From assembly GCA_002633005.1 (NCBI GenBank), contig NMRA01000079.1:981148-1045147 (forward strand): a DNA stretch of 64,000 bases. Reading direction: 5' to 3'. The translations under genes were made by a program, and so were the position numbers. The notes beneath the pieces were generated by a model. The model was not told the origin of the DNA and searched no databases. It saw only the letters and a list, made by a program, of their open reading frames with translations. Source of the stretch: Phoronis australis (lineage: Eukaryota; Animalia; Phoronida). How positions within the stretch are numbered: the first letter of the stretch is position 1; every line of letters starts with the position of its first letter. Of this stretch, positions 1 to 64,000 are shown one piece after another.

Positions 1-1527
1 TCAATTTTAAACATGGCAATTTACGCTTGTGCCTCTTGAGCTCAAGAACTTGAATGCATGGTGAAGAAAACCTGTTCTTGGCGCCCTTTTGAATTCAAGT
101 TCTTCTATATTACTTCATTGCACGACCGTCAGTGACATTTTAGTGGCGTTAATTTAGCCCGTAATGTAAGTTTTTAAAGATACTTTCATGACGTTAAAAC
201 TATGTCACCCAGAAATATACATCGTTTGTTTACCGATATGGCAACCCCTAATAGGCCTACTACCACTTGGTGTCAACCAACACTGCTAGTTCTGGTGACG
301 TTTACTGTTTTACAACTGCTGGTGTTGCTTTTAATTGTGCTGTCAGTGCTAACAATCTTCTACTCAGGAGCCAACACTGCGCATGTGTCTTATTATCACA
401 ACAACATTATACTTGCTTTTTACCTATTAACATTTATTATAGACGAACTTCCCACACAGTTCTCTGAAACAAAATAATGCTGTTTAATCCTCCACAAGCA
501 TTAAGCACTGGGAGAAAAAAGTTGTAAATTGTTTTCTTAGTTTGCTATATGCCACGAATTGTACTGTTGCGCCTTGCTTACCTCAAACTCCAACTGCTCC
601 CTATTGGTTTGGCAATTGGTTCAAGTAGTGTATGTTAAATGCCCAACAGAATTATTTGTGAACCTATTGTGGTAAATTTAAACAATCGTTTTGGATTGGA
701 GAAATCACGTTCAAAATTCAAAAATCTATACACGTGCGTTATGATATTCACAAGCTTCCAAAAATTTGAAAGTACACGGTACACTTGTCGCCCCCAGTGT
801 GTTAGTAGTGGTTCACTAATCCAAAGAACGATAAAAGTAACAGCTGAGGCGATTCAATTAACCAAAACACAAGCGTGTCTTTGATCTGAATCGACAAACC
901 CTGTGATGCGCAAACCAATCTCGACCGGTAAAGGTGCCAACGTAGGATTTTTTCGTGAAATCGCTTTAGGCGACTAATACTACCACTGTAGGTAAAAAAA
1001 CTCACCAAGGACCATAATATCCAACCTGACAAAGATTGTCCGAGTTAAATCCTGCTTTTACCGTAGAAGTGGGACACCTCAGACGTAGCTGATGACAGAA
1101 ACACGAATGGTTGGAATTACCGAAACACGGTTTATTATACGTTTATGTTCCACTAACACCCTCCCTAAAACGTTGGTGGAATTTTCACTTCAAGGTCTTT
1201 AATCTCATGTATACCCATGCCCCTCACCACGTTTCACTCATGGTACAAGTTTGAAAAGACACGAGGTAGCCTCGCATTCAAGCAAAAGTGCGTTTATTAA
1301 ATTATCTTCCTATTCGCTGCACAATACAGCGTAATTAGGGTTTGTCTCTTCGCAGTTTAACATCTACGTTTTTGAACGCATGCTATTTAGATGCAGTGTG
1401 GACAAACTGAGCCGGTCTTAAACTTTCGGCAATGTTTATAACGTAGATTTTTTATTGTACTTGGGTTGTTTTCTTTTTTAAGCTGATGTGAGTATAATGA
1501 TGTGCGTGCGTCAATTTTTGTTTTCAG

Positions 1528-1648
1528 GAAAGATAGATGAACTGCAAGACCTAACGGTTGCCATCGTTATAGTTGGTCAAGGCGCTATCGCAGGAGGGTG
1601 GGCCACTACGATGCTGTTTTCAGCGGAAAGTTTTCCAACAGTTACTAG
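1528..1648 (+). CDS. SLC22-family (organic cation/anion, MFS) transporter, internal exon; 5' part of gene is outside the window
   Basis: ttttcag acceptor, AG|gtaac donor; KIDELQDLTVAIVIVGQGAIAGGWATTMLFSAESFPTVT(R) matches the SLC22 'ELFPTvvR' motif; phase 1->2. Confidence 0.92.
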
Positions 1649-2600
1649 GTAACGTGAGGGATGAATAATTACTTCTAGACTTGGCTGAGCTGCCATCTCC
1701 TTTCCGGCGGCAGTATTTACGGTACCGCTCCAAATTTTTTAATTGAACTGAGAATGAGTTGTAACGGTATTGCCTTCAAGAATTTACGTGAATAATATTG
1801 CCTTCATTGTTCACTTGCAAATAATCCCCGCCCCCCAAAACCGTGTCTACATTTAATTGACTGGAGCTTCCGTCCAACTAATCAACCTGGGCTTGGAAGT
1901 TGGAATTAAAATACAATGTACAGTATTCACTTTTACACGTACGGTCCATCGGGAATGCTCGTAATCACAAGCAATCTCATTGGTCGCTGAAATTGACGTC
2001 ATTGTTTCTTGCTTGAACCATTTTTGGACTCGACTGAAAGTGCTTAAACTCTGCACTATATTCATATTTCTAATTCACCAGCGATGGTGACATAAAATCA
2101 CGCGCTGCCGTCATGACTTTGGCCTACAACAATTACTTGTGCAATGAAATGACCTTACGGCAAACACAATGTTCGCCATTTTCTAACGTCCAGGCAGAAA
2201 AAAGTTTGAAGGGATTTGATCTACAAAATTGCAATCAGGGCTAATTGAAATGCAACCATTCGTTTCTCGATAACCATATACAATAACTTCAAGATGTTTG
2301 CGTTTTATTTACATACACGAATTAGCCTGTGTCAAGGGCGCCCTAGGTAGATGTTCACGCTGGATTACGCACAGCACATGTATGATAACTGCTGAAGAGC
2401 TTGTTTATCTCCATGTTTCAGATTTGGCTCAACCGAGCATCCGTGTTTATGGGGGTTCATCGATCTAGGTAGGGCCCAAACAAAATTAACCTGACAATGG
2501 TGTTTCGCGTGAATGCAAATCAAGATAATGTAATAAAGTGGTGTGGTGTTATGTTACTCAAGCCTTGTACAGCTGTAAGCAACATTCTTTCTGTTTTCAG

Positions 2601-2673
2601 AAATATTGGTTACGCAGCTTGCTCCATGTCGGGTCGAATTGGAGGAATTCTTGCCCCGCAGCTGGTATATTTG
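2601..2673 (+). CDS. SLC22-family transporter, penultimate coding exon
   Basis: ttttcag / gtaagg; (R)NIGYAACSMSGRIGGILAPQLVYL = TM11 'RxxgxgxcSxxxRiGgilAP'; phase 2->0, compatible with neighbours. Confidence 0.93.
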
Positions 2674-3462
2674 GTAAGGCTGTGTTTAAATTACTAAAAC
2701 GCGCTGTACGTAATCGAATTTATTGTATAACACTATAATTTACAATCAATTTTTCATTGTGATAATCGAAATCAATTCCATAACGCTGTCTACCCAAATA
2801 GTATGAATTGTTTAGGACTTTGTTGGCGATAGTGATTGACCTCAGGCCTGACAATTACTGTAAGCCTATAGGAGTCGCACAATGCCCGTTCGGATCGGTA
2901 ATAGAAAGCACACAACTGGATTTCATTCCATCAAAAGAGACCAAACAGGGTGCAGTGCTCACAAAATCGACCCAAAGCCATATTTGCACCTGGGAAACCG
3001 TATCATTTTTTTTCACAATTTTTGGCTGCCGACACGGAATTACTATCTTTGCTAGGCGTTCAGAAACACGATTGGAGAGCCACGACAGGATGGGCTAGGA
3101 ACTTTCCACGGAATAACTAAAACTAACTGTCACGGAGATACCCTGAACTTCCAGGTTTGACGAGGTTTCGTACCAAAACCCCAGCTTTCACTCTCAACAA
3201 CTACCGTGTACAGTTGCTGTCGCAAAAATAAGCCAGCGTTTTCTCTGTACCGTCTGCCTAAACCACAACAAAATGCGCATTTCTTTTGAAATAGCCATGA
3301 ATAATGAAAGTTGTGTTGGAGGAAGAACTACTGGCATTAACGGTGATAACGTGGTGTTGTTTTGATCTGAAATCTTCCAGTTCTTCTTCACGCGTGACAG
3401 TACTAATCGTAGGTTTGGAATTAGCTAATTAATTATGATGCCTAATCTTATTTAATTTCCAG

Positions 3463-3633
3463 AGCGAGTTTCACACCTCCCTTCCGTACATCGTGTTCGG
3501 CTCCCTAGGAGCGGCTTGCTGTGTTGCGGTGTTGTTTCTACCAGAAACTAATAAAGCACCGTTAGCTGATGCACTTGAGCATACCGGAAGGAGAACGGAT
3601 GAGACGGAGGATTTGACCTGTTCTAACCTTTAA
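3463..3633 (+). CDS. SLC22-family transporter, last coding exon
   Basis: tttccag acceptor; SEFHTSLPYIVFGSLGAACCVAVLFLPETNKAPLADALE...NL* with the LPET motif; TAA at 3631-3633. Confidence 0.93.
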   Translation, partial: SEFHTSLPYIVFGSLGAACCVAVLFLPETNKAPLADALEHTGRRTDETEDLTCSNL

Positions 3634-3753
3634 AATCGTTCTATAGGTAGTTGTATACTCTAAGTGACAATTGACTGTTACTCTTCAACGCTATAGCCCC
3701 CGCTGTGTCGCTTGTTAATTAGATTCATTTTTACACATTTTTGCGTGAACTTC

Positions 3754-3759
3754 AATAAA
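3754..3759 (+). promoter_or_regulatory. Candidate polyadenylation signal of the SLC22 gene
   Basis: AATAAA ~120 nt after the stop codon. Confidence 0.5.
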
Positions 3760-3802
3760 ATGCAAGGTTGGAACACGTAGCCTGGCGTGCGTTCAGTAAA
3801 GG

Positions 3803-3987
3803 TAGGACCTACATGTACATGTACGCTAGGACCTGCGCTAGGACCTACATGTACGCTAGGACCTGCTCTAGGACCTACATGTATGCTAGGACCTACGCTA
3901 GGACCAATGCTAGGACCTACGCTAGGACCTACGCTAGGAGCTACGCTAGGACGTACGCTAAGACCTACATGTACGCTAGAAGCTAGC
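3803..3987. repeat. Minisatellite: 12-bp unit GCTAGGACCTAC with 18-bp variants carrying an extra CATGTA, inside a MITE-like repeat (~3785-4095)
   Basis: Direct tandem units visible; downstream flank 'gctaaaatct..cacgtg..tttaaaa..gcaat' recurs at ~11130-11230 (-), ~25755-25860 and ~49630-49850. Confidence 0.85.
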
Positions 3988-5517
3988 TAAAATCTTGTCA
4001 AAGTTACGTGTTCTCGTTTAAAATACACTGCAATGTCTACCGTAATCTTGCGAAATTATGCTATTTAGAGAAGTCCCAGCGTTACTGTACTGGAGGCCGG
4101 CATAACTTCTGTATAGCACAGGTGGAGCACCTTTATTTTTATATTTATTTACCTCTATATTGATTTGCTTATAATAACATGTATTTTTTATAAAAATAAA
4201 AGTAATGCAAGAACTCAAGGTTGTTTTTACCTATTGTAGTATTTCACATGACCCCAGTTTAACAAATAACCGTGCAGCAATCATTACTTTAAAACATTGT
4301 CTAACCTACAATGTATTTGATGTTGATTTATTTTTGGTTCAAATAACAGGTTGTTTACTTAGGAATATATTGTTTTTGCGGAAATTTGGCGTAATCCAAT
4401 AGTAACAGCGCTTCATTAAAATTCCACAATACTGAAAGATAGGCAAACTCAAGGTTTGAAAATTCAAGTGACTTTATTCAAACAGCATGTTTCGACGGGC
4501 AAAATGCTGGCTAATAATCTGCCCTGCCCCCCCTTAATAAAAATCCTGGATCCGCCCCTGCTTACGTAATGTCAAATTCAAGATACATATAGTGCTTTAA
4601 ATTCTAGAAATGGAAAACCACCCAGTAATTGTTTACTTTACGGACCAGCAACGGCCGATGCTTGGCCGGTAACGACCGATTCATTGCTGCAGATATCGGC
4701 TCATAAACGAGTCAGCACTGCCATGATTACCGTTTCCACCGCCCACTTCGTCGGTCCAATTCACTCGCCGCCTCCGGCATTTTAACCGTGCCATAACGAA
4801 GCTGACAATGCGGAAATGTTAAAAGTAATGACGTTTAAAACCCAATATCAGGGCCAGAAACAGTCACGAAGAAGTCTGCACAGTTTCCCTAGTCTTTTGA
4901 GGTATCTACCAGATTTTAGTGTGTGATGATGCTGGTTTAAAAGGCCCCATGAACAATATTGCGACTTATAGTTGTGCTAATAGATTGCATTGAAGTCAAC
5001 TACTTTCCTTTTAATAAAAATACATTTATTGATATTGTAAGGCATGTATAAATGTTTGCGTTAGAGTTCTCGCGGTATTTGAACATAGCGTCTGGAGCTA
5101 TACACCAAGGCTTAGTTGCATAAAGCTTCAAAATGTTCCGCTGGATGAGTTTGATTGTTGCATGACGTCAGGTGCATTGTTCAACAATAACAACATGCCT
5201 CGTGATAATGCAATGCCATTATTGCTATAGGGCGTATAAGTTTTATGCAACTGGGCCCAGAAGCCAAAATTATGGAAAAACCCTCGTCATTTACGAGAAG
5301 AATAACATTTATTGGCCTATAAATAACCAGAGTAACTTAACAATAATCATTTCATTGTTATTACCAGAGCAGCTCGGGATATGCCTGAGCTGAGCCTTTG
5401 CTCCATTAGCGCAAAAATTAGAAAGTCCTAGTACCTCGCAGCTGTGAGCATCTTTTAAAACACACCTCTTTTCCAAAATGTAACATTCTTGTCAACTTTC
5501 AGGCGGTTGGGTAAAAC

Positions 5518-5572
5518 ATGGCTGCTCTTATTGTGATTGCATTTGGAGTTTCTGTTTTATGTTACCACTACG
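5518..5572 (+). CDS. Pseudo-reprolysin/CUB gene exon 1: signal peptide
   Basis: Acceptor tttcag at 5502, aaaacATGg context, MAALIVIAFGVSVLCYHY(G), phase-1 donor G|gtaaat. Confidence 0.65.
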
Positions 5573-8500
5573 GTAAATTTAAGGCTGGTCAGCTGGCGTA
5601 CATCGGATACGCCAAATCGACAATTTCCATCTCCAAACCACCAACCTGCTGTGTCCACATCAATTCCAACATCTTTCCATTCATTCTCAGAAATAAAGCT
5701 GCAATTTTTGAGACAGTAGGCTAATGTTTTCAGTACTTTAAAACATTTAATTTCTGAAATGTCTTGTTACTGCATTCTGTCTCTCTCTCTCTCTAGCCCT
5801 TACTGTGCTGCCCCCGTTACACGATATTCGTCATGGTCCACATGTTTCAATTCTCACCGATTTAAATTCGGTTTCTTTTCTAATCGACATTGAAACCGCT
5901 ATCTTTTTTAATTCACAATTTAATTACTTTACATAACAGTCTCAGTGATACGTATTGTATGTGATTGTTTGTTTGTAATTGTTATCATGTTGTATATCTA
6001 CAAGTAGCTTCTGACTACATCTATAAGTATTGCATGTTTGGAATTGGTATAATCAGGATTAATGAATCAGTCTATTGATAACTGTATTGCCATCAGATAT
6101 TGTAATTTAACAAACATAAAAACATAAAAAATATTTCGATACACCGAACAGAGAGGTAAAGCAATGTGTTGTACAACATGGTGTCACATCTTACATTTTC
6201 GACATACATTCTTTATGAATGCTTTTAAATTAACTTGGTCAAAGCACTACAAGTCCGTTGGTAGATTTTGCAAATGGTCTGTTATCAAGAGTTCCAAAGA
6301 ACTGCTCACTGTTCGGGGATTTCTATTTACAAAAGTGTCCCAAATTACTTTCAATGCGCTTTGGAAAGAAGTTTCTCAATGCGTACATGAATTCAGATTG
6401 TTAGTTCCCGGAAACAATGGTAAGCCTCTATGGTTTGATTCGATAGATAACAAGCCCGTTTTCTATAAACAATAGTTTCAAGAAGGCATAGCTCATGTAC
6501 ACGACTTCCTTAATCCTAATAGTTTTTTTCATTAATTATGAGGAGTTTATACAGAAATACGACTTTACCCTCATGTAACTTTATTTTATGGTGTAAGAAG
6601 CTCATTATATGAAAACTGGAGTCATCTCAGAAAGTGAAAGCATCAAATAACTTTACCGTGTGGTCCATGGTACATGTAAATCGAGAGATCTCAAAATTGC
6701 GAAAAAAACAGTGTCAAATAAAATGGAGTGGAAAATTAAATCTCCCGGATACTATAAAATTGCGGTACAATGTTTTTCTCACAGGTACACCCATCCATTT
6801 ACCGGCGTTTCTCTGAGATGGTTCCAGTTTAGGCTGGTTCATAGAATTATAGACTGTGATGATTGGCGTAATTGATAACTCATTGGGAACATTTTGCTTA
6901 AATGAAAGTGAATCTAATGTCCATGTTTACTGCTCTTGTAACGTTTCTCAACAGTTTTCGGCTAATATAAATAACTGGCCCTAATATGCCGTAGTTTACA
7001 TCTGTCCTTACAATCAGTTCTGTTTGGTGTTCAGGTGGAAGCAGTTTTACAAAGTACGATTCATTGCTTCGGCAAATTCCACATTTATAAACTACAGTTA
7101 AAGTGCAAACATCCCTGCCTTGCACTGCTTAAAAAGGAAGTTCTATTGCATACTTCCAGTGAACGGTATATCATACATAAACTGAATTTGTTTATTTATG
7201 AATAAATCATAGCCTCTAGTTGTTTTTACTGATAAATTACATTTGTACATATCAGAAATTTAAGTTGACCTTAACTGATCCTTGACTGAACAAAAAAATT
7301 ATAACATTGTGAAATTTTGTGATCTGTAACTTACCCATTATATTAAAAAACATAATTATGACGACATCCATTGTAGCCATTCGCTGTTACTCGAACGAGA
7401 ATCAACGTCTTAATCCGAAATCCACAAGGTTAGTTGTTTTGGAATCTAACTGTATAATGCGTGTACGTGCGCAACCACTGTTGCTCATTTTAGTGGTATC
7501 AAGAGAAAGGAATTCCTTCATGTATTAATGGATTTTGTGAATTTCAGTGCAGCAATTATGGTGATTGGGCAGGCCTACTGTTATTTCCAATTAAAATAAT
7601 TGCTGCTTTCAACGGGTTCTAGGAAAAGATTTGCCGAAACAAACCACTTTAAAGGCCTGTGGCCTATATACAAAAAACTGCTTTCGCCGTTTTAACCTTT
7701 TTTGCATGACGTAAAGTTAAAAAAATTATTAACTTTGAGCACGTGCAAACAATTGAAAAAAAATCACTTTCTTAGAACGAATGAATGTTTTAAGGATTAA
7801 AAAGAATAGTCATTAAACAGAAATAATAATGCCATGGTTCTTGGTTAGGCAACAGTGCCAGCCAAGGCGAGAACAAGCATTGGGTAACGTGTTAGGAAGC
7901 GTGCATGAATGTTCCGCTAATTTGTCGTAAGATGAAGTTTGTTCGATTGCTCGTTTTAAACGTCATCTAAATGTCTATTTTTCTTCAATTTACTTTCTGA
8001 TTAGACGTCCTATAACCTTTGGGTCTCCTCCGCTGTTAGAGTCAGACTGGGGATGTGTTTCGCAGACCCATGAACCTTGCGAGCATTCACAGTTTGTTTC
8101 GCGAAAGTTGAGACCTCAACTGAATTCAACAAAAATAGACTTATCTGAAATGACAGATCCGTGAGGTTACAACGTTTAATTGTGGGTTACAGAACATCAC
8201 TTATAGAATGTAATTCTTTTCGATGACATGCATTCCTTTAAATTATAAAATACATTTCCCCCGTTTCCGTTGCCCAAGCAACACTTCGAACGCGTGTGTA
8301 TGTCAGGTACACAACCCATGATAAAGCAGTAGAGTATCTGTATACATCTATAAGAAACTGAAAGCCCAACTCGGAATAACATCTCTACTGTAGAGTTACT
8401 CACGAACCGTAAAAATGATGGATTGTACATTTGTGGATAATACTAATTATTTAAAAAATTCTACCCAGGCTACCAGTTCCATCGCACGACATGCGGTCGT

Positions 8501-11500
8501 TACTTATAGCGTTGATTGTCGGCATTTTTGGTAAGTTTCAATAGTTTTTCTTTTTTTCATCAGGCCTTTGGTTAAAAATGGCATAATAGATTCTGGCTTA
8601 TCTTCTTTTTGATAATTGATGCAGTGATGTGATATTTTCTACAAGCAAATTGTCACCTGATACCACGTGAAATCGGCTGGTATCCTTGTTTTCAATGTGC
8701 GTCACCTGATGCCAGCTGTGATGATTCGCACGATTAACTGTGTTTTTTTTAAAGGTAGCTATGCTTTGAGATTGTGCGTAGATGGAGAGTGAATAATCAA
8801 ATCCAGTAATTAATTTATTATATGATAACCCCTAATTAGACAAGTGAAACCTGTTGTTAAATAAGCAGTCAACTACAAAGAAGAGTAACTACGCTAGCGC
8901 CCCCTTTAAAGATTACTTCAAACAATCAACCAAAAAAATCAGATGTCTCATCTGCTATCCAAGCTAGGACTCTCCACTTGTTGGATGACTGTCCTATTGG
9001 TGAATCTTCGAATTACACACACTGTATAGCGACAGTGTACTTGCTGGTCACCGTCTCTAGTGATGCAACACTTGCAAGCAATTTCTTCTACCCGCGATTC
9101 TTCTTCATGGTCACAGTCTCTGGCTGGTGACGCAACACTTCAGGTAGTATCTTACTACCCACGATGCAACTGACAAGCTTTTAGTTAACTTCCTGTTCGT
9201 TAACCCTTGCACTTGCCAAGATCCTTTCTAGAATCTCCCACGAAGTGGCTCTGTCGTACAATTTCCTTTGTACACTGTAGCAAGTCTTAATGCTTCAACT
9301 ACTATATAGCGCATCTGAATATCTTGTTGACTTAAGCCCATATTATAATATTCTACTTATTTAGCGATTGGTTAATAAAAACCACATGATCATATCCAAT
9401 CATATCATTTGCTGTTACAGTTTGTTCTCAGAATTTTCTAGAATCTTCAGAATATTTTGACCCCAGAACCCAAAGCTGTAAATACCATTTCAAAATAGAT
9501 TTTGACGTTAAAGTACATGTCAACAAGTCTGATACCATGATAATTTTGGGCTACTTAAAATGGATACATTCTTACTAATTACTTAATCAATATTTATTCT
9601 GACAGGAGTCTTTCTTTTTGCCCCAGTGCCACCTGGTGCAAGCTTTGAGTCTTAGGTACATGTGCATGTACATGTATCACAATGAGTCGAGCGCTTACCA
9701 AAAGATCTTATAGTGCCAGTAATTTTGATATAGTGCAGTTCACTTCTTGATTGACAGTACTGTTTTTATGATAACAAACTTCGTCTTGGGGATTAAGATA
9801 TACCCGTATTGTCAATAGACATCAGCGATGATATCATAGGTTAGACTATGTGACGCAAGCTTGTCGCACGAATATCGGTAGATCCAGTTTTCATACATAT
9901 AATGAAGGTTGTGGCAAGTATCGGTAACTGGATCATGTGCACCCAAGTTGTACATACGATATTCATGCAGCGCGTATTGTTATGTCCAACAAAAATGCAA
10001 CAAAGAAGAACAATAAAGGTTTTGCACTTAGGAGGTGAGAACTCTGCGACGCTTTTACGCCTGTCGTGTGGATCTCGCAAATTAACCTCGCGACCTCCAT
10101 ACCACGTCAATTAGCGCGTCACAGATCAAAAGGTGTGGCGTTTCATTCCGAATGAAAACAACGTGTAGTTTTAACATGGTGTTATTATTCAAAATTAATA
10201 TATTGGTTCAAGAAATTATGTGGGTTCTTTCGATGGACTTTGGAACGTCAACTTCTAATAAATGTAACATCGTATACTGTACGTTTAGAATAATCGTATA
10301 CACTGTACATTGTATAATATAGTATCTAATAGATTAATTTAATGTTCATGAGTTCCCACCGTGACCCTGTGTTTAAAAAGAGTTTTGTTAATACATCTTG
10401 TTGTGAGGAAAGTCCGCGGAGAGCCTCCTTTTTCACCGAGACACGAACATGAGTGTTTGCGGAGACTTTAGTAACAGGAACTTAACTGAGAACGAATCTG
10501 TGTTAAAATTTTCTAAATAAGTGGAAATTGCACAGAAATACCATCTGTTTGTTCGCTGCACGAGAGCGTGGAATGTCAATGTGGAACATGCAATTTGTTC
10601 GGCACATTACAAGGAGTAGTATTTTGACCAAATACAATATCGGCGTTACGATGAAGGAATCGCCGCCTGGTAAGTGTATTTGCAAATTGTATTAATAATG
10701 AAGAAACTGCCTGGCATTCTTGAGCGAATGATGCCAGTCTGTCGACCACGGCCGTTCCAGATCGAGGGCTACGACACGTAGACTTATGTATTGCGTTTAG
10801 ACCGTGTTCATTTCTTCATGGCAATTTGGTGACCAAGACATGTTGTAGCCTTTGGTATCAGTGATCATTAACATAATAAGAGTCTATTTTTGTGATTATT
10901 TGCCACCCCTTGGTTCAACTGGTTGAGTCTCACAAATGTCTGAAGCATCTCTTGGGCAGGTGATTCGAGTTCATAAGGCCTCAAACCCGAAGAAAACTCA
11001 CTAAGTGGGAAATTGAATTTATTGTCTCATTCTTCAAGTACTTGAGTGTTATGCCCGTATCCACTCTCTTCTGTGTCAGAATACTAATTGCCAGCCTTCT
11101 GTTCAGTAACGCAATGACATAGCTAAAAAGCAAGATTTCGCAAGCTTACATGAGATATTGCCGTGTATTTTAAGTGAGAACACGTTCCTTCAGCTAGATT
11201 TTAGCTAGGTCCAAGCGTAGGTCTTAGCGTTGCTGCACACATGCCAGTTCTCGCTCAAAATGGTCCTCGTATTCTGATCTGCAATCGATTGGCAAGAGTC
11301 CAAACGCCTTTCTCCCATTTTGTCATTTGGCCGGAAACTTTGGAATAACTAATTTTGTTCAAAATTAAAAAATGGCGGCTATTTGCCATCATAATGCTTA
11401 TTTAGTTAGATTTTATGATATTTATTTCAAACTACCTAACTGAAACCGAAAAAACTAAGAAATTTCGCACTGGCACAGTAACTCTTTAGGAAATTCTATG

Positions 11501-14500
11501 TTGTTCATTACAAGTCTAATCCTTTTTAAGGGAGTACTCAAAGTGCAAAAGGCGAACAGGATCCCTCGAAATCGCGACGAATCCCTATTGCGTTTGTTAT
11601 ATCAGAAAACATGACCAAATGTCTAACCGATAGCAATGTCAAGAAACGACCCTCGCTGGAAAAGCTTATTCAGAAGAAAGTCACAGGCCAGGTCAGTGTA
11701 ATCGTCGGAAATATGTATGTGTCCATGCAAGTAACGAACAATTTTGCAATTTCGTATCACGATATCCACAGTTAGGTGGTCGAATACCAACCAATGCCTT
11801 CAAGTTTCAGCGAATTTGTAAAATGTCGTTTCTTTAGGTAGTTTTTCTGTGTTCAAGCAGATGATTAGGTCATAGTTACATAATAACGTCGGGATCGTCG
11901 CATGACACTTGCAGTATTCCATCACATGTTTCAGTAACAATTTTTTTAAAACTTGTCATGGAAAGAAACCAATATGTTTGCTAACCTTAGAAACAAATTC
12001 GTACGAACAGTCAACCTATGATTCGCTGTCACACTGAACATAATTAAGATTACAGAACTTGCATTTCAAAAGTCATTCCATTCATTACTATTTTAATTAA
12101 TGGTTGCTTCCAAAGCGCTTTCATTGGGAATTGATCGATTGCATTGTGCAGGGTTAGTAAATTTATAAATGAGACGCAAACAAAGTTTAGTTTTTACTAT
12201 ATTCTGCAATCAAAAATACCAACACATAAATGTTCGCTCCCGGATATAGTAGCTACTCTGATGCTCTCAATTCTACAAAGAAAGCAATTCTCGAAATGCG
12301 GGTCCTTGCAAGAGACTATGGAATGTTTTAACGAAAGTTAAAACCCTCCAAATTTATCTGATAATATTTCAGTTCAACAAATTGTGGAGAAAGCCAAAAC
12401 TGGGCGCAGACATCGATATTAAGGTTGAAGTGCCTTTGATCCATTACATGACGAAAAAAGAAGAGGTACAGTGTACATGTATAAATCATTAACAAGGCAT
12501 TTGCGTATAGCATCTGCAAGAATTATTCGACATTGGCGTTTAGGGATGTAGGGACTGGTGGAGTAGGAGCAATGGACTGCCAGACACAATTCAGTCAATC
12601 AGTATGAAACCAACCAATGGAACTGGAGAGAGTACACTTTTATGTCCAATCAGCAAATGGCGAGGACACGCACATCCCTCAAGTATTAAACTTTACCTGT
12701 GTTCAAACAAGTAATGCTGCCTGCACATTATGTATTTCTTACAAAACGCCATCTACCCGTAAGTGTCACAAATAAACGAGGCAGCTAGTCCATGTAAAGA
12801 CTTATACATGTACGTCTAAGTTCTTGAAATGTTTTGTCGAGCGGCATCTGACGCTTGGAATGTTGTGGGCAATCGTCTGATCCCCAAGAAAAACTTTCAC
12901 AGTGACCTGAAGATTTGAAGAATCATTCATATAAATATGTACATAACATGGTTTAAATGCATTTGCCATGCTGCGGATTCATGACCAGTGCTGACACCTA
13001 ACGAAGCACAATAAATTTTACATAGACAGCGCTTTTGTTTACAGCAAGAGTGGATATTCCTGGCTAAACTGCACTCGAAAAGTCCATCTACAAGCGAAAG
13101 TCTACGCGCCTTTTCGTGGTGGTTACATGACCAAGACGTCTGGGTCAAGAGCAAGGCTGTTACAACCGTTCTCATCATCGACTCGTAAGAGTACATTTCA
13201 CGAACAGTAACTCATTGTGGAGACCAAAACTATGCTTCAATGTCACAATAAATAACAATCGAGTCGTCCTTTATCGAACTTCAAGCTACATTCAGAAGGT
13301 CAGCTACTGTAAATCAGCGACATTTACATTTACATTTACATTTACATACATGTATGTCAAAACTTCCTTCAGCAAACACCGTATCCGACGTGCGACTATC
13401 GCTTTGCAGCGAAACCGTGCGTATTGTGCCAACGTTGTCTAGTGTAGTTGAGCGCAATCACGTTCGTTAGAAATCATTTCTTTTAGAAGTTTTCACAAAT
13501 CGTTAACCAATCGTAGCTGTAAAAGCATGAAAAGGTCGGTTAGAGATGTCAGTACAGATTGGCTCAATTTTAACAACGTCATTAAACAATACATGTAAGC
13601 TACTACCGATATTGATGAGAGACAGCGGTAGCTCGCCAGCACTGTTTCTCTTGTTGAATAAGGGTCACTACATGGCGTATACGGTTCTGAGATTCTACCA
13701 CAAAGACAAAATATGAACATTCGACGACAGCGATATCTGTCAGCGTTACAGTCAGAAAATGCATTCCGCTGTAATATTCTCCGTTTCGGTTTTAGGGATT
13801 ATTCCATTGGCGAAGGAGGAAAATTTTATTTCACCATATACACTAAAGGGGGATTGTGCGATCGAAATACCGTAACTGTGATGACCGGAGGTTCCGCGGC
13901 CAAGCCACTACAATTGGGCAAGTTAGCAATGGCGATGGCAAAAGGGTATATTCCTTCGTTTTGATTATGATATCAAAATTAAACTGAATCTCTTCATCCC
14001 ATGATCACAATAAATATTATAATTTGTTTTGTTTCAACACTGATAAGTGAACAAAATGATTCCGATTGCTTCTGTTGTGTTAACTGACGACGATCAAAAG
14101 GTTAGATGAGGGAATTATATTCGCAAGAGAAAATTTGGCTTTGAGGATTACGAGGAATCGGTCACGACATAAAGCTCTTGACGAGACTTGTACATGTACG
14201 ATTATTCACATAGGTTGGGAATTGAGAGACAGGACTGCGTAGGAAATGGCACGTATAACCCATACGCCAAAATGGATTGGTCAGCATGCAGTAAATCAGA
14301 CGCTGCCAGGATATTCAGGTGCGCTATTACTGAAACACAAGTACATGTACAGGTGTACCTTGCTGGATGGAAAGTCAATGTGTTTCGTTCTAAAATATTA
14401 AAGGGTGATGTAGACCATAATCTTAAGTTACTGTAAGTACTTGCTCACGAGATAACCAGGCGTCCAGTCTCAACGTGAGGGTAAACCGCCTTCCACCAAG

Positions 14501-17500
14501 TGTGGGACGTGGGTAACGTATGTACAGTACATGTACAATGTATTCATAGAAGGAAGCTATGCAATGCACCGGTAGACATTGGAAATTGTTTAGTGGTGCA
14601 AACGCTTAACAACACAACATGTCATCTCAACCGCACTAAAAAGAAAATTACAAATCTCCTTCACATGTTTGGCAGCAGGTATGAGGCACATATTAAAATT
14701 TTGCGCCTCATACAACGTTCCCTGCTACCACATACAAACGACGATCTGCTGCGGACTGAGACGGCTAAAGTTCGTACAGCTGTTCGCTGTTCTGTCTCGG
14801 CACTTTCTTTGGCGAGAAATGGCTAATGCATGTATCGTTTGACGTGCCTGAGTATGAGAGTTTAATTGCCCTCTCCAGTGCAATTAAATTTCAGGACTAT
14901 TTGGTTAACCCAATGCACATGGAATCCGTGTTACTGAAAGACTAATATCACATACACCGATCTACTTTCTTTTCAAATCATAACTGTGAAGTGATTTTTT
15001 TCTACTACGGTGAACTGAAAATCGCGTTTCAATTCATAAAGCCTGAATGAATAAGGTAACGCGACAAGTGAGTGTACACAGCCACTCCACCCACCACTGT
15101 TGCCGCGTGAACCAGTTTCAGACACAACACCCCAAGTTTAGTACACTCAGCTTAGAAATTTCCATTTCATTCCAGTAACAAGCGGGCTTTACCCTGCCTA
15201 GAATACATGGAAGGGATTATGCCGCCCGTGATATCACGTCCCGGAACAAGAAACAATGGGTGTAATGTTGACCAGGAGCTCAATAAATCAGGTAATCCAT
15301 AAGAATGTGTGAATTTAAGTTAAGCGTTTTGGTCATTTTTGTTTAATCTGACGTTGTTTTTTCGGACACGGATGAGCTCGGTATACGCCTGATCCAAAAC
15401 CAACGGTGGAGATTGTGCCTCGCGAGAATGTGAAGCAAGACTCTGAAATTTGTTAAAAATAATTTTGTCTGGCGAGAGTATGGACAAAGTGAGATAAGTG
15501 CTCAGATTTAGTGGCAGGGAGTTTTTATACTTTAACGGTGCCAGGGTTATTCGTCCAACAACATAACTCTATGGTTTGATAGGCTGAGGCTGTTCCAATG
15601 CGTTGCGTTCACAGATACTCACAGTACACGTTTCATTTGACATGGTACCAACAACTGAAATATCTGATTTTCCAAATAACACAGTCAAAATGAAATCCTC
15701 TACCCCGCCCCCTACCCGCTAGACGTCGATAACGCCACTAAAACGCCAACCTCTTACATGAATTTTAAGGGTTTAGATCTCCGTTTGTGTTGGCATCTGC
15801 ATTTATTCTACAATATTCTTTGTTCCAGCAAAGCCGTTTCTCTCTATATGACCCGTTGACTCTCCTTCCTTTTCCAGACGTTGCAATCCGTAAGTAAAAT
15901 GTGTACAACTCTTAACAAAGTTTAGTTATTGAGCGAACGGAAGTAGACGAGCGATATGCAAACGAGCAAGGGCTCCGTTCTCAGATGACTTGGCATAAGT
16001 AAAGTGGTTAGCGTGTATTTCCGGTATGTATACCTACGATAACATACATGTAGCAGTGCATGGTACACAACAATCTGTATAGGTAGAACACACTTAATGG
16101 CGATGTCACACCATAATGGGGATGTCAGTAAACCAAAACATTATGAGACAAACTAGTGATATCTGGAAGAGTTTTGAAGACCGAAGAATATCGCTAAGGG
16201 ACTTAGTGTGATAAAGTGCTTTGCTTCTAATGAATATTGATATTTCGCAGTCTTGGATTTTCTTGCACATTACGGCGTTTTCCCGTTGATCTAATATTGT
16301 TCGAGTCTATAGCCCAACAACAAGTTAGGAAGATGACCCATGTAGCCAATGTCTTACACGACTGATTAACTCCATACTGGCATTCGAGGATGGAGGCCCA
16401 ATAATTGCTCTAGTCTCCAATAAGATCGTATCTAGCGTGACTGGGCTTTGTTGTTTTAATACAAGTTAAGCTATAACAAATTTTAACAAAAGCCAAGAGC
16501 ATTTCTGAATTTCTCGTCATATGCGGACCATTTTTAGTTTTTGAATCAACAAAATCGCCCAACTACAACCGAAGTTACGACAATCAATTATTTCCGAACG
16601 TTACACAAATTCGCTCTGGCCGTTTGCCTGTGTTCACACGTGGTCTGTAATAAGCCTCGTAGGTAATTGGCCTGCCTCTTGTCACACCAGACAAAAGACT
16701 GTGCTTGGCAGTTAACAAAGAAGCTAGATGTTATCACACGACCACAAACCTCTGCGCCAGGTAAAGTCACTGAACGGGAGAACGCCGTCATGTTTCGTGA
16801 GATTCTTGTCTCAGTTTAACGCACGCCACATAGGGGTTCTTAGAGCTCCGTACAGCAGGTGGCCTGGATGACAGTTTTCCTTAAATTCTCTAACCGCAGA
16901 AAGAACATTAGTTGCAGCCATCGCATCTGCAATGGATATCGCTGGATAATTTTATCTACTGGGGATGGTATTTACAGTCACAAGAAATACTTTTTTCAGG
17001 AATAGCACCGAAGTACCTTCGCACGTATGTAGGCGACGTGTCAGTATCCACAATCCGCGTAATGACCAATTGTTTTTCTGTTAAGGTTGTTCGAGTCATG
17101 GCGTTGGCGATCGATCAAAATTGCGCCGATTTCCGATTGCGCTGTACATATCGGTGGACCTTGGCAAACGACTGACCGGAGGAGAGCCTGAATTACGACC
17201 TCAACTGAATAGCTATATTCGAAATCAAAATATGGACATGGTCAGTTGTGTAGACATACTCAGGCTGTGATTGGAGTTACTGTCGCCTCCCCCGTGTAAG
17301 CGACAAAAAATAAACAGATACTTCCCCTTCAAAAAATAGTAAGACCCATTCCACGACATCCTATAGATACATGTACGTCAGTAAAAAGGTATTGCATTTT
17401 TAAAAGGACTGCCGTTGGACCAGATCTCAAAACTCAAATCAAAACGTGGTTCCTGAAGACTTGGTGTTATGATGTAGTATGGGCATTCCACAGACGAATG

Positions 17501-20500
17501 GTAACGCGACTTTCAATTGCATTGCCTGGATTTCAAAGTTCGTCTTCAGTTCGAAATCATTTTGTACTATCAAGTGAATCTGTTGGTATGATATGATTTA
17601 TCATTTTGGCTGCAATGACTGTTACATAGCCAGTTAAAGAACAAATACGTTAACAGAGGTGTTGTTGACCATTAGAATTGTATAATCACCGTAACATAGT
17701 CGTGACTACGCTGGTTTAGCGTGCACTGTAGATACGCTCAAAACTCGAATGACAAGCTGAGTTTCGACCGATAAAAAATCGTCTGCTAATGTAGGTTACC
17801 AGTGGTAACTGAGTATAATGCTCAAGTCGAAGGATCCCGACGATACGATACCAGCATTGAAATTAGAGATCGGTGATTTACAAATGAGAAAATGAGGGAT
17901 AAATTTCACTGAGTTAAAATACCGTTTTTATGGAAATTGTGCGTCCTATTTTTCATAGCGTACAGATGTCGGTACAATGCCCTTTATTGATCAAGCCATT
18001 GGTACGCGTGCTCATTTAAGTATTCTATTTTCACGATCGATGACGTCAGCCGTTGAGTGGTGCAGTGGTTAAAGGCGAAGGCAACCTTTTCCATGTCATT
18101 TTGTATTAAAATAAGGTTGGTTGGTTATCCTAGACATATTTTCCACTAAATTACTGCTTTTCGTAATTTTATTAATTACTCGTCCGCTACTCCGGAAGTG
18201 ACGTTTTAGGAGGCAAGCATTTCGCGCCAATTTCTTTTCATATAGTCTGACTGTGAGAGCTGCCGAGTCAGTCGTTGTTCTACTTCGGTTGTGTTAAGTT
18301 CCGTCGTCGTTTGCTTTCATTTACTAGTCAGTCAACATGCCACACTGTTGCTGCGTACCAGGATGTACTAATTATCGGCTCACGCGCGCATTTGNTGTTG
18401 AAAAACAGCACAAAACAAAAGTAGAATAGAACAGATTCGCACGGTAAAGTCAACCCAAAACCAAGTGGCCTAAAACGTCACTTCCGGAGTAGCGGACGAG
18501 TAATTTTTAAAATTACGAAAAGCTGTACTTAAGTGGAAAATATTCTAGGATAACCAACCAACCTTGTTTTAGCTCAAAATGACATGAAAAAGGTTGCCTT
18601 CGCCTTTAAGTCGACGACTCGAAACTCTTGCGGACCGGGTTCGAACCCGGCCTCGATTCCCGCCAAAATGTTATCTCACCAGTGAGATAACTAATTGGAT
18701 TATTACACGTTGTATTGGCCAGAGGAGGACCATATTAATAGTTATTTGAAATTTGTTGCTGACTTGCGATAGGGACGGTCTCGCAACTTGGTGACTGCTA
18801 AGCCTCTTGAATACACACTAAAGTCAACCGTTTTGTAAAGGATCAGTAGCGGACCCAGGATACCAACTTGTTGCGCGTTGGAGGTCCTAAAGTTTTGGGG
18901 GGCGGGGATGTAAACCTTTTGTCCGTATAAGCAGTCGGTGGAGTAAAATAAAGAAAAAAACGGAACACGACGCCCAAGGCCTCCCCCTCGTCCGCTACCG
19001 ATCCTGCTTATTGAACTCAATAATTCCTCACGCTTCACTCTGCTATTGTTTCGTTATGCTTCCGGCAGCCGAGGGTGGGGGCGGTTCTCCTGCCCCCCTA
19101 AATCTGACTATGAGGATAAACCATACATGTACGTCGTCGACGTCCCAGTTGGATTTTCGCTCCTTGGCTTTGTTCGAACGTTTCGCAAATGGGTGTCCGA
19201 CTTCTAATTCCGATTATAAATGTTCTATAACCTCTCGACACCCACACCACGTTACCCCCTCGACACGCAAACCCCACGAAATGCGGCAATAATGTATCTT
19301 TGCGCTTGATACACATTTCATAATCACATTACGTCGATGAGTGACTTTCCTATTAAACCTCGTTACAGACGAATCTGCTCTGGCACAAGTCTTGTGGTTA
19401 GAAACAGGAAGTGGCATAAGAATATAACCTGAAATAGCGGATGGTGACCGTACTTTCGTTGTCATGGAAATGGTTCCACGAGCGGCTATCAATGACCCTT
19501 ATATTCTTAACTTCAGGAGAGATCACGTTGTGAATGCACATAATTTTAAATTTTTATTAATTGTTTTCTGTTGTATACAGATTTACAATATATTCTATAT
19601 AACGTTGACATACTTTTAAGTAACAGTTTGTTTTTCAAATTGTATTTACTCCACCAATCTCCCGATTACATTCAGCACGGAACTACATTTGAAACGTTGG
19701 TAGGTTTTTGATTTGATTTGGCAGTGTTCTTTCTGTTTTTCTATTTCAAACTTGCCACGTCGACTATCTTAACTCGAAAAATACAGGAAAACGTCCTGCA
19801 AGTCAGCTCCAGTTCTATGTTTAGATCGATTCGAGCTTGTATAGACTGGGTCGAGGGGGCCGTGGGTCATGGGTCGAAGGGGTCGTGTGGTGTACGGGTC
19901 GAGGGGGGTGGAGGGGTTTTAGGACAATCCTTCCGGTTACGCGCGCAGATTCTCATGACCCAAAAGGCGCTATGTCCATGACATGTTCAGAACACAAGAA
20001 TATCACAATACATGTATTCTTTATTGAGTTCCAGATCAACGCGATTTGGAAGAATCCACACTTTGGCTTCAGCATTAATATTAAGGCAGAAGTAAAGTTG
20101 ATACATTACATGACGGTCAACGAAGAGGTATGCACTAATGCTCGCTTGATTAGCCTGGTCTACTTACGACTGTAAACAGATGTCTTGGGTTGTACAGTGT
20201 AAATCTTTTTCCATCTAGGGAAGTTCATCATCAGAGAAAATAACTGTTCAATGTGACTAAGACGCTTAGGTAACAACCTTAGCAAACCCTTAGAATAAGG
20301 AATGGTGAAATGATCATCATCAAGGAAAGGTCGTGGCCCCCTCTTACGGATTGTTTGTAACATTTCGCTCAAGATCTGAGCTCAGTCCACAGGGGTACAC
20401 GTACATGCACATGTAGTTTGTTTACACAACTGTTAACTAAGACCCAGCATGAAAACATCTGTATGCCAGGTCACAGGCAGTTGAGTTCTTCCATGAAAGT

Positions 20501-23500
20501 ATTTTAAAGTGTACAGAGAGTGTTTGGCACATCAGTAACGCTAGCTTTTTTATAGTGATGCTTGGTGTTACAATTTTATTAATTCCACAGTTAGGGGTCC
20601 CATAACAAAAAATCCAAGTATTGAACTTAGGAACTCCTTTACTTCTTTATTCGGAAAGTCGAATTTTTGCATACTAACTATGCAGGCGTATCTTTGGCAA
20701 ACGTGGGTCGAATTTGACCAAAAAATATACCGTTGTGGTCGATATAAGACGGCTTGACTGTAGTAAATCAAACCCAAAGCTGCTGCACACCTGTTAAATG
20801 GCCGTCCGCACTAACCTATCCCAACTTACGGACGCTGGACTTCAGACACTGAGCGGAATGAGAACCCTACATGTATTTCATTTAATGCTTTTCTGACCGC
20901 AAATTACCAAAAATGGCATTTGATTGAATGGATTGTATGAAAACAATGTAAATATGAAAGTTGTCGCGTGATTTCAAGTTTCTACGAAATTAGTCCTGCC
21001 GTTGCTTTTAATGGGTACTTCCCCTGTAAGTCGTGACGCCAATGATAATGAATGTTTACTACCCTGAAACAGCTCTTATGAATGAATACATATCAAAATT
21101 ACGGAATGAATCTTGCCTACTTGAGCTTGATTGGAGGTGCTGCATTTACTGTATATTGAAAATATGCACTCATTTCGGTTTGACGGGTCACATGCAGGGT
21201 TTTCTGGATTTCTTCTCCGTATTGGGATTTAGTAAGCAATAACCGGTTTCGATAAAAAAATAATGCCAATATTAAACGACATCTTTGGTTAAATATTACG
21301 CGCATGCGTCAAACAGGATGTGCGCGTAGACCAGTGCAGATTATTCTAAATATAACTTTCGAGAACAAGGTCACTGTTGTCATAATTTCTGTAGTCACGA
21401 GGTCCGGAATGGTCACATAATCCTAGCACATGAAATTTACTTTTGCAATATACCCTACCTAACTGAGAAATAGTTTTGATGGCCCAGGGAATCCGTAAAT
21501 GAGTAGGCTGCTTCAGAATTCTAAGACTTATTTTGCTCTTATGAACATCCATGATTTTGTGTAGACGTTTTTGCGTTTTGCAAAGGCACTGTTTTCAATC
21601 GTAACAACGAGTACAATTTCCGGAAAATGAAATCATTGGTGTTATATCCAAAAAACACAACTTTCGCGACTTACTCGATTTCCAGCAACAAGTGGAAGAC
21701 ATGATCGGAAACCATACTCTAATACGGGCATTCCAGTCTTGGATATTCCAGAGTAAAAGTTGGATACACAGCAAAGCTGTGACAACTGTGTATCTTATTA
21801 ACGAGTAAGCATTTGCACTTTGAATAGTATGAATATGTACTTCCATGTACTTTTACCTTACAGAGATGCTTGCATTGTATGAAAAATCCAAATTTCAGTC
21901 CTATCCCAGCCAAAATCGCTCGAACAAAATCAAGGTCAGAAACTATTACAGTACTTAAAATACACCGAAGATGAATACATGTATGGCAGAGTGCCATCGT
22001 GGTGTGCATTTTGATTTTCGATTCGACCAACGCTTGAACACCTTATACATTGTACAACTCGAGCTCGGATAGTTTTCATAAGTGTCGTGTTTTTGTGTCG
22101 TTTAGAGTTGTAACATTAACACTCCTTTTGATCTTATCAGTTTGCCATAGCTCCGAGTGCATGTTTTTCCTCTACAAAGTGAATATGATAGTACTTTAAT
22201 ACATTAGTTGTAAAATTAACGTTTCAGCACCTGGCTAATCATCCTCAGCAAGAAAAAAATAATGAATCAGATGTTTAAGAAAAAAAGGCGTCATTCCAGC
22301 TACAGAAATATCAAGGCGCCGTTCCAAGAAACTGGCTTAAGTTCGTTTTTGACTTTTAAAGTACAAGATTTGTCTCAACTTGTTAGCTTTGAAACTTCCA
22401 TGTCGACGTCAGCCCTGAGACAAAACTTAAGTCAAACCTGAGATTTTTTTCTTGAAGAGGACTTGAAACACGTTTAAGTATTGTCTTAAAATTGACTGAA
22501 ATTTGGGATTTGGCTCGTCTAATTGAGTTTTCTTGGAACAGTTCTCAGGACTATATGTACTCCAGGAATCAAGCATGCCACATCAAACATGCTACAGTGT
22601 TTCTTACACCACCGGCGACTGATGCCATCGTCTCTTCCTGCCATATGTCAAGGTCAAGAGGTTATTTATCTAAGTTTGCAGCGCCAATTTGTCACCAAGT
22701 CCTTGCATTTTGTAATTGATTCATCAACCATCTTCTTATATCGCTTTATGCACGGTTTTAAGTTCGCAATTCTTTTTCAGTGGCAGTCGTGGTTCGTATC
22801 TCACGGATGGTAATTTGTGCAGGCGAAATACGGTAGCTGTATTAGGACTTTCAACACCTGCGCAGCCTATTCCATTGTTCTCGTTAGCAAGCGCAATGGC
22901 AGCTGGGTAAGCATTTCTAAACATGACAATAGACGCATTTCTTTCTGCCTTACAATCTCCACGCTCACTCATTTTCCCCTCCCATCTCCTGTTCTAAGTT
23001 CTTTCCACTATCTTAGCCCTCCCCATTGGTTTTGCTGTGGCTGATATCTCGCGCGGTGTGTAAATCTGTCCTATATGGGCACTTACAGTTCCAGTCTTGT
23101 CCACAATCTATTAGGCTTGAACAAGAGCTTTAAGTTATCTAGCCGTTGTACAAAGCTGTATACTAGATATACACTGTACAGCTTCGCGCCGATGTGGGTA
23201 AAAAACTGGTAAGATAAAGTCTGACACAAAATTAGAGTCATTAGAAACTACAGTCGTCCTTGTGTAAAACAAATTATCTAACGTTGCTGGAAAAAATAGC
23301 GTGCTACCATTACTTTGCTGCTAAATTTTGGAGCAATCTTTAGCGACACCTATTGTCTACTTTCTTTTTTTGCCGATTGTTCAATCACTGATCTGTTCTT
23401 AGTCCATGAGGTTGAGTACATTTAGATATCACAACAAATTATAGGAACTGGTATCATTTAGTTAAGTTTGTAGAAAAACCGAATTTTAGAAGAAATTATG

Positions 23501-26500
23501 CTGCTGCTAAGCTATCATCCTCTCCCGAGAGATGTCGCTAAAATTTAGGAAATGGCGCGTGCGTGTGTCACGAGTGTACTGTTTTCAAAAGGACGACATA
23601 TTTTTAATTTTTAGAAAAGGCGGAAAATTACGCAAGAAAATGACGTTTGTCAGATTGTTTTTCACGTAAACGGCAGTAACGGGCAAGGTGAGTGTCGTTT
23701 GATTCCCAGATTTTGCATTCACCCCATCTGATACAGGCAGAACTGTCCTGGCTGTGTGCAATCTCGGGCTCTATGGAAGAAAAACACACAGTGGTATCTA
23801 GGTGTATGTTGGCGATAGGCCTAGTCTTCATACAGCTAGCTGGCTGACTACGAGTTATCCTGTGTGACATGTTTGCTTCAGGTTGAGTTTGACGGGAGGT
23901 GGATGTGAGAAGGCACTGGAATCTTTACCCGATGGCATGAAGTGGACCTACTGTGCTGTAGCTAAGGCTGTGAAAATTTTCAGGTAAGTTTTGTCCATGG
24001 TTTTGATTTTAATTTGCTAAATGCTCCACCATGTAAACGTGACCGCCATTAGCTGGATATAATTTAATACATGCTGGCTGAGGAAACTAGTCGGATCACG
24101 TGCTTCGCGTAAAATGCATGACGACCTCTACCGAAATCACGCGTGTTCTTTCGCTTTCGCGGAGCGCATGTCTGAAACTCGTCAAATGTTCAGCCGTTTT
24201 CTTTCAAATCTGGGGCCCGTTCCAAGAAAACTGACTTAGCTAAGACAGATAATTTCAGTCAAATAGAAGATAAAACTTAAATTTGTATCAATTCCATTTC
24301 AAAAAAGAGATCTTATGTTTGAATTAATTTTTTTTACTTAAGTTTTGTCTAAATTTTGACTACCTTACCAGATGTGGAAGTTTCAAAGGTTGGAATTTGA
24401 GGCAAGTCAAATATGAATTTAAGTCAGTTTCTTGGAACGGGCTCCAGGTCCATAGTTGTCACGTTTTCGTGCGCGCAACCTAAGCGACGTGGACAAAAAA
24501 GTCCGCCTCAGAGAAAAAAAATGTCAGAGAAAATAAAAAATCCACAGCAATTTGCACAATCCATGGGCTGAACCTAGCAGCCCGTTTTTGTTTTTTTTTT
24601 GTCCTCGATATCTTTTTCAGTAAAATGTCCACAACATAGACAAATTCGAGACCTCCTATATTTGAGGTTGGGTGCGCGCACGGTTTTCACCTGGATGTGT
24701 TGGAGCAAGTTACCCCTGATCAGTGCTAATAGCTTTCATTGTGATGGTAGACTGGAAATTGGTTCAAAATGATCACTTTATTAATCTCGACCGTATGCTC
24801 ACGAGTTTTCTCAAACAAAATGGCCAACGTATTTGTTGAGTTTGTGCTACGCTCCAGCCAGTGTAGCGAAGCATTGACTTGTGGTGAACTTTTAAGACAC
24901 TTAATGTACAGCAACTGTTAGGCTCGTTCATTAAATAACGTGCTGTCTCTATAGCTGGTAATCTAATGACTGGCGTTGTAAGCGCTGATTCTGTTAATGT
25001 GACTTAACTGTATCTTCAGCTGTATAATACTTACTCAACCCTCATGCAATCTTCTGGAGCGAATTCAACCATGTCCTAGTGCGGAGTCTACCTAATCATT
25101 CTCCCAAAATATGCTCTATGCCTCAGAATGTTCCAAACTGTAGTTCTTTTTTAATGACTAACATGCTTGAATTTTTTAGAATATTCTCTATAGTATTCTC
25201 TAGGGTAAAGCCAAATATTACACAACATGTTTCGCGGTGTACCCTGAAGATAACCGTAACAAACACAAGTACGAGAAGCTGTGAGGCACACACAAGGGTA
25301 AACAAGCCTCTAATCAAGACATTGAGACCAAAGTGGTACACTTGCGCATTCTGTGATAGTTTTATCCTAGGGATATACATGTACAAGGCCTCCTTATATT
25401 TAAGTCTATAGTCTGTACTAGCACTGTCCAAGACACAGTGTACCTGAAATTGGACACTGGGTATTCTGATATGCATTCTGGATGATCATGAAGATGTCTG
25501 TAGATGTTAGCACCTCTGATAGATACAGTGTACAGGCCCAACGGTATTGATGTACGTGTATTCAGACTTTTCGGAAAACGTAATAGGCACCACAGCCTGC
25601 ACAGCAGAATTCATACTCCAAATGTGAGCGTGTGGACGAAGAGAAAATGAGGAGTGTGCCTGGAAAATGAAGTTGTGTACTATTTGGCTGTTTGTTAAAT
25701 GTTTGACTGTGCTTCTTCTGAACAGGCGTGCCTCAATTGAAGCTAAGAAATACGCTATGACCTAGCTAAAATCTAGTCAAATTCACGTGGTCTCATTTAA
25801 AACACATGGCAATATCTCACAAAATCTCGCAAATTCTTGCTTTTAATCGACGTCCTAGCGTTATTGAACGGGAAGCAGGTCTCTTGCAAACAAATTACAT
25901 CATCGCCTGCCTGATCTCACGGCTCCTGTCAATCAAGGGCTATCGGCTAGTAAGCAAACTGAACAGCAAAATGAAACTAACAGAAATAAAACCAGTGTCA
26001 CCATTCGTCCAGATGTACTAGAAATTAAGAGAGTGTCACGTTTTTCCCCGTGTGTGGGTGAGCGCAGGTTGTTACAGACCGGTGCTAATAGCTTTCGGTG
26101 CGAAGATTGACTGAAGACTGGTTCGAGTTCATCCTTTATTAATCCCGACCGTACGTTCACAAGCCTACTCAAACAAAACGTCCGACGTAATATCTGTTGA
26201 TGCTCCAGCCAGTGCTGCGAAGCCTTGACTTGTATTGAACTTCTGAGATACTTCCAGCAACTGTTACATTCGATTCAATAACCTGCTGTCTCTATAGCTG
26301 GCTCTCTATTGACTATCGCTGTAACTGCTGATTCTCTTCACTGCAACTCAACTGTGTAGTTCTCCTGATTAACTTTCTTGAACTCACCGATTAACTTGAT
26401 CTTCTGTTGAATTGACTTGATCTTCTCTTGATCTCCCGACTTGATCTTCTTGGACTCAACTGACTAACACAAACCCGTGCTTGTGTATTTATAGCCTAAT

Positions 26501-29500
26501 GCATTGTTTTACAACTTTTCATCAATTCAAGCACATACCAGAACTTTCTGGAACCTACCCAATCACTCTACAAACATGTACTAGTCTCTAGAATATTCCA
26601 GACTGCATTAATCACTGTCCTGCTAGAGTCTTCTAGAAAGTTCCACACTATACTGCAGTAAACAAATTACATTATCACTATTCTGACCTCAGTCTTCTAG
26701 AAAGTTCCACACTATTTTGTAGTAAACAAATTACATCATCACTGTACTTAACTCAGGGGTCATGCCAATCAAACAGAATAACAAAATAAAACAATACAAC
26801 TAAAAATACTGTCAGACTATATTTTGACAGAGAGCAAACATTTTCCATGTGATTGAACTGTCCCGATTGGGAACAGTTGGTGTCACATTGCGTCCACAAA
26901 ATAATTATTTCACATTTCTTCTACCCTGCATGCGGTATAGTAACTCGTTAGAAGTTATAGTCGCTTATCAAGGCTCATGTTCCCTATATAAACAACACGT
27001 GGTCCTAAACCACGAAACTTAATCTCGCTTATTGGCCAGTCGCAGCTCGTGTACGTTTCCCCCTCTGAGGTTGTACGATTGTCTAATCTCTAGTCCTAAG
27101 ACCAGTGCTGTATTGGGGTGTAGGCGCACGTAGGCGCAGCCAACCACCTTTTGGCATTTGAACGTAGCGCGTACGCACCGTAAGTTACGTTCAGTGCTCA
27201 AGGTGATGCGGTGGGCTTTTGGCGCCTACTTCCCCCTAATTTTACCAGAACAGCACTGCCTAAGACTATAGTAGCGTTTGTTAATCACCTGCTCTGGTTT
27301 GCACAAAGAATTCCATTGATGATGATCCTTTGAAAAAGCTCACAATGAAGTCAAATTTTTCTGTTGTTGTCATATTTTGGAAAATTTACATGGCTTCTCT
27401 TTCCAGTGATAAATGGGCTTTACCCTGTCTTGAATACCAAGTAGGAACCTTGTCGCGAGCGTCACGTCCAGGAACATTATCGAGAGACGACTTTGAAGCT
27501 GTAAAAAATAACTGTGGAGGTCGAATGGTCGGTGCGCACGACCAACAACTGGGGACAGCTTTTTACAAATTCTCCTTGGGTTACGAACATTTTTATAAAT
27601 TCTACTCACCTTGGGTAGGTAATCTAACAGAATTAGGTGTAACTCGTTTTGCCACATCACACACTTCATCTATCACATCTGAACATTTAGTATTGAAAAG
27701 TACATCTGAAGATCTACCCGTACGTGATTTCGTATTCATTTAGTGACTTTTGTGTTTATGAATGAAACTTGTACTGAAGTCAAATGCAAGCGAGGAATAT
27801 TTCTTCCAGGACACCGAGAAAAATATTTGTAGGTGGACTCCGTGTCACGATATGCGTAATGTAACGCACCTCCAGAGATTCGTATTCGTAACACCATGGA
27901 TGAAACCGGGCTACTCGTGTGGACTGAATAAGGTTAGTTTGCACTTAGTTTGAGGCCTACAGTTGTGTAGTGTTCTGGCAAGTCGTAGGATTTATGAGAT
28001 CAGCGGTGGAATGGCTGGTAGAAATAGGGACATTGTGCGGAGATGGAACATGCGAAGCTAATAAACACCAGGGCAACAGTACATGTCGGCTCCCTTTAAA
28101 AATGCTATGTGCGCTCTTAAAAACCTCATGAAAAGAATTTTAGCGCTAACTTACATCGGGTGAAACTGAAACCCTAAACAATCCTCATTCAACACAACTT
28201 AGAGTATTTTTTTACCTTAACGAAATCTGATATGATTGTTTAGTTTAATTTATTTTTTGATAGTGCACCACAACCTAAAGTTACCGGCATATTGAGTGAA
28301 GCTGACCCAAGCGTTGCGTTTATATATATATATATATATATTGATGCTTCCTCGGAAACACTTCCCATTTTTTGAAATACAATAAAATACGGAAAACACA
28401 ATTAAAGTTATGAACCGTTTTAAATTTATTTATTTACATGTAAGTGATGTCTTAAGATTGACGAAACTCATGCCGTGTTCAAAATTGGTAAAGGTACAGT
28501 AAAGAGCGTGTTTAAAGAAGATATTGTTGGGAAACGTTAATTCGGAATGCATTTGTTTTATTTCAGATCTGTCTCACTGAGACACACTGCGTCTCTGCAG
28601 GTGACTCAGGATGTGGCCAAACGCGTGAACTCGAAGGTACTAAAGGATATTTCTCGTCATTCAATTACGACGGCATATCAAGTTATGCTAGGGGACTTAG
28701 CTGCAGTTGGCGCATCACCGTATCGAAAAATATGCGAGTGAAGGTAAACTATGAATACTTATTACATGAGCACATGATGGCAGTACACGCTACTTTTGTT
28801 CCTACGAACAACTGCTTATGTTTTCTATTCCTTGAATTTATAAAAATCTACAATAATTGTCAGTGTCGACCGTTTGTAATCACGTGGTTACTCCGTGAGT
28901 CTGTACGATTTGAAAATGAGTCAGAGTAAAAAGTTACTTTTATATCAAGTCCGTTTGTACAAAAGTGTTAGTGTAACGGAACAAACCATAGTCGCCATGC
29001 TTGTCTCAAATTTTACATTGCTGCTAGGGTTCTGACGCAATCAGTATTGGGTGGACAGGCACGGTCATTTCAGCATTCAGTAAAAACACACTGACTTACA
29101 TTGGACATGTACCTAACCTTCAAAAAACGGACACCACAAAAAATCCTAGCCGCTGCCGAAGGTGCTTTCACATCATAATAGAGCATCAAACCATTTTAGG
29201 TGACATTTATCCGAATGGACGTGTATGGGTTTCCTCGCGCATGCGCCATACTTGAACCAGTCCAAGTTGGTGACGTTGTTGTTGTTCATGATGGAGAAAA
29301 CGACCAAGTGTTCTCAAAAGTACAGCTTTGCGGCAAAAGAAAAGACGTAATCATATCAACAACACACGTCGTATTCGTAAAATTTATATCGGACACTGAC
29401 CCATCAACAACAGGAAAGGGATTTCTGGCCAGCTATGAAGCCGTTGACTTGAATTACCCTGACATGGTCGTCGCTTACAACGGACGTGATGAAGGACTTG

Positions 29501-32500
29501 GCAGGCTATGGTTTCTAGACAAACACCTCCAAGGTAAAATTGTGGTTAAGTAGAAAGTGCTGTCGCGGTGGCTGTCTTGTAAAAACAGTGGTTAGTTTAT
29601 TTTTCAACCCTTGCAAAACACCTTGCTGTGTTGCAAACCAGGGGTTGTCTCTACTGTACATACATGTACACGTATACTACTAGCTGAGGATGGTGCCCAT
29701 AGGCAGGATATGGTACCTAGACAAACACCTCCAAGGTAAAATTGTGGTTAAGTGGAAAACGCTGTCGCGGTGGTTGTCGTGTAAAAACGGTGGTTAGCTT
29801 ATTTTCAAAGCCCTTACTAAACACCTTTCTTGTAAACCAAGTGTTGTCTCTACATACGTGTATACTATCAGCTAAGGATGGTCCCCAAGTAATCGTCTTT
29901 TGTGGGCAAACTATGCTGCAGTGATCTGATTGATCACAGAGATCACTAAATCTAAATGGTTGTGTACAAAATATGATATACACTGCCGTTGAATTTAAGA
30001 ATATCGTCATTATTTCATTATTTATTATTTATTATTTCAATAAATGATATATGTATGGTTAAGTGAATGGGCATCCAGACGTCTCGTTACAATGAATAAA
30101 GCCTAAAACTCGCAACCTGTGGGGTACTAATACACGTTGGGTGTCAAACGCATAAAACCAATGCGCGTAAGCAAAAGATACTGTCGATTCTGGTTTTAAC
30201 AACTCGTGGGGCCAACTGGAAAACTTTCTACCATGACTGCAGTCTTTTATAGTATTTACACCGGTGCGACGCAAGAAACGTAAATCTTTCAGTTGAAAAG
30301 CAGACCCCAAATGGCTTGAAGCGGAGACTACGCCTTGCGATCTTCATTACAAAAGCATTCGCACATACTTGGAAGACTAAAGCTATGACTCGCCAAGCAG
30401 GACTTCAAGGTTACTTACGAACAATTTTTCTGGATAAGGTACGATTCCTGTAGAACCTCATCAACTAGTAACTTAGTGAAACTATTTGCTCGATCGCTCC
30501 ACGAATGTCAAATTGCCATAATTCTCTTTCGTAAACAGTAGAATTGAAATTAATCATTTCCAAATTTCACTAAAATTTAGTCTCATCAGTGTTTTGCCTA
30601 CAAAGCTTTGAAGTACCTGGACGTGAGAGGAATTGTCAGTTCGTTTTGGCTTGAGTCCTTTTACTTGGCATGGGATAAGTGATATGCCGGTTGAGTCAAA
30701 GGCTGCATTTGATTGGCGTCACCGATTCCGCCGTTTCAAGCGGCAACGAAATCCGATTGGTTTAAAAACCGAAAGTCGCCATCAAGATTCATACATTTCT
30801 CAAACCTGTTAACATGGCAAAATCTGCAAAGTCAATTAAATAGTTCACAGCATCCATTTTCTTAGTTTTTGACATTTCAGTTAGCTAATATGAAATGAGT
30901 ATCATATAATCCAATTAAATAATCACCATTTATGCCAAATAGTCGCGCTTTTTTCATTTTCAATTTTCCGCAAAATAATCTAATGTGTGGAAGACGTTTG
31001 GTCTATTGACAATCAATTGCAATGGCCAAACACTGTAGATAAGAAGACGATATTGAGCGAGAACTGGACAATTATTTTGCAGACAGTGAGGGGAGAAGAT
31101 TCGGGCATCACACATAAGTAAGCCTACTTGAAGAATCAGACAATGAATTCGATTTCCTATTTAGCGAACTTTCATCGGCTTTGAGGGCATATGAACCCGA
31201 CCCTCTTACACCAGAAATGTGGCAGACATAAAATGTATGTGAGCCTCAACCAACTGAACAAGTGTACTGGTCAATATTCACAAAATTCAAACTTTCTCAC
31301 AAATTCCACAGTAGGCATGGGTCACTCGTTTTTACTTCTATGATGGAATGAGCACGGTTCAAACACAATGCCTAAACCTACGTGTCGTAGCCCTAGATCT
31401 TGGCCGGTGTCGAAGGCATAGCATTACTCACCTTAGAATGTAAGCAGCTTGTTCCTTATCTGCAAATATGCTTACAATATTGCGAGTCCCTCATCTTAAC
31501 GTCGTTTTTGTGTTTGGTTGAAACACGATTCCTTGAAATGTGCCGAACAAAGTGTGTTTTCCGACTGAATGGCATGTTCCACACTGACCTTCCACACTCT
31601 CGTACGGCGCACAAACCAATGACATTTCTGTGCAACTTTCACGTATTTAGGAAATTTGACCACAGAGACGTTCTTAGTCATATTGGTATTACTACAGTCT
31701 CCACAAACGCACCTTTTCATATCTGAAAAAGGCGGCTCTCTGCGGACTTTCCTCAATTATCGCAAAGGTAAAAACAAGAACGGCGGAGACGGTCTTTCAC
31801 ATATTATTTACAATCCTGATATCAGAAAAAAATCTTTTTTAAAATGCTGACTAGTTTCTTAGCAACAGGTACACTAAAGGCTATTGAATCTCTTAAGATG
31901 CATTTATTAGATACAGGGTCATTTAAGTGAACAATGTGTGTTTGCATTTGATAACGTTTTACCTAAGTTATGACTGAGGGACAGCAGAGATACACATTTT
32001 GTCACTTCCACAGACTTTTATTGTATGGAAACTGTTCACGTTACTTGGTTGGATTTTAGGAGCTGTGGTCTCATGTTTCAGTTAAACAAGCTATTTGATG
32101 ACGATCAATTTGGAAACGACGTTGGTATCAGACTGGATTTCCCTTTCATCTACACGATGTCGGATAAGGACGAGGTATGGTGGTTAATCTGCTTAGAGCT
32201 AGGAATAATTCCTTACCAGCATACACGTGCGTCTGTGCACCCATGAGGTGCAGTAAATGCACTAACTGATTTTGCACAGGCTTTCAAGGGCACTGAAGTG
32301 CCCGTGACATACTGTAGCTTGCACGCCCCAAAATGGTGTACAATGAAGTCTAACCCGGCTCGATTACATTATTGTGAAATCATCCTGATCTCATCAAAAA
32401 CGTACAGTCGTGTAAAAATGCATTGTACACATTTTAAAAGCTCTGTCATAATGTTTATTTAAGAAAGTGGTCCATTTTTAGCTTTAGTGTCATAATTTTA

Positions 32501-35500
32501 AATTTAATCGAAAATAAGGAAGTATTTGTAATTCAATCCGTGCGAGCAGACATCTACATGTTCGTGTAGATCGGAAGTTGTTCATTGCTGTTCCAGAACG
32601 AAGTGCTAGAGATGGCGCGGCGTATGAAGACGAGAGCTCCGAATGCAACTGCTTTGTCTTTTCTTCAGTGGGCGGTGAGGAGAGCTGATTACCAAGCCAG
32701 CAAATCACATTTGCCGGTCCTCATTGTAGACGGGTATAAACTCACATCTGAGCTCACCTCTTAGTGTGTTCATTGTTGTAGACTATTTTTGTGATCGATA
32801 ATACAGGAATTTTCAAAACAGTTCACCATTTTAGAAAAGCGACTAAGATAGACGAATATCGCCTACAGGGCGACTTTGAAACCTTCTTCAGAGATAGGAA
32901 CGAGTTCTAAACTTTCGCACTGATATAACAATCAAGTAAACTACTGGGCTTACGTCTGGTAATCAAGTCATTAATTTATGTCCAAAGTGAAAAGTGAAAC
33001 AGTCCTTCACACATTCCAGCCAATGCAATTGATTCTTCCAGTTCGACTGTCTGATTTGACATTTGAAAGAACGACTGGCATTGAAGTAAAGGCTCCTAGC
33101 ATGATATGTCCAGAGTGCATAATAATTTTCTTAAATTCTGATGCAACATCAGTGGTTTGGAAACTTTATGTTTTGTGCTTGCAACTGCAGTAACTTTAAC
33201 ATTTTGCAAAAGTTCAGTAACTGAAGTGGAACCGACTTTGTGGTTGCAAACGTAATTTCTAAGTATGATCCGTGATGGACCTCATTCCGAAAGATCAAGT
33301 GTACCAAACCCTCCCGAGCAAACTCCACGCCAGCCTCACTAAGTTTAGGCACGCGGCAACAATACTACATGTACATGTATGTAACCGCCAATCAAATTTC
33401 TCTCCGTGCCCTTGGATTCGATTCCAAAACGCCCATTGTCAAAATAGACAAACTGGATCAATAATCCGTGTAATGACAAAATTTTTCTCCTCTTCAGCGA
33501 AACGGAGTTTCGTTACTCCGCATACAAAACTGGGCTTTATGTGCACGCAGGAGACATCTGCAACCAGCGCGTTGCTTTGGTGGAGGAAGGTCGCCTACTA
33601 GACAGAAAAGGTGATCCCATATCAGACGTGCAGATGGCGCATGACATAGGGAGGACGTAAGTAACCTATTCTTCCAAAACATAGTTTAACAGCAGATTTG
33701 ACTGTGCAGTCTGAGCATAGCATGCCTCAAGAAATGTCGTCTTAGTGTAAATCCGTCGTACTTTAAAATTACGGATTGAATTACACGTAGATCGCTTCTT
33801 TCAGGAATTTTGTACCACTAGTCTAAACTTGTTCACTTCTCAGATTACATGTGCTCACGGAGTTCGGAAAGGAGTGGCATATTATTTGAGCATAGGTGAT
33901 TGCCACGTCATTCAATTTGAGTATTCATTCAATACCTTTCCAAGTTGGGAGTCAAGTATCCAGGGCCCGGTCTCCAATCTTTTTACTCGAAATGGAACTC
34001 GAAATTAGGTTTGGCTTTTTCTACTCTACTTTTGGGCAAACTCAAGATACATGTAAGTGTCTACTATTCTATGCCCGAGTACACAATAACTTACGTAGAT
34101 AATTTATTGCCCTTAGTTCACAGTTTGTAAACCCAATATTAAAGCAATAATTTCGAGTTTGAACTCGAAATTTCGAGTTTTTACTCGAGTTTGTAGTACG
34201 AATATGAGGGTCTTCAAGGGCAAACTTGAACTTTAAACTCCTATGCATAAACTATAATGTATTCGAGCACAGTCTGATAACCAGTTATCTTACGTTCGCA
34301 CAAAAGGAGCCGAGAAATTGCCAAAATAGTTTCGAGTTCGTTTCGAGTACAAAGATTGAAGACCGGGCCCTGGTTAAAGGCCTATGGTCCGAGTTATAGA
34401 CAAAAAACGTTTAACGCCATTTTAGCCGAGTTTTTTGGTATGACGTAAAGTTCGTATAGATTATTGCCTGGCGAAGTCGTTATCCCCCGTTATCTAGAGC
34501 CCCAGAGGATTTTGGAAAATTATCGCCCAAGGGTGATAATTCTCCAAAATCCATGAGGGCTCTGGATAAGGGGGACAACGACTGGGAACATGTAATAATC
34601 TATTTATACCACATACTGAACGAGAAACATTGCAATGAATCGGTCTACCTTTCTCGACTCGCCTCGGCTTTGTAACTACTTTCTATGTCAGAGGCCCGGG
34701 GTTAGAGGTCGTGACATTTTAAGAAAAACCTAGCTGTTTTTGTCAAATAATGCTTATACTCAAAACCAATTGAAAATTTAAACAAAATAGAAATAAAGTG
34801 AATCTAAAAATTAAGTAAGTGACTATAATGCTCAAGTCAAAGGATCCCGACGACACAATACCCGCATTCAAATTGGAGATCGGCGATTTACAAGTGAGCG
34901 AACACAGAATTAAAGTATCGTTTTTATGGAAATTATGCGTCTTATTTTTCATAGCGTATAAATGTCGGTGCAATGCCCTTTGCTGAACACGCGATTGTTG
35001 CGCGTGCTTATTTAAGTATTCTATTTTCACGTTCGATGACGTCAGCCGCTAAATGGTGTAGTGGTAAGGCACAGGCGCTTGGGTTTATCGCAAATGACGT
35101 CACTCAATAATATATATAAGAAAACATAAAGGTTGGACACTTAAACTTTGCCAAGCCGAGGCTCCCAACTTCAACCGTCCAAAATCCAAATAAAATCTTC
35201 GTGCACCTCCCTCAGTCTGGAAGCCTTATCTTTCCTAGATCTCATTAACTGTCTTCGTGAATGGTGAATTGGCGATGGAATTTCCAAAACAATCTTAAAA
35301 CTCTGAATTCAACGACCTGAAATAGTAAACATGGCGGACTTCAGTTGTGCTTCAACTGGTACGCCTGTCGTACCCGTAGGTGAAACTTCGAGTTTGAGCA
35401 AGCAACCTATATTTCAAGTTCAATAATTCTAATCCAAAACTCAACTAATTGAGAATGTTAAAGTTAATATTTTAATGATTAATATTTGTAACTTTATTCC

Positions 35501-38500
35501 ACTGACGGCTCATTTTAGCCTTTAACTTAGAATTTCATTACATAAACTGGCGTATCTTGTTTCTCATCTTGACATCAGGCACTTTTTTGATTGAAGCACA
35601 ACACACGGAAACGCAGTCCGTGCAAGTATTACAATGCGCGTGGCCGACGAGTTAACTCAATGCTTTTGGCCAAAAGTAAAACCTTCATAAGAAATCACTG
35701 TACACAAAAAACTTCGCATATCAATACAGTATCAGGATAATTTATATTTCACACAAATATGTGAGTAATTACATTTATTTGGCAATAAAGTGCTCTCTGC
35801 TTCTCATGATCAAGTAGTCGATGGATTGACGGCGAAAGCCGCGCGAAATTAGACTTTCGGATTTACCTCGGGAGCGTCCGTCAAAACCCGGATGTGCGAA
35901 GACCGTCTGCCATGTCATCACGGAATTAGGTCCTTGAATTTGTGATTTTGGCATTCTTTTGGCATTTGTGTCGCCAAATCACCACTCGAAGGCAATTTGA
36001 AGAGATCAAATGAAAAAAGGTATTCTAAGAGTTGTTCGATGCTAGTTTCGTGGAGTTCCATGCACATTTGAGTAGAAAATTTTTAGGAAACAGATTTCGA
36101 GTGTCCAACCTTTATGTTTTCTTATATATATATTATTGAGTGACGTCATTTGCGATAAACCCAAGAGCCTGTGTGGTAAAGTCGGCGACTGGAAACTATG
36201 AGGCCCGGGTTTGAATCCGGCCTCGGTTTCCCGCCAAAATGTTTTTTCACTAGTAAGATAACTTCATGGGCTACACGGTTGTAACAGCCATTCGAGGATA
36301 ATGTGGTATAAAAAAGTTATTAACTTTGAATACGTGCACAACATTTGCAAAAGTCGTTTTTAATGTAACCAAGAACTGAGATGTTTACTAGGAATAAAAA
36401 GGATAGTCATTAAAATACAAAATATATTACAATAACGCAACGCATGCGCAGCCACAGGGATCAATAGAGATACAAAATGCGGTGAAGGTGTACTGCCGAA
36501 GGCAAAACGCGGGCGTATTGTTCTACGAGATTCTGAAAAAGACGAGTTAGTCAGTAGAAAAAGCGGCACTACCGACAAACCGTGTACAAAAGCGAGTCGT
36601 TCGAAAGGTGTGAAACAATGAGGACAAGATTGAATCTTCGAACTCGTGAAAATATTGAAAGTCAAGTGGACAAGTAAGTGTGCTGTTTGTAAAATGTTCA
36701 GTGACTCGTACATGTATGTACGCTTCGAGCATTCACTGGGTAACTGATCTCAGTCGACATACATCATACCAGATTTACATTGTATTAAGTCAGTATGAAA
36801 GGGCATTTGTATTGGGATTACCCTGGGGAGGGGTGGGGGGAGTTTGTAGGCCGTGTAAGGGAGGTGTTGCCCACTCTCCCTCACATAGCTTTACTAGAAA
36901 GCTCGTCATGTCCCTGTTGGTCGTAGTGAGTACACTGGGTGGAGAGTTTTGGTCGACATGGCCATCTAAAAGTAATTAGTTCTGCTTTATGTTGAGCACT
37001 TACACATGCCCGTGTAAGTGTAGTTTGATATCTCTTATTCCATTAAATTTTAAAAGAAGGAACAAATGTGACAAACTGGAGCTTATTATAGATAGCCAGT
37101 TTAAAAAGTTTCTGTGCGTTTCCATCTTAGACTTTGCAAGTAAGGAGAATTTTTTTATTTACAACCGGCATGGTCCAAGCACATTACGTGAACCCACAAC
37201 CTCAGAAAACGAGACAATCAAGTCTCACGATTGGAGTAAAAATCTGTAAGTTTTCTCATGTCATGGAATTACTCAATTTTCCAGTTTTTAATAGAATGCA
37301 GATTAGGCAATGTGCTCTAATTTAAGCCTTATTGTTTGCCAATATTAATATTACTTTATCAGTCTTTTATGTTGCTGTCAGGTTAGAATGATCGTGTCTC
37401 AGCTATAAATTTTACCTACTGGTAAGTCAAAGTTGTTTTAAACATTAAGGTATGACATGTTTACTTAAAGTGCATTCTTTAATCTTGGGATTTCTCCTGG
37501 TAAAATGAGACAAATTTTAGTATTTAAACCCTTCTTCGTCACATGCACAATCAGGTTGAGTGCTTTAAACGAGCCGCCCATACAAACTTTCTTTAAAGGA
37601 GTCCCAGACTGGTTATAGAAGCCGATCGCCTAACGAAACCTTGATGTTTTGTTCCATTTTAGTGCCTTAATATCTCATGGGGGGATATTTCACATTTATT
37701 CAGCTCACAACTCTCAATCCTAACCAAATGTATCAACGTGTTTCGTTTAAAGCATTTAAACGTACCTTGTTTAAAGCAATTTGTATTGAGGGAATAATCC
37801 ATGACCCCAATATTTCAGGGTTTACGTGATTCCGACAACTCATTGCCCCACCACTATGCACCAGCAACCTCCTCCCACTCAGCGATTTTTACAAAAAAAT
37901 ACATATATCAAGGCGTTTACATATGAGTTTTCAAAATGACCTCCTTGTGGCGGGCTTGTTTACCAAAAAACTGGTTGGACCTAGATGTCTACGTCTAAAC
38001 AGCCAAACAGCTTACCAAACAAATATTCGAGATATTTTTGAAAGATGAGTGCACTTCGAAGATGATTTGTGGTTTATATTTTGGCAACAGGCGTCACTGC
38101 TGTTCCATATTAAAACAGAACAATGTACATTAAAATGTATGAAACAGTATTTAGTTTTAGTTGTTTATGATAGATTTGTGTAATCCCTTCATCAATCATA
38201 TCTGCGTTATGTTTNAATGAATAAAGCCTAAAACTCGCAACCTGTGGGGTACTAAAACACGTTGGGTGTCAAACGCATAAAACCAATGGGCGTAAGCAAA
38301 AGATACTATCGATTCTGGTTTTAACAACTCGTGGGATCAACTGGAAAACTTTCTGCCATGACTGCAGTCTTTTATAGTATTTACACCGGTGCGACGCAAG
38401 AAACGTAAATCTTTCAGTTGAAAAGCAGACCCCAAATGGCTTGAAGCGGAGACTACGCCTTGCGATCTTCATTACAAAAGCATTCGCACATACTTGGAAG

Positions 38501-41500
38501 ACTAAAACTATGACTCGCCAAGCAGGGCTTCAAGGTTACTTACGGACAATTTTTCTGGATAAGGTACGATTCCTGTAGAACCTCATCAACTTGTAACTTA
38601 GTGAAACTATTTGCTCGATCGCTCCACGAATGTCAAATTGCCATACATGTAACTCTCTTTCGTTAACAGTATAATTGAAATTAATCATTTCCAAATTTCC
38701 CTAAAATTTAGTCTCATCAGTGTTTTGCCTACTAAGCTTTGAAGTAGCTGGACGTGAGAAGAATTGTTAGTTCGTTTTTTTTTTGAGTCCTTTTACTTGG
38801 CATCGGAGAAGTGATGTGCCGGTTGAGTCAAAGGTTGCATTTGATTGGCGTCACCGATTCCGCCGTTTCAAGCGGCAGCGAAATCCGATTAGTTTAAAAA
38901 CCGGAAGCCGCCATCAAGATTCATACATTTCTCAAACCTGTTATCATGGCAAAATCTGCAAAGTCAATTAAATAGTTCCCAGCATCCATTTTCTTAGTTT
39001 TTGACGTTTCAGTTAGCTAATATGAAATGAGTACCATATATTCTAATTAAATAATCACCATTGATGCCAAATAGTCGCGCTTTTTTCATTTTCAATTTTC
39101 CTCCAAGTAATCTAAGGTGTGGAAGACGTTTGGTCTACAGGTGTATTTACAATCAATTGCAATGGCCAAACACTGTAGATAAGAAGACGATATTGAGCGA
39201 GAACTGGACAATTATTGTGCAGACAGTGAGGGGAGAAGATACTGTACGGGCATCACACATACGTAGGCTTACTTGAAGAATCAGACAATGAATTCGATTT
39301 CCCATTTAGCGAACTTTCATCGGCGTTGAGGGCATACATGTATGAACCCGACCCTCTTACACCAGAAATGTGGCAGACATACAATGTATGTGAGCCTCAA
39401 CCAACTGAACAAGTGTACTGGTCAATATTCCCAAAATACGCACTTTCTCACAAATTCCACAGTAGGCATGGGTCACTCGTTTTTACTTCTATGATGGAAT
39501 GAGCACGGTTCAAACACAATGCATAAACTTACGTGTCGTAGCACTAGTGTCCAAGGCATAGCATTACTCGCCTTAGAATGTAAGTAGTTTGTTCCTTATC
39601 TGCAAATACGCTTACAATATTGCGAGTCCCTCATTTTAACGTTTTTTTCTGTGTTTGGTTGAAACACGATTCCTTGAAGTGTGCTGAACAGTGTGTTTTC
39701 CGACTGAATCGCATGTTCCACACTGACCTTCCACACTCTCGTGCGGCGCACAAACCAATGCCATTTCTGTGAAACTTTTACGTACAGTATTTAGGACATT
39801 TGACCACAGAGATGTTCTTAGTCATATTGGTGTTACTACAGCCTCATCAAACGCACCTTTTCATATCTGAAAAAGGTGGCTCTCCGCGGACTTTCCTCAA
39901 TTATCGCAAAGGTAAAAACAAGAACGGCGGAGACGGTCTTTCACATATTATTTACAATCCTGATATCAGGAAAAAATCTTTTTTAAAATGTTGACTAGTT
40001 TCTCAGCAACAGGTACACTAAAGGCTATTGAATCTCTTAAGATGTATTTATTAAGTTCTTTTTGAGATACAGGGTCATGGCGGGAACTGTTTAAGTGAAC
40101 AATGTATGTTTGCATTTGATAAAGTTTTACCTAAGTTATGACTGAGGGACAGCAGGGATACACATTTTGTCACTTCCACAGACTTATATGGTGTGGAAAC
40201 TGTTTACGTTACTTGGTTGGATTTTAGGAGCTGTGGTCTTATGTTTCAGTTAAACAAGCTATTTGATGACGATCAATTTGGAAACGACGTTGGTATCAGA
40301 CTGGATTTCCCTTTCATCTACACGATGTCGGATAAGGACGAGGTATGGTGGTTAATCTGCTTAGAGCTAGGAATAATTCCTTATCAGCATACACGTGCGT
40401 TTGTGCACCCATGAGGTGCTGTAAATACACTAATTGATTTTGCATAGGCTTTCAAGGGCACTGAAGTGCCCGTGACGTACTGTAGCTTGCACGCCCCAAA
40501 ATGGTATACAATGAAGTCTAACCCGGCTCGATTACATTATTGTGAAATCATCCTGATCTCATCAAAAACGTACAGTCGTGTAAAAATGCATTGTACACAT
40601 TTTAACAGCTCTGCCATAATGTTTATTTAAGAAAGTGGTCCATTTTTAGCTTTAGTGTCATAAGTTTAAATTTGATCGAAAATAAGGAAGTATTTGTAAT
40701 TCAATCCGTGCGAGCAGACATCTACATGTACATGTACGTGTAGATCTGAAGTTGTTCATTGCTGTTCCAGAACGAAGTGCTAGAGATGGCGCGCCGTATG
40801 AAGACGAGAGCTCCGAATGCAACTGCCTTGTCTTTTCTTCAGTGGGCGGTGAGGAGAGCTGATTACCAAGCCAGCAAATCACATTTGCCGGTCCTCATTG
40901 TAGACGGGTATAAACTCACATCTGAGCTCACCTCTTAGTGTGTTCATTGTTGTAGACTACTTTTGTGATCGATAATACAGGGATTTTCAAAATAGTTCAC
41001 CATTTTAGAAAAGCGACTAAGATAGACGAATGTCGCCTACAGGGCGACTTTGAAACCTTCTTCAGAGATAGGAATGAGTTCTAAACCTTCGCGCTGATAT
41101 ACCAATCAAGAAAACTACTGGGCTTACATGTACGTCAGGTAATCAAGTCATTAATTTATGTCCAAAGTGAAAAGTGAAAAAGTCCTTCACACATTCCAGC
41201 CAATGTAATTGATTCTTCCAGTTCGACTGTCTGATTTGACATTGGAAACAACAGCTGGCATTGAAGTAAAGGCTCCTAGCATGATATATCCAGAGTGCAT
41301 TAATTTTCTTAAATTCTGCTTAGGCACGCGGCAACAATACTATGTAACCGCCAATCAAATTTCTCTCCGTGCCCTTGGATTTGATTCCAAAACGCCCATT
41401 GTCAAAATAAACAAACTGGATCAATAATCCGTGTAATGACAAATTTTTCTCCTCTTCAGCGAAACGGAGTTTCGTTACTCCGCATACAAAACTGGGCTTT

Positions 41501-44500
41501 ATGTGCACGCAGGAGACATCTGCAACCATCGCGTTGCTTTGGTGGAAGAAGGTCGCATACTAGACAGAGAAGGTGATCCCATATCAGACATGCAGATGGC
41601 GCATGACGTAGGGAGGACGTAAGTAACCTATTCTGCCAAAACAAACATCTAGTTTAACAGCAGATTTGGCTGTGCAGTCTGAGCATAGCATGCCTCAAGA
41701 AATGTCGTCTTAGTGTAAATCCGTCGTTCGTTAAAATTACGGATTGAATTACACGTAGATCGCTTCTTTCAGGAATCGATATCTTGTACCACTAGTCTAA
41801 ACTTGTTCACTTCTCAGATTAAACGTGCTCACCGAGTTCGGAAAGGAATGGCAGATTATTTGAGCATAGGGGAATGCCACGTCATGCAGTTTGAGTATTT
41901 ATTCAATACCTTTCCAAGTTGGAAGTCAAGTATCCAGGTTAAAGGCCTGTGGTCCGAGTTATAGACAAAAAACGTTTAACGCCATTTTAGCCGGGTTTTT
42001 TGGTATGACGTAAAGTTCATATAGAATATTACATGGCGAAGTCGTTATCCCCCGTTATCTAGAGCCCGAGTGGATAATATTGTGGTATAAAAAAGTTATT
42101 AACTTTGAATACGTGCACAACATTTGCAAAAGTCGTTTTTAATGTTACCAACAAATGAGATGTTTACAAAGAATAAAAAGGATAGTCATTAAAATACAAA
42201 AGATATTACAATAACGCAACGCATGCGCAGCCACAGGGGCAATACCGATACAAAATGCAAAGGTGTACTGCCGAAGGCGAAACGCGGGCGTACTGCTCTA
42301 CGAGATTCTGAAAAGGACGAATTAGTCAGCAGAAAAAGCGGCACTACCGACAAACCGTGTACAAAAGCGAGTCGTTCGAAAGGTGTGAAACAATGAGGAC
42401 AAGATTCAATCTTCGAACTCATAAAAATATTGAAAGTCTTTCGATGGACAAGTAAGTGTGCTGTTTGTAAAATGTTCAGTGACTCGTATGTACATATGTA
42501 CGCTTCGAGCGTTCACTGCATGGGTAACTGATCTCAGTCGACATACATCAGACCAGATTTATTCTGAAGTTAATTCAGTCAGCTGTTCAGTGTTTCTCCT
42601 GTGATTTGTTGCCTTTACTTATACCGATTCACACTGGCTGAGACTAATTAGTAATTTACACTTGTGAGTGCCAGGTCCTTTCATACTAACGTCGATCCGG
42701 CGATATTATGGGGATTTGCGGTCAATGTGAACGGTTAACTTCGGTCCGTGACCCAAGTTAACAACGCCAGTTAACTTCGCCGTTAACAGGTGACTTATCA
42801 GCGGAGCGCAGACGCTGCGGTGCAGTATGAACGGTCCTTGAACTTCGGTCCCATCGAAGTTATCGCCAGGAGGCACTGTTATCGTCAACGATTACAGAGC
42901 AGTGTTCTCGCTAATTGGTTGCTCATATTTTGCTCAATTCGAATTAGAACTAGGTTTTTGTGCCAATGATTAGCTCGTCAATATTCCCAAATTATAACAT
43001 AGCGTGCAAGCGATGAATCAGCGCTACCTCGCGATTACTTCGATGACAACAGCGCCAGCCACCGTTTACTTCGATGTCCGTTAACTACCGAAGCCTTTAT
43101 GAACGGTTCAGTTAACTTCGCAGTTTACGCTCAGACCGGAGTTAAGTCATTATGAAAGGGCATTTGTATTAGGATAGCAGTTGCCCTGGGGGAGGGGTGG
43201 GGGGAGTTTTTAGGCCGTGTAAGGGAGGTGTTGCCCACTCTCCCTCACATAGCTTTATTAGAAAGCTCGACTTGTCCCTGTTGGTCGTAGTGAGTACACT
43301 GGGTGGTGAGTTTTGGTTGACATGGCTGTCTACATGTAATTACATGTAGTTCTGCTTTATGTTGAGCACTTACACATGCCCGTGTAAGTGTAGGTTGATA
43401 TCTCTTATCCCATTAAGTTTTAAAAGAAGGAACAAATGTGACAAACTGGAGCTTATTATAGATAGCCAGTTTAAAAAGTTTTTGTGCGTTTCCATCTTAG
43501 ACTTTTCAAGTAAGGAGAATTTTTTTATTTACAACCGGCATGGTCCAACCACATTACGTGAACCCACAACCTCAGAAAATGAGACAATCAAGTCTCACGA
43601 TTGGAGTAAAATTCTGTAAGTTTTCTCATGTCACGGAATTTCTCAATTTTCCAGTTTTGTATCGAATGCAGATTAGGCAATGTGCTCTAATCCTTATTGT
43701 TTGTCAATATTAATATTACTTTATCAGTCTTTTATGTTGCTGTCAGGTTAGAATGATCGTGTCTCAGCTATAAATGTTACCTACTGGTAAATCAAAGTTG
43801 TTTTAAACATTAAGGTATGACATGTTTACTTAAAGTGCATTCTTTAATCTTGGGATTTCTCCTGGTAAAATGAGACAAATTTTAGTATTTAAACCCTTCT
43901 TCGTCACATGCACAATCAGATTGAGTGCTTTAAACGAGCTGCCCATACAAACTTTCTTTAAAGGAGTCCCAGACTGGTTATAGAAGCAGATCGCCTAACG
44001 AAACCTTGATGTTTTGTTCCATTTTAGTGCCTTAATATCTCATGGGGGGATATTTCACATTTTATTCAGCTCACAACTCTTAATCGTAACCAAATGTGTC
44101 ATCGTGGTCGTGTAAAGCATTAAAACTTACCTTGTTTAAAGCAAATTGTATTGCGGGAATCATCCATGACCCCAATATTTCAGGGATTACGTAATTCCGA
44201 CAACTCTTTACCCCACCACTATGCACCAGCAACCTCCCCCCACTCAGCGATTTTTACAAAAAATACATTTACCAAGGCGTTTACATATGAGTTTTCAAAA
44301 TGACCTCCCTGTGGCGGGCTTTTTTACCAAAAAACTGCAGGTTGGACCTAGATTTCTACGTCTAAACAACCAAACAGCTTACCAAACAAATATTCGAGAT
44401 ATTTTTGAAAGATGCGTGCACTTCGAAGATGATTTGTGGTTTATATTTTGGCAACAGAACAATGTACATTAAAATGTATGAAACAGTATTTAGTTTTAGT

Positions 44501-47500
44501 TGTTTATGATAGATTTGTGTAATCCCTTCATCAATCATATCTGCGTTATGTTTTTATCAGTGGTTTGTAAGATTTCCAGTTGAGCTAAGAACAGTTACAA
44601 AGTAACGACTTTGCCAATGAACTGGCTTAGAAATGTATTTTAACTGCAATCGAATTTGAAACTTTGTGTATCCACAGACCTTCTTTTGATTACCCTAAAA
44701 CAATTAATTATCATGCCCATGTTGCAGCATTCCAGGCTTGGCTATCCAAAACTCACAGGCGTTATAAAACAATTATCTGTTTAACCAGTAGCACAGAACT
44801 TTTATTACGCTGTGTTTACTGACACAGGCAAACTGGGATATTGCGTGATCAAGAACAGGCTTCACTGCACTTGCATGTCACTTTCACAAGGCTTATAGCT
44901 TGGGAGTTAGAAACCGATGATCTGCAACCACAAATACCCATGATATACATGTACCACCATCACCATTACTACAAGCCAGTGTTTTGCCTAGTTGCCCCTT
45001 CCAAGCCCACAATGGGACCTAAGTCCACTCGTCTCCCCTAAATTCGCGTTTGTATGGTTTTATCTTGTCGATTCAATGTCACCGCTTCAGATTCACATAT
45101 TCTTGTCTGAGTTTTCAGTATAGATGCCTCAGAACGCATTTTAAACTGAAGGTCTTCTTACAAATGTCACTATTGCCATATTGCAGCGATTCAGAGCTGC
45201 TGTTCACCCTTGTCCTTATCTTCTTTGCATCCTTACAATCTGCCATAAAGTTTGTGTCTACTCTTGTACAGACTCTGTGCTCTTTTGGAAATTAAGGTAG
45301 ATATAAGCCTGCCTACTGTCAATAAACCAATTTTTCATTTGAACCAAGTATCATTAGTATGAAATTGATCTCGAATCGTTCCTTGATAAAAGTAGGTGTG
45401 AATTTCGGGCTAGAAAATTTCTAACAATTTGTTATTATTCGATAAAGTTTCCTTACGTTGAATTGTCACAGCATGTCATTTTATTCACTTGACATGATCT
45501 CAACCATAGTGAACTGCCAGATCTGTTCAAGACCAAAACTGATCTCAATAAGGAATAAGGAAAATGCCGAGACCAATTCTATACTTAAACGTATAGTTAA
45601 AACGAAACGTCAATTTGCTTGGATAGATTAAGGTAGCCACAGTAATTGTTCTGCAAAAATCCAACTCTGTCGTCCCTGAATGTTTGTTTATTGTTGCTTC
45701 CTGATAGACGATGGTAGTATAAACCTTATTTGAGCATGATGAAACAGTTGCGTGGTAGCTATATTCATTCAACGGCTGGTGAGTAGCACTTGGGTTCAAT
45801 TTCCAGTCTTAGAACTCTAGGATCCATGTTAAAAGGTTTTGCTTTGGCCATGAAAAGTTATGATGCGATGAAGATTCATATCAAGAATCAAATGACAATG
45901 TGCATTAGTTCATACATCATCTTTCTAACTTGTAACCTCTCACACTTGTTGATACTAGCTTTCAGTCGGTGGAATGGGGGCGGTAATCATTGGCTGTACC
46001 CAACGGTGGTTTTCTTTGCATCGTTTCTTTGGTTATGGTGCTTCCGTGCTCAATTGTATTGTACTTTTGCACAATCTTTTACAGGCTATAACGGTACTTT
46101 AGTGAGAAATCCAAGAAGTGTGCAGTTTATATATCACCTATTTCACGAAAGCGCCATCTTCCCGCGCCATCTTTAAATACTGATCGAAAACGAGGCACAC
46201 TGATAAAACCTCGTGAGTGATCATCAGCTGGCCATGGTGTACTGTGCAGTGCCTGAACGTACCAATTCCAGTAATATCTTGTCGGTATCCTTCCCAGGGA
46301 TATGCTTAGCCATTCGCCCAGTCACCAATGCTAGTAAAAATGGTGCTGGGTGAGTAGAAGTTGACTTGCCGGTCGCCCGGTGGCGAGCGAATTTCAGAGC
46401 GCAAAAGCACTATATATCGTTTCCCAGATGAATATGAATAATTTTCCTCCTCCTTGTGCTGTTTTTATCATGAATTTAAGGTTCAGTTTGGTCATCGTGT
46501 CGATGCTCCGGCAGTAAAAAACATCGGCGCAGTGCGAACCTACCGATTCAGTACATGTCACCCGTTACGCGATTCGTCAAAAAACACAGTGTGTGGTCGT
46601 GCACAAAGAATTTGTGGACTAGTCCGAAACGAAGAAAAGGGGAGAAAGGTGGAAGACCGGTCCATGTGCTCATAGCAAATAAAATACCATATTTCTTGGA
46701 ACTGATTTCTTATTGTAATGTACAATGTCATTTTAGCCAAAATTATTTTTATAACATTCGTCCTAATAAGCGCCCATGCCCCTATAAGCGTCCCCACTCG
46801 TTTTCAGACTTCGCTAAAATAAGCGCCCAGTCCATGAATGTGTATATATCAGTGCGAAAAATGTCTTACCTCACAGTTCTAAAATTCTACAGTAAATGTA
46901 TTCAATTTATCAATAATATCCGACAGTTCTGAAAAATCATTGTGCGCGTAATTTCTAGTAGACCACGAGCCTCGCCGCTATGTCGGTATTTAGCCGTGGC
47001 TGTACACTTCAAACCATTCCGCAGTGCTTCAAAAAGAACGCAAAAGATTTGCTGATCTTGCGCGGAAAGTGTCACACTACATGGTCTGGCCCTGATCAGA
47101 ACAGACGCAGCGTACTCAGGTCAACGGGATTGGTATTGTATCTTTCCCGTACAGATCTTCTCCCACAACAGGAATCCAGATTGTTTTGTACACGAAAAAT
47201 TATAAAAACCGCGAATCGAAACTTGGCCAAGAAGCGCGCGCTAGGGCCCACATATAACATGTGGGCCTGCTCAATGAGATAAATATACTACATTATACAG
47301 CTCATTGGGCCTGCTACTCTGGCAAATGAACACTGATGACACGCACGCGCTCGCTCACTCGGTGCACACCAGCTGATTCACTTCAATACAAACGTCACGT
47401 GACAACAACATATGTGTTCGTCCAGATTTTTCTCGTTGCGGGGTGCGATCTAGCGCAGATTTTGACTTAATCTGCGGTTAATCCCGACTCCGAGTCCACA

Positions 47501-50500
47501 GGAACTTAAGAATCTTAGGAAAGGCTATTTGGGAGGATTTCAGGTAATTTGAGTCGAAACTATTTTTACTCAAGAATTCAAGTTGTCCTATCGACGATCG
47601 CGAAGCAGCGACGCATCAGTCGGCAAGTTTTCGCCCTGGGATTTCAGCACATTTTTTTTAAAAAGATCGTAATTTAACAACAGAGTTTGATAGCAATGCA
47701 CCACAGTTTTGTAGCTAGTCTGTCATAGGTTACACATACGTCACAGCGCGTAAATTTGATGAATCCTAGCTTCCGATTTCACCCGTTTCGGAGACCAGGT
47801 TTTAACTGCCGTAGGCTACAAAAAGAGTCCCCCTGGGCGCTTATTAGAGCGAATACGGTAGCCCTAATAGATGGTGACATCAGTGCACGAAACGATGATT
47901 TTTATTTAAATTAGCAGCAAGTTTGTGGTGACTGGCGCCAACGGCCGGGTGACCGAACTTCGGGCTTGGCGAGTAGATTTTCTGGCTCCGGCACTCACCC
48001 AGCTCCGGGCGAGCAGAAAAGCCTGGATATATCCCTGACTTCCACACTTTTTCAAAAGAGGGAAAACTATAAGGAATGGCTGAGGAGGGTAAAAGTCTAG
48101 TTGCCATAAGTATTGGTATGTTTTTGGAGATCGATTCAACATCAGACAACTTGATTTTTGGTAACGTTGATAAGTCTTTTGACCACAACAACTTGCAGGA
48201 CGATGCAATGTTTGTCAAGGCGCCGCGTTTTCGAGCAACACGACAGCAGCGCCCCGCGTTCGTGAAAGAGGTGAATACAGCACTGCAACTGGTGTCCATA
48301 ATTAGTATACATGTATGCTTGGGAGAAGATCACGGCGTGCACAAACTTGACACATGAATTCCAGGGTCCAGCCTGTCCATTGCTTGGAGGTCAATGGTCT
48401 TGCAATGGCAACAAATGATAACTGATCTATCAAACGAAACTATCACTGCCTTTGTGAACACTTAACAATTGACACTATCTTTAAAGTTCCTTTTGTACAA
48501 TAGCTTGACCTTGATAAAACCTGTAGTCATCACAACAGGACACAGTAGTATTTTTCATCTTATCAATTTACTGTTCAGTAGGGCCTATACATGTACAAGT
48601 TTAGCATTTTACTTTAGATTATATACGTTTAATAAACCAGCACTGCTTGATGACTGTCTCCTACATGCGACTCCAATACAGGGATACAGGACCTGCTTTG
48701 TAATTGAAGTGTTCATGTAACTTGGTTCAGGTTGAGTCTATCATCTGCTTTTGTCGATCCCGGTGGTAGTTTGAATTGACTACGTAATTAAAATAAATGC
48801 GTCCATGACTTAAGCATATTACGATTTATTACATGTCATGTAGCAACTCTTGTTTGCATTTTCATGTATGTGATGTTGAGAATTACTGCTGTGAAATGCA
48901 TTTGTTGTTGTGCAGGTTAAACTTTGGCACGGAAAATCCATTCTGTTCGTTAATGTGATTGCGTCATTGCTGTTAAAGCTACTATAAACATGCCTTCCAT
49001 CAAATAAACCAACTCTTGATTTTGACTATTTATTGTCTCGGCCCATTCCTTACCCATAAGTGCAAGTGATTCCTGGAATTAGAAAAAAATGGCCTCAGCT
49101 TATGAAGTTGGCTTGAAACAGCGTGTCAATTTTCTAGGTGAATTCTTTCCAAGCCAAGAAACCTATCCTCACGTTCATACACAATGCAAGTCTAAGCAGT
49201 ACATGGGTAACAGTGATACATTATATTCCATAGGATACACATTAATGCAAATTGAAATTTCACTGTTCTAACTGTTTCGGACCAATTATGTTTAGTTCTC
49301 GAGTTAACTTGTCAATACTGACGCTAGAAATCTGATAGCAGTCGACATTCAAGGACGATGGTTTTCGAAGCACACGTTAGGCCCTCTGTCCTGTGATCTG
49401 ATGGATTGTGTTCTTGATAACGTGAGTCGCATACTCAAACTCCGAAAAGGGTACAAAAGATAAAAGCAAGAACTTTTACCAACCTCCCACTGTCCCTAGC
49501 CTTTTATTTACAAAATCGAGACCATACCACCGATAATACAAAGTCAACGAGTATGTTTTATTGGTTTCTGTGCAGTATCACGGTATTTTTAAAACGGATC
49601 ATGTGAATTGAATGTTCGGTAACACTAGTATTCGCTGAAATGTGGCCGAAATCACATGGTCTAATTTAAAATGCTCTGCAATATCTCACGTAATCTTGTT
49701 AAGTCTTGTTCTTATCGAGGTCCTAGCATTACTGAACTCTACCCAAGTTAGGGTTATGTAACGCTAGGATCTGCGGAAGGTCCCACGAGGTTGTTTGATA
49801 TAGTGCCGCGTGTTTTTAATGAGAACATGCTCGTAAAATTGATATTTCTAGTCGCGAGTCAGCTACATGTAGTGAGCTCTACCCTTTTTTAAATACAGAT
49901 CGGTACTGCAATATAATTGAAGGTTTGAAACAAAAGCATTGCCAAAGCACCTACTGTATAAACCTGCGTGCAATCCAAAAAGCGGACTTTAGATTAAAAC
50001 GGTCAAACCTTGATGGCATTTGTGCCCGCATAATTACCGCTTTGTTAAACTAACATGTAGTCTGGCTTCCGTCAAGTATTACGATTCCTACTGTATGTTC
50101 TTTACAAGGCGTGAAATGATCTCTTTCCTAGGGGATATTTTGGTATCAATTTGAGTGGCCTTTGATAAATCAAAATATTCTTGTTTGGTAACAGAACTGA
50201 GACCTGCCTTATTGAATATAAACNTAGCATTACTGAACTCTACCCAAGGTAGGGTTATGTAACGCTAGGATCTGCGGAAGGTCCCACGAGGTTGTTTGAT
50301 ATAGTGCCGCGTGTTTTTAATGAGAACATGATCGTAAAATTGATATTTCTAGTCGCGAGTCAGCTACATGTAGTGAGCTCTACCCTTTTTTAAATACAGA
50401 TCGGTACTGCAATATAATTGAAGGTTTGAAACAAAAGCATTGCCAAAGCACCTACATGTACTGTATAAACCTGCGTGCAATCCAAAAAGCGGACTTTAGA

Positions 50501-53500
50501 TTAAAACGGTCAAACCTTGATGGCATTTGTGCCCGCATAATTACCGCTTTGTTAAACTAACATGTAGTCTGGCTTCCGTCAAGTATTACGATTCCTACTG
50601 TATGTTCTTTACAAGGCGTGAAATGATCTCTTTCCTAGGGGATATTTTGGTATCAATTTGAGTGGCCTTTGATAAATCAAAATATTCTTGTTTGGTAACA
50701 GAACTGAGACCTGCCTTATTGAATATAAACTCTGGGAATGAATTACATACTTGGAGTGGTTCGGTCAGGATTTTTTTATGTTCTTTTTCAGTTTAGGTCT
50801 GCCAGGAAACCAGCTATCATGTTCCGAGGGCATTATGGAATCCCGGGAGACGCATAAAGGTTGGTCCGCTTGTAGCAAGCAGAAATTAAAGAAGATACTA
50901 AGGTACTGAAATTAAACCTTCTACTAACCAAGGCTTTACATGTTACTTAAACGTTAAAGTATATTTGAGAACAGACGACTTGGTTTCTTTTGCTGACATC
51001 GCTTTTTGCATTCATGAACATAATTTAAAGTGATGTCATTACCGACAACATCGTGTGCTACGCATGCGCAACCCAAGAACGGAAGCCTCAAGAGAAAAAC
51101 CTGGTGACATGTACCATCAAGAGATGATTGACTACACGAATCGAATAACTACATGTATTCAGATGAACGGAGGGCGGTAATAGTTCCCGTAGTCACAGTA
51201 GTTTTCTATATAGGCCTACACTGGACAATTAAACGTACGAAATCCACGCATAAAACCGCAATTACAGATCACTCTTTTTAGAATCCTTTCTAATCCTGAC
51301 CAAATCTCGACAAAATCTCCTCAGGTTTTCTATGTTCATTTTGTCGAAGTTGTTACAATTCATTTCGCAAGTCCATTGTATCAAGTGACATTTAATGCCC
51401 AAGCAAACTAGTAACGTAGATCAATTACACTGTGAACACTATTTTATTGCGACTAAAGGTCGAACAAACTTCTTAAGTCGGAGTTCTGTCGAATTTTGCA
51501 TATACTATTTTGAAAAATACTTTAGACTGGGCTAGCCCAGCTTTCAGTTACATGAACACAACATCGCCTAACCCCACCTATCATTCACATGTTGATCATT
51601 TCGGTGTGACCGCAATGAAATTTATCTGGCAATGGAAACGTGTGACTTACAAAACAACACCAATGTGCAAGCTGCCGCATTGACTGAATCTTCGGGATTT
51701 TGACTGGATGCCTTAAGCATTGTTGGTTGTTATCAACATTTGTTGGCATCCATGCTTGATTACCCCTAACAACAGAACAATCATTTATCGTTCAAACTTG
51801 CATATTTATAAGAAAACGCACAGACGTGGATAACATCTGGTGGACAGACGTCCTATTTGACGCCTTACGACAAATTAGGGTAACATTTTAAGAAAAGGGA
51901 CACATTAAGATGGCCGATATCCTGGCAGATAACTTGCGACAGCCTTTCGCCAATAGAGCCTAATCAAAAATCATTTAATTGGAATGTATACATTTAGGTA
52001 TATCATTGCCAGAGTAAATTGGTGTGTTTTGTATCCCAACACAATTAAGAAATAGCTACCGTGATTACACTTTCCGTCAATGGCGGAATCTGGCAAAGCT
52101 AGTGCCTCGTCTTCATTTTTCGCAAAGTAACCTGTTCTACGAAAAACAGCCTTGCTCTGCCATCTGATTCGTTGGCAGACGCTTAAAAGGAAGAACTGAC
52201 TACGGTTTGTTTCATCATGCGTGTGGTAAAATAATACTCCTTGTGATCGTAGGGCACGGAAGCATTGTCAAAGGGTGTGTACTTTTGACAATCATCCTCC
52301 ACTAAATTTGTTCACAAGATCACTTTACTCCATTCCCAGCGACCCGTGGATATACTCTTGCTTGGAATATCAAGAAGGTTCCATGCCAGTGCCGAAGGCT
52401 TCTCTTGGCCTTATTTCAGCGGAGGACTTTGAGGCAATCAAACAAAACTGTAATGATGACATGGTTGCTACTCACTGGGTATACAAAGGCAAGTTCTCCA
52501 GGACAATTAGCTACACACTTCTCGCCAGACGCTTCTCGCCATGGGTAAGTCGGCTAGGGACACAGAGCATTGTTTGAGAATACATATATTTCGTGTTCAC
52601 TAGTCAAAAATGCCCTTGTACCTCTTGGCCCCATTCATGTTTCAGTGTTAAAGAGTTCCAAGTATTAATTAAAGGTGTATTTGCATGAACCTAACTATGC
52701 TAATAAATAGCAGGAACTAAACGTCAATCTATTTTAACTTCATATGCACTAAACGAGGTGCAGATGTATTCGTAGACACAATGTAAATGTAAAAACAAAA
52801 AATAGGAAATAGGTGGCCTTTGCACGAATGGCGTATCTTAGGCGCTCGCATAGCCAAGGTCATGCACTGTTATTCCTCACAACCACGTCACGATAATTAC
52901 TGGATTCGGTTGAGTGATTTACGGAGGATCATTTTCGACCCAAAATTCGTCCAAAAAAACATTTGGCAGTTTTCAACCTACTTCATATTCACATAATCGC
53001 TTGTTTCTAACTAATGTGACCAACTATGAAACAATTACAGCAATAAGGAATTAGCGTGCATGTTCCACTTTAAATTCTAACCGTGTCAGTCTGTCAAACT
53101 CATTGCATTATTACGTGCAGAGCTACCTAAGATAGAACTGAGGGACCCACATGGATTATATGTGTGCTTGTATGCTACATCTAATTTCCCAACATCAACC
53201 TAAATCAACGCTTCCACTTACCAAGCTATCGCGTAGTCTAGTACACGTTAATCTTTAAGACCGGCCTCTTTCGTCAGTGGATAAGGGAATGTTCATGCAC
53301 AGTGAGGGTATTTGACATCGCCACTGCCCGGGTGAGATTGTGGATTATGAAAACTAAATATGTCTTTGGAAATCGAACTCGGTTTTTCATCGGCAACAGA
53401 CGAATTTAGAATGGTTTGCCAAAATCTTAGCTGCCTGAGTAGCACAATAACGGGTTGAATTGTATACATCACTGCACAATAGTGCTTAACTGGGTGGTCT

Positions 53501-56500
53501 TGATTTCCTGAAAAGAATAGTGTTGTTTCAGCGAGTGAGCACGTCACGCACGCTTGGCAGCCTTCATAAAGACAACTCGTAAAAATTTAGACGGGATGGG
53601 CCTTAAAATCTTTGCTACCAGGATACATGTTCAAGCAACCTGGGGCTTATGTAGAAATTTGTAGTTACTGGGATTAAAATTTGTTACAACTAAATGTGGT
53701 TCTCGACTTTTTTTAGCTGAGGTTTTCCGAGAGATCGTTATCCGACATTCAGATCAATTTCAAGTCGCCTTGATGACTTTTGGCTTAGGTAAAACTGGCT
53801 GTATTGAAACAAGTCATAGTACGTCTTTTGTATGTATCGCTACATATATTTCACGCGCTTTGATTAGCAACGCCTGGACAATATCTGCAAGTGGACGCCG
53901 TGCAGACGACAAGTTGGCAGATTCAACCAACAATTCTATTCTGCAACTCCAAGAAACACAGTGGGTTATCTGTGCGGAAAAAACAAGGTAATTACCTGTT
54001 TTCAAAACGGTGTCATATCCCGTTGCGCTGTTGCTTTGAAAATGTGATTCCGTTTTTTTTGCCTGCTCTGGGGTATCTAAAAGAACACTAGTGGGTGAAA
54101 TCGTTACCAAAACACGTATTTTGTTTAGATAGCGTCCCCTAAATCTTAGCTTTTTGCATGGATTGGTGCGTTAACGTAGGTCAAGTGAACCTTTGTCCTA
54201 AAATTCTCCTAATTTTCGTTCGTATAGCCGCAAGTGGTCACAAATAGAAATTCAAATATAAGCAAGCAGTTGGCTCTACAAAGGATGGTGAATACCATAA
54301 TGCACAATTTCTTGTGCTTACTACGCGCATATTTTCATATCCTCCCATTGTTAGTGTTTTCCACACAAAGTCTTCGGTCTTTTTATTTTTGCTCATTTTT
54401 ATGGCATTCAGGACAATGGTGCGACCATTACATAATATGTAGGCAGCGTTTTACATGTACACATTTTAGTACCATACTACGGATTGATCTAAAGCTCCGT
54501 CTGCGATCCCCTCGACCCCCACACCCTTTGACCCTCTCAATCCAATTTACTGTGCACAATCTCGACTCTATCTGAAAATACAAAAAGCGCTGACTTGCAG
54601 GAACAACGAGTCGGGCCGTGAGTTCGACTGACTTTCCCCTTTTTGCAATAAAGAGAGTAGATTTGGCAAGTTTGAAAGCCAAAAACGGAAAAATAAACTC
54701 GACCTAATCAAACTAAAGACCTACCAACGTTACAAATGTCGTCCCTGGCAGAGTTCAATCGTCTCGTCTGCTCTTCAGTGAATGATAGATTTAACCTTTT
54801 ACGTAGAGTGCGAAGAACCGACAAAAACGTAATTTCATTAGTAAATACAATTTAGAAAACAAACTGTTGACTTAAAAGCATCTCTACTTTACATGGAGTA
54901 TATTATAGACGAGTATACAACAGAAAGCAAATAATAAAAATGTAAAATAATATACATTCACGATAACGTATCTCTCACTAAGTTTAGTAGAACTGGGCCA
55001 TTGGTAACCAATTAAGAATCTATTTCCGTCGCAGCGGCAGCACAACCACAATTCGTTATTTCAGAACACGTTCTCACACCAATTTCTGTTTGTAAGCACC
55101 CACCTGAGTCAGAGTAGACTCTCGTGTAGTTATGTCTTTTGGGAAAGTAATTCAGTGTCGTATTAATGATTATAAAATGTGCAGGAAGCGAAAAGATACA
55201 TCTCTTGCCACAGGTCGTTGGTCAAGGAGGTGTGGGTCGTGGGTTATGGGTCATGGGGTTGTGGATCGAGAGGCGTGTGGGGGTTGCGAGGGCTTTAGAA
55301 CAATCCGTATCATATATTCACCGCCTTTTCTTCTTCCTGCAACGAAGTCCGCTCCCAGTCGCGGATTTAAGGGGGCATGCCCCCCTAAAATTCTAACAGA
55401 TACCATTTGGCAGTTCGGGATGCGAATCGATGACTAGCATATGCGCGCGCACAGGGGAGCTCGGGGGACGAATGCACAATGCATAGGCCTTCAACTAATC
55501 ATGTTCACCGTTTTGTTTTAGTAAAAATGTTCGCAAACCCAAAAATTCGATACCCCAGCATCCCTAGGTTTAGGTTGGACGCGCGCGAGTGGTGAAATTC
55601 TGGTTATTCCTGTGCCCTGACTCCCCAACACAAAATCCTGGATCCGCCCCTGCCTCCGAGACGCTCCATTAGTTGTCATCAAGAGGGACTGGCATAACTT
55701 AGATTATTCATGTATGTGAGAAAAAGTTTTGGGACAGTACACAGTAGATACACTGTTGGACCCACCCCCATTTGTCTCATTGTTTTGTCACCCCGCTGCT
55801 ATCCACAGCATGTCTCGCCGGAAAATATCACCGTTTTTGAGTAGTATGAACTGACCGTCAGCAGTTCACCCTCGTGTCAGAATATCTCTTCCCAAAAATG
55901 CGAATCAAAGCACCAATAGTATGATGTCCTTTAGGTTATGTATGACCTCTGGACATAATTATAGTTCATTATGCATTAATGGAGAGCTTTAAACGCAATT
56001 TCTAATAACGTTTTTTAGAACGGGGAATCTAGAATAGAATGTAAAATTTCCATATGAACCCGATCAGGCATATCTTAGGAATGATGATTCAAATTTAGAC
56101 ACATACATGTATGTGTGTACATTTTACTAGGGTCTAACACGACCGTAGATGTATATTCCTTACCAACCGACATTAAAATTGGTACGCAATCTGACAAGAT
56201 CTGACAATTCTTGATGGAACGTTTGAGAATACTTCATAAGTGACCTCGGACTTAACACATTTTTTGTCACTTGTAATGGTACTTGCGTAATCAGAAACGC
56301 AGTCAGCACATTTATAATGCTACAGGGTACTGACTAAGCACGTTATTTTGTTTTATGGAGCTCGTTCCAGTTCGGTTACCCAGATAGATATACATGTATT
56401 GCTAACACGCTCGTGTTCTTCGATTTTGGATTAGACCTCCACTTAATTCGCCCAATTCGATTTTCACTAAATTCACTTTGAACATCTATCTTCAGTATCT

Positions 56501-58088
56501 ATCAACAGCTATCTTCACAATTTCAGATTTGCGAAAATTCAAACCGTTGTGTATCGGCTGGAAACTCAGGCTGTGGTCAAAGAGAGACGTTAACAGAACC
56601 CGAGGGAGCCTTGTCTTCGTTTAGATTCAATGGCAAAGATTTCTACCTTCCGAACATGTTTTGTTCTTGGAGAATCAGGCTTAATAAGAAACAGCAAGTG
56701 TCTGTAAGTGACGTCAAATGTACTATAGTTCCGCAGGGTGTATCACGGCTCATGTATTTTTTCTCCACCTGCCACGAACTCCCAGAGCAATATGATACAT
56801 GTGCACGTAAACTCGTTCTTAATCCGACAGCATACGTTGTAGGCGAGTGAAAGTGACAGTTGGTAATAACACTGACCGTCAACTTCAATTGCAGTAGTAA
56901 TGACCACATTAGGCTGTTTTTCGTCATTTGTTTTTGGTTGTTATAATTTAGTTAGGACATTGTGAAAATTGAGAATTCTTTTCATTCACCATTTGAGGAA
57001 GAGACATCATGATCGAGGACACGCATACGCCCGTTGTGGCTTAGGTGGATTATACTATGGACACACTGTCTCTAAATAAGACCAACTGGGTGTTCCTTTC
57101 ATCAGCATACAGAACAACTTGTCTATACCCCGAGGGAATAGTAGCTACATGCACGAAGAGAATTTAAGTTCACGAATATATTATTTTTTGAACGTACACG
57201 TACATGTAACTCCTCAAATTTGAGTTTTCCTTAGGTTTTGCTATGCCTATATGCTGCTTCCTGAGTCCTGTTGTGCAATCATAACCTTAGCTGAGGGTAA
57301 TTTGGCACTCATGATGGTGTTTGTTTGAAAAACATTTCAACTAAAGGATCGGTTTCATGAAAGTGGCCTAACGCAGAAACTTGGTCTTAATCAATACCTT
57401 GAAATGATGGATAGTAACTAGCAGTTACGTGTGTAAATTTAAGGAGTTTCCACTTTTGATCAAGTGTGGTTTAAAGTTTTTTAAGAAACAGTTGTGTATA
57501 CATGTAGGAGCATAAGACTAAACTTTGTCGTAACTTTTGTGAAACTTTTCATGAAACACACCCCAGCAGCAATGCACAGAACAAAATTTTAAAGGTAACG
57601 TTCAAACGATACTATAAGTGACCAACGTGTGGACAAAGGTATTCTTTTTTCTTTAAAATTAGCTGGAAATCCAGGTAATGGATGTCCTCGGCTACGATGA
57701 TGATAACTGCATGGTGAAAACCGGCTACGTCATAATTGGTGACCGGGTGTCTGTTTTCGACGGACCGAGCTCCAAGTCAAAGCACGTGATGACGTTCTGC
57801 AATGGAAAACGGGCGATGATTATTTCTTCTACATATATGCTTTATGTAGAATTTGTAACAGACAGTAGCCTAACGTCAGTAGGTACCGGGTTTAAGGCAA
57901 CGTACACATCCGTTGTGCTTGAAAATGACGGAGAGCCGTACGTGGTGATATTAGGCCTACCAGAAGAAGACGGTGAGACTCGTGTGGCAAAGTTCCTCTC
58001 CAACGGATGCATGAAACCAGTGATATCAATCGACACTATTGTCTCTGCATTGCATATGTTAGTTATGGGAATGCGTGGTCTACTGTAG
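5518..58088 (+). CDS. Gene model (25 coding exons, 3810 nt, ~1269 aa): secreted/GPI-anchored protein with 3 catalytically dead reprolysin (M12B/ADAMTS-like) domains, 2 ADAMTS Cys-rich domains and 2 CUB domains
   Basis: Hand-spliced GT-AG exons (listed individually) join in one frame without stops; paralogous exons repeat with matching lengths and phases (93 nt x3, 177 nt x2). Single-transcript continuity at 15291->17367 and 29533->30293 is inferred from phase only. Confidence 0.7.
6210..6860 (+). mobile_element. Degenerate LINE (L1/Tx1-like) ORF2 C-terminal fragment
   Basis: Frameshifted peptides LWKEV, KPLWF..NKPVFYK, EGIAHVHDFL, YEEFIQKY, LRWFQFRLVHRI are typical of the region downstream of RT / zf-RVT. 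Confidence 0.65.
7653..7920 (+). mobile_element. Kolobok-like non-autonomous DNA transposon end fragment (right boundary approximate)
   Basis: TTAA followed by AGGCCT...; similar to the element starting at 34378 and ~41943. Confidence 0.4.
8850..9604 (-). mobile_element. Possible solo LTR-like repeat
   Basis: TG...TGACA ends, internal ~70-bp duplication (9043-9168), TATA-like motif and ttctaga-rich tail like 25927-26829; no TSD seen. Confidence 0.3.
10405..10785 (+). mobile_element. Degenerate THAP-domain DNA transposon remnant
   Basis: Diverged reverse complement of 31376-31756. Confidence 0.6.
11531..11691 (+). CDS. M12B-like domain 1, exon a
   Basis: cctttttaag / CAG|gtcagt; STQSAKGEQDPSKSRRIPIAFVISENMTKCL...SLEKLIQKKVTGQ aligns with KRRLRLAIFIT...LQGYLRTIFLDK of domain 3; phase 1->0. 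Confidence 0.75.
12373..12465 (+). CDS. M12B-like domain 1, exon b (93 nt)
   Basis: tttcag / GAG|gtac; FNKLWRKPKLGADIDIKVEVPLIHYMTKKEE; same length as 20035-20127 and 32082-32174. Confidence 0.9.
13045..13184 (+). CDS. M12B-like domain 1, exon c
   Basis: tttacag / gtaaga; QEWIFLAKLHSKSPSTSESLRAFSWWLHDQDVWVKSKAVTTVLIID(S), like ADAMTS 'LxxFCxW...AVLLT'; phase 0->2. Confidence 0.88.
13796..13945 (+). CDS. M12B-like domain 1, exon d (degenerate zinc-binding helix)
   Basis: ttttag / GG|gtatat; DYSIGEGGKFYFTIYTKGGLCDRNTVTVMTGGSAAKPLQLGKLAMAMAK(G); phase 2->2. Confidence 0.88.
14214..14318 (+). CDS. M12B-like domain 1, exon e
   Basis: cacatag / CAG|gtgc; LGIERQDCVGNGTYNPYAKMDWSACSKSDAARIF with the reprolysin WSxCS motif; phase 2->2. 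Confidence 0.9.
15176..15291 (+). CDS. M12B-like domain 1, exon f
   Basis: ttccag / CAG|gtaatc; NKRALPCLEYMEGIMPPVISRPGTRNNGCNVDQELNKS, homologous to ALPCLEYQVG..SRPGT (27407); phase 2->1. Confidence 0.85.
15878..15889 (+). CDS. Possible 12-nt micro-exon (or 120-nt exon from 15770) in the domain 1-2 linker
   Basis: Strong polypyrimidine acceptor ctccttccttttccag and gtaagt donor; phase 1->1; not counted in the 25-exon model. Confidence 0.4.
17367..17500 (+). CDS. M12B-like domain 2, exon a
   Basis: ctatag (or gtcag at 17381) / ATG|gtaacg; TCTSVKRYCIFKRTAVGPDLKTQIKTWFLKTWCYDVVWAFHRRM; phase 1->0 like the other 'a' exons, weak sequence similarity. Confidence 0.55.
17810..18720 (+). mobile_element. 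Dispersed repeat containing a tRNA-like (Pol III A/B box) segment, interrupted by a Kolobok-like element
   Basis: Homologous to ~34820-36290; A box TGGTGCAGTGG (18058-18068), T-arm/B box CCGGGTTCGAACCCGG (~18635-18650). Confidence 0.7.
18073..18605 (+). mobile_element. Kolobok-type DNA transposon (long TIRs, TTAA TSD, THAP start), with an N gap at 18395
   Basis: ttaa|AGGCGAAGGCAACC...GGTTGCCTTCGCCT|ttaa; ~135-bp TIRs; MPHCCCVPGCTNY at ~18337 is a THAP N-terminus. Confidence 0.85.
19480..19915. repeat. Dispersed repeat, inverted homolog at ~54500-55010
   Basis: Shared blocks such as 'aacagtttgtttt..aaattgtatttact' and 'catttg.aacgttggtaggt' in reverse complement. Confidence 0.55.
20035..20127 (+). 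CDS. M12B-like domain 2, exon b (93 nt)
   Basis: ttccag / GAG|gtatgc; INAIWKNPHFGFSINIKAEVKLIHYMTVNEE, clear paralog of 12373-12465. Confidence 0.92.
21686..21804 (+). CDS. M12B-like domain 2, exon c
   Basis: tttccag / gtaagc; QQVEDMIGNHTLIRAFQSWIFQSKSWIHSKAVTTVYLIN; shares RAF..W....SKAVTTV with 13045 exon. Confidence 0.9.
22315..22548. mobile_element. Harbinger-like MITE (same family as 24213-24444)
   Basis: Imperfect TIRs GTTCCAAGAAA ... TTTCTTGGAAC. Confidence 0.55.
22781..22906 (+). CDS. M12B-like domain 2, exon d (degenerate zinc-binding helix)
   Basis: tctttttcag / GG|gtaagc; GSRGSYLTDGNLCRRNTVAVLGLSTPAQPIPLFSLASAMAA(G); phase 2->2. Confidence 0.9.
23882..23983 (+). CDS. M12B-like domain 2, exon e
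   Basis: cttcag / CAG|gtaagt; LSLTGGGCEKALESLPDGMKWTYCAVAKAVKIF (WTYCA corresponds to WSxCS); phase 2->2. Confidence 0.88.
24213..24444. mobile_element. PIF/Harbinger-like MITE
   Basis: TIRs GGGCCCGTTCCAAGAAA...TTTCTTGGAACGGGCTC flanked by CTG/CAG (CWG target). Confidence 0.7.
24720..25290 (-). mobile_element. LTR-like fragment related to 25927-26829
   Basis: Shared blocks 'gtgctaatagctttc', 'ctccagccagtg', 'ctgtctctatagctgg'. Confidence 0.4.
25927..26829 (-). mobile_element. Putative solo LTR
   Basis: TGTCAA...TTGACA inverted termini, TATA-like motif on the - strand (~26485), internal ~62-bp tandem duplication (26627-26745); no clear TSD. Confidence 0.45.
27407..27614 (+). CDS. M12B-like domain 2 end / Cys-rich domain start
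   Basis: ctttccag / TGG|gtaggt; DKWALPCLEYQVGTLSRASRPGTLSRDDFEAVKNNC...YSPW, paralog of 52340-52544; phase 2->0. Confidence 0.92.
27810..27932 (+). CDS. ADAMTS-type Cys-rich (disintegrin-like) exon, copy 1
   Basis: ttcttccag / AAG|gttagt; DTEKNICRWTPCHDMRNVTHLQRFVFVTPWMKPGYSCGLNK (GxxCGxxK). Confidence 0.9.
28320..28341. repeat. (TA)n microsatellite
   Basis: Direct inspection. Confidence 0.9.
28567..28743 (+). CDS. Cys-rich end + CUB domain 1 N-half (177 nt)
   Basis: tttcag / AAG|gtaaac; ICLTETHCVSAGDSGCGQTRELEGTKGYFSSFNYDGISSYARGLSCSWRITVSKNMRVK (CUB CG..G..S..Y....CxWxI). Confidence 0.93.
29200..29533 (+). CDS. CUB domain 1 C-half + linker
   Basis: ttttag / CAAG|gtaaaa; VTFIRMDV..C..GDVVVVHDG..LCG..IISTTHVVFVKFISD....GKGFLASY; phase 0->1. 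Confidence 0.92.
29500..29890 (+). repeat. ~202-bp tandem duplication covering the exon 3' end and splice donor
   Basis: 'ctagacaaacacctccaaggtaaaattgtggttaagt' at 29515 and 29717. Confidence 0.9.
30293..30438 (+). CDS. M12B-like domain 3, exon a
   Basis: tctttcag / AAG|gtacga; EKQTPNGLKRRLRLAIFITKAFAHTWKTKAMTRQAGLQGYLRTIFLDK; phase 1->0. Confidence 0.85.
31496..31720 (-). mobile_element. THAP zinc-finger domain remnant of a DNA transposon (intronic)
   Basis: MKRCVCGDCSN...KFP...LCSAHFKESCF = C2CH THAP signature; truncated; the conserved Trp is Cys here but Trp in the 39.7-kb copy. Confidence 0.85.
32082..32174 (+). CDS. M12B-like domain 3, exon b (93 nt)
   Basis: gtttcag / GAG|gtatgg; LNKLFDDDQFGNDVGIRLDFPFIYTMSDKDE. 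Confidence 0.92.
32597..32733 (+). CDS. M12B-like domain 3, exon c
   Basis: ttccag / GG|gtataa; NEVLEMARRMKTRAPNATALSFLQWAVRRADYQASKSHLPVLIVD(G); phase 0->2. Confidence 0.88.
33498..33656 (+). CDS. M12B-like domain 3, exon d (vestigial HExxH = AHDIGR)
   Basis: cctcttcag / gtaagt; ETEFRYSAYKTGLYVHAGDICNQRVALVEEGRLLDRKGDPISDVQMAHDIGR(T); phase 2->2. Confidence 0.92.
33964..34369. mobile_element. PIF/Harbinger-like MITE, absent from copy B
   Basis: cag|GGCCCGGTCT.CAATCTTT.TACTCGAA...TTCGAGTACAAAGATTGAAGACCGGGCC|ctg; empty site 'gtatccaggttaaagg' at ~41930. Confidence 0.85.
34378..36660 (+). mobile_element. Nested TE cluster: Kolobok-like host containing a hairpin/tRNA-like repeat (~34460-36312); right boundary approximate
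   Basis: ttaa|AGGCC start; hairpin 34476-34582; TATACCACAT...ATGTGGTATA inverted motif; tRNA-like A/B boxes; host resumes at 'aaagttattaactttga' as in the 7653 copy. Confidence 0.55.
35070..36173. mobile_element. Non-autonomous DNA transposon, ~70-bp TIRs, 8-bp TSD (P-element- or hAT-like)
   Basis: CACAGGC.CTTGGGTTTATCGCAAATGACGTCACTC...GAGTGACGTCATTTGCGATAAACCCAAGAGCCTGTG; flanks tggtaagg / tggtaaag. Confidence 0.85.
38418..38563 (+). CDS. Copy B of domain 3 exon a
   Basis: Same splice sites as 30293-30438; 1 nonsynonymous and 2 synonymous differences. Confidence 0.75.
39530..39910 (-). mobile_element. Copy B of the THAP remnant (frameshifted)
   Basis: Colinear with 31376-31756. Confidence 0.75.
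40250..40342 (+). CDS. Copy B of domain 3 exon b
   Basis: Identical to 32082-32174. Confidence 0.8.
40771..40907 (+). CDS. Copy B of domain 3 exon c
   Basis: Two synonymous differences from 32597-32733. Confidence 0.8.
41460..41618 (+). CDS. Copy B of domain 3 exon d (AHDVGR)
   Basis: Same splice sites as 33498-33656; 5 nonsynonymous and 1 synonymous differences. Confidence 0.8.
42562..43142. mobile_element. Insertion present only in copy B (GTTAACTTCG-rich DNA-TE-like fragment)
   Basis: No counterpart at 36778-36790 of copy A; multiple gttaacttcg motifs. Confidence 0.6.
46751..47860. mobile_element. Tc1/mariner (pogo/Tigger-like) non-autonomous element
   Basis: ATTCG.CCTAATAAGCGCCC ... 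GGGCGCTTATTAGAGCGAATACGGTA inverted ends; left tip eroded. Confidence 0.6.
49724..50730 (+). repeat. ~500-bp direct duplication across the N at 50224 (likely contig overlap / haplotype artefact)
   Basis: 49724-50223 vs 50225-50730 differ by two SNPs and one CATGTA indel. Confidence 0.9.
50792..50902 (+). CDS. M12B-like domain 3, exon e
   Basis: ttctttttcag / AG|gtactg; LGLPGNQLSCSEGIMESRETHKGWSACSKQKLKKIL keeps the Met-turn (IM) and WSACS but not the third His; phase 2->2. Confidence 0.92.
52340..52544 (+). CDS. M12B-like domain 3 end / Cys-rich domain start
   Basis: ttcccag / TGG|gtaagt; DPWIYSCLEYQEGSMPVPKASLGLISAEDFEAIKQNC...FSPW; phase 2->0. Confidence 0.92.
53868..53987 (+). CDS. ADAMTS-type Cys-rich exon, copy 2
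   Basis: gattag / AAG|gtaatt; QRLDNICKWTPCRRQVGRFNQQFYSATPRNTVGYLCGKNK, paralog of 27810-27932. Confidence 0.9.
55356..55652. mobile_element. Short hAT-like MITE
   Basis: CAG..GCGGAT... and AAATCCTGGATCCGCCCCTG ends; the same 3' end occurs at 4541-4560. Confidence 0.45.
56527..56703 (+). CDS. Cys-rich end + CUB domain 2 N-half (177 nt)
   Basis: tttcag / gtaagt; ICENSNRCVSAGNSGCGQRETLTEPEGALSSFRFNGKDFYLPNMFCSWRIRLNKKQQVS. Confidence 0.93.
57345..57566. mobile_element. Harbinger-like MITE
   Basis: Imperfect TIRs GTTTCATGAAAGT ... ACTTTTCATGAAAC. Confidence 0.4.
57663..58088 (+). CDS. Terminal exon: CUB domain 2 C-half + GPI-signal-like tail
   Basis: Acceptor ttttttctttaaaattag; LEIQVMDV..C..GDRVSVFDG..FCNG..IISSTYMLYVEFVTD....GTGFKATY...LSNGCMKPVISIDTIVSALHMLVMGMRGLL*. 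Confidence 0.92.
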   Translation: MEIQVMDVLGYDDDNCMVKTGYVIIGDRVSVFDGPSSKSKHVMTFCNGKRAMIISSTYMLYVEFVTDSSLTSVGTGFKATYTSVVLENDGEPYVVILGLPEEDGETRVAKFLSNGCMKPVISIDTIVSALHMLVMGMRGLL

Positions 58089-58894
58089 CATACATTTATT
58101 ATTTACAAGAAAGATTGCAATGTGTCAAGTTGTCAGACTTCCTTAACACTTTCCAGGCAATTATAAAGTTTCATAAGCGTCAACCGTGTACTATTCGCGT
58201 CTTAGGCGGAATCTTTGCACTCGAAACCTAACCCGAAGTTATCTTTGACATTTTCCGCTCTAGTTTAGTGCAGTTTCAACATAAGCGATCATTGAGCTTG
58301 TTTGTTGACTGTCCAATACCAGTTAAACTGAGTTTTAAGAATCAGCCGGAACTAAAAATGGAGTTTTTGCTCGAAAACTATAAATTTTACGTGGAATCTG
58401 GGCGTAGTAAACTCAAGTTTGTGGCTTGAAGTTTGAAGTCATCTAGCACGACGCTGGACTAGATATTTTTTCTGTGTAAACAGTCAGGTAATCGACCAAG
58501 GAGCAATAAGCATTCAGGTTGACCTCGTACCAGAAGATAACGGGAATTGTCAAAACAATTTTGAGTTCGGGTTTGAGTTAAGAGCTTAAACTGCGTGACC
58601 TGATCTGGGCAGGTTGCTTATCATTTTGGTTGTTGAAGGGATAATAATTTGTAAAAACGCACATGCGATTGCAGTGCACAAAAAGTCGTATACCAAAGTC
58701 TCGTTTTCCCATGCACCGATTTCGGGTCACCGCCAACACGCTGTCGTCGTTCAGAAGTAGTCGTGGTAGCAGATGGCGTCTGCCAAATCAAGATTTTCGC
58801 CTCAAAAGAGGGATCCGACGTTTCCTGGGGTGGTCATCCCTCGAATTACCAGTTAGTTAATGGAGCAGGCATCGGCGTGTAATTTCAGTTGTCG

Positions 58895-59262
58895 TACCGC
58901 GAATTTCCGTAGATAAGCCAATGGGTGTGTTTTCGGAAAATGAAAAATTCCAAGCGTTTTAGCAACACCAAATAAACACCAGGGTGTCTATCCAGAAAAA
59001 GAGGCGTGTAAACGCAAAAATATGGTTTTGCTGACTTTGACATTTTTTACTTAATTTTATGTTATTAAATGCATAGCTCGCCAACACCTTGTTCGCTTTT
59101 AAAATGATAGGTGCTTCACAACATTGAATTTGTGACAAAAAGTTGAGGCTTAATGGAACTAGACTCCAAATAAACGCCCATGGGCGTGTAATCGGCATAA
59201 TTTTCCAAATAAATGCCCATGGGCGTTTTATGGGTTGGGCTTATCTATGGAAAATCCTGGTA
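58895..59262. mobile_element. Tc1/mariner-like MITE
   Basis: TACC..AATTTCC.TAGATAAGCC ... GGGCTTATCTATGGAAAATCCTGGTA inverted ends with TA. Confidence 0.55.
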
Positions 59263-59305
59263 GGGTCGCCAAAATTGCCAAAACATGCTACTATTCGACA
59301 CTCAA

Positions 59306-59308
<3 letters not shown>

Positions 59309-59386
<78 letters not shown>
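59309..59386. repeat. Interrupted (TA)n microsatellite
   Basis: Direct inspection. Confidence 0.95.
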
Positions 59387-59387
<1 letters not shown>

Positions 59388-59564
59388 TCAAACTTATGAT
59401 GCTACAAATTCACTGATATTTAGTAAATCCCACGTCAACTCAACTGCTTCATTCAGCCTATTTTAGGACATTTAGCGAAGCCGATATCAACTCAACAACT
59501 TCATTTTTTAATTTTATCGTTCATTGCAAACACATTACTACTTCGTGAAATCAATCGTGTTTAA

Positions 59565-59781
59565 AGGCGAAGGCAACCTTTTTCCATCTCATTTTGAGCT
59601 AAAATAAGGTTGGTTGGTTATCCTAGACATATTTTCCACTTAATTACAGCTTTTCGTAATTTTATTAATTACTCGTCTGCTACTCCGGAAATGACGTTTT
59701 AGGAGGCAAGCGTTTCCCGCCACTTGGTTTTGCGTTGACTTTACCGTGCGAATCTGTTCTATTCTACTTTTGTTTTGTGCT
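59565..59781 (-). mobile_element. Second copy (one end) of the Kolobok-type element, truncated by the N at 59782
   Basis: ttaa|AGGCGAAGGCAACC...; reverse complement of ~18405-18605. Confidence 0.85.
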
Positions 59782-62700
59782 NTCTCCCTCGTGTAACGAC
59801 TACACCCCTAAGTTGTCTAAATCTGAATTACAGTAGGTTTCTCCCACGGAAAGTGGATTCCGCTGTAAAACGATTTTGAAACAGTGATGATGGTGGTCTC
59901 ATTTACGTTTGCATGTAGCAGCGTTATACCTTCCGAGCAACAAGACGAACCGATATTATGAATAAGAATCGTCAAAATGACGTGACCTTATTCGTTTCAA
60001 ACTCTAGAAAATCGATGATTTGTTCAACCTACTCCACATCTCGTTGTTTTACCGCGTAAGAATATCAGTTTTGCTACTTAGTCACTGCGCTTCTGTATCC
60101 CTGCGCGGGCGTATGTGTACTCAACGCTCGCGCATGTTTAAAAGCACGTCACACCCACGTAGGAGATGACTGGTCCCACTGGAGAGCCACCGCGTGGTGT
60201 TGAATCCATCAAGCGCTAAAAGAAATTGAGGTAAGGTACTTCACGCAGATAAGAGTGATCGATTTGAATACAATTGGCAACGTAAAAGATGCCTTTTCCG
60301 CCAAAATGCACGTTGGTGTGAAAGGACAATTCCCTCATTTAATGTGTAGGCTACGAAAACGATACGTACATGTCATATTTAGTAACGCTTTAAAAGGCAA
60401 TGTCCAGTTCTCACTGGGTTTTGCATGACGGTGCATAGGTGAAGAGTCGTTGTCTTCCTCTCACAATGTTGAAAGCTGTAAGAACAAAATGAAACTGTGA
60501 GTCTTTAAACAAAAAGAGCACTACTATACACATGTATGACTATAAAAATTGATTCCGTCCCATATTTGAGACTCTTCCATTTCCACCGACAGAGGAAGCG
60601 ATGCTCCGAATATAGGTGGAAAAATATATTGACATTTTGAGTCCAACACCTACTGACTTCACCAGTAGGGTATAAATACAATGTTCTTGATCCAAATCGC
60701 ATTTTGAAAAACTGTGATCAAGAAGTGCTGCCATCCAGCTAGAATTTCAATTAGGGTTTGTCTGAGGACTTTCTAGAATCACAGAAAATTCTTTAATAGC
60801 TTCGCAGAAATTTAACAATGCTATGAAGGGCAGCCATTTCGAAGAAACGTTTATCCACAATCAAACTTTTTATCATTCTCAGCTTGTTCATAAATAAAAT
60901 AAAACGCGACGATACGCTGGTCCTTTTAATGATGCCTACATCGGAACTGCTGCAAACCTGCCTTTCCCATTTTTAGACGGGAAATTGGCATCTGCTAGAG
61001 TTCAAAAGTACGTTGCCTGCTTAGTGATAAGGAAACGTTGTGTTGTCCTTTTAAAACCGAAATACATATAATGTCTTCACTTGTGGTGATCATCAGTTCT
61101 GTCCGTCTGCCCAATTTCCTTTGCACGACCCTTTGTCGTGTCAGCACGCTATCTCCTCGTCTAGAGATCAGCTCTTCCCCGTTCCACTGACAGGATTACG
61201 AGCCACCGACTGACCATTGTTTCCCGTAAGGCTACGTGTGTACATGTACATACGGATCAGTATAACAGCCTCCTTCGGAGTGGAGACGGACTGGTGTGCA
61301 AACGAGTGAAGATGTCGCGCCTCAAAATCACCTAATAATTACTTGTGTCAGCTCTTCATATCACTGAGTAGCAGTACTTTTTATTTAAGAATAGCGAAAT
61401 ATTTTAACAGTGATAAAATGACTTATGAATATGGAGCACTGTGGGAAGACCCAGCAGGATCAGAGTTTGGTTATGTTATTTCCAGAAACTTTGCGTGCAT
61501 GTTGATGTACATGCACAACGACCTTTGTCTCTTCGGTAAGATAATCTTAGGAAACTTTTCAAACATTTATTGAGAATTTACTATTTGGCAATACAATACA
61601 TTGTATCGTCGTGGCAAAGACATGAAACAATTAACATGAGTCCCACACCAGCACCCAAAATGATCACACAGTCATCTGTTTACAAAAAAAGTTCCAAATT
61701 TAACCCATTTTTTGTTAAAGTTTGAAATATTTGAGTTTTTATTGGCTATATACTTCCCAGAATTTTAGTACTCACTGACGATATTTAAAATGATGTTAAC
61801 ACAGAAAATTTTAGCCTTTACTAGAATTTAACATGAATTGTTTTTCCAAAAGTAATAACGTGTCAGGTAGAAATTATAGTTTGTTAGCTTTACCAAAGAT
61901 TACTTTTTGAAAGAGATAAAGCCAACATGGCGACCAGCACACTTATCAATAAACTGCCACAACGGGACACCACAGTAGTCAAACTGTCCAAAATCGCCAA
62001 CAATATTTTTCCCTCTAGGAACGCATTTACTATTTTCTTAAGAGTGCATTGGCTGAATAAGAGCTGAACGCCAAGGCAGACTAAACTATAAACATGGCCA
62101 CGTTTCATGTCTTTTTCCCACGTAAGAAGATAAGGTCAATTTTCACAATGATTTAAAGAGTTGTTTGGCCAACAGAGAAGGGAGGCCAAAAAACAGACTC
62201 AAAAATGAGAAAAATGACTACTAGGTCGCGTACACTACAGTTGTACGTCAAATTCATCTGAAACCAAACACGATATCCTCATCTCTCATAGAAATATATG
62301 TGCCACATTGAATAAAAATCCCTCCCGGAACTCAAAAGATCTACACAAAAAGGAAAAAAATAAAGTTGCCTCTAGTGAGCACATCGCCTGTAAATACGTC
62401 TGAATGTCTTCGTCACATGATGTCATACAGTTTTTAAAAGTACACTTGTCAAATTTAACAACGATCCTGCTTAGGGCTTGGAAGACATTATGTGCAAATT
62501 TTCTTGAAAGTATACATATACATGTATTAAGGGGTTTTGGAGATACAACAGCGGACGCCAGACTGACAGACGGAAAGAAATGACGGTATCATACGTCCAC
62601 AAATTTTATACGTGGATGAGTAAATATTTATTTTCTCTAAGGTTTTATTTTACTTACTGTTCTGCCACTGTTCGCAAATTTCTTTAGCAATGGCCAGATT

Positions 62701-63357
62701 TTTTATACTCGCATGTGCAATTTAATCCAGTATACACTATCCCAAACTCAACGGTTTCAATTAGCAAACATATTACAGCACCAAAAGTTTTAATAATCCA
62801 GTGCCAAGTTACTCGAAACCGTAAGGGACGCAATGACTGCATCAAACATCTAATCCACTGTTTCGGCCACTGTCTAATTTGATTTCCGTACACTGTACAC
62901 TAAGCGCAGCGCATTGATTCAGCAGTAACAGAGCAGGCATACCTAATAAAATACAATCAAATCTAGTCCGTAATCCGTGGCAAATCCGTGTGTTATTATC
63001 TGAAACAGAGGAGGAATTTAATAGCTGGATTATTGGTTTTGTAATTAAGCGTGCCATTATTAGCAATAAGGTTTCTCGAGATTGTTTAATGTGTGTTCTC
63101 AGTTAGGTTGTGTTGGACATTGCCAACAGGGCTTTAGAGTTAGCCAAATATGTATAATTCAGCTCAGAAAAAGTATAAATTTTCTACAATGGACATTTGT
63201 TTTGTTTTGTTTTGATTCCAATCTATCATCAATTAGTTCACGTGACCATGCTATTTAGTACAATTTAGAAAAAAAAAGAAAGGCACGTTCATAGAAAGGC
63301 AAAAACAACAGCAGCATAAAAAACAATTTTGCAGCTTTCAGAGCTACATACGTGAGT

Positions 63358-63418
63358 ACGTGCGTGCGTGCGTGCGTGCGTGGATGCGTGATTGTTTGTG
63401 TACCACTGCGTGCGTGTG
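63358..63418. repeat. (GCGT)n microsatellite
   Basis: Direct inspection. Confidence 0.8.
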
Positions 63419-64000
63419 TTTATATAATCGCTAGATATCCAAAGGTAAAAACTGCTTCAATCAGGATTGCCGTACAATGCGAAATATTAACATTAACAAG
63501 TAAGGAATAGACATTTTGAGACAGCATTTATTTAATGCTCATACATATACATATACATATGACATTCAATTACACGACTAGCACATGCAATCATAGATAT
63601 ATGTACTTTAATACATAAACATACATATAAATGAAACTGATACTCTACTAAAATATATAAATGAGTACGTAAGAGTTCCATGTGAATACGACCAGCCAGT
63701 ATTCAACTTGATGTTCGAAATCGGCCAGCACTGGAAAGTTTAGGGTCCTAGATAAGCCTCGAAACAAATGTACCTAGCGAATGGAACACTGAAAGTTGGA
63801 ACATGGTCAAAGAAAAGTCAAGAAATATCAATAATGTAGAAGCTAAAAGTGTTGATATAAACATCAAGGCAGCATCAGATGTAGGCGGCGCAATTGAATA
63901 GTTTGATGAGTACCGCTTGTACATTTCAAAACGAGGGGGTTGTGGGAAATGATTCGTAGAGTGAACCTTTATTAATATTCATATTTAATGATACTAGCAT

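Follow-up and report, generated by a model that had tools for sequence, protein, structure and literature searches.

The window analyzed here is a 64,000-nucleotide stretch of Phoronis australis DNA (contig NMRA01000079.1, positions 981,148 to 1,045,147 of the forward strand), of ~40% G+C and eukaryotic-looking, without long ORFs. Its + strand carries a spliced gene model of 26 GT-AG exons between 5518 and 58088, which join to 3,843 nt in a single frame encoding 1,280 amino acids, the sole stop being the one that ends the 1,280-codon frame. The gene escapes an ORF scan altogether, in keeping with a preliminary description, made from the DNA letters, that had called it almost invisible in the ORF track. 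The long multi-exon open frame of that description stands, and the splice sites it named exist in the sequence as written, but its count of 25 exons and 3810 nt gives way to the one above.

Gene structure and transcription

Exon 1 (5518-5572) supplies the ATG, a predicted signal peptide (MAALIVIAFGVSVLCYHY) and a phase-1 donor; it was placed by hydrophobicity rank, being the most hydrophobic among 132 ATG..GT phase-1 candidates upstream of 11531. The exons that follow, all on the + strand, fall into three repeated cassettes, termed units A, B, and C, with exons lettered a to f in A and a to i in B and C. Exon a of unit A (11531-11691, KSRR-IPIAFVIS...) starts the first M12B-like module and was identified by its paralogy to 17086-17240, GT-AG sites and frame. 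Exon b (12373-12465, 93 nt) is 53% identical to exon b of unit B and has GT-AG sites and frame; exon c (13045-13184) was placed by paralogy and by the best polypyrimidine tract, at 13045, with 13051 and 13030 as alternative acceptors; and exon d (13796-13945, GGLC...LAMAMAK, in which the zinc motif is lost) was placed by paralogy. Exon e (14214-14318, WSACS) has a read-supported donor and an inferred acceptor, and exon f (15176-15291, PCLEY...) is joined by reads on both sides. A 12-nt microexon (15878-15889) then links A to B.

The exons of unit B are placed by RNA joints: a (17086-17240, KLRR-FPIALYIS; joints 15291 to 17086 through the microexon and 17240 to 20035), b (20035-20127, 93 nt), c (21686-21804), d (22781-22906, where the zinc motif is again lost: LASAMAAG), e (23882-23983), f (27407-27614, the end of the M12B-like module and the start of a Cys-rich spacer), g (27810-27932, Cys-rich, ICRWTPC...YSCGLNK), h (28567-28743, 177 nt, the first half of a CUB domain) and i (29200-29533, the second half of the CUB domain and a linker, joined to 30293). 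Unit C begins likewise with joint-supported exons a (30293-30438, LKRR-LRLAIFIT), b (32082-32174, 93 nt), c (32597-32733) and d (33498-33656, GDIC...QMAHDIGR, a remnant of the zinc-site helix; joints 32733 to 33498 and 33656 to 50792). Exon e (50792-50902, LGLPGN..C.EGIM..WSACS, with Met-turn-like and C-terminal helix motifs) is entered from 33656 and from 41618 and is joined to 52340. Exon f (52340-52544) has a read-supported acceptor and a donor set by paralogy to 27614, exon g (53868-53987, Cys-rich) is 49% identical to exon g of unit B with GT-AG sites and frame, exon h (56527-56703, 177 nt) holds the first half of a second CUB domain, and exon i (57663-58088) holds its second half, a hydrophobic C-terminal tail and the stop.

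Three RNA runs from the same species (X1, X2, and X3) were examined over 14000-33999 and 33450-53449. GT..AG joints on the + strand in stranded reads of X1 and X2 support 17 of the 25 introns. The other eight (5572 to 11531, four within unit A and the final three introns of unit C) depend on paralogy, GT-AG sites and frame; paralogy, GT-AG sites and phase were used to position those exons of unit A not defined by reads and the four that end unit C. X3 contained zero reads joining exons of this gene over the same two intervals, and expression is thus sample-specific, clear in two runs of three. The joint between B and C, 29533 to 30293, which the preliminary description had predicted, is carried by 40 reads in X1 and 33 in X2 (40+33), with neighboring joints at 30+30 and 19+30. 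Between A and B the description had proposed 15291 to 17367, which is wrong: reads (7+3) run from 15291 through 12 inserted letters to 17086. These letters occur once within the window, at 15878-15889, and are flanked by AG and GT, which identifies the site as a microexon; the proposed exon at 17367 was dropped, and the microexon and 17086-17240, the paralogue of 11531-11691, take its place. The joint 14318 to 15176 was seen in 16+10 reads. The three repeated cassettes are therefore transcribed as one unit. Because the unit A joints (16+10 and 7+3) have fewer reads than those of units B and C, shorter isoforms may also start downstream of unit A or end after 15291.

When the short open frames were compared all against all, an old, collinear set of paralogous sequences emerged on the + strand, at 11.5-15.3 kb, 17.1-29.6 kb and 30.3-33.7 plus 50.8-58.1 kb. 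Exons a to f measure 161, 93, 140, 150, 105, and 116 nt in unit A, 155, 93, 119, 126, 102, and 208 nt in unit B, and 146, 93, 137, 159, 111, and 205 nt in unit C; exons g, h, and i measure 123/120, 177/177, and 334/426 nt in B/C. The intron phases (1>0, 0>0, 0>2, 2>2, 2>2) are identical across A, B, and C, so that the model bears out the six-exon cassette described earlier, repeated three times with conserved phases, a 93-nt exon in each and a 177-nt exon in two. The internal duplication also proposed there agrees with the collinear alignment of the units and their shared phases. Over the protease-like part, A and B are 42% identical, A and C 25%, and B and C 23%, and over the Cys-rich and CUB part B and C are 39% identical; even at 23-42% identity, the units share their cysteines and core hydrophobic positions. 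Exon f of unit A is 92 nt shorter than that of unit B and ends in phase 1, and this phase-1 end together with the 12-nt microexon allows splicing into the next cassette in frame. Judged from the identities, an ancestral [M12B-spacer-CUB] unit would have been duplicated first to give B and C, and the protease-like part of B would have been duplicated later to give A, whose sixth exon may then have been shortened so that its phase fits the next cassette through the microexon.

The duplicated segment at 38.2-44.6 kb and the rest of the window

A second copy of 30091-38214 lies at 38216-44553 on the + strand, with exon copies at 38418-38563, 40250-40342, 40771-40907, and 41460-41618. The duplication is young: its aligned blocks are 91.8-94.2% identical and span ~8.1 kb before 38215 and ~6.3 kb after it. 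Between the copies, 11 of 535 exon bases are different (2.1%), compared with roughly 6% for the aligned blocks as a whole, and six of the 11 differences alter a residue. A single N, at 38215, directly precedes the first base of the copy, and the 101 bases before this N recur exactly at the end of the copy; at a further N, at 50224, the 500 bp before match the 506 bp after at 98.4%. The RNA reads represent one allele, which follows the first copy in exon a and the second in exon c and alternates in exon d, and reads from 40906 join the next exon of either copy (33497 or 41459). The joint 33656 to 38418 was absent among the best 15 of 19 joints, those that were listed.

Direct duplicates flanking Ns, a pattern of unmerged contig ends, and mosaic RNA reads lead us to regard 38216-44553 as probably an uncollapsed overlap of two haplotype contigs. 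A real fourth cassette was rejected, given the N directly before the copy and a single RNA allele that is a mosaic of both copies; the segment may nonetheless be a real tandem duplicate with one copy silent. Of the alternative use of 33656 and 41618 in the preliminary description, both joints to 50792 are read-supported (11+3 from 33656 and 21+12 from 41618 in X1+X2), whereas the second cassette is probably the assembly overlap. With a 12-nt microexon and two assembly joins duplicating four exons, this gene is likely to be split or wrongly modeled by automatic annotation.

Between RNA and reference, seven of the 12 exonic differences listed change the residue, including all four of those listed in exon i of unit B, the first CUB domain (29200-29533; H675Y, R692S, H701N, and E743G). 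This excess of residue-changing differences fits weak constraint or fast evolution. The end of the same exon is also touched by a ~200-bp tandem duplication (29519-29921), which begins in its last ~15 nt and copies the exon end and donor, so that ...DKHLQ|gtaaaa recurs at 29735; the listed joints include none from this second donor.

Elsewhere in the window, a Pfam search of the 61 other ORFs of at least 85 amino acids returned a THAP remnant and a low-complexity match and nothing else, and Rfam and tRNA scans gave no matches. The intronic THAP-domain remnant (31499-31756, - strand, Pfam E 1.4e-4) has kin near 10.4-10.8 and 39.6-39.8 kb and is likely a decayed transposon. Inverted copies of a repeat element at 18000-18700 and 59600-59830 (Ns at 18395 and 59782) have heavy RNA on both strands in all three runs, and >100 reads per run exit into missing sequence at the N (loose ends 18389 and 18396); this element is probably an expressed transposon with an internal assembly gap. 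Intronic stretches at 24000-24700, 26000-27340, 33900-36100, and 46100-48800 have RNA on both strands in all runs, X3 included, and probably represent repeats that are transcribed at other genomic sites. At 45188-45227, a 40-nt stretch is matched by ~60-85 stranded reads per run, which on either side agree well with one another in unrelated sequence; the stretch seems to be a fragment in common with another expressed gene rather than an exon of this one.

Domains of the encoded protein

Both CUB modules of the preliminary description are upheld. The Pfam CUB family (PF00431) matches all four half-domain exons over profile positions 1-40 and 55-110 (unit B: exon h, E 2.1e-4, positions 1-40, and exon i, E 2e-4, positions 56-110; unit C: exon h, E 3.9e-4, and exon i, E 3.5e-5), and the spliced B/C CUB module aligned with a tolloid CUB domain with an hhalign score of 52.5 (P 4e-8, Prob 94.9%, 107 columns). 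Between each M12B-like module and its CUB domain lies a Cys-rich spacer of ~105 amino acids, spread over exons f, g, and h, which had no Pfam match exon by exon and no PDB match with the profiles of f and g. It may resemble the disintegrin-like module of ADAMTS proteins (Pfam PF17771). Word-based searches of longer proteins with exon i of unit B and with the exon-f alignment found no relative, and an ESM Atlas search with exon d of unit C gave no usable match. A search with the CUB-tail alignment gave 448 matches, the best 150 of which are generic multi-CUB proteins, none resembling the protease-like, spacer or tail parts; three of these 150 are tolloid-like and served as controls.

The ~230-residue module common to the three units was more difficult to place. 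Pfam and PDB searches were run on single unspliced exons and spliced units were compared in scripts, using as M12B reference a set of bacterial genes with HExGHNxG from which 31 ORFs were kept on clear reprolysin-type Pfam matches. The A/B/C alignment matched these 31 domains with an hhalign score of 25.1 (P 0.005, 147 columns), which was reached by none of 150 column shuffles (maximum 19.8), the reversed query scoring 10.8. Against the 11 of the 31 that also match PF01421 the score rose to 29.6 (P 0.0013, 105 columns; none of 100 shuffles), and this alignment pairs LxxFxxW, GxxxxGxxC, AHDIGRTLG with AHEiGHNfG, and WSACS with xSxCS. The two alignments run collinearly over the N- and C-terminal halves. 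Column shuffling is a lenient control, since the loss of local structure in the shuffles makes the observed score look better, and the AHxxG remnant, already noted in the preliminary description, supplies part of the signal. Singly, units C, A, and B and the pair A+B scored 23.7, 16.4, 17.0, and 17.6 (P 0.006, 0.09, 0.07, and 0.07) in a common N-terminal register. As controls, the Cys-rich/CUB part of this protein and the tolloid CUB scored 11.5 (P 0.55) and 10.7 (P 0.52) against M12B, and the units scored 10.2 (P 0.64) against the tolloid CUB. No similarity of the units to astacin was detected by hhalign (11.9, P 0.56, 8 columns), and an astacin/tolloid (M12A) origin was rejected on this score.

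Other searches returned nothing of the kind. The HH-suite probabilities for the two M12B matches are 7% and 18%. None of the 20 non-CUB exons (a to g) matched a Pfam family at E<=0.1, the single row being SHOCT at E 0.26, and peptidase families were absent from the Pfam results for all 24 exons. Phmmer and hmmsearch runs against the PDB with exons d and f of unit C and with profiles of b, c, d, e, f, and g gave an M12B chain in none of eight cases, the matches returned (E 0.04-1.7) being chance ones. A bacterial M12B HMM (hmmsearch) scored the real units no better than 600 shuffles, and among 75 single bacterial templates M12B did not rank above other families (Mann-Whitney p 0.56), the top four of the 75 being M12B. 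The M12B assignment of the preliminary description is thus moderately favored by profile-profile scores that beat their controls and finds no echo in the exon-level Pfam and PDB searches or in the HH probabilities. Taking the profile-profile similarity together with the motif remnants, we consider descent of the repeated module from an M12B domain to be quite probable.

These motifs are unevenly kept. FxxW, GxxC, and CLEY, which the preliminary description had listed, are present in all three units; its AHxxG and IM are found in unit C only, WSACS in A and C, and GYxCGxNK|IC in B and C. The order xxAHxxGxxxG ... C..IM ... WSxCS ... CL recalls, as we assume, that of ADAMTS catalytic domains. 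Unit C retains A-H-D-x-G-R-x-x-G followed by C..GIM, WSACS, and CLEY, the order of the family including the final Cys. In PMC4885070 and PMC4448532, the zinc-binding consensus of the reprolysin/adamalysin family (MEROPS M12B; Pfam PF01421, PF13582/3, and PF13688) is given as HEXXHXXGXXH(D), with the Met-turn 12-24 residues downstream of it. A regular-expression search found no HE..H in the entire 1,280 residues, and the single match to H[ED]..[HR] in the whole protein was HDIGR at residue 930. At the zinc position unit C reads H-D-I-G-R-T-L-G-L-P-G, with the Met of GIM 10 residues after the position of the third His; in units A (AMAMAKGLG) and B (ASAMAAGLS) even the first His is gone, and there is no Met at the corresponding place. 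As no unit has HExxH, none is able, by the definition of the family, to hold a catalytic zinc, in agreement with the pseudo-enzyme claim of the preliminary description; the protein would then not cleave peptide bonds.

Alternative readings, proposed role and known systems

We read the locus, with somewhat better than even confidence, as one expressed gene whose product has three tandem ~230-residue modules likely derived from a reprolysin/ADAMTS (M12B) domain, with a Cys-rich spacer and then a CUB domain after each of those in units B and C. The cassettes might instead be two or three tandem paralogous genes whose inter-unit joints are read-through (conjoined) transcripts, with A, B, and C made as separate proteins. 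Such a cluster would be in accord with the in-frame stop 6 codons beyond the last donor of unit B (exon i, 29533), with a stop met 3 codons beyond donor 15291 on read-through and with the smaller read numbers of the unit A joints, and short reads cannot reveal whole molecules. However, the 29533 to 30293 joint is as deep as the intra-unit joints, and read depth in the bin 3' of 29533 is what the exon alone explains, with no surplus in the intron, so the stop 6 codons past this donor is not used. Among the joints listed, all but the 24 weakest, no other donor feeds 30293 or 17086, and the phases match solely through the dedicated 12-nt microexon. Moreover, the inter-unit introns contain no signal-peptide-like ATG exon (best 10-mer hydropathy 1.46 and 1.02, against 2.9 for exon 1), and B and C alone could therefore not be secreted. 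Three separate genes were rejected on the deep joint between B and C and the continuous 1,280-codon frame, and we judge a gene cluster of any kind to be very unlikely.

The single gene could still encode a module of unrelated or new fold, with chance motifs and with the CUB domains alone drawn from a known family. The protease-like exons without Pfam or PDB matches, the blank bacterial HMM, HH probabilities of 7-18% and single templates that do not separate the classes all speak for such a fold, but two profile alignments score above every one of the 150 and the 100 shuffles and above the comparisons with the reversed query, with astacin, with CUB and with the Cys-rich/CUB part of the same protein, the three units, diverged as they are, fall into a common register when aligned singly, and the zinc-helix remnant, the Met at +10, xSxCS, and the final Cys stand in family order; we find a different fold unlikely. 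It would be highly improbable, in our view, that the gene is decaying or drifting neutrally, transcribed and spliced with its useful protein lost, as might be read from the residue-changing share of the differences (7/12 between RNA and reference, 6/11 between copies), the lost catalytic motifs and the lack of relatives beyond the CUB part in searches with exon i of unit B, exon f and the CUB-tail. Against decay stand an intact frame of 1,280 codons over 26 exons with canonical splice sites, the lower divergence of exons than of whole blocks between the two copies, the cysteines and core hydrophobic residues kept among the diverged units, and the sample-specific expression.

On the reading of one gene with three M12B-derived modules, hydropathy predicts both ends of the chain to direct its location. 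The N-terminal signal peptide (19-mer hydropathy 1.81) is predicted to send the protein to the secretory pathway, and a GPI-signal-like hydrophobic tail (19-mer at 1258-1276, 1.59; the chain ends at 1280) is predicted to retain it at the cell surface. A hydropathy scan of the spliced protein showed no internal TM-like segments, and six N-glycosylation sequons are predicted. On the model of inactive ADAMs and ADAMTS-like proteins, we propose that it could act as a non-catalytic binding scaffold at the cell surface or matrix, as a ligand trap, adhesion partner or co-receptor, and could bind through the CUB domains and the former substrate clefts. The role of receptor, adhesin or decoy put forward in the preliminary description is likewise a proposal. 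Two Arg immediately before the first strand are invariant in the units (KSRR, KLRR, and LKRR). More speculatively, they may keep the position of the ancestral convertase site, and at that position an invariant pair makes cleavage of the chain into three pieces conceivable. It is possible, though doubtful, that the product is a lineage-restricted polyprotein from which furin-like cuts yield a free decoy module, a free module-CUB and a GPI-held module-CUB; if true, one gene would supply several binding proteins of protease shape. Provided that the M12B ancestry is correct, the protein extends the reuse of the reprolysin/ADAM/ADAMTS domain to one that is triplicated, has lost catalysis three times and is interleaved with CUB domains, and it offers a natural case for asking what a non-cutting protease scaffold binds. 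We know of no earlier tandem M12B architecture, and full-text phrase searches of the literature turned up no account of tandem M12B domains.

ADAMTS13 consists of metalloprotease, disintegrin-like, TSR, Cys-rich, and spacer modules, followed further on by CUB-CUB. The present protein is similar in having an M12B-type module, then a Cys-rich stretch, and CUB further on, and PMC4885070 likewise describes CUB in ADAMTS13. According to PMC4448532, ADAMTS proteins carry a central thrombospondin type 1 repeat downstream of the disintegrin-like module; here the spliced protein contains no W..W..C and no exon has a TSP_1 match. There is also no pro-domain, the first strand being only ~15 residues away from the signal peptide. 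Lacking both the repeat and the pro-domain, the protein is not an ADAMTS. PMC4448532 has all ADAMTSs predicted to be active, whereas here the zinc site is absent. There are also three protease-like modules in place of one, and ADAMTSs are secreted, whereas the C-terminus here looks membrane-anchored.

Eight of the 21 human ADAMs are counted as having no working zinc motif (PMC4448532). Inactive ADAMs and ADAMTS-like proteins are M12B-family members that have lost catalysis and work through binding, which is the model proposed here. An inactive ADAM carries a single protease-like domain together with a true disintegrin domain, EGF and a transmembrane helix, and ADAMTS-like proteins lack the protease domain altogether; both are unlike the present protein, and neither interleaves CUB domains with repeated protease-like modules. 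Tolloid/BMP1 proteins (astacin M12A with CUB/EGF) likewise place CUB after a metzincin-type domain, but the units here are unlike an astacin domain and EGF is absent. Tandem protease domains, some of them inactive, occur in ovochymase and the polyserases, carboxypeptidase D and angiotensin-converting enzyme, and ovochymase has CUB domains interspersed among them. These are serine or M14/M2 enzymes that keep at least one active domain; in the Phoronis protein, by contrast with ovochymase, carboxypeptidase D and angiotensin-converting enzyme, the repeated domains are M12B-like and the zinc ligands are missing in all three.

Follow-up and report, generated by a model that had tools for sequence, protein, structure and literature searches.

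On balance, we consider that a single expressed gene of Phoronis australis consists of three tandem modules (D1, D2 and D3) that probably go back to a catalytic plus disintegrin-like unit of the ADAMTS type (M12B), and that its product would be non-proteolytic. The gene lies in assembly GCA_002633005.1, on contig NMRA01000079.1, and all coordinates below refer to the window, that is, the whole 64,000-nt stretch of DNA analyzed (positions 981,148 to 1,045,147 of the forward strand).

Gene structure and transcript

RNA-seq joints from two of the three runs, X1 and X2 (X3 being the third, all with the same species label), connect the three modules in one + strand transcript, with RNA mapping reaching position 50999. 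There were 20 GT..AG joints in these two runs, the first mate always being on the - strand; D1 is linked to D2 by 10 reads (15291>microexon>17086), and D2 to D3 by the joint 29531>30291, with 73 reads (40+33). Joints were first shifted to GT..AG to set the exon limits and the exons were then translated as a spliced frame. The RNA-supported exons provide 955 codons with no stop, and the addition of four exons predicted by paralogy extends this to 1261 open codons, with 24/24 introns of the GT..AG type. Expression was clear in two runs (a fifth of the run gave ca. 24 reads per exon base) and was not seen at the gene in X3. No start codon or signal peptide has been established for the gene. Additional read depth appears at 11300-11530, 5' of the first D1 exon.

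All exons are on the + strand. The architecture is a D1 with a catalytic-like part and a disintegrin-like fragment, a 12-nt microexon, a D2 with catalytic-like, disintegrin-like and CUB parts, and a D3 with the layout of D2. In D1, exon 1 (11531..11691) codes for a basic KSRR followed by the first strand-like stretch, IPIAFVIS; its donor at 11691 derives from the RNA joint 11688>12370 with the cut at +3 (23+14 reads), and its acceptor at 11531 is predicted from the AG at 11529-30 together with the phase 1 that D2 and D3 also show. Exon 2 (12373..12465) has RNA joints on both sides and is paralogous to 20035-20127 and 32082-32174, while RNA joints and paralogy define exon 3 (13045..13184; ..AFSWW..SKAVTTVLIID). 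Exon 4 (13796..13945; joints 13184>13796 and 13944>14213) ends in ...KLAMAMAK+G, the first half of the putative degenerate zinc site, and exon 5 (14214..14318; RNA joints) reads LGIERQDC...MDWSACS, without His and without I-M. The disintegrin-like fragment (15176..15291; ALPCLEY..RPGT..GC; joint 14315>15173) aligns to the D2 and D3 exons. The second disintegrin-like exon and the CUB are absent from D1, for which a profile scan gave no additional exons. The microexon linking D1 and D2 (15878..15889) is seen as 12 added letters in reads spanning 15291>17086 (7+3), and these letters occur once in the window, where AG and GT flank them.

D2 is delimited by RNA joints throughout. It contains exon 1 (17086..17240; KLRR, then FPIALYIS; paralogous to D1 exon 1, E 5e-7), exon 2 (20035..20127), exon 3 (21686..21804), exon 4 (22781..22906; joints 21804>22781 and 22905>23881), which ends in ...SLASAMAA+G, and exon 5 (23882..23983), translated as LSLTGGGC...GMKWTYCA. 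Downstream are the disintegrin-like exons 1 (27407..27614) and 2 (27810..27932; NICRWTPC...GYSCGLNK; paralogous to 53868-53987), the first half of a CUB domain (28567..28743; 22.0 bits to positions 1-40 of the 110-position Pfam CUB profile) and its second half with a linker (29200..29533; 22.1 bits, positions 56-110; joint 29531>30291).

In D3, exon 1 (30293..30438; KRRLR, then LAIFIT) is reached by the joint 29531>30291, exon 2 is found at 32082..32174 (RNA joints), exon 3 at 32597..32733 (joints 32172>40769, 40340>40769 and 32732>33497) and exon 4, ending in ...QMAHDIGR+T, at 33498..33656. Exon 5 (50792..50902; LGLPGNQLSCSEGIMES...GWSACS) has an RNA-supported acceptor, and its donor at 50902 is predicted from the GT, paralogy and phase. 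In 7/54 of the junction reads between exons 4 and 5, an alternative acceptor 5 nt further downstream is used and the frame is shifted. The remaining exons are predicted: disintegrin-like exon 1 (52340..52544; matching the D2 exon with 38% identity across 81 aa and E 8e-13, with AG/GT and fitting phase), disintegrin-like exon 2 (53868..53987; paralogy to the D2 exon and splice sites), the first CUB half (56527..56703; Pfam CUB 21.1 bits versus a cutoff of 21.4, 46% identity to the D2 exon, with splice sites) and the second CUB half (57663..58088; 25.5 bits), whose 3' end has two options, a GTGAG donor after 57972 or a last exon running to the TAG at 58086-58088. The CUB halves of D2 and D3 follow one another in order on the Pfam profile (positions 1-40, 56-110, 1-39 and 55-110; 21.1 to 25.5 bits).

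Second copy of the D3 exons

D3 exons 1 to 4 occur twice in the assembly. The stretch 38216-44553 copies 30091-38214 with ca. 94% identity (blastn limits), and the junction of both copies is a single N at 38215. The second copies of exons 1 to 4 are found at 38418-38563, 40250-40342 (identical to the first, 0/93 bases differing), 40771-40907 and 41460-41618 (AHDVGR), respectively. Joints lead from 38561 in the second exon 1 to both 32080 and 40248, and exon 5 at 50792 is reached from 33656 (11+3 reads) as well as from 41618 (21+12 reads). The RNA has a single exon 4 sequence, a mosaic of both copies: of the 6 positions that distinguish them, it disagrees with either copy at 3. None of the joints listed connects exon 4 of the first copy to exon 1 of the second. 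The exons of the two copies differ at 11/535 bases versus ca. 131/3182 outside exons. A false duplication of a haplotype at a gap in the assembly is the likely origin of the second copy.

Putative degenerate zinc sites

The initial annotation had placed a degenerate form of the metzincin zinc motif in each module, and the three strings are where it claimed: AMAMAKG/LGIERQ in D1, ASAMAAG/LSLTGG in D2 and AHDIGRT/LGLPGN in D3, each split by a phase-2 GT..AG intron. Their halves lie in + strand ORFs (...KLAMAMAKG in 13662-13961, LGIERQDC..MDWSACS in 14182-14433, ...SLASAMAAG in 22716-22907, ...QMAHDIGRT in 33448-33657, ...QMAHDVGRT of the second copy in 41440-41619, and LGLPGNQLSCSEGIMES..GWSACS in 50742-50906). 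The introns that split them are covered by 39 junction reads in D1 (13796-13945 to 14214-14318), 35 in D2 (22781-22906 to 23882-23983) and 47 in D3 (33498-33656 or 41460-41618 to 50792-...), all falling after the second codon base of the spliced frame, and the joined products are AMAMAKGLGIERQ in D1, ASAMAAGLSLTGG in D2 and AHDIGRTLGLPGN in D3. The range first given for these sites, 13796..50902, starts at the RNA-supported acceptor of D1 exon 4 and ends at the predicted donor of D3 exon 5.

As had been described, D3 retains the first His and I-M (GIMES), with the Gly also kept, and D1 and D2 have His, Glu and I-M all absent at the aligned positions. As for the WSxCS-like motifs, D1 and D3 have WSACS and D2 has WTYCA. 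The ligands of HExxHxxGxxH(D) are given as the defining feature of metzincins in passages of PMC1867822 and PMC549037, and 0/3 modules carry this set. The 13-residue strings would be degenerate zinc sites only if the modules are metzincin derived; with no module retaining the set of zinc-binding His or the catalytic Glu, the product would be non-proteolytic.

Paralogy and order of duplication

The catalytic-like part has five exon positions, and at four of them a blastp search among the ORFs of the window matched D1 to D2 (E 4e-13 to 5e-5); at one of the four, D3 was matched as well (E 1e-7). Further downstream, D2 matched D3 at four exon positions (E 2e-15 to 2e-7). The exon with the second half of the site had no paralogy match at E<=1e-3 in this search, and RNA joints together with phase fix its position. 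The three modules align colinearly, with exon order and intron phases in common, and judged from their sequences they are paralogous beyond chance. Identity in the catalytic-like part is 41% between D1 and D2, versus 23% for D1-D3 and 21% for D2-D3. As D1 and D2 both show complete ligand loss and are closest to each other, the later D1/D2 duplication proposed by the initial annotation fits these values. Between D1 and D2, dN is 0.62 and dS 1.41 (dN/dS ca. 0.44) with both frames open, which points to constraint in their older history.

Variants and present constraint

One sign against present constraint is a T>A variant at 27577, in the first disintegrin-like exon of D2, that changes TTG (Leu) to a TAG stop. 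The stop allele is found in 18/41 reads (44%) of X1 and 29/33 (88%) of X2, in reads otherwise identical to the window. This common allele suggests a weak need for the protein. Coding variants among the best-supported ones listed comprise 13 non-synonymous (one being the stop) versus 7 synonymous, a ratio in this listed set not significantly different from neutrality or from moderate constraint; the listed differences of RNA from assembly are 8 non-synonymous plus 1 stop versus 3 synonymous, and those between the two D3 copies are 6 versus 5. The common stop allele and the mostly non-synonymous listed variants speak against the retention for binding that the initial annotation had put forward, and agree in part with the relaxed constraint and decay that it named as refuting this idea.

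These variants, together with the frame-shifting acceptor, the lack of an established start or signal peptide, the absence of a homolog in the protein libraries and a D1 without half of its disintegrin-like part and without a CUB, could also be explained if the gene were becoming a pseudogene, a once-maintained array of dead proteases now dispensable, with a null polymorphism, of which the open frame represents one allele, and a functionless product. We consider this unlikely, though a serious alternative, against which stand the 1261 open codons of the reference with GT..AG at every intron, the D1-D2 ratio at a dS of ca. 1.4 with both copies open, the lower divergence of the D3 copies in exons than outside them, clear expression in two runs and the lack of a significant departure of the listed 13:7 from moderate constraint as well as from neutrality.

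Probable relation to metzincins

The initial annotation had assumed a metzincin fold, and exon-level searches of families and structure sequences returned no metzincin: 0/416 + strand ORFs (of at least 38 aa) and 0/25 exact exons matched the Pfam Reprolysin or ADAMTS families, and the 17 weak matches obtained against sequences of solved structures included no metzincin. Protein-library searches with the window exons found no relatives, and a profile of the disintegrin-like exon matched none of 1.84 billion proteins, not even canonical ADAMTS. With hhalign, the top local match of D3 placed DVQMAHDIGRTLGLPGN over the target HELGHNLGxxHD and extended colinearly over 175-176 columns, with ..C..G..IM.. 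and WSxCS/FSxCS, but it fell short of significance: P was 0.086 and 0.037, the probability ca. 1%, the score was reached by 2/60 column shuffles, and the reversed query scored 15.9 versus 17.5.

Direct comparison with bacterial proteins gave more for D3. Its Smith-Waterman score against L051, a bacterial protein assigned to Pfam Reprolysin (PF01421, E 1e-14), was 63, reached by 2/3000 shuffles, followed by 51 (8/3000) against L057 and 41 (77/3000) against P0003. On a profile of five bacterial Reprolysin-type sequences D3 scored 7.4 bits, which 0/500 shuffles reached, while a wider bacterial profile did not single it out (64/500). With the 13-residue motif removed, the flanks of D3 were marginal at best, reached by 56/3000 shuffles for one of three targets and not significant for the others. 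D1 and D2 showed no similarity to the bacterial set, either by Smith-Waterman or by profile, and are linked to D3 by paralogy alone. Taken as a membership test, these comparisons weakly support a putative metzincin identity of the modules.

We also compared the modules by eye with the ADAMTS alignment of PMC549037 (Additional file 1, part 3), using positions from its consensus lines of at least 80%. In the zinc-motif block and the next block, respectively, D3 kept 7/16 and 8/9 positions (M, WS, CS, L and CL in the latter), D1 5/16 and 6/9, and D2 5/16 and 4/9, and the later exons retain, also by eye, the disintegrin-like pattern PG, C, W..C, G..CG..K.C....C. A basic R-rich motif directly precedes each module, and a passage of PMC549037 puts the furin site of ADAMTS proteins at the matching position. 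No TSP1 repeat was found, so the gene would be ADAMTS derived rather than an ADAMTS.

The negative searches, the non-significant hhalign match and the null scores of D1 and D2 are what one could expect if the modules were a lineage-specific Cys-containing repeat whose likeness to AHExGHxLGxxHD was due to chance or pattern matching. This appears quite improbable, given the shuffle results of D3 against Pfam-Reprolysin bacterial proteins, the joining of MAH[DE].G..LG helix, C..G..IM and [WF]S.CS in the correct order and spacing, the CL and later Cys patterns and the R-rich motif at the furin-site place. That D3 binds metal or cleaves through unusual ligands (its retained His, Asp for Glu and the His in ..RETHKG..) would be extremely improbable despite the acidic residue at the Glu position, Gly, I-M and flanking Cys pattern, with two of the three zinc-binding His replaced by Arg and Gly, the Asp after His3 by Asn, and all three His needed by definition in the metzincin motif as described in PMC1867822 and PMC549037.

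Comparison with known systems and proposed function

If derived from an ADAMTS-type unit, the gene would share with the non-catalytic ADAMs an M12B-type protease domain without the zinc-binding motif in a multidomain, extracellular and non-proteolytic protein. The initial annotation had named ADAM2, ADAM11 and ADAM22 for this kind, and ADAM23 and ADAM29 are described in PMC4133867. Each of these combines one dead domain with EGF, a transmembrane tail and a true disintegrin domain, whereas the gene has three dead tandem modules, ADAMTS-style disintegrin-like parts and CUBs, with no transmembrane segment established. The likeness to ADAMTS, and especially to ADAMTS13 (the sole ADAMTS member having two CUB domains, according to PMC4133867), lies in the order of basic site, catalytic-like domain, WSxCS, CL.., the disintegrin-like Cys pattern and the presence of CUBs; unlike in ADAMTS, the zinc motif is missing, TSP1 repeat, Cys-rich and spacer parts were not detected, a prodomain was not found, the CUB comes directly after the disintegrin-like part and the unit is present three times. 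Among the non-enzymatic relatives of ADAMTS proteases are ADAMTS-like proteins and papilin, for which a role in cell-matrix interactions has been proposed (PMC1867822 and PMC549037). ADAMTS-like proteins have kept the TSR/spacer part without the protease and disintegrin-like domains, while the gene is the reverse, with degenerate protease and disintegrin-like parts kept and the TSR/spacer part absent. Catalytically inactive homologs of PII snake venom metalloproteinases, described in PMC5086652 as having a substituted zinc-binding motif, are reprolysin-family proteins expressed despite the substitution, as the gene would be. These venom proteins have one domain and limited substitutions, whereas the gene would have lost the motif entirely in D1 and D2 and by half in D3.

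We propose that the modules probably descend from a reprolysin/ADAMTS-like protease domain, that the loss of ligands would have preceded the D1/D2 duplication and that the dead modules were probably long kept by selection after it, constraint today being presumably weak. The protein is likely secreted and, if functional, would act through binding by its CUB and disintegrin-like parts, not through catalysis.

One gene with three modules

The window is eukaryotic DNA with about 40% G+C and four single Ns, and a blastp comparison of all plus-strand open reading frames (ORFs) against each other uncovered three colinear paralogous exon sets: D1 (11.5 to 15.3 kb), D2 (17.1 to 29.5 kb), and D3 (30.3 to 58 kb). 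Each of these modules has a catalytic-like part of about 215 amino acids and a disintegrin-like part of about 110, the latter being a fragment in D1. A profile scan covering every ORF of at least 10 amino acids on both strands of the window brought up no further module upstream or downstream at E < 0.05.

Three runs of raw RNA-seq reads under the same species label (X1, X2, and X3) were mapped on positions 11300-31299 and 31000-50999. In X1 and X2 the exons are covered from a single strand, with the first mate on the minus strand, to a depth of about 24 reads per exon base, and X3 shows no expression over the exons in these ranges. The listed RNA joints, shifted within their ambiguity to GT..AG, define 21 exons. 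The last exon of D1 (15176-15291) is joined to the first exon of D2 (17086) in 10 reads through a plus-strand microexon of 12 nt, or four codons (15878-15889), which was recognized from the extra letters in the junction reads, is unique in the window, and lies between AG and GT. The CUB exon of D2 is in turn spliced to the first exon of D3 (joint 29531>30291, 73 reads). These two links make all three modules one transcript and rule out three separate tandem genes. The RNA-supported spliced frame is open over 955 codons; adding four more D3 exons, which are predicted by their paralogy, phase, and splice sites (AG/GT), extends it to 1,261 open codons, with GT..AG borders in 24 of 24 introns. Between exons 4 and 5 of D3, 7 of 54 junction reads (about 13%) use a frame-shifting acceptor at 50797, located 5 nt downstream of the one at 50792 (CAG TTTAG).

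Both ends of the gene admit more than one solution. The acceptor at 11531 is in phase 1, in agreement with D2 and D3, and the extra read depth over 11300-11530 is equally compatible with an unspliced first exon. Two candidate signal-peptide-like exons of 55 nt, located at 5518-5572 (N terminus MAALIVIAFGVSVLC..) and 11051-11105 (MPVSTLFCVRILIASLLF), outside the RNA-mapped ranges, end in phase 1 at a GT and are phase compatible with this acceptor; either of them, or an unspliced 5' exon, may be the first exon. At the 3' end, the coding region finishes either at the stop codon 58086-58088 or at a donor after 57972. Reading on through 57973-58088 to the stop gives a hydrophobic C-terminal tail (..SNGCMKPVISIDTIVSALHMLVMGMRGLL), which, if the last exon does extend that far, may serve as a signal for anchoring in the membrane or through GPI.

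Assembly joins and repeats

The stretch 30091-38214 (8.1 kb) is repeated as 38216-44553 (6.3 kb) at about 94% identity, and this second copy doubles exons 1 to 4 of D3. The copies meet at a single N (38215), and their last 101 bases are identical. In the RNA there is one exon-4 sequence, a mosaic that agrees with the first copy at three of the six positions where the copies disagree and with the second copy at the other three. Joints cross freely between the copies (for example, 38561>32080 and 40906>33497), exon 4 of either copy is spliced directly to exon 5, and none of the joints listed leads from exon 4 back to exon 1 of the second copy. The likeliest explanation is a false duplication, in which two haplotypes were placed one behind the other where contigs were joined; on this reading D3 would exist once, with an intron of about 9 kb between exons 4 and 5. 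A real tandem duplication containing a fourth catalytic-like unit was judged less likely, given the meeting of the copies at the N, the mosaic exon 4, and its direct splicing to exon 5. Annotators should be aware that a likely false duplication of 6 to 8 kb doubles four exons at this locus.

Repeats lie near the other Ns as well. Immediately upstream of D3 exon 5, a tandem repeat of about 0.5 kb (49736-50223 versus 50237-50736, with translated pieces 92 to 100% identical) sits on either side of the N at 50224 and resembles another false duplication where contigs were joined. Around the N at 18395 (18389-18396), each run has over 100 reads that finish in loose letters to the left and to the right, so a piece of sequence is apparently missing at this point. 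The repeat around this N (17970-18636) has deep read coverage on both strands, as well as a relative at 59601-59778, adjoining the N at 59782.

The intronic stretches 33668-36335, 25974-27307, 23973-24639, and 46341-48341 are read on both strands at depths of up to 60, with many loose ends, and look like expressed repeats or transposons; some of this sequence is missing from the 6.3-kb copy at 38216-44553. A patch of 40 nt (45188-45227) is covered by 60 to 90 reads per run whose letters continue on both sides into sequence foreign to the window; it is probably a fragment that also occurs in a transcript of another locus. On the minus strand of a D3 intron, 31499-31756 holds a THAP-domain remnant (23.0 bits versus a cutoff of 23.9), probably a transposon relic.

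Putative degenerate zinc sites

The metzincin zinc motif is HEXXHXXGXXH(D) (PMC1867822), given as HEXGHXXXXXHD in PMC549037. The initial annotation had described three metalloprotease domains between 13796 and 50902 that had lost this site, and its three strings do lie on the plus strand, with exact coordinates. In the RNA-supported frame the aligned strings read AMAMAKGLGIERQ, ASAMAAGLSLTGG, and AHDIGRTLGLPGN or, with the intron marked by a slash, AMAMAKG/LGIERQ in D1, ASAMAAG/LSLTGG in D2, and AHDIGRT/LGLPGN in D3. The intron follows the second codon base in each of the three sites, so its phase 2 was also read correctly; canonical ADAMTS introns 22 to 24 are listed under the zinc-motif block in Additional file 1 of PMC549037, a placement legible at the level of the block rather than of single columns.

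The zinc-ligand histidines number zero of three in D1, zero of three in D2, and one of three in D3, and the glutamate is present in none of the modules, so that no module carries the metzincin motif. D3 retains the first histidine and the I-M of GIMES, both as proposed, together with the glycine; Asp replaces Glu, Arg the second His, Gly the third His, and Asn the Asp that follows. At the aligned place, ligands and I-M are both absent from D1 and D2. A conserved M after the motif (the Met-turn) appears in the consensus line of Additional file 1 of PMC549037, and GIMES, a candidate Met-turn, lies at the expected distance in D3, where it was placed by eye and by the hhalign and Smith-Waterman comparisons with bacterial reprolysins. 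All three modules conserve a cysteine in G..C, one following the motif, and one in W..C, and WSACS persists in D1 and D3, where D2 has WTYCA.

Evidence on a likely M12B-type origin

Exon-level searches for metzincins came back blank. The Reprolysin models (Pfam PF01421 and PF13574/82/83/88) and the ADAMTS models matched none of the 416 plus-strand ORFs of at least 38 amino acids and none of 25 exact exons, which were scanned one by one, at 31 to 69 amino acids each and E up to 10. Two single exons and five exon profiles found no metzincin among the sequences of solved structures, in which the disintegrin-like exon profiles likewise found no ADAMTS, and a profile of the three disintegrin-like exons had zero matches in 1.84 billion representative proteins. 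Word-based protein-library searches found no relative, as none of the 8 candidates for the D2 disintegrin-like exon and none of the 91 for the alignment of the first CUB half reached a score, and D3 exon 4 had no usable match in the ESM Atlas. A bacterial Reprolysin domain used as a query for eukaryotic ADAM and ADAMTS sequences returned only four bacterial proteins.

The comparison set consisted of bacterial proteins carrying HELGHNLGxxHD, with 31 of the 34 scanned falling in Reprolysin-like Pfam families, two of them in PF01421 proper. When the three-module alignment was compared with 24 of these sequences by hhalign, D3 DVQMAHDIGRTLGLPGN aligned on the motif with a colinear extension that was not significant (score, 17.5; P = 0.086; reached by 2 of 60 column shuffles; reversed query, 15.9), and five PF01421-type sequences gave a score of 20.5 (P = 0.037; probability, 1.4%). 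With D3 alone, Smith-Waterman scores against three bacterial Reprolysin-type proteins were 63 (L051), 51 (L057), and 41 (P0003), reached by 2, 8, and 77 of 3,000 shuffles, respectively. The D3 match links the helix, C..G..IM, and [WF]S.CS; once the motif is removed, just one comparison of the flanks is marginal (56 of 3,000 shuffles). A home-made profile of five bacterial PF01421-type sequences gave D3 7.4 bits, which 0 of 500 shuffles reached, and a wider bacterial profile did not separate D3 from shuffles. D1 and D2 were at the null level against bacterial reprolysins, both by Smith-Waterman and with the small profile. By eye, of the positions with at least 80% consensus in part 3 of Additional file 1 of PMC549037, the zinc-motif block has 16, of which D3 keeps 7 and D1 and D2 keep 5 each, and the block after it has 9, of which D3 keeps 8, D1 keeps 6, and D2 keeps 4.

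An M12B/ADAMTS-type origin of the modules is likely, although not demonstrated. D1 and D2 would be tied to such an origin only through their paralogy with D3.

Domain content

ADAMTS proteins have a central thrombospondin type 1 (TSP1) repeat after the disintegrin-like domain (PMC549037). No Pfam TSP_1 match occurs on any plus-strand ORF of at least 38 amino acids in the 64 kb, and the disintegrin-like exon is spliced directly to a CUB exon (joint 27930>28565, 68 reads). The Cys-rich and spacer regions have no Pfam match on the plus-strand ORFs of the window either, and the RNA-supported exon chain of D2 leaves no room for them. With none of these three regions found and the disintegrin-like exon leading straight into CUB in the RNA, the protein falls outside the strict definition of an ADAMTS.

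A CUB domain split over two exons closes both D2 and D3, with halves that match Pfam CUB (PF00431) in order and together span the profile: in D2 the first half covers positions 1-40 at 22.0 bits and the second 56-110 at 22.1 bits, and in D3 they cover 1-39 (21.1 bits, cutoff of 21.4) and 55-110 (25.5 bits). The two D2 halves are spliced together (joint 28741>29198, 49 reads). CUB is the sole Pfam family on the 416 plus-strand ORFs and 25 exact exons at E up to 10; on the minus strand, the 150 longest of 400 ORFs had only subthreshold THAP and MSSP matches.

The disintegrin-like exons of D2 and D3 show by eye CL / PG / C / C.W..C / G..CG..K.C....C, in the order of the ADAMTS cysteine pattern (CL..P, PG, QC, C..LWC, GT.CG....C..G.C; PMC549037, Additional file 1). 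According to PMC549037, ADAMTS proteins lose their prodomain by cleavage at a furin site, RX(K/R)R, that directly precedes the catalytic domain. A prodomain exon was not found at this locus. The basic motifs KSRR (11569-11580), KLRR (17121-17132), and KRRLR (30316-30330) lie right in front of the first strand-like stretch of D1, D2, and D3, respectively, which is the position of the furin site in ADAMTS proteins, and may be either remnants or functional sites at which modules are separated.

History and selection

The catalytic-like parts of D1 and D2 are 41% identical, versus 23% for D1-D3 and 21% for D2-D3, and neither D1 nor D2 retains a single ligand; the later D1/D2 duplication suggested in the initial annotation holds. 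Over the disintegrin-like plus CUB parts, the identity between D2 and D3 is 38%. As complete ligand loss is common to D1 and D2, the simplest order would place the loss first and their duplication afterwards.

Present-day constraint on the gene seems weak at best, given a stop allele, mostly nonsynonymous visible variants, and the frame-shifting acceptor, and a polymorphic pseudogene is a serious rival to a gene maintained by selection. In reads otherwise identical to the window, T>A at 27577 is carried by 18 of 41 reads in X1 and 29 of 33 in X2 and turns Leu57 of the first disintegrin-like exon of D2, in its only open frame, into a stop; the predicted product would be without the D2 CUB domain and all of D3. 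The best-supported variants between RNA and assembly, eight nonsynonymous plus the stop versus three synonymous, point the same way, as do the changes between the two assembly copies of D3, six nonsynonymous and five synonymous. Against this reading, D1 and D2 have a dN/dS of about 0.44 at a dS of about 1.4 (a rough Nei-Gojobori estimate, near saturation) with both frames open, which argues that the dead modules were long under purifying selection since the D1/D2 duplication. The two assembly copies of D3 differ at 11 of 535 exon bases and at about 131 of 3,182 bases elsewhere.

Known relatives and significance

In the interpretation of the initial annotation, three modules predicted from motif loss to be catalytically dead, within one expressed protein, are upheld, and their metzincin fold stays putative. 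Its proposal that the fold was retained for binding fares less well: a binding role may apply, and the claim of retention is weakened by the stop allele at 27577. We consider it very improbable that the gene encodes a pseudo-protease polyprotein, a single chain of three dead ADAMTS-derived modules cut at the furin-type sites KSRR, KLRR, and KRRLR to release separate CUB-bearing binding or decoy units, with a common null allele maintained through balancing or fluctuating selection on the dosage of these units.

The closest known counterparts are the noncatalytic ADAMs (PMC4133867), as dead protease domains, and ADAMTS13 for domain content. Dead protease domains acting as binding modules are known for ADAMs. 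What is new relative to both counterparts is a dead unit present in three copies, with CUB domains and no TSP1 repeat. Neither an ADAMTS-type catalytic domain without a zinc site nor several of them in tandem in one chain was met in full-text literature searches or in the consulted portions of the ADAMTS papers.

If the fold is confirmed, this gene would show a protease scaffold reused after catalysis was lost. The loss would have come first, followed by duplication of the dead unit, which stayed open over a long divergence (dS above 1) and now segregates a frequent stop allele; the locus would therefore be well suited to asking under what circumstances selection still acts on a pseudoenzyme.

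What the first reader, a model, noticed from the sequence alone, without database searches (positions are those of the whole stretch)
38644..50460. Polymorphic TA->TACATGTA / TACAGTA insertions: probable Tc1/mariner excision footprints
Seen by comparing duplicated copies: a plain TA in one copy is TACATGTA in the other at 38644, 39335, 41125, 43341 and 50453, and doubly at 33366. It is TACAGTA at 39783 and TACAGGTGTA at ~39135. TACATGTA is also conspicuously common throughout the window. Established: Tc1/mariner elements duplicate TA and leave TA + terminal bases (CA/TG, CAG/CTG) + TA on excision. Inference: about seven such events in ~6 kb of aligned sequence imply very high cut-and-paste turnover, or a dedicated micro-insertion process, shaping the k-mer spectrum.
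Basis: partly seen in the sequence, partly recalled or inferred. Interest (0 to 1): 0.7.

Follow-up and report, generated by a model that had tools for sequence, protein, structure and literature searches.

The report
Transposon exit scars dominate small indels
Two versions of one stretch of this animal's DNA differ at ten places where a plain TA has gained a few letters, mostly becoming TACATGTA; these are likely scars left when cut-and-paste jumping genes hopped in and out, although the jumping gene itself was not found, and they make up about half of the small insertions and deletions of four letters or more in that stretch.

Summary
Read depth shows the 'duplicated copies' are alleles, i.e. 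uncollapsed haplotypes 3.8% apart. In 6,128 aligned bases, 10 of 21 indels of 4 bp or more are TA→TA·CA…/…TG·TA, with one more ambiguous. Six of nine 6-bp indels are exactly TACATGTA (chance 0.25% each). An in-window paralog lacks the extra bases at 4 of 4 sites it spans, so these are insertions.

TACATGTA occurs 34 times against about 1.3-2 expected. Its relatives CA·N·TG, CAG and CTG are also in excess and stack with it at single TA sites. One kind of break fits the whole spectrum: TA flanks with two-base CA overhangs, as Tc1 leaves, then filled, trimmed or padded and rejoined.

Against it: no CA…TG element or transposase is in the window, scars outnumber occupied TA sites 10 to 0, and a second individual showed 0 of 8 such indels elsewhere (low depth). 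No genome was available. This scan reported the same pattern before in sea-urchin, mollusc and diatom DNA. Verdict: probable Tc1/mariner footprints at an unusually large natural scale; culprit unidentified.

The parts
38644..38651 (.). TACATGTA in haplotype B; TA at 30519 in haplotype A
   Evidence: not polarised
39136..39145 (.). TACAGGTGTA in B; TA at 31004 in A
   Evidence: the paralog lacks the insert
39240..39246 (.).
39335..39342 (.). TACATGTA in B; TA at 31190 in A
   Evidence: the paralog lacks the insert
39783..39789 (.). TACAGTA in B; TA at 31644 in A; shifts the frame of a THAP-like relic that is open in A
   Evidence: filled allele carried by an exact-match contig of run X3 (record 18)
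40723..40736 (.).
   Evidence: both alleles in run contigs (records 2, 10, 19)
41125..41132 (.). TACATGTA in B; TA at 32951 in A
43341..43348 (.). TACATGTA in B; TA at 36977 in A
50453..50465 (.). TACATGTACTGTA: a new CATG unit on an older TA-CTG-TA (empty allele at 49952); one of only 3 differences in 500 bp
   Evidence: both alleles in run contigs (records 8, 16, 24)
33366..33383 (.). TACATGTACATGTATGTA in A: two CATG units on an older TA-TG-TA (41341 in B)
42487..42500 (.). TATGTACATATGTA in B against TACATGTATGTA at 36709 in A: compound site, order of events unclear
29652..29668 (.). mixed stack TACTGTACATACATGTA in an older 200-bp tandem duplication (about 80% identity); the other copy has fewer units
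14519..14542 (.). four-unit mixed stack TA-TG-TA-CAG-TA-CATG-TA-CAATG-TA
14342..14357 (.). stack TA-CATG-TA-CAGGTG-TA (second occurrence of the CAGGTG unit)
12467..12481 (.). stack TA-CAGTG-TA-CATG-TA
59338..59348 (.). TA-CACAGTG-TA interrupting a (TA)n microsatellite
3810..3973 (+). 12-bp tandem array in which four positions carry TACATG (one doubled); another copy of the family near 11230 lacks it at the position matching 3966
   Evidence: read by eye; may have been multiplied by unequal exchange
30086..38214 (+). haplotype A
38216..44553 (+). haplotype B (carries 8 of the 9 clear scar sites of this pair)
49724..50730 (+). 500-bp allelic overlap on either side of the N at 50224
10395..11470 (-). 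paralogous repeat copy (65-69% identity) used as outgroup
31499..31756 (-). THAP-domain-like open frame of the repeat relic in A (E 1.4e-4; 23 bits, below Pfam's 23.9 cut-off)

Best explanation
The added letters are insertions at TA sites that differ between two alleles, and they are likely excision footprints of Tc1/mariner-type elements ending CA...TG, which would insert at a TA, duplicate it, cut out again and leave a two-base CA overhang on each flank for host end-joining to repair. Filling both overhangs would give TA-CATG-TA (the dominant product). Losing one base would give TA-CAG-TA or TA-CTG-TA, losing one side TA-CA-TA or TA-TG-TA, and adding filler bases TA-CA-N(1-3)-TG-TA. A second family with a three-base stagger, as in Sleeping Beauty, could equally make CAG/CTG. 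The new TA of a scar is likely a favoured landing site, so scars stack. Shown: the indels, their allelic state, their excess, insertion polarity at four sites, independence from the flanking sequence, stacking, and a decayed older class. Inferred: the element, the overhang, the repair route, re-targeting, and a residence time short against the age of the two haplotypes.
For: (1) 10 of 21 indels of 4 bp or more have the form TA-CA.../...TG-TA, and 6 of 9 six-base indels are exactly TACATGTA (P 2e-14). (2) The paralog lacks the insert at 4 of 4 spanned sites, while it sides with A's extra 11 bp at 31396, so the test can also call deletions. The empty allele keeps a THAP-like frame open at 39783. 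(3) The insert is the same whatever the flanks (ct|cg, at|gt, cc|ct, ca|at), so it is not copied from them. (4) Spectrum in de-duplicated DNA, observed against order-2 expectation: CATG 34 vs 1.3; CA[CG]TG 7 vs 0.85; CA[AT]TG 7 vs 0.95; CAG/CTG 19 vs 10.2. Control palindromes CCGG, CTAG and CGCG are 0 each. The equal excess of both middle-base classes fits fixed CA and TG ends with a filler base. (5) Mixed stacks: 12 observed vs 0.9 simulated (maximum 3 in 60 runs). 11 of 68 TACATGTA sides continue into another unit, vs 2.2% of other TA sides (4.4% when matched for the next base). (6) One-mismatch words 74 vs 34 expected, so there is an older decayed class. (7) Literature passages: Tc1 breaks have non-complementary two-nucleotide 3' overhangs (PMC4490562); taCATGta is a rare Tc1 footprint (as stated in PMC3520976); TATGTA/TACATA are 73-78% of somatic Tc1 footprints (PMC12632400); Sleeping Beauty leaves cag or ctg (PMC5224488). 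(8) Flank bias: a pyrimidine follows TACATGTA on 54 of 68 sides vs 50% after other TAs, as a target preference would give.
Against: (1) No TA-CA...TG-TA inverted-repeat element in the window: 3 weak pairs vs 4 in a reversed control. No transposase domain among 219 open frames of 62 aa or more. (2) 10 scar sites against 0 element-occupied TA sites in the same alignment. In rice, Mariner insertions outnumber excisions 2.6-2.8 to 1 (PMC4423477; their count needs the element in the other genome, so it is not the same measure). (3) In C. elegans the full CATG product is rare and CA/TG dominates; here CA/TG shows no clear excess (52 vs 42, p 0.08). (4) The only TA-flanked mariner-like relics seen have CC ends (about 46750-47861 and 58895-59262), yet TACCGGTA is 0 and TA(CCG|CGG)TA 7 vs 3.9-4.6. 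(5) In 12200-17790 a second individual (run X5) showed 8 indel rows in single-copy DNA, 3 of them 4 bp or more, none of scar type; depth there averaged about 4. (6) Six of the 10 clear sites are not polarised, and the outgroup is only 65-69% identical. (7) The order-2 model also flags TAGGCCTA (4 vs 0.5) and TACATATA (14 vs 2.7), so modest excesses need caution.
Confidence: 0.72

Rival explanations
1. A dedicated micro-insertion process adds CA(N)TG-TA at TA without a full element ever residing there, for example abortive integration by a transposase-like enzyme or capture of a fixed short oligonucleotide during repair.
For: 10 scars to 0 occupied sites. No element or transposase in 64 kb. The insert is more uniform than in C. 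elegans. The same mixed stack occurs with unrelated flanks in 117 metagenome loci of 26-61% GC, and only a few of those loci show a TA-CA...TG-TA inverted repeat.
Against: I know of no such enzyme (recalled, not searched for as such). The TA duplication plus CA/TG ends with trimming and filler is what Tc1-type cuts give. A few hundred to a thousand mobile copies in an animal genome would usually be absent from 64 kb (inference). Locus L009 holds two ~90-bp TA-CAG...CTG-TA elements, one about 50 bp from such a stack (unrelated organism, single case).
Confidence: 0.16
2. Ordinary slippage and generic indels, with TACATGTA kept by selection as a transcription-factor site.
For: TACATGTA is reported as an Irx-family preferred site and as an abundant Phytophthora promoter motif (PMC3520976), bound by PsMyb37 (PMC11134190). 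The event at 40723 is a tandem duplication, and the second unit at 33366 could be.
Against: Nine of the 10 clear sites are not tandem copies of their flanks. Stacks mix different units. Four inserts fall in a decayed repeat relic. Selection cannot create the same six bases in unrelated contexts.
Confidence: 0.05
3. The long alleles are ancestral and the short ones arise by deletion between the two TA repeats of an abundant word.
For: TA...TA gives two-base microhomology; six sites are unpolarised.
Against: 4 of 4 polarised sites are insertions, and it does not explain why the word is about 20 times too common.
Confidence: 0.04
4. Library or assembly artefact (adapter, restriction junction or scaffolding filler).
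For: The alleles lie beside single-N joins of a draft assembly.
Against: Separately assembled contigs of runs X1-X3 (one sample, possibly the window's source) carry the filled allele at 39783, 40723 and 50453 and the empty allele at others. Decayed copies are in excess. Sites are shared between alleles (49864/50365, 32310/40478).
Confidence: 0.02

Closest known systems
Tc1 excision footprints in Caenorhabditis elegans (PMC4490562, PMC12632400, PMC3520976: passages read; Eide and Anderson 1988 and Plasterk 1991 seen only as cited, not held)
   Same: TA target, two-base 3' overhangs, products TACATA, TATGTA and taCATGta.
   Different: There TATGTA/TACATA make up 73-78% of somatic events, taCATGta is called rare, and germline repair is Pol-theta-driven and varied. 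Here the fully filled CATG product dominates heritable alleles and no element is identified.
Sleeping Beauty canonical footprint cag/ctg (PMC5224488: passages read)
   Same: TACAGTA (39783) and TACTGTA (39240, 29652) are the same words.
   Different: A minor class here (19 vs 10 expected). It can also arise by one-base trimming of a CA+TG junction, so it does not prove a three-base stagger.
Natural DNA-transposon excision polymorphisms between two rice species (PMC4423477: abstract and passages read)
   Same: Excision seen as a source of natural variation in genome comparison.
   Different: There only 8 of 94 excisions were clean, most deleted flanks or added filler, and insertions outnumbered excisions. 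Here flanks are intact, the scar is stereotyped, and empty-versus-scar pairs outnumber occupied sites 10 to 0.
Phytophthora motif-1 / AM-20 TACATGTA (PMC3520976, PMC11134190: passages read)
   Same: The same abundant octamer in non-coding DNA.
   Different: Read there as a transcription-factor site; the footprint idea was raised and dismissed because of its abundance and conservation. Here the word is caught arising by insertion.

Membership tests
Tc1/mariner excision footprint | Single TA in the empty allele, two TAs around the extra bases in the derived allele | tested here: met
   10 clear sites; at 39240 the A allele reads TT but the paralog reads TA
Tc1/mariner excision footprint | Extra bases are a gain, not the ancestral state | tested here: met
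   4 of 4 sites spanned by the paralog; 6 of 10 sites untested
Tc1/mariner excision footprint | Extra bases do not come from the flanks | tested here: met
   same CATG in unrelated contexts; 1 of 10 sites is a tandem duplication
Tc1/mariner excision footprint | Extra bases equal the terminal bases of a resident TA-targeting element (CA...TG) | tested here: inconclusive
   none in the 64-kb window; no genome held; no DNA of this organism among the metagenome loci
Tc1/mariner excision footprint | A DD34E/D-type transposase source in the genome | tested here: inconclusive
   0 of 219 window frames of 62 aa or more match a transposase family; rest of the genome not available
Tc1/mariner excision footprint | The element-occupied allele exists at the same site | tested here: inconclusive
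   0 of 10 in the two haplotypes; loose-end tables list only the best-supported rows, all from high-copy repeats
Tc1/mariner excision footprint | Excision by the cognate transposase yields this product | not testable with these tools
   needs an excision assay
Hairpin-type footprint (hAT, CACTA; mechanism recalled) | Inserted bases are inverted copies of the flank | tested here: not met
   insert constant while flanks vary
Replication-slippage duplication | Insert repeats the adjacent bases | tested here: not met
   1 of 10 clear sites flagged as tandem

The most novel reading that the evidence does not exclude
A hit-and-run mutator, either an extremely short-lived Tc1-type element or a transposase-like activity that leaves only CA/TG ends, writes TACATGTA into TA sites at up to one event per 20-25 point mutations and re-targets its own scars. 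It would be a leading source of small indels in many invertebrate and microbial eukaryote genomes, and the origin of an abundant octamer that is elsewhere read as a transcription-factor site (Phytophthora motif-1) and could have been co-opted as one.
Probability: 0.2. Interest if true: 0.8.

Novelty: new variant of a known kind. Interest (0 to 1): 0.5.

Why it matters
Footprints of this kind are known from laboratory excision assays. Seven paper searches found no report of them as a leading class of natural small indels or as the source of a genome's most over-represented 8-mer; subscription journals are largely missing from that library. If right, cut-and-paste activity can be dated and measured from scars alone, even where the element is gone. 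Repeat content would then understate past mobility, and motif-finding in such genomes would need a scar-aware background. It also reopens the dismissed idea that the Phytophthora TACATGTA motif began as a footprint.

Tried and rejected

Searches for TA-flanked CA...TG inverted repeats in the window found nothing above control. Pfam on 219 open frames gave only CUB exons, a sub-threshold THAP hit and a low-complexity hit; frames in haplotype B's aligned part and the second 500-bp copy were left out as duplicates.

A metagenome scan with a high-copy repeat end of this organism found 0 loci. The 117 loci of the second scan had no BLAST match to the window. They were selected for carrying the stack, so their spectrum (CATG 103 vs 10.6, CAG/CTG 124 vs 57 in 305 kb, with 4 satellite-like loci and the hit regions removed) shows spread, not frequency.

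Extra substitutions near scars: 5.6% within 10 bp vs 4.1% overall, permutation p 0.12-0.24, not supported. Skew of scars to haplotype B (8 vs 1, p 0.04) is not significant once B's longer branch is allowed for (26 vs 14 derived substitutions; p 0.12).

One search's indel table showed 12 of 136 rows, all from high-copy repeats, so run X5 could not be genotyped at the scar sites. The protein atlas gave only generic CUB clusters at scores under 0.9, so the animal group was not determined. The lancelet paper PMC4284660 (passages, and its one held supplement) had no mention of footprints. Two classic Tc1 papers were not held. bioRxiv supplements are closed and were not seen.
Full report
Observation. 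Self-alignment shows 30086-38214 repeated at 38216-44553 and 49724-50223 at 50225-50730, each pair split by a single N. Six colinear blocks give 6,128 aligned columns, 235 substitutions (3.8%) and 39 indels, 21 of them 4 bp or longer. Four large presence/absence segments were left outside the blocks. Eleven of the 21 read TA in one copy and TA-X-TA in the other. X is CATG at 38644, 39335, 40723, 41125, 43341 and 50453; CATG twice at 33366; CAGGTG at 39136; CTG at 39240; CAG at 39783; and TG at the compound, ambiguous 42487. A random deletion of these lengths has that form 0.3-0.7% of the time, and a six-base one gives exactly TACATGTA 0.25% of the time. Six of nine has P 2e-14. The word occurs 34 times in 56,453 de-duplicated bases against 1.3-2.2 expected, and it is the top 8-mer.

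The copies are alleles. Five public runs were listed: X1-X4 are one sample, possibly the window's source, and X5 is another sample of the same species. I laid X5, X1, X2 and X3. In 12200-16335 one X1 contig covers everything at depth 42.9, which I take as the two-copy level. On haplotype B, contigs specific to one form have depth 25-27, and summed depth in the five repeat-free bins is 37-64, not the ~86 that two loci would give. X5 depth on those bins averages 5.4, against 5.6 in an unduplicated bin and 4.1 (a stricter likeness was used). Contigs match the filled allele at 39783 (X3 record 18, no differences), 40723 (X2 record 10, no differences) and 50453 (six-letter gaps in records 8 and 24, none in 16), and the empty allele elsewhere. 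For 38644 and 39136 the listed records show only the empty form.

Direction. Part of the pair lies in a repeat with an inverted paralog at 10395-11470 (65-69% identity). The paralog lacks the extra bases at 39136, 39240, 39335 and 39783, i.e. 4 of 4 sites. It keeps A's extra 11 bases at 31396, which is therefore a deletion in B. At 39783 the empty allele keeps a THAP-like frame open and the filled one shifts it. Six clear sites have no outgroup.

Anatomy. The insert is constant while the flanks vary, which excludes hairpin-type and slippage origins for most sites; only 40723 is a tandem duplication. Related words form a series (order-2 expectation): CA[CG]TG 7 vs 0.85; CA[AT]TG 7 vs 0.95; CAG/CTG 19 vs 10.2; CA..TG 5 vs 2.1 (p 0.065); CA/TG 52 vs 42 (not significant); CG 8 vs 14. 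CCGG, CTAG and CGCG are absent, while GGCC (4 vs 0.5) and TACATATA (14 vs 2.7) are also raised. Units stack at one TA: 12 stacks vs 0.9 simulated, for example four different units at 14519-14542. Eleven of 68 TACATGTA sides run into another unit, against 2.2% of other TA sides (two of those sides are the same pair counted from both ends). At 33366, 40723 and 50453 the new unit sits on an older one. One-mismatch words are in excess (74 vs 34), about the ratio to intact words that steady accumulation would give (my inference).

Mechanism. Tc1 excision leaves non-complementary two-nucleotide 3' overhangs (PMC4490562, passages). With CA on each TA flank, filling both gives TACATGTA; trimming gives TACAGTA, TACTGTA, TACATA or TATGTA; filler bases give CA-N-TG. 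One break type thus explains the whole series, though a Sleeping-Beauty-like family could add CAG/CTG (PMC5224488, passages). These steps are inferred. Stacking suggests the scar's TA is a good target; hot sites in open chromatin would do the same, and I could not separate the two.

What does not fit. No TA-CA...TG-TA element and no transposase frame is in the window, and no genome was held. Ten scars face no occupied TA site, so elements would have to leave much faster than the haplotypes diverged. In C. elegans the CATG product is called rare (PMC3520976) and CA/TG dominates (PMC12632400). The TA-flanked relics seen here end in CC, and their scars are not in excess. In 12200-17790 run X5 showed 8 indel rows in single-copy DNA, none of scar type, at depth about 4.

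Rate. Ten sites per 235 substitutions is about 1 in 23, or 2.3% of 438 TA sites. The standing density of 0.58 per kb predicts about 1.1 CATG events for that divergence if words decay only by substitution; 7 sites (8 units) are seen (p about 1e-4). The pair is therefore a hot stretch, reflects a recent rise, or was picked because it stands out. The genome-wide rate is probably lower.

Elsewhere. A 19-base mixed stack occurs in at least 117 metagenome loci with unrelated flanks. Their surroundings show the same series of words, but they were chosen for the stack and none matches this organism. Earlier notes of this scan report the same reading in sea-urchin, echinoderm, mollusc, diatom and algal DNA. 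They are unchecked AI notes and not support; two of them led me to PMC3520976 and PMC12632400, which I read in passages. Nothing was noted for this genome or look-alike stretches.

Comparison and verdict. It works like a Tc1 excision footprint, and three defining features were met. Membership stays open because element, transposase and occupied allele were not found in the little DNA available. Seven paper searches found no account of such scars as a leading natural indel class (listings only, except the papers named). The nearest natural survey, in rice, found mostly untidy excisions (PMC4423477, abstract and passages). In Phytophthora the same octamer is treated as a transcription-factor site, and the footprint idea was dismissed. 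I rate the footprint reading at 0.72, the novelty as a new variant of a known kind, and interest at 0.5.

Noticed in passing
window 27285-29553 and 52230-58088 (+): Two paralogous intron-containing genes with CUB-domain exons; none of six approximate exon stretches holds TACATGTA.
   Followed up: partly
window 30858-31756 / 38990-39899 and 10395-11470: Repeat family of roughly 20 copies (depth) with a THAP-like frame; likely a DNA-transposon relic, more decayed in haplotype B.
   Followed up: partly
window 33961-34372: ~410-bp inverted-repeat element present in A only, flanked by CAG and CTG where B has CAG; resembles Harbinger elements with CWG targets (label recalled).
   Followed up: partly
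window 16268-16792: High-copy element (several hundred copies by depth) with CAT...ATG inverted ends; P-element-like (label recalled); not flanked by TA in this copy.
   Followed up: partly
window 18068-18610 and 59561-59782: TTAA-flanked element with AGG...CCT inverted ends, Kolobok-like (label recalled).
   Followed up: no
window ~46750-47861 and 58895-59262: Decayed TA-flanked mariner/pogo-like relics with CC ends and AATAA(G/A)CGCCC motifs; their predicted scars are not in excess.
   Followed up: partly
window 42570-43145, 34510-36300, 33140-33343: Three more large presence/absence differences between the haplotypes; the first lies between TTAA words, the second holds a ~1.1-kb inverted-repeat element (35070-36173).
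   Followed up: no
window 38216-44553: Haplotype B is the more derived one (26 vs 14 substitutions against the paralog, p 0.08); run X5 carries A's letter in all reads at 7 sites in 38507-38700.
   Followed up: partly
L009 2382-2475 and 4070-4164: Two ~90-bp TA-flanked elements with CAG...CTG inverted ends in an unrelated contig, one about 50 bp from a scar-like stack.
   Followed up: partly
L013, L017, L068: Satellite-like arrays built of TACATG, TACAG, TACAGG and TACAATG units; may be scar stacks later amplified.
   Followed up: no
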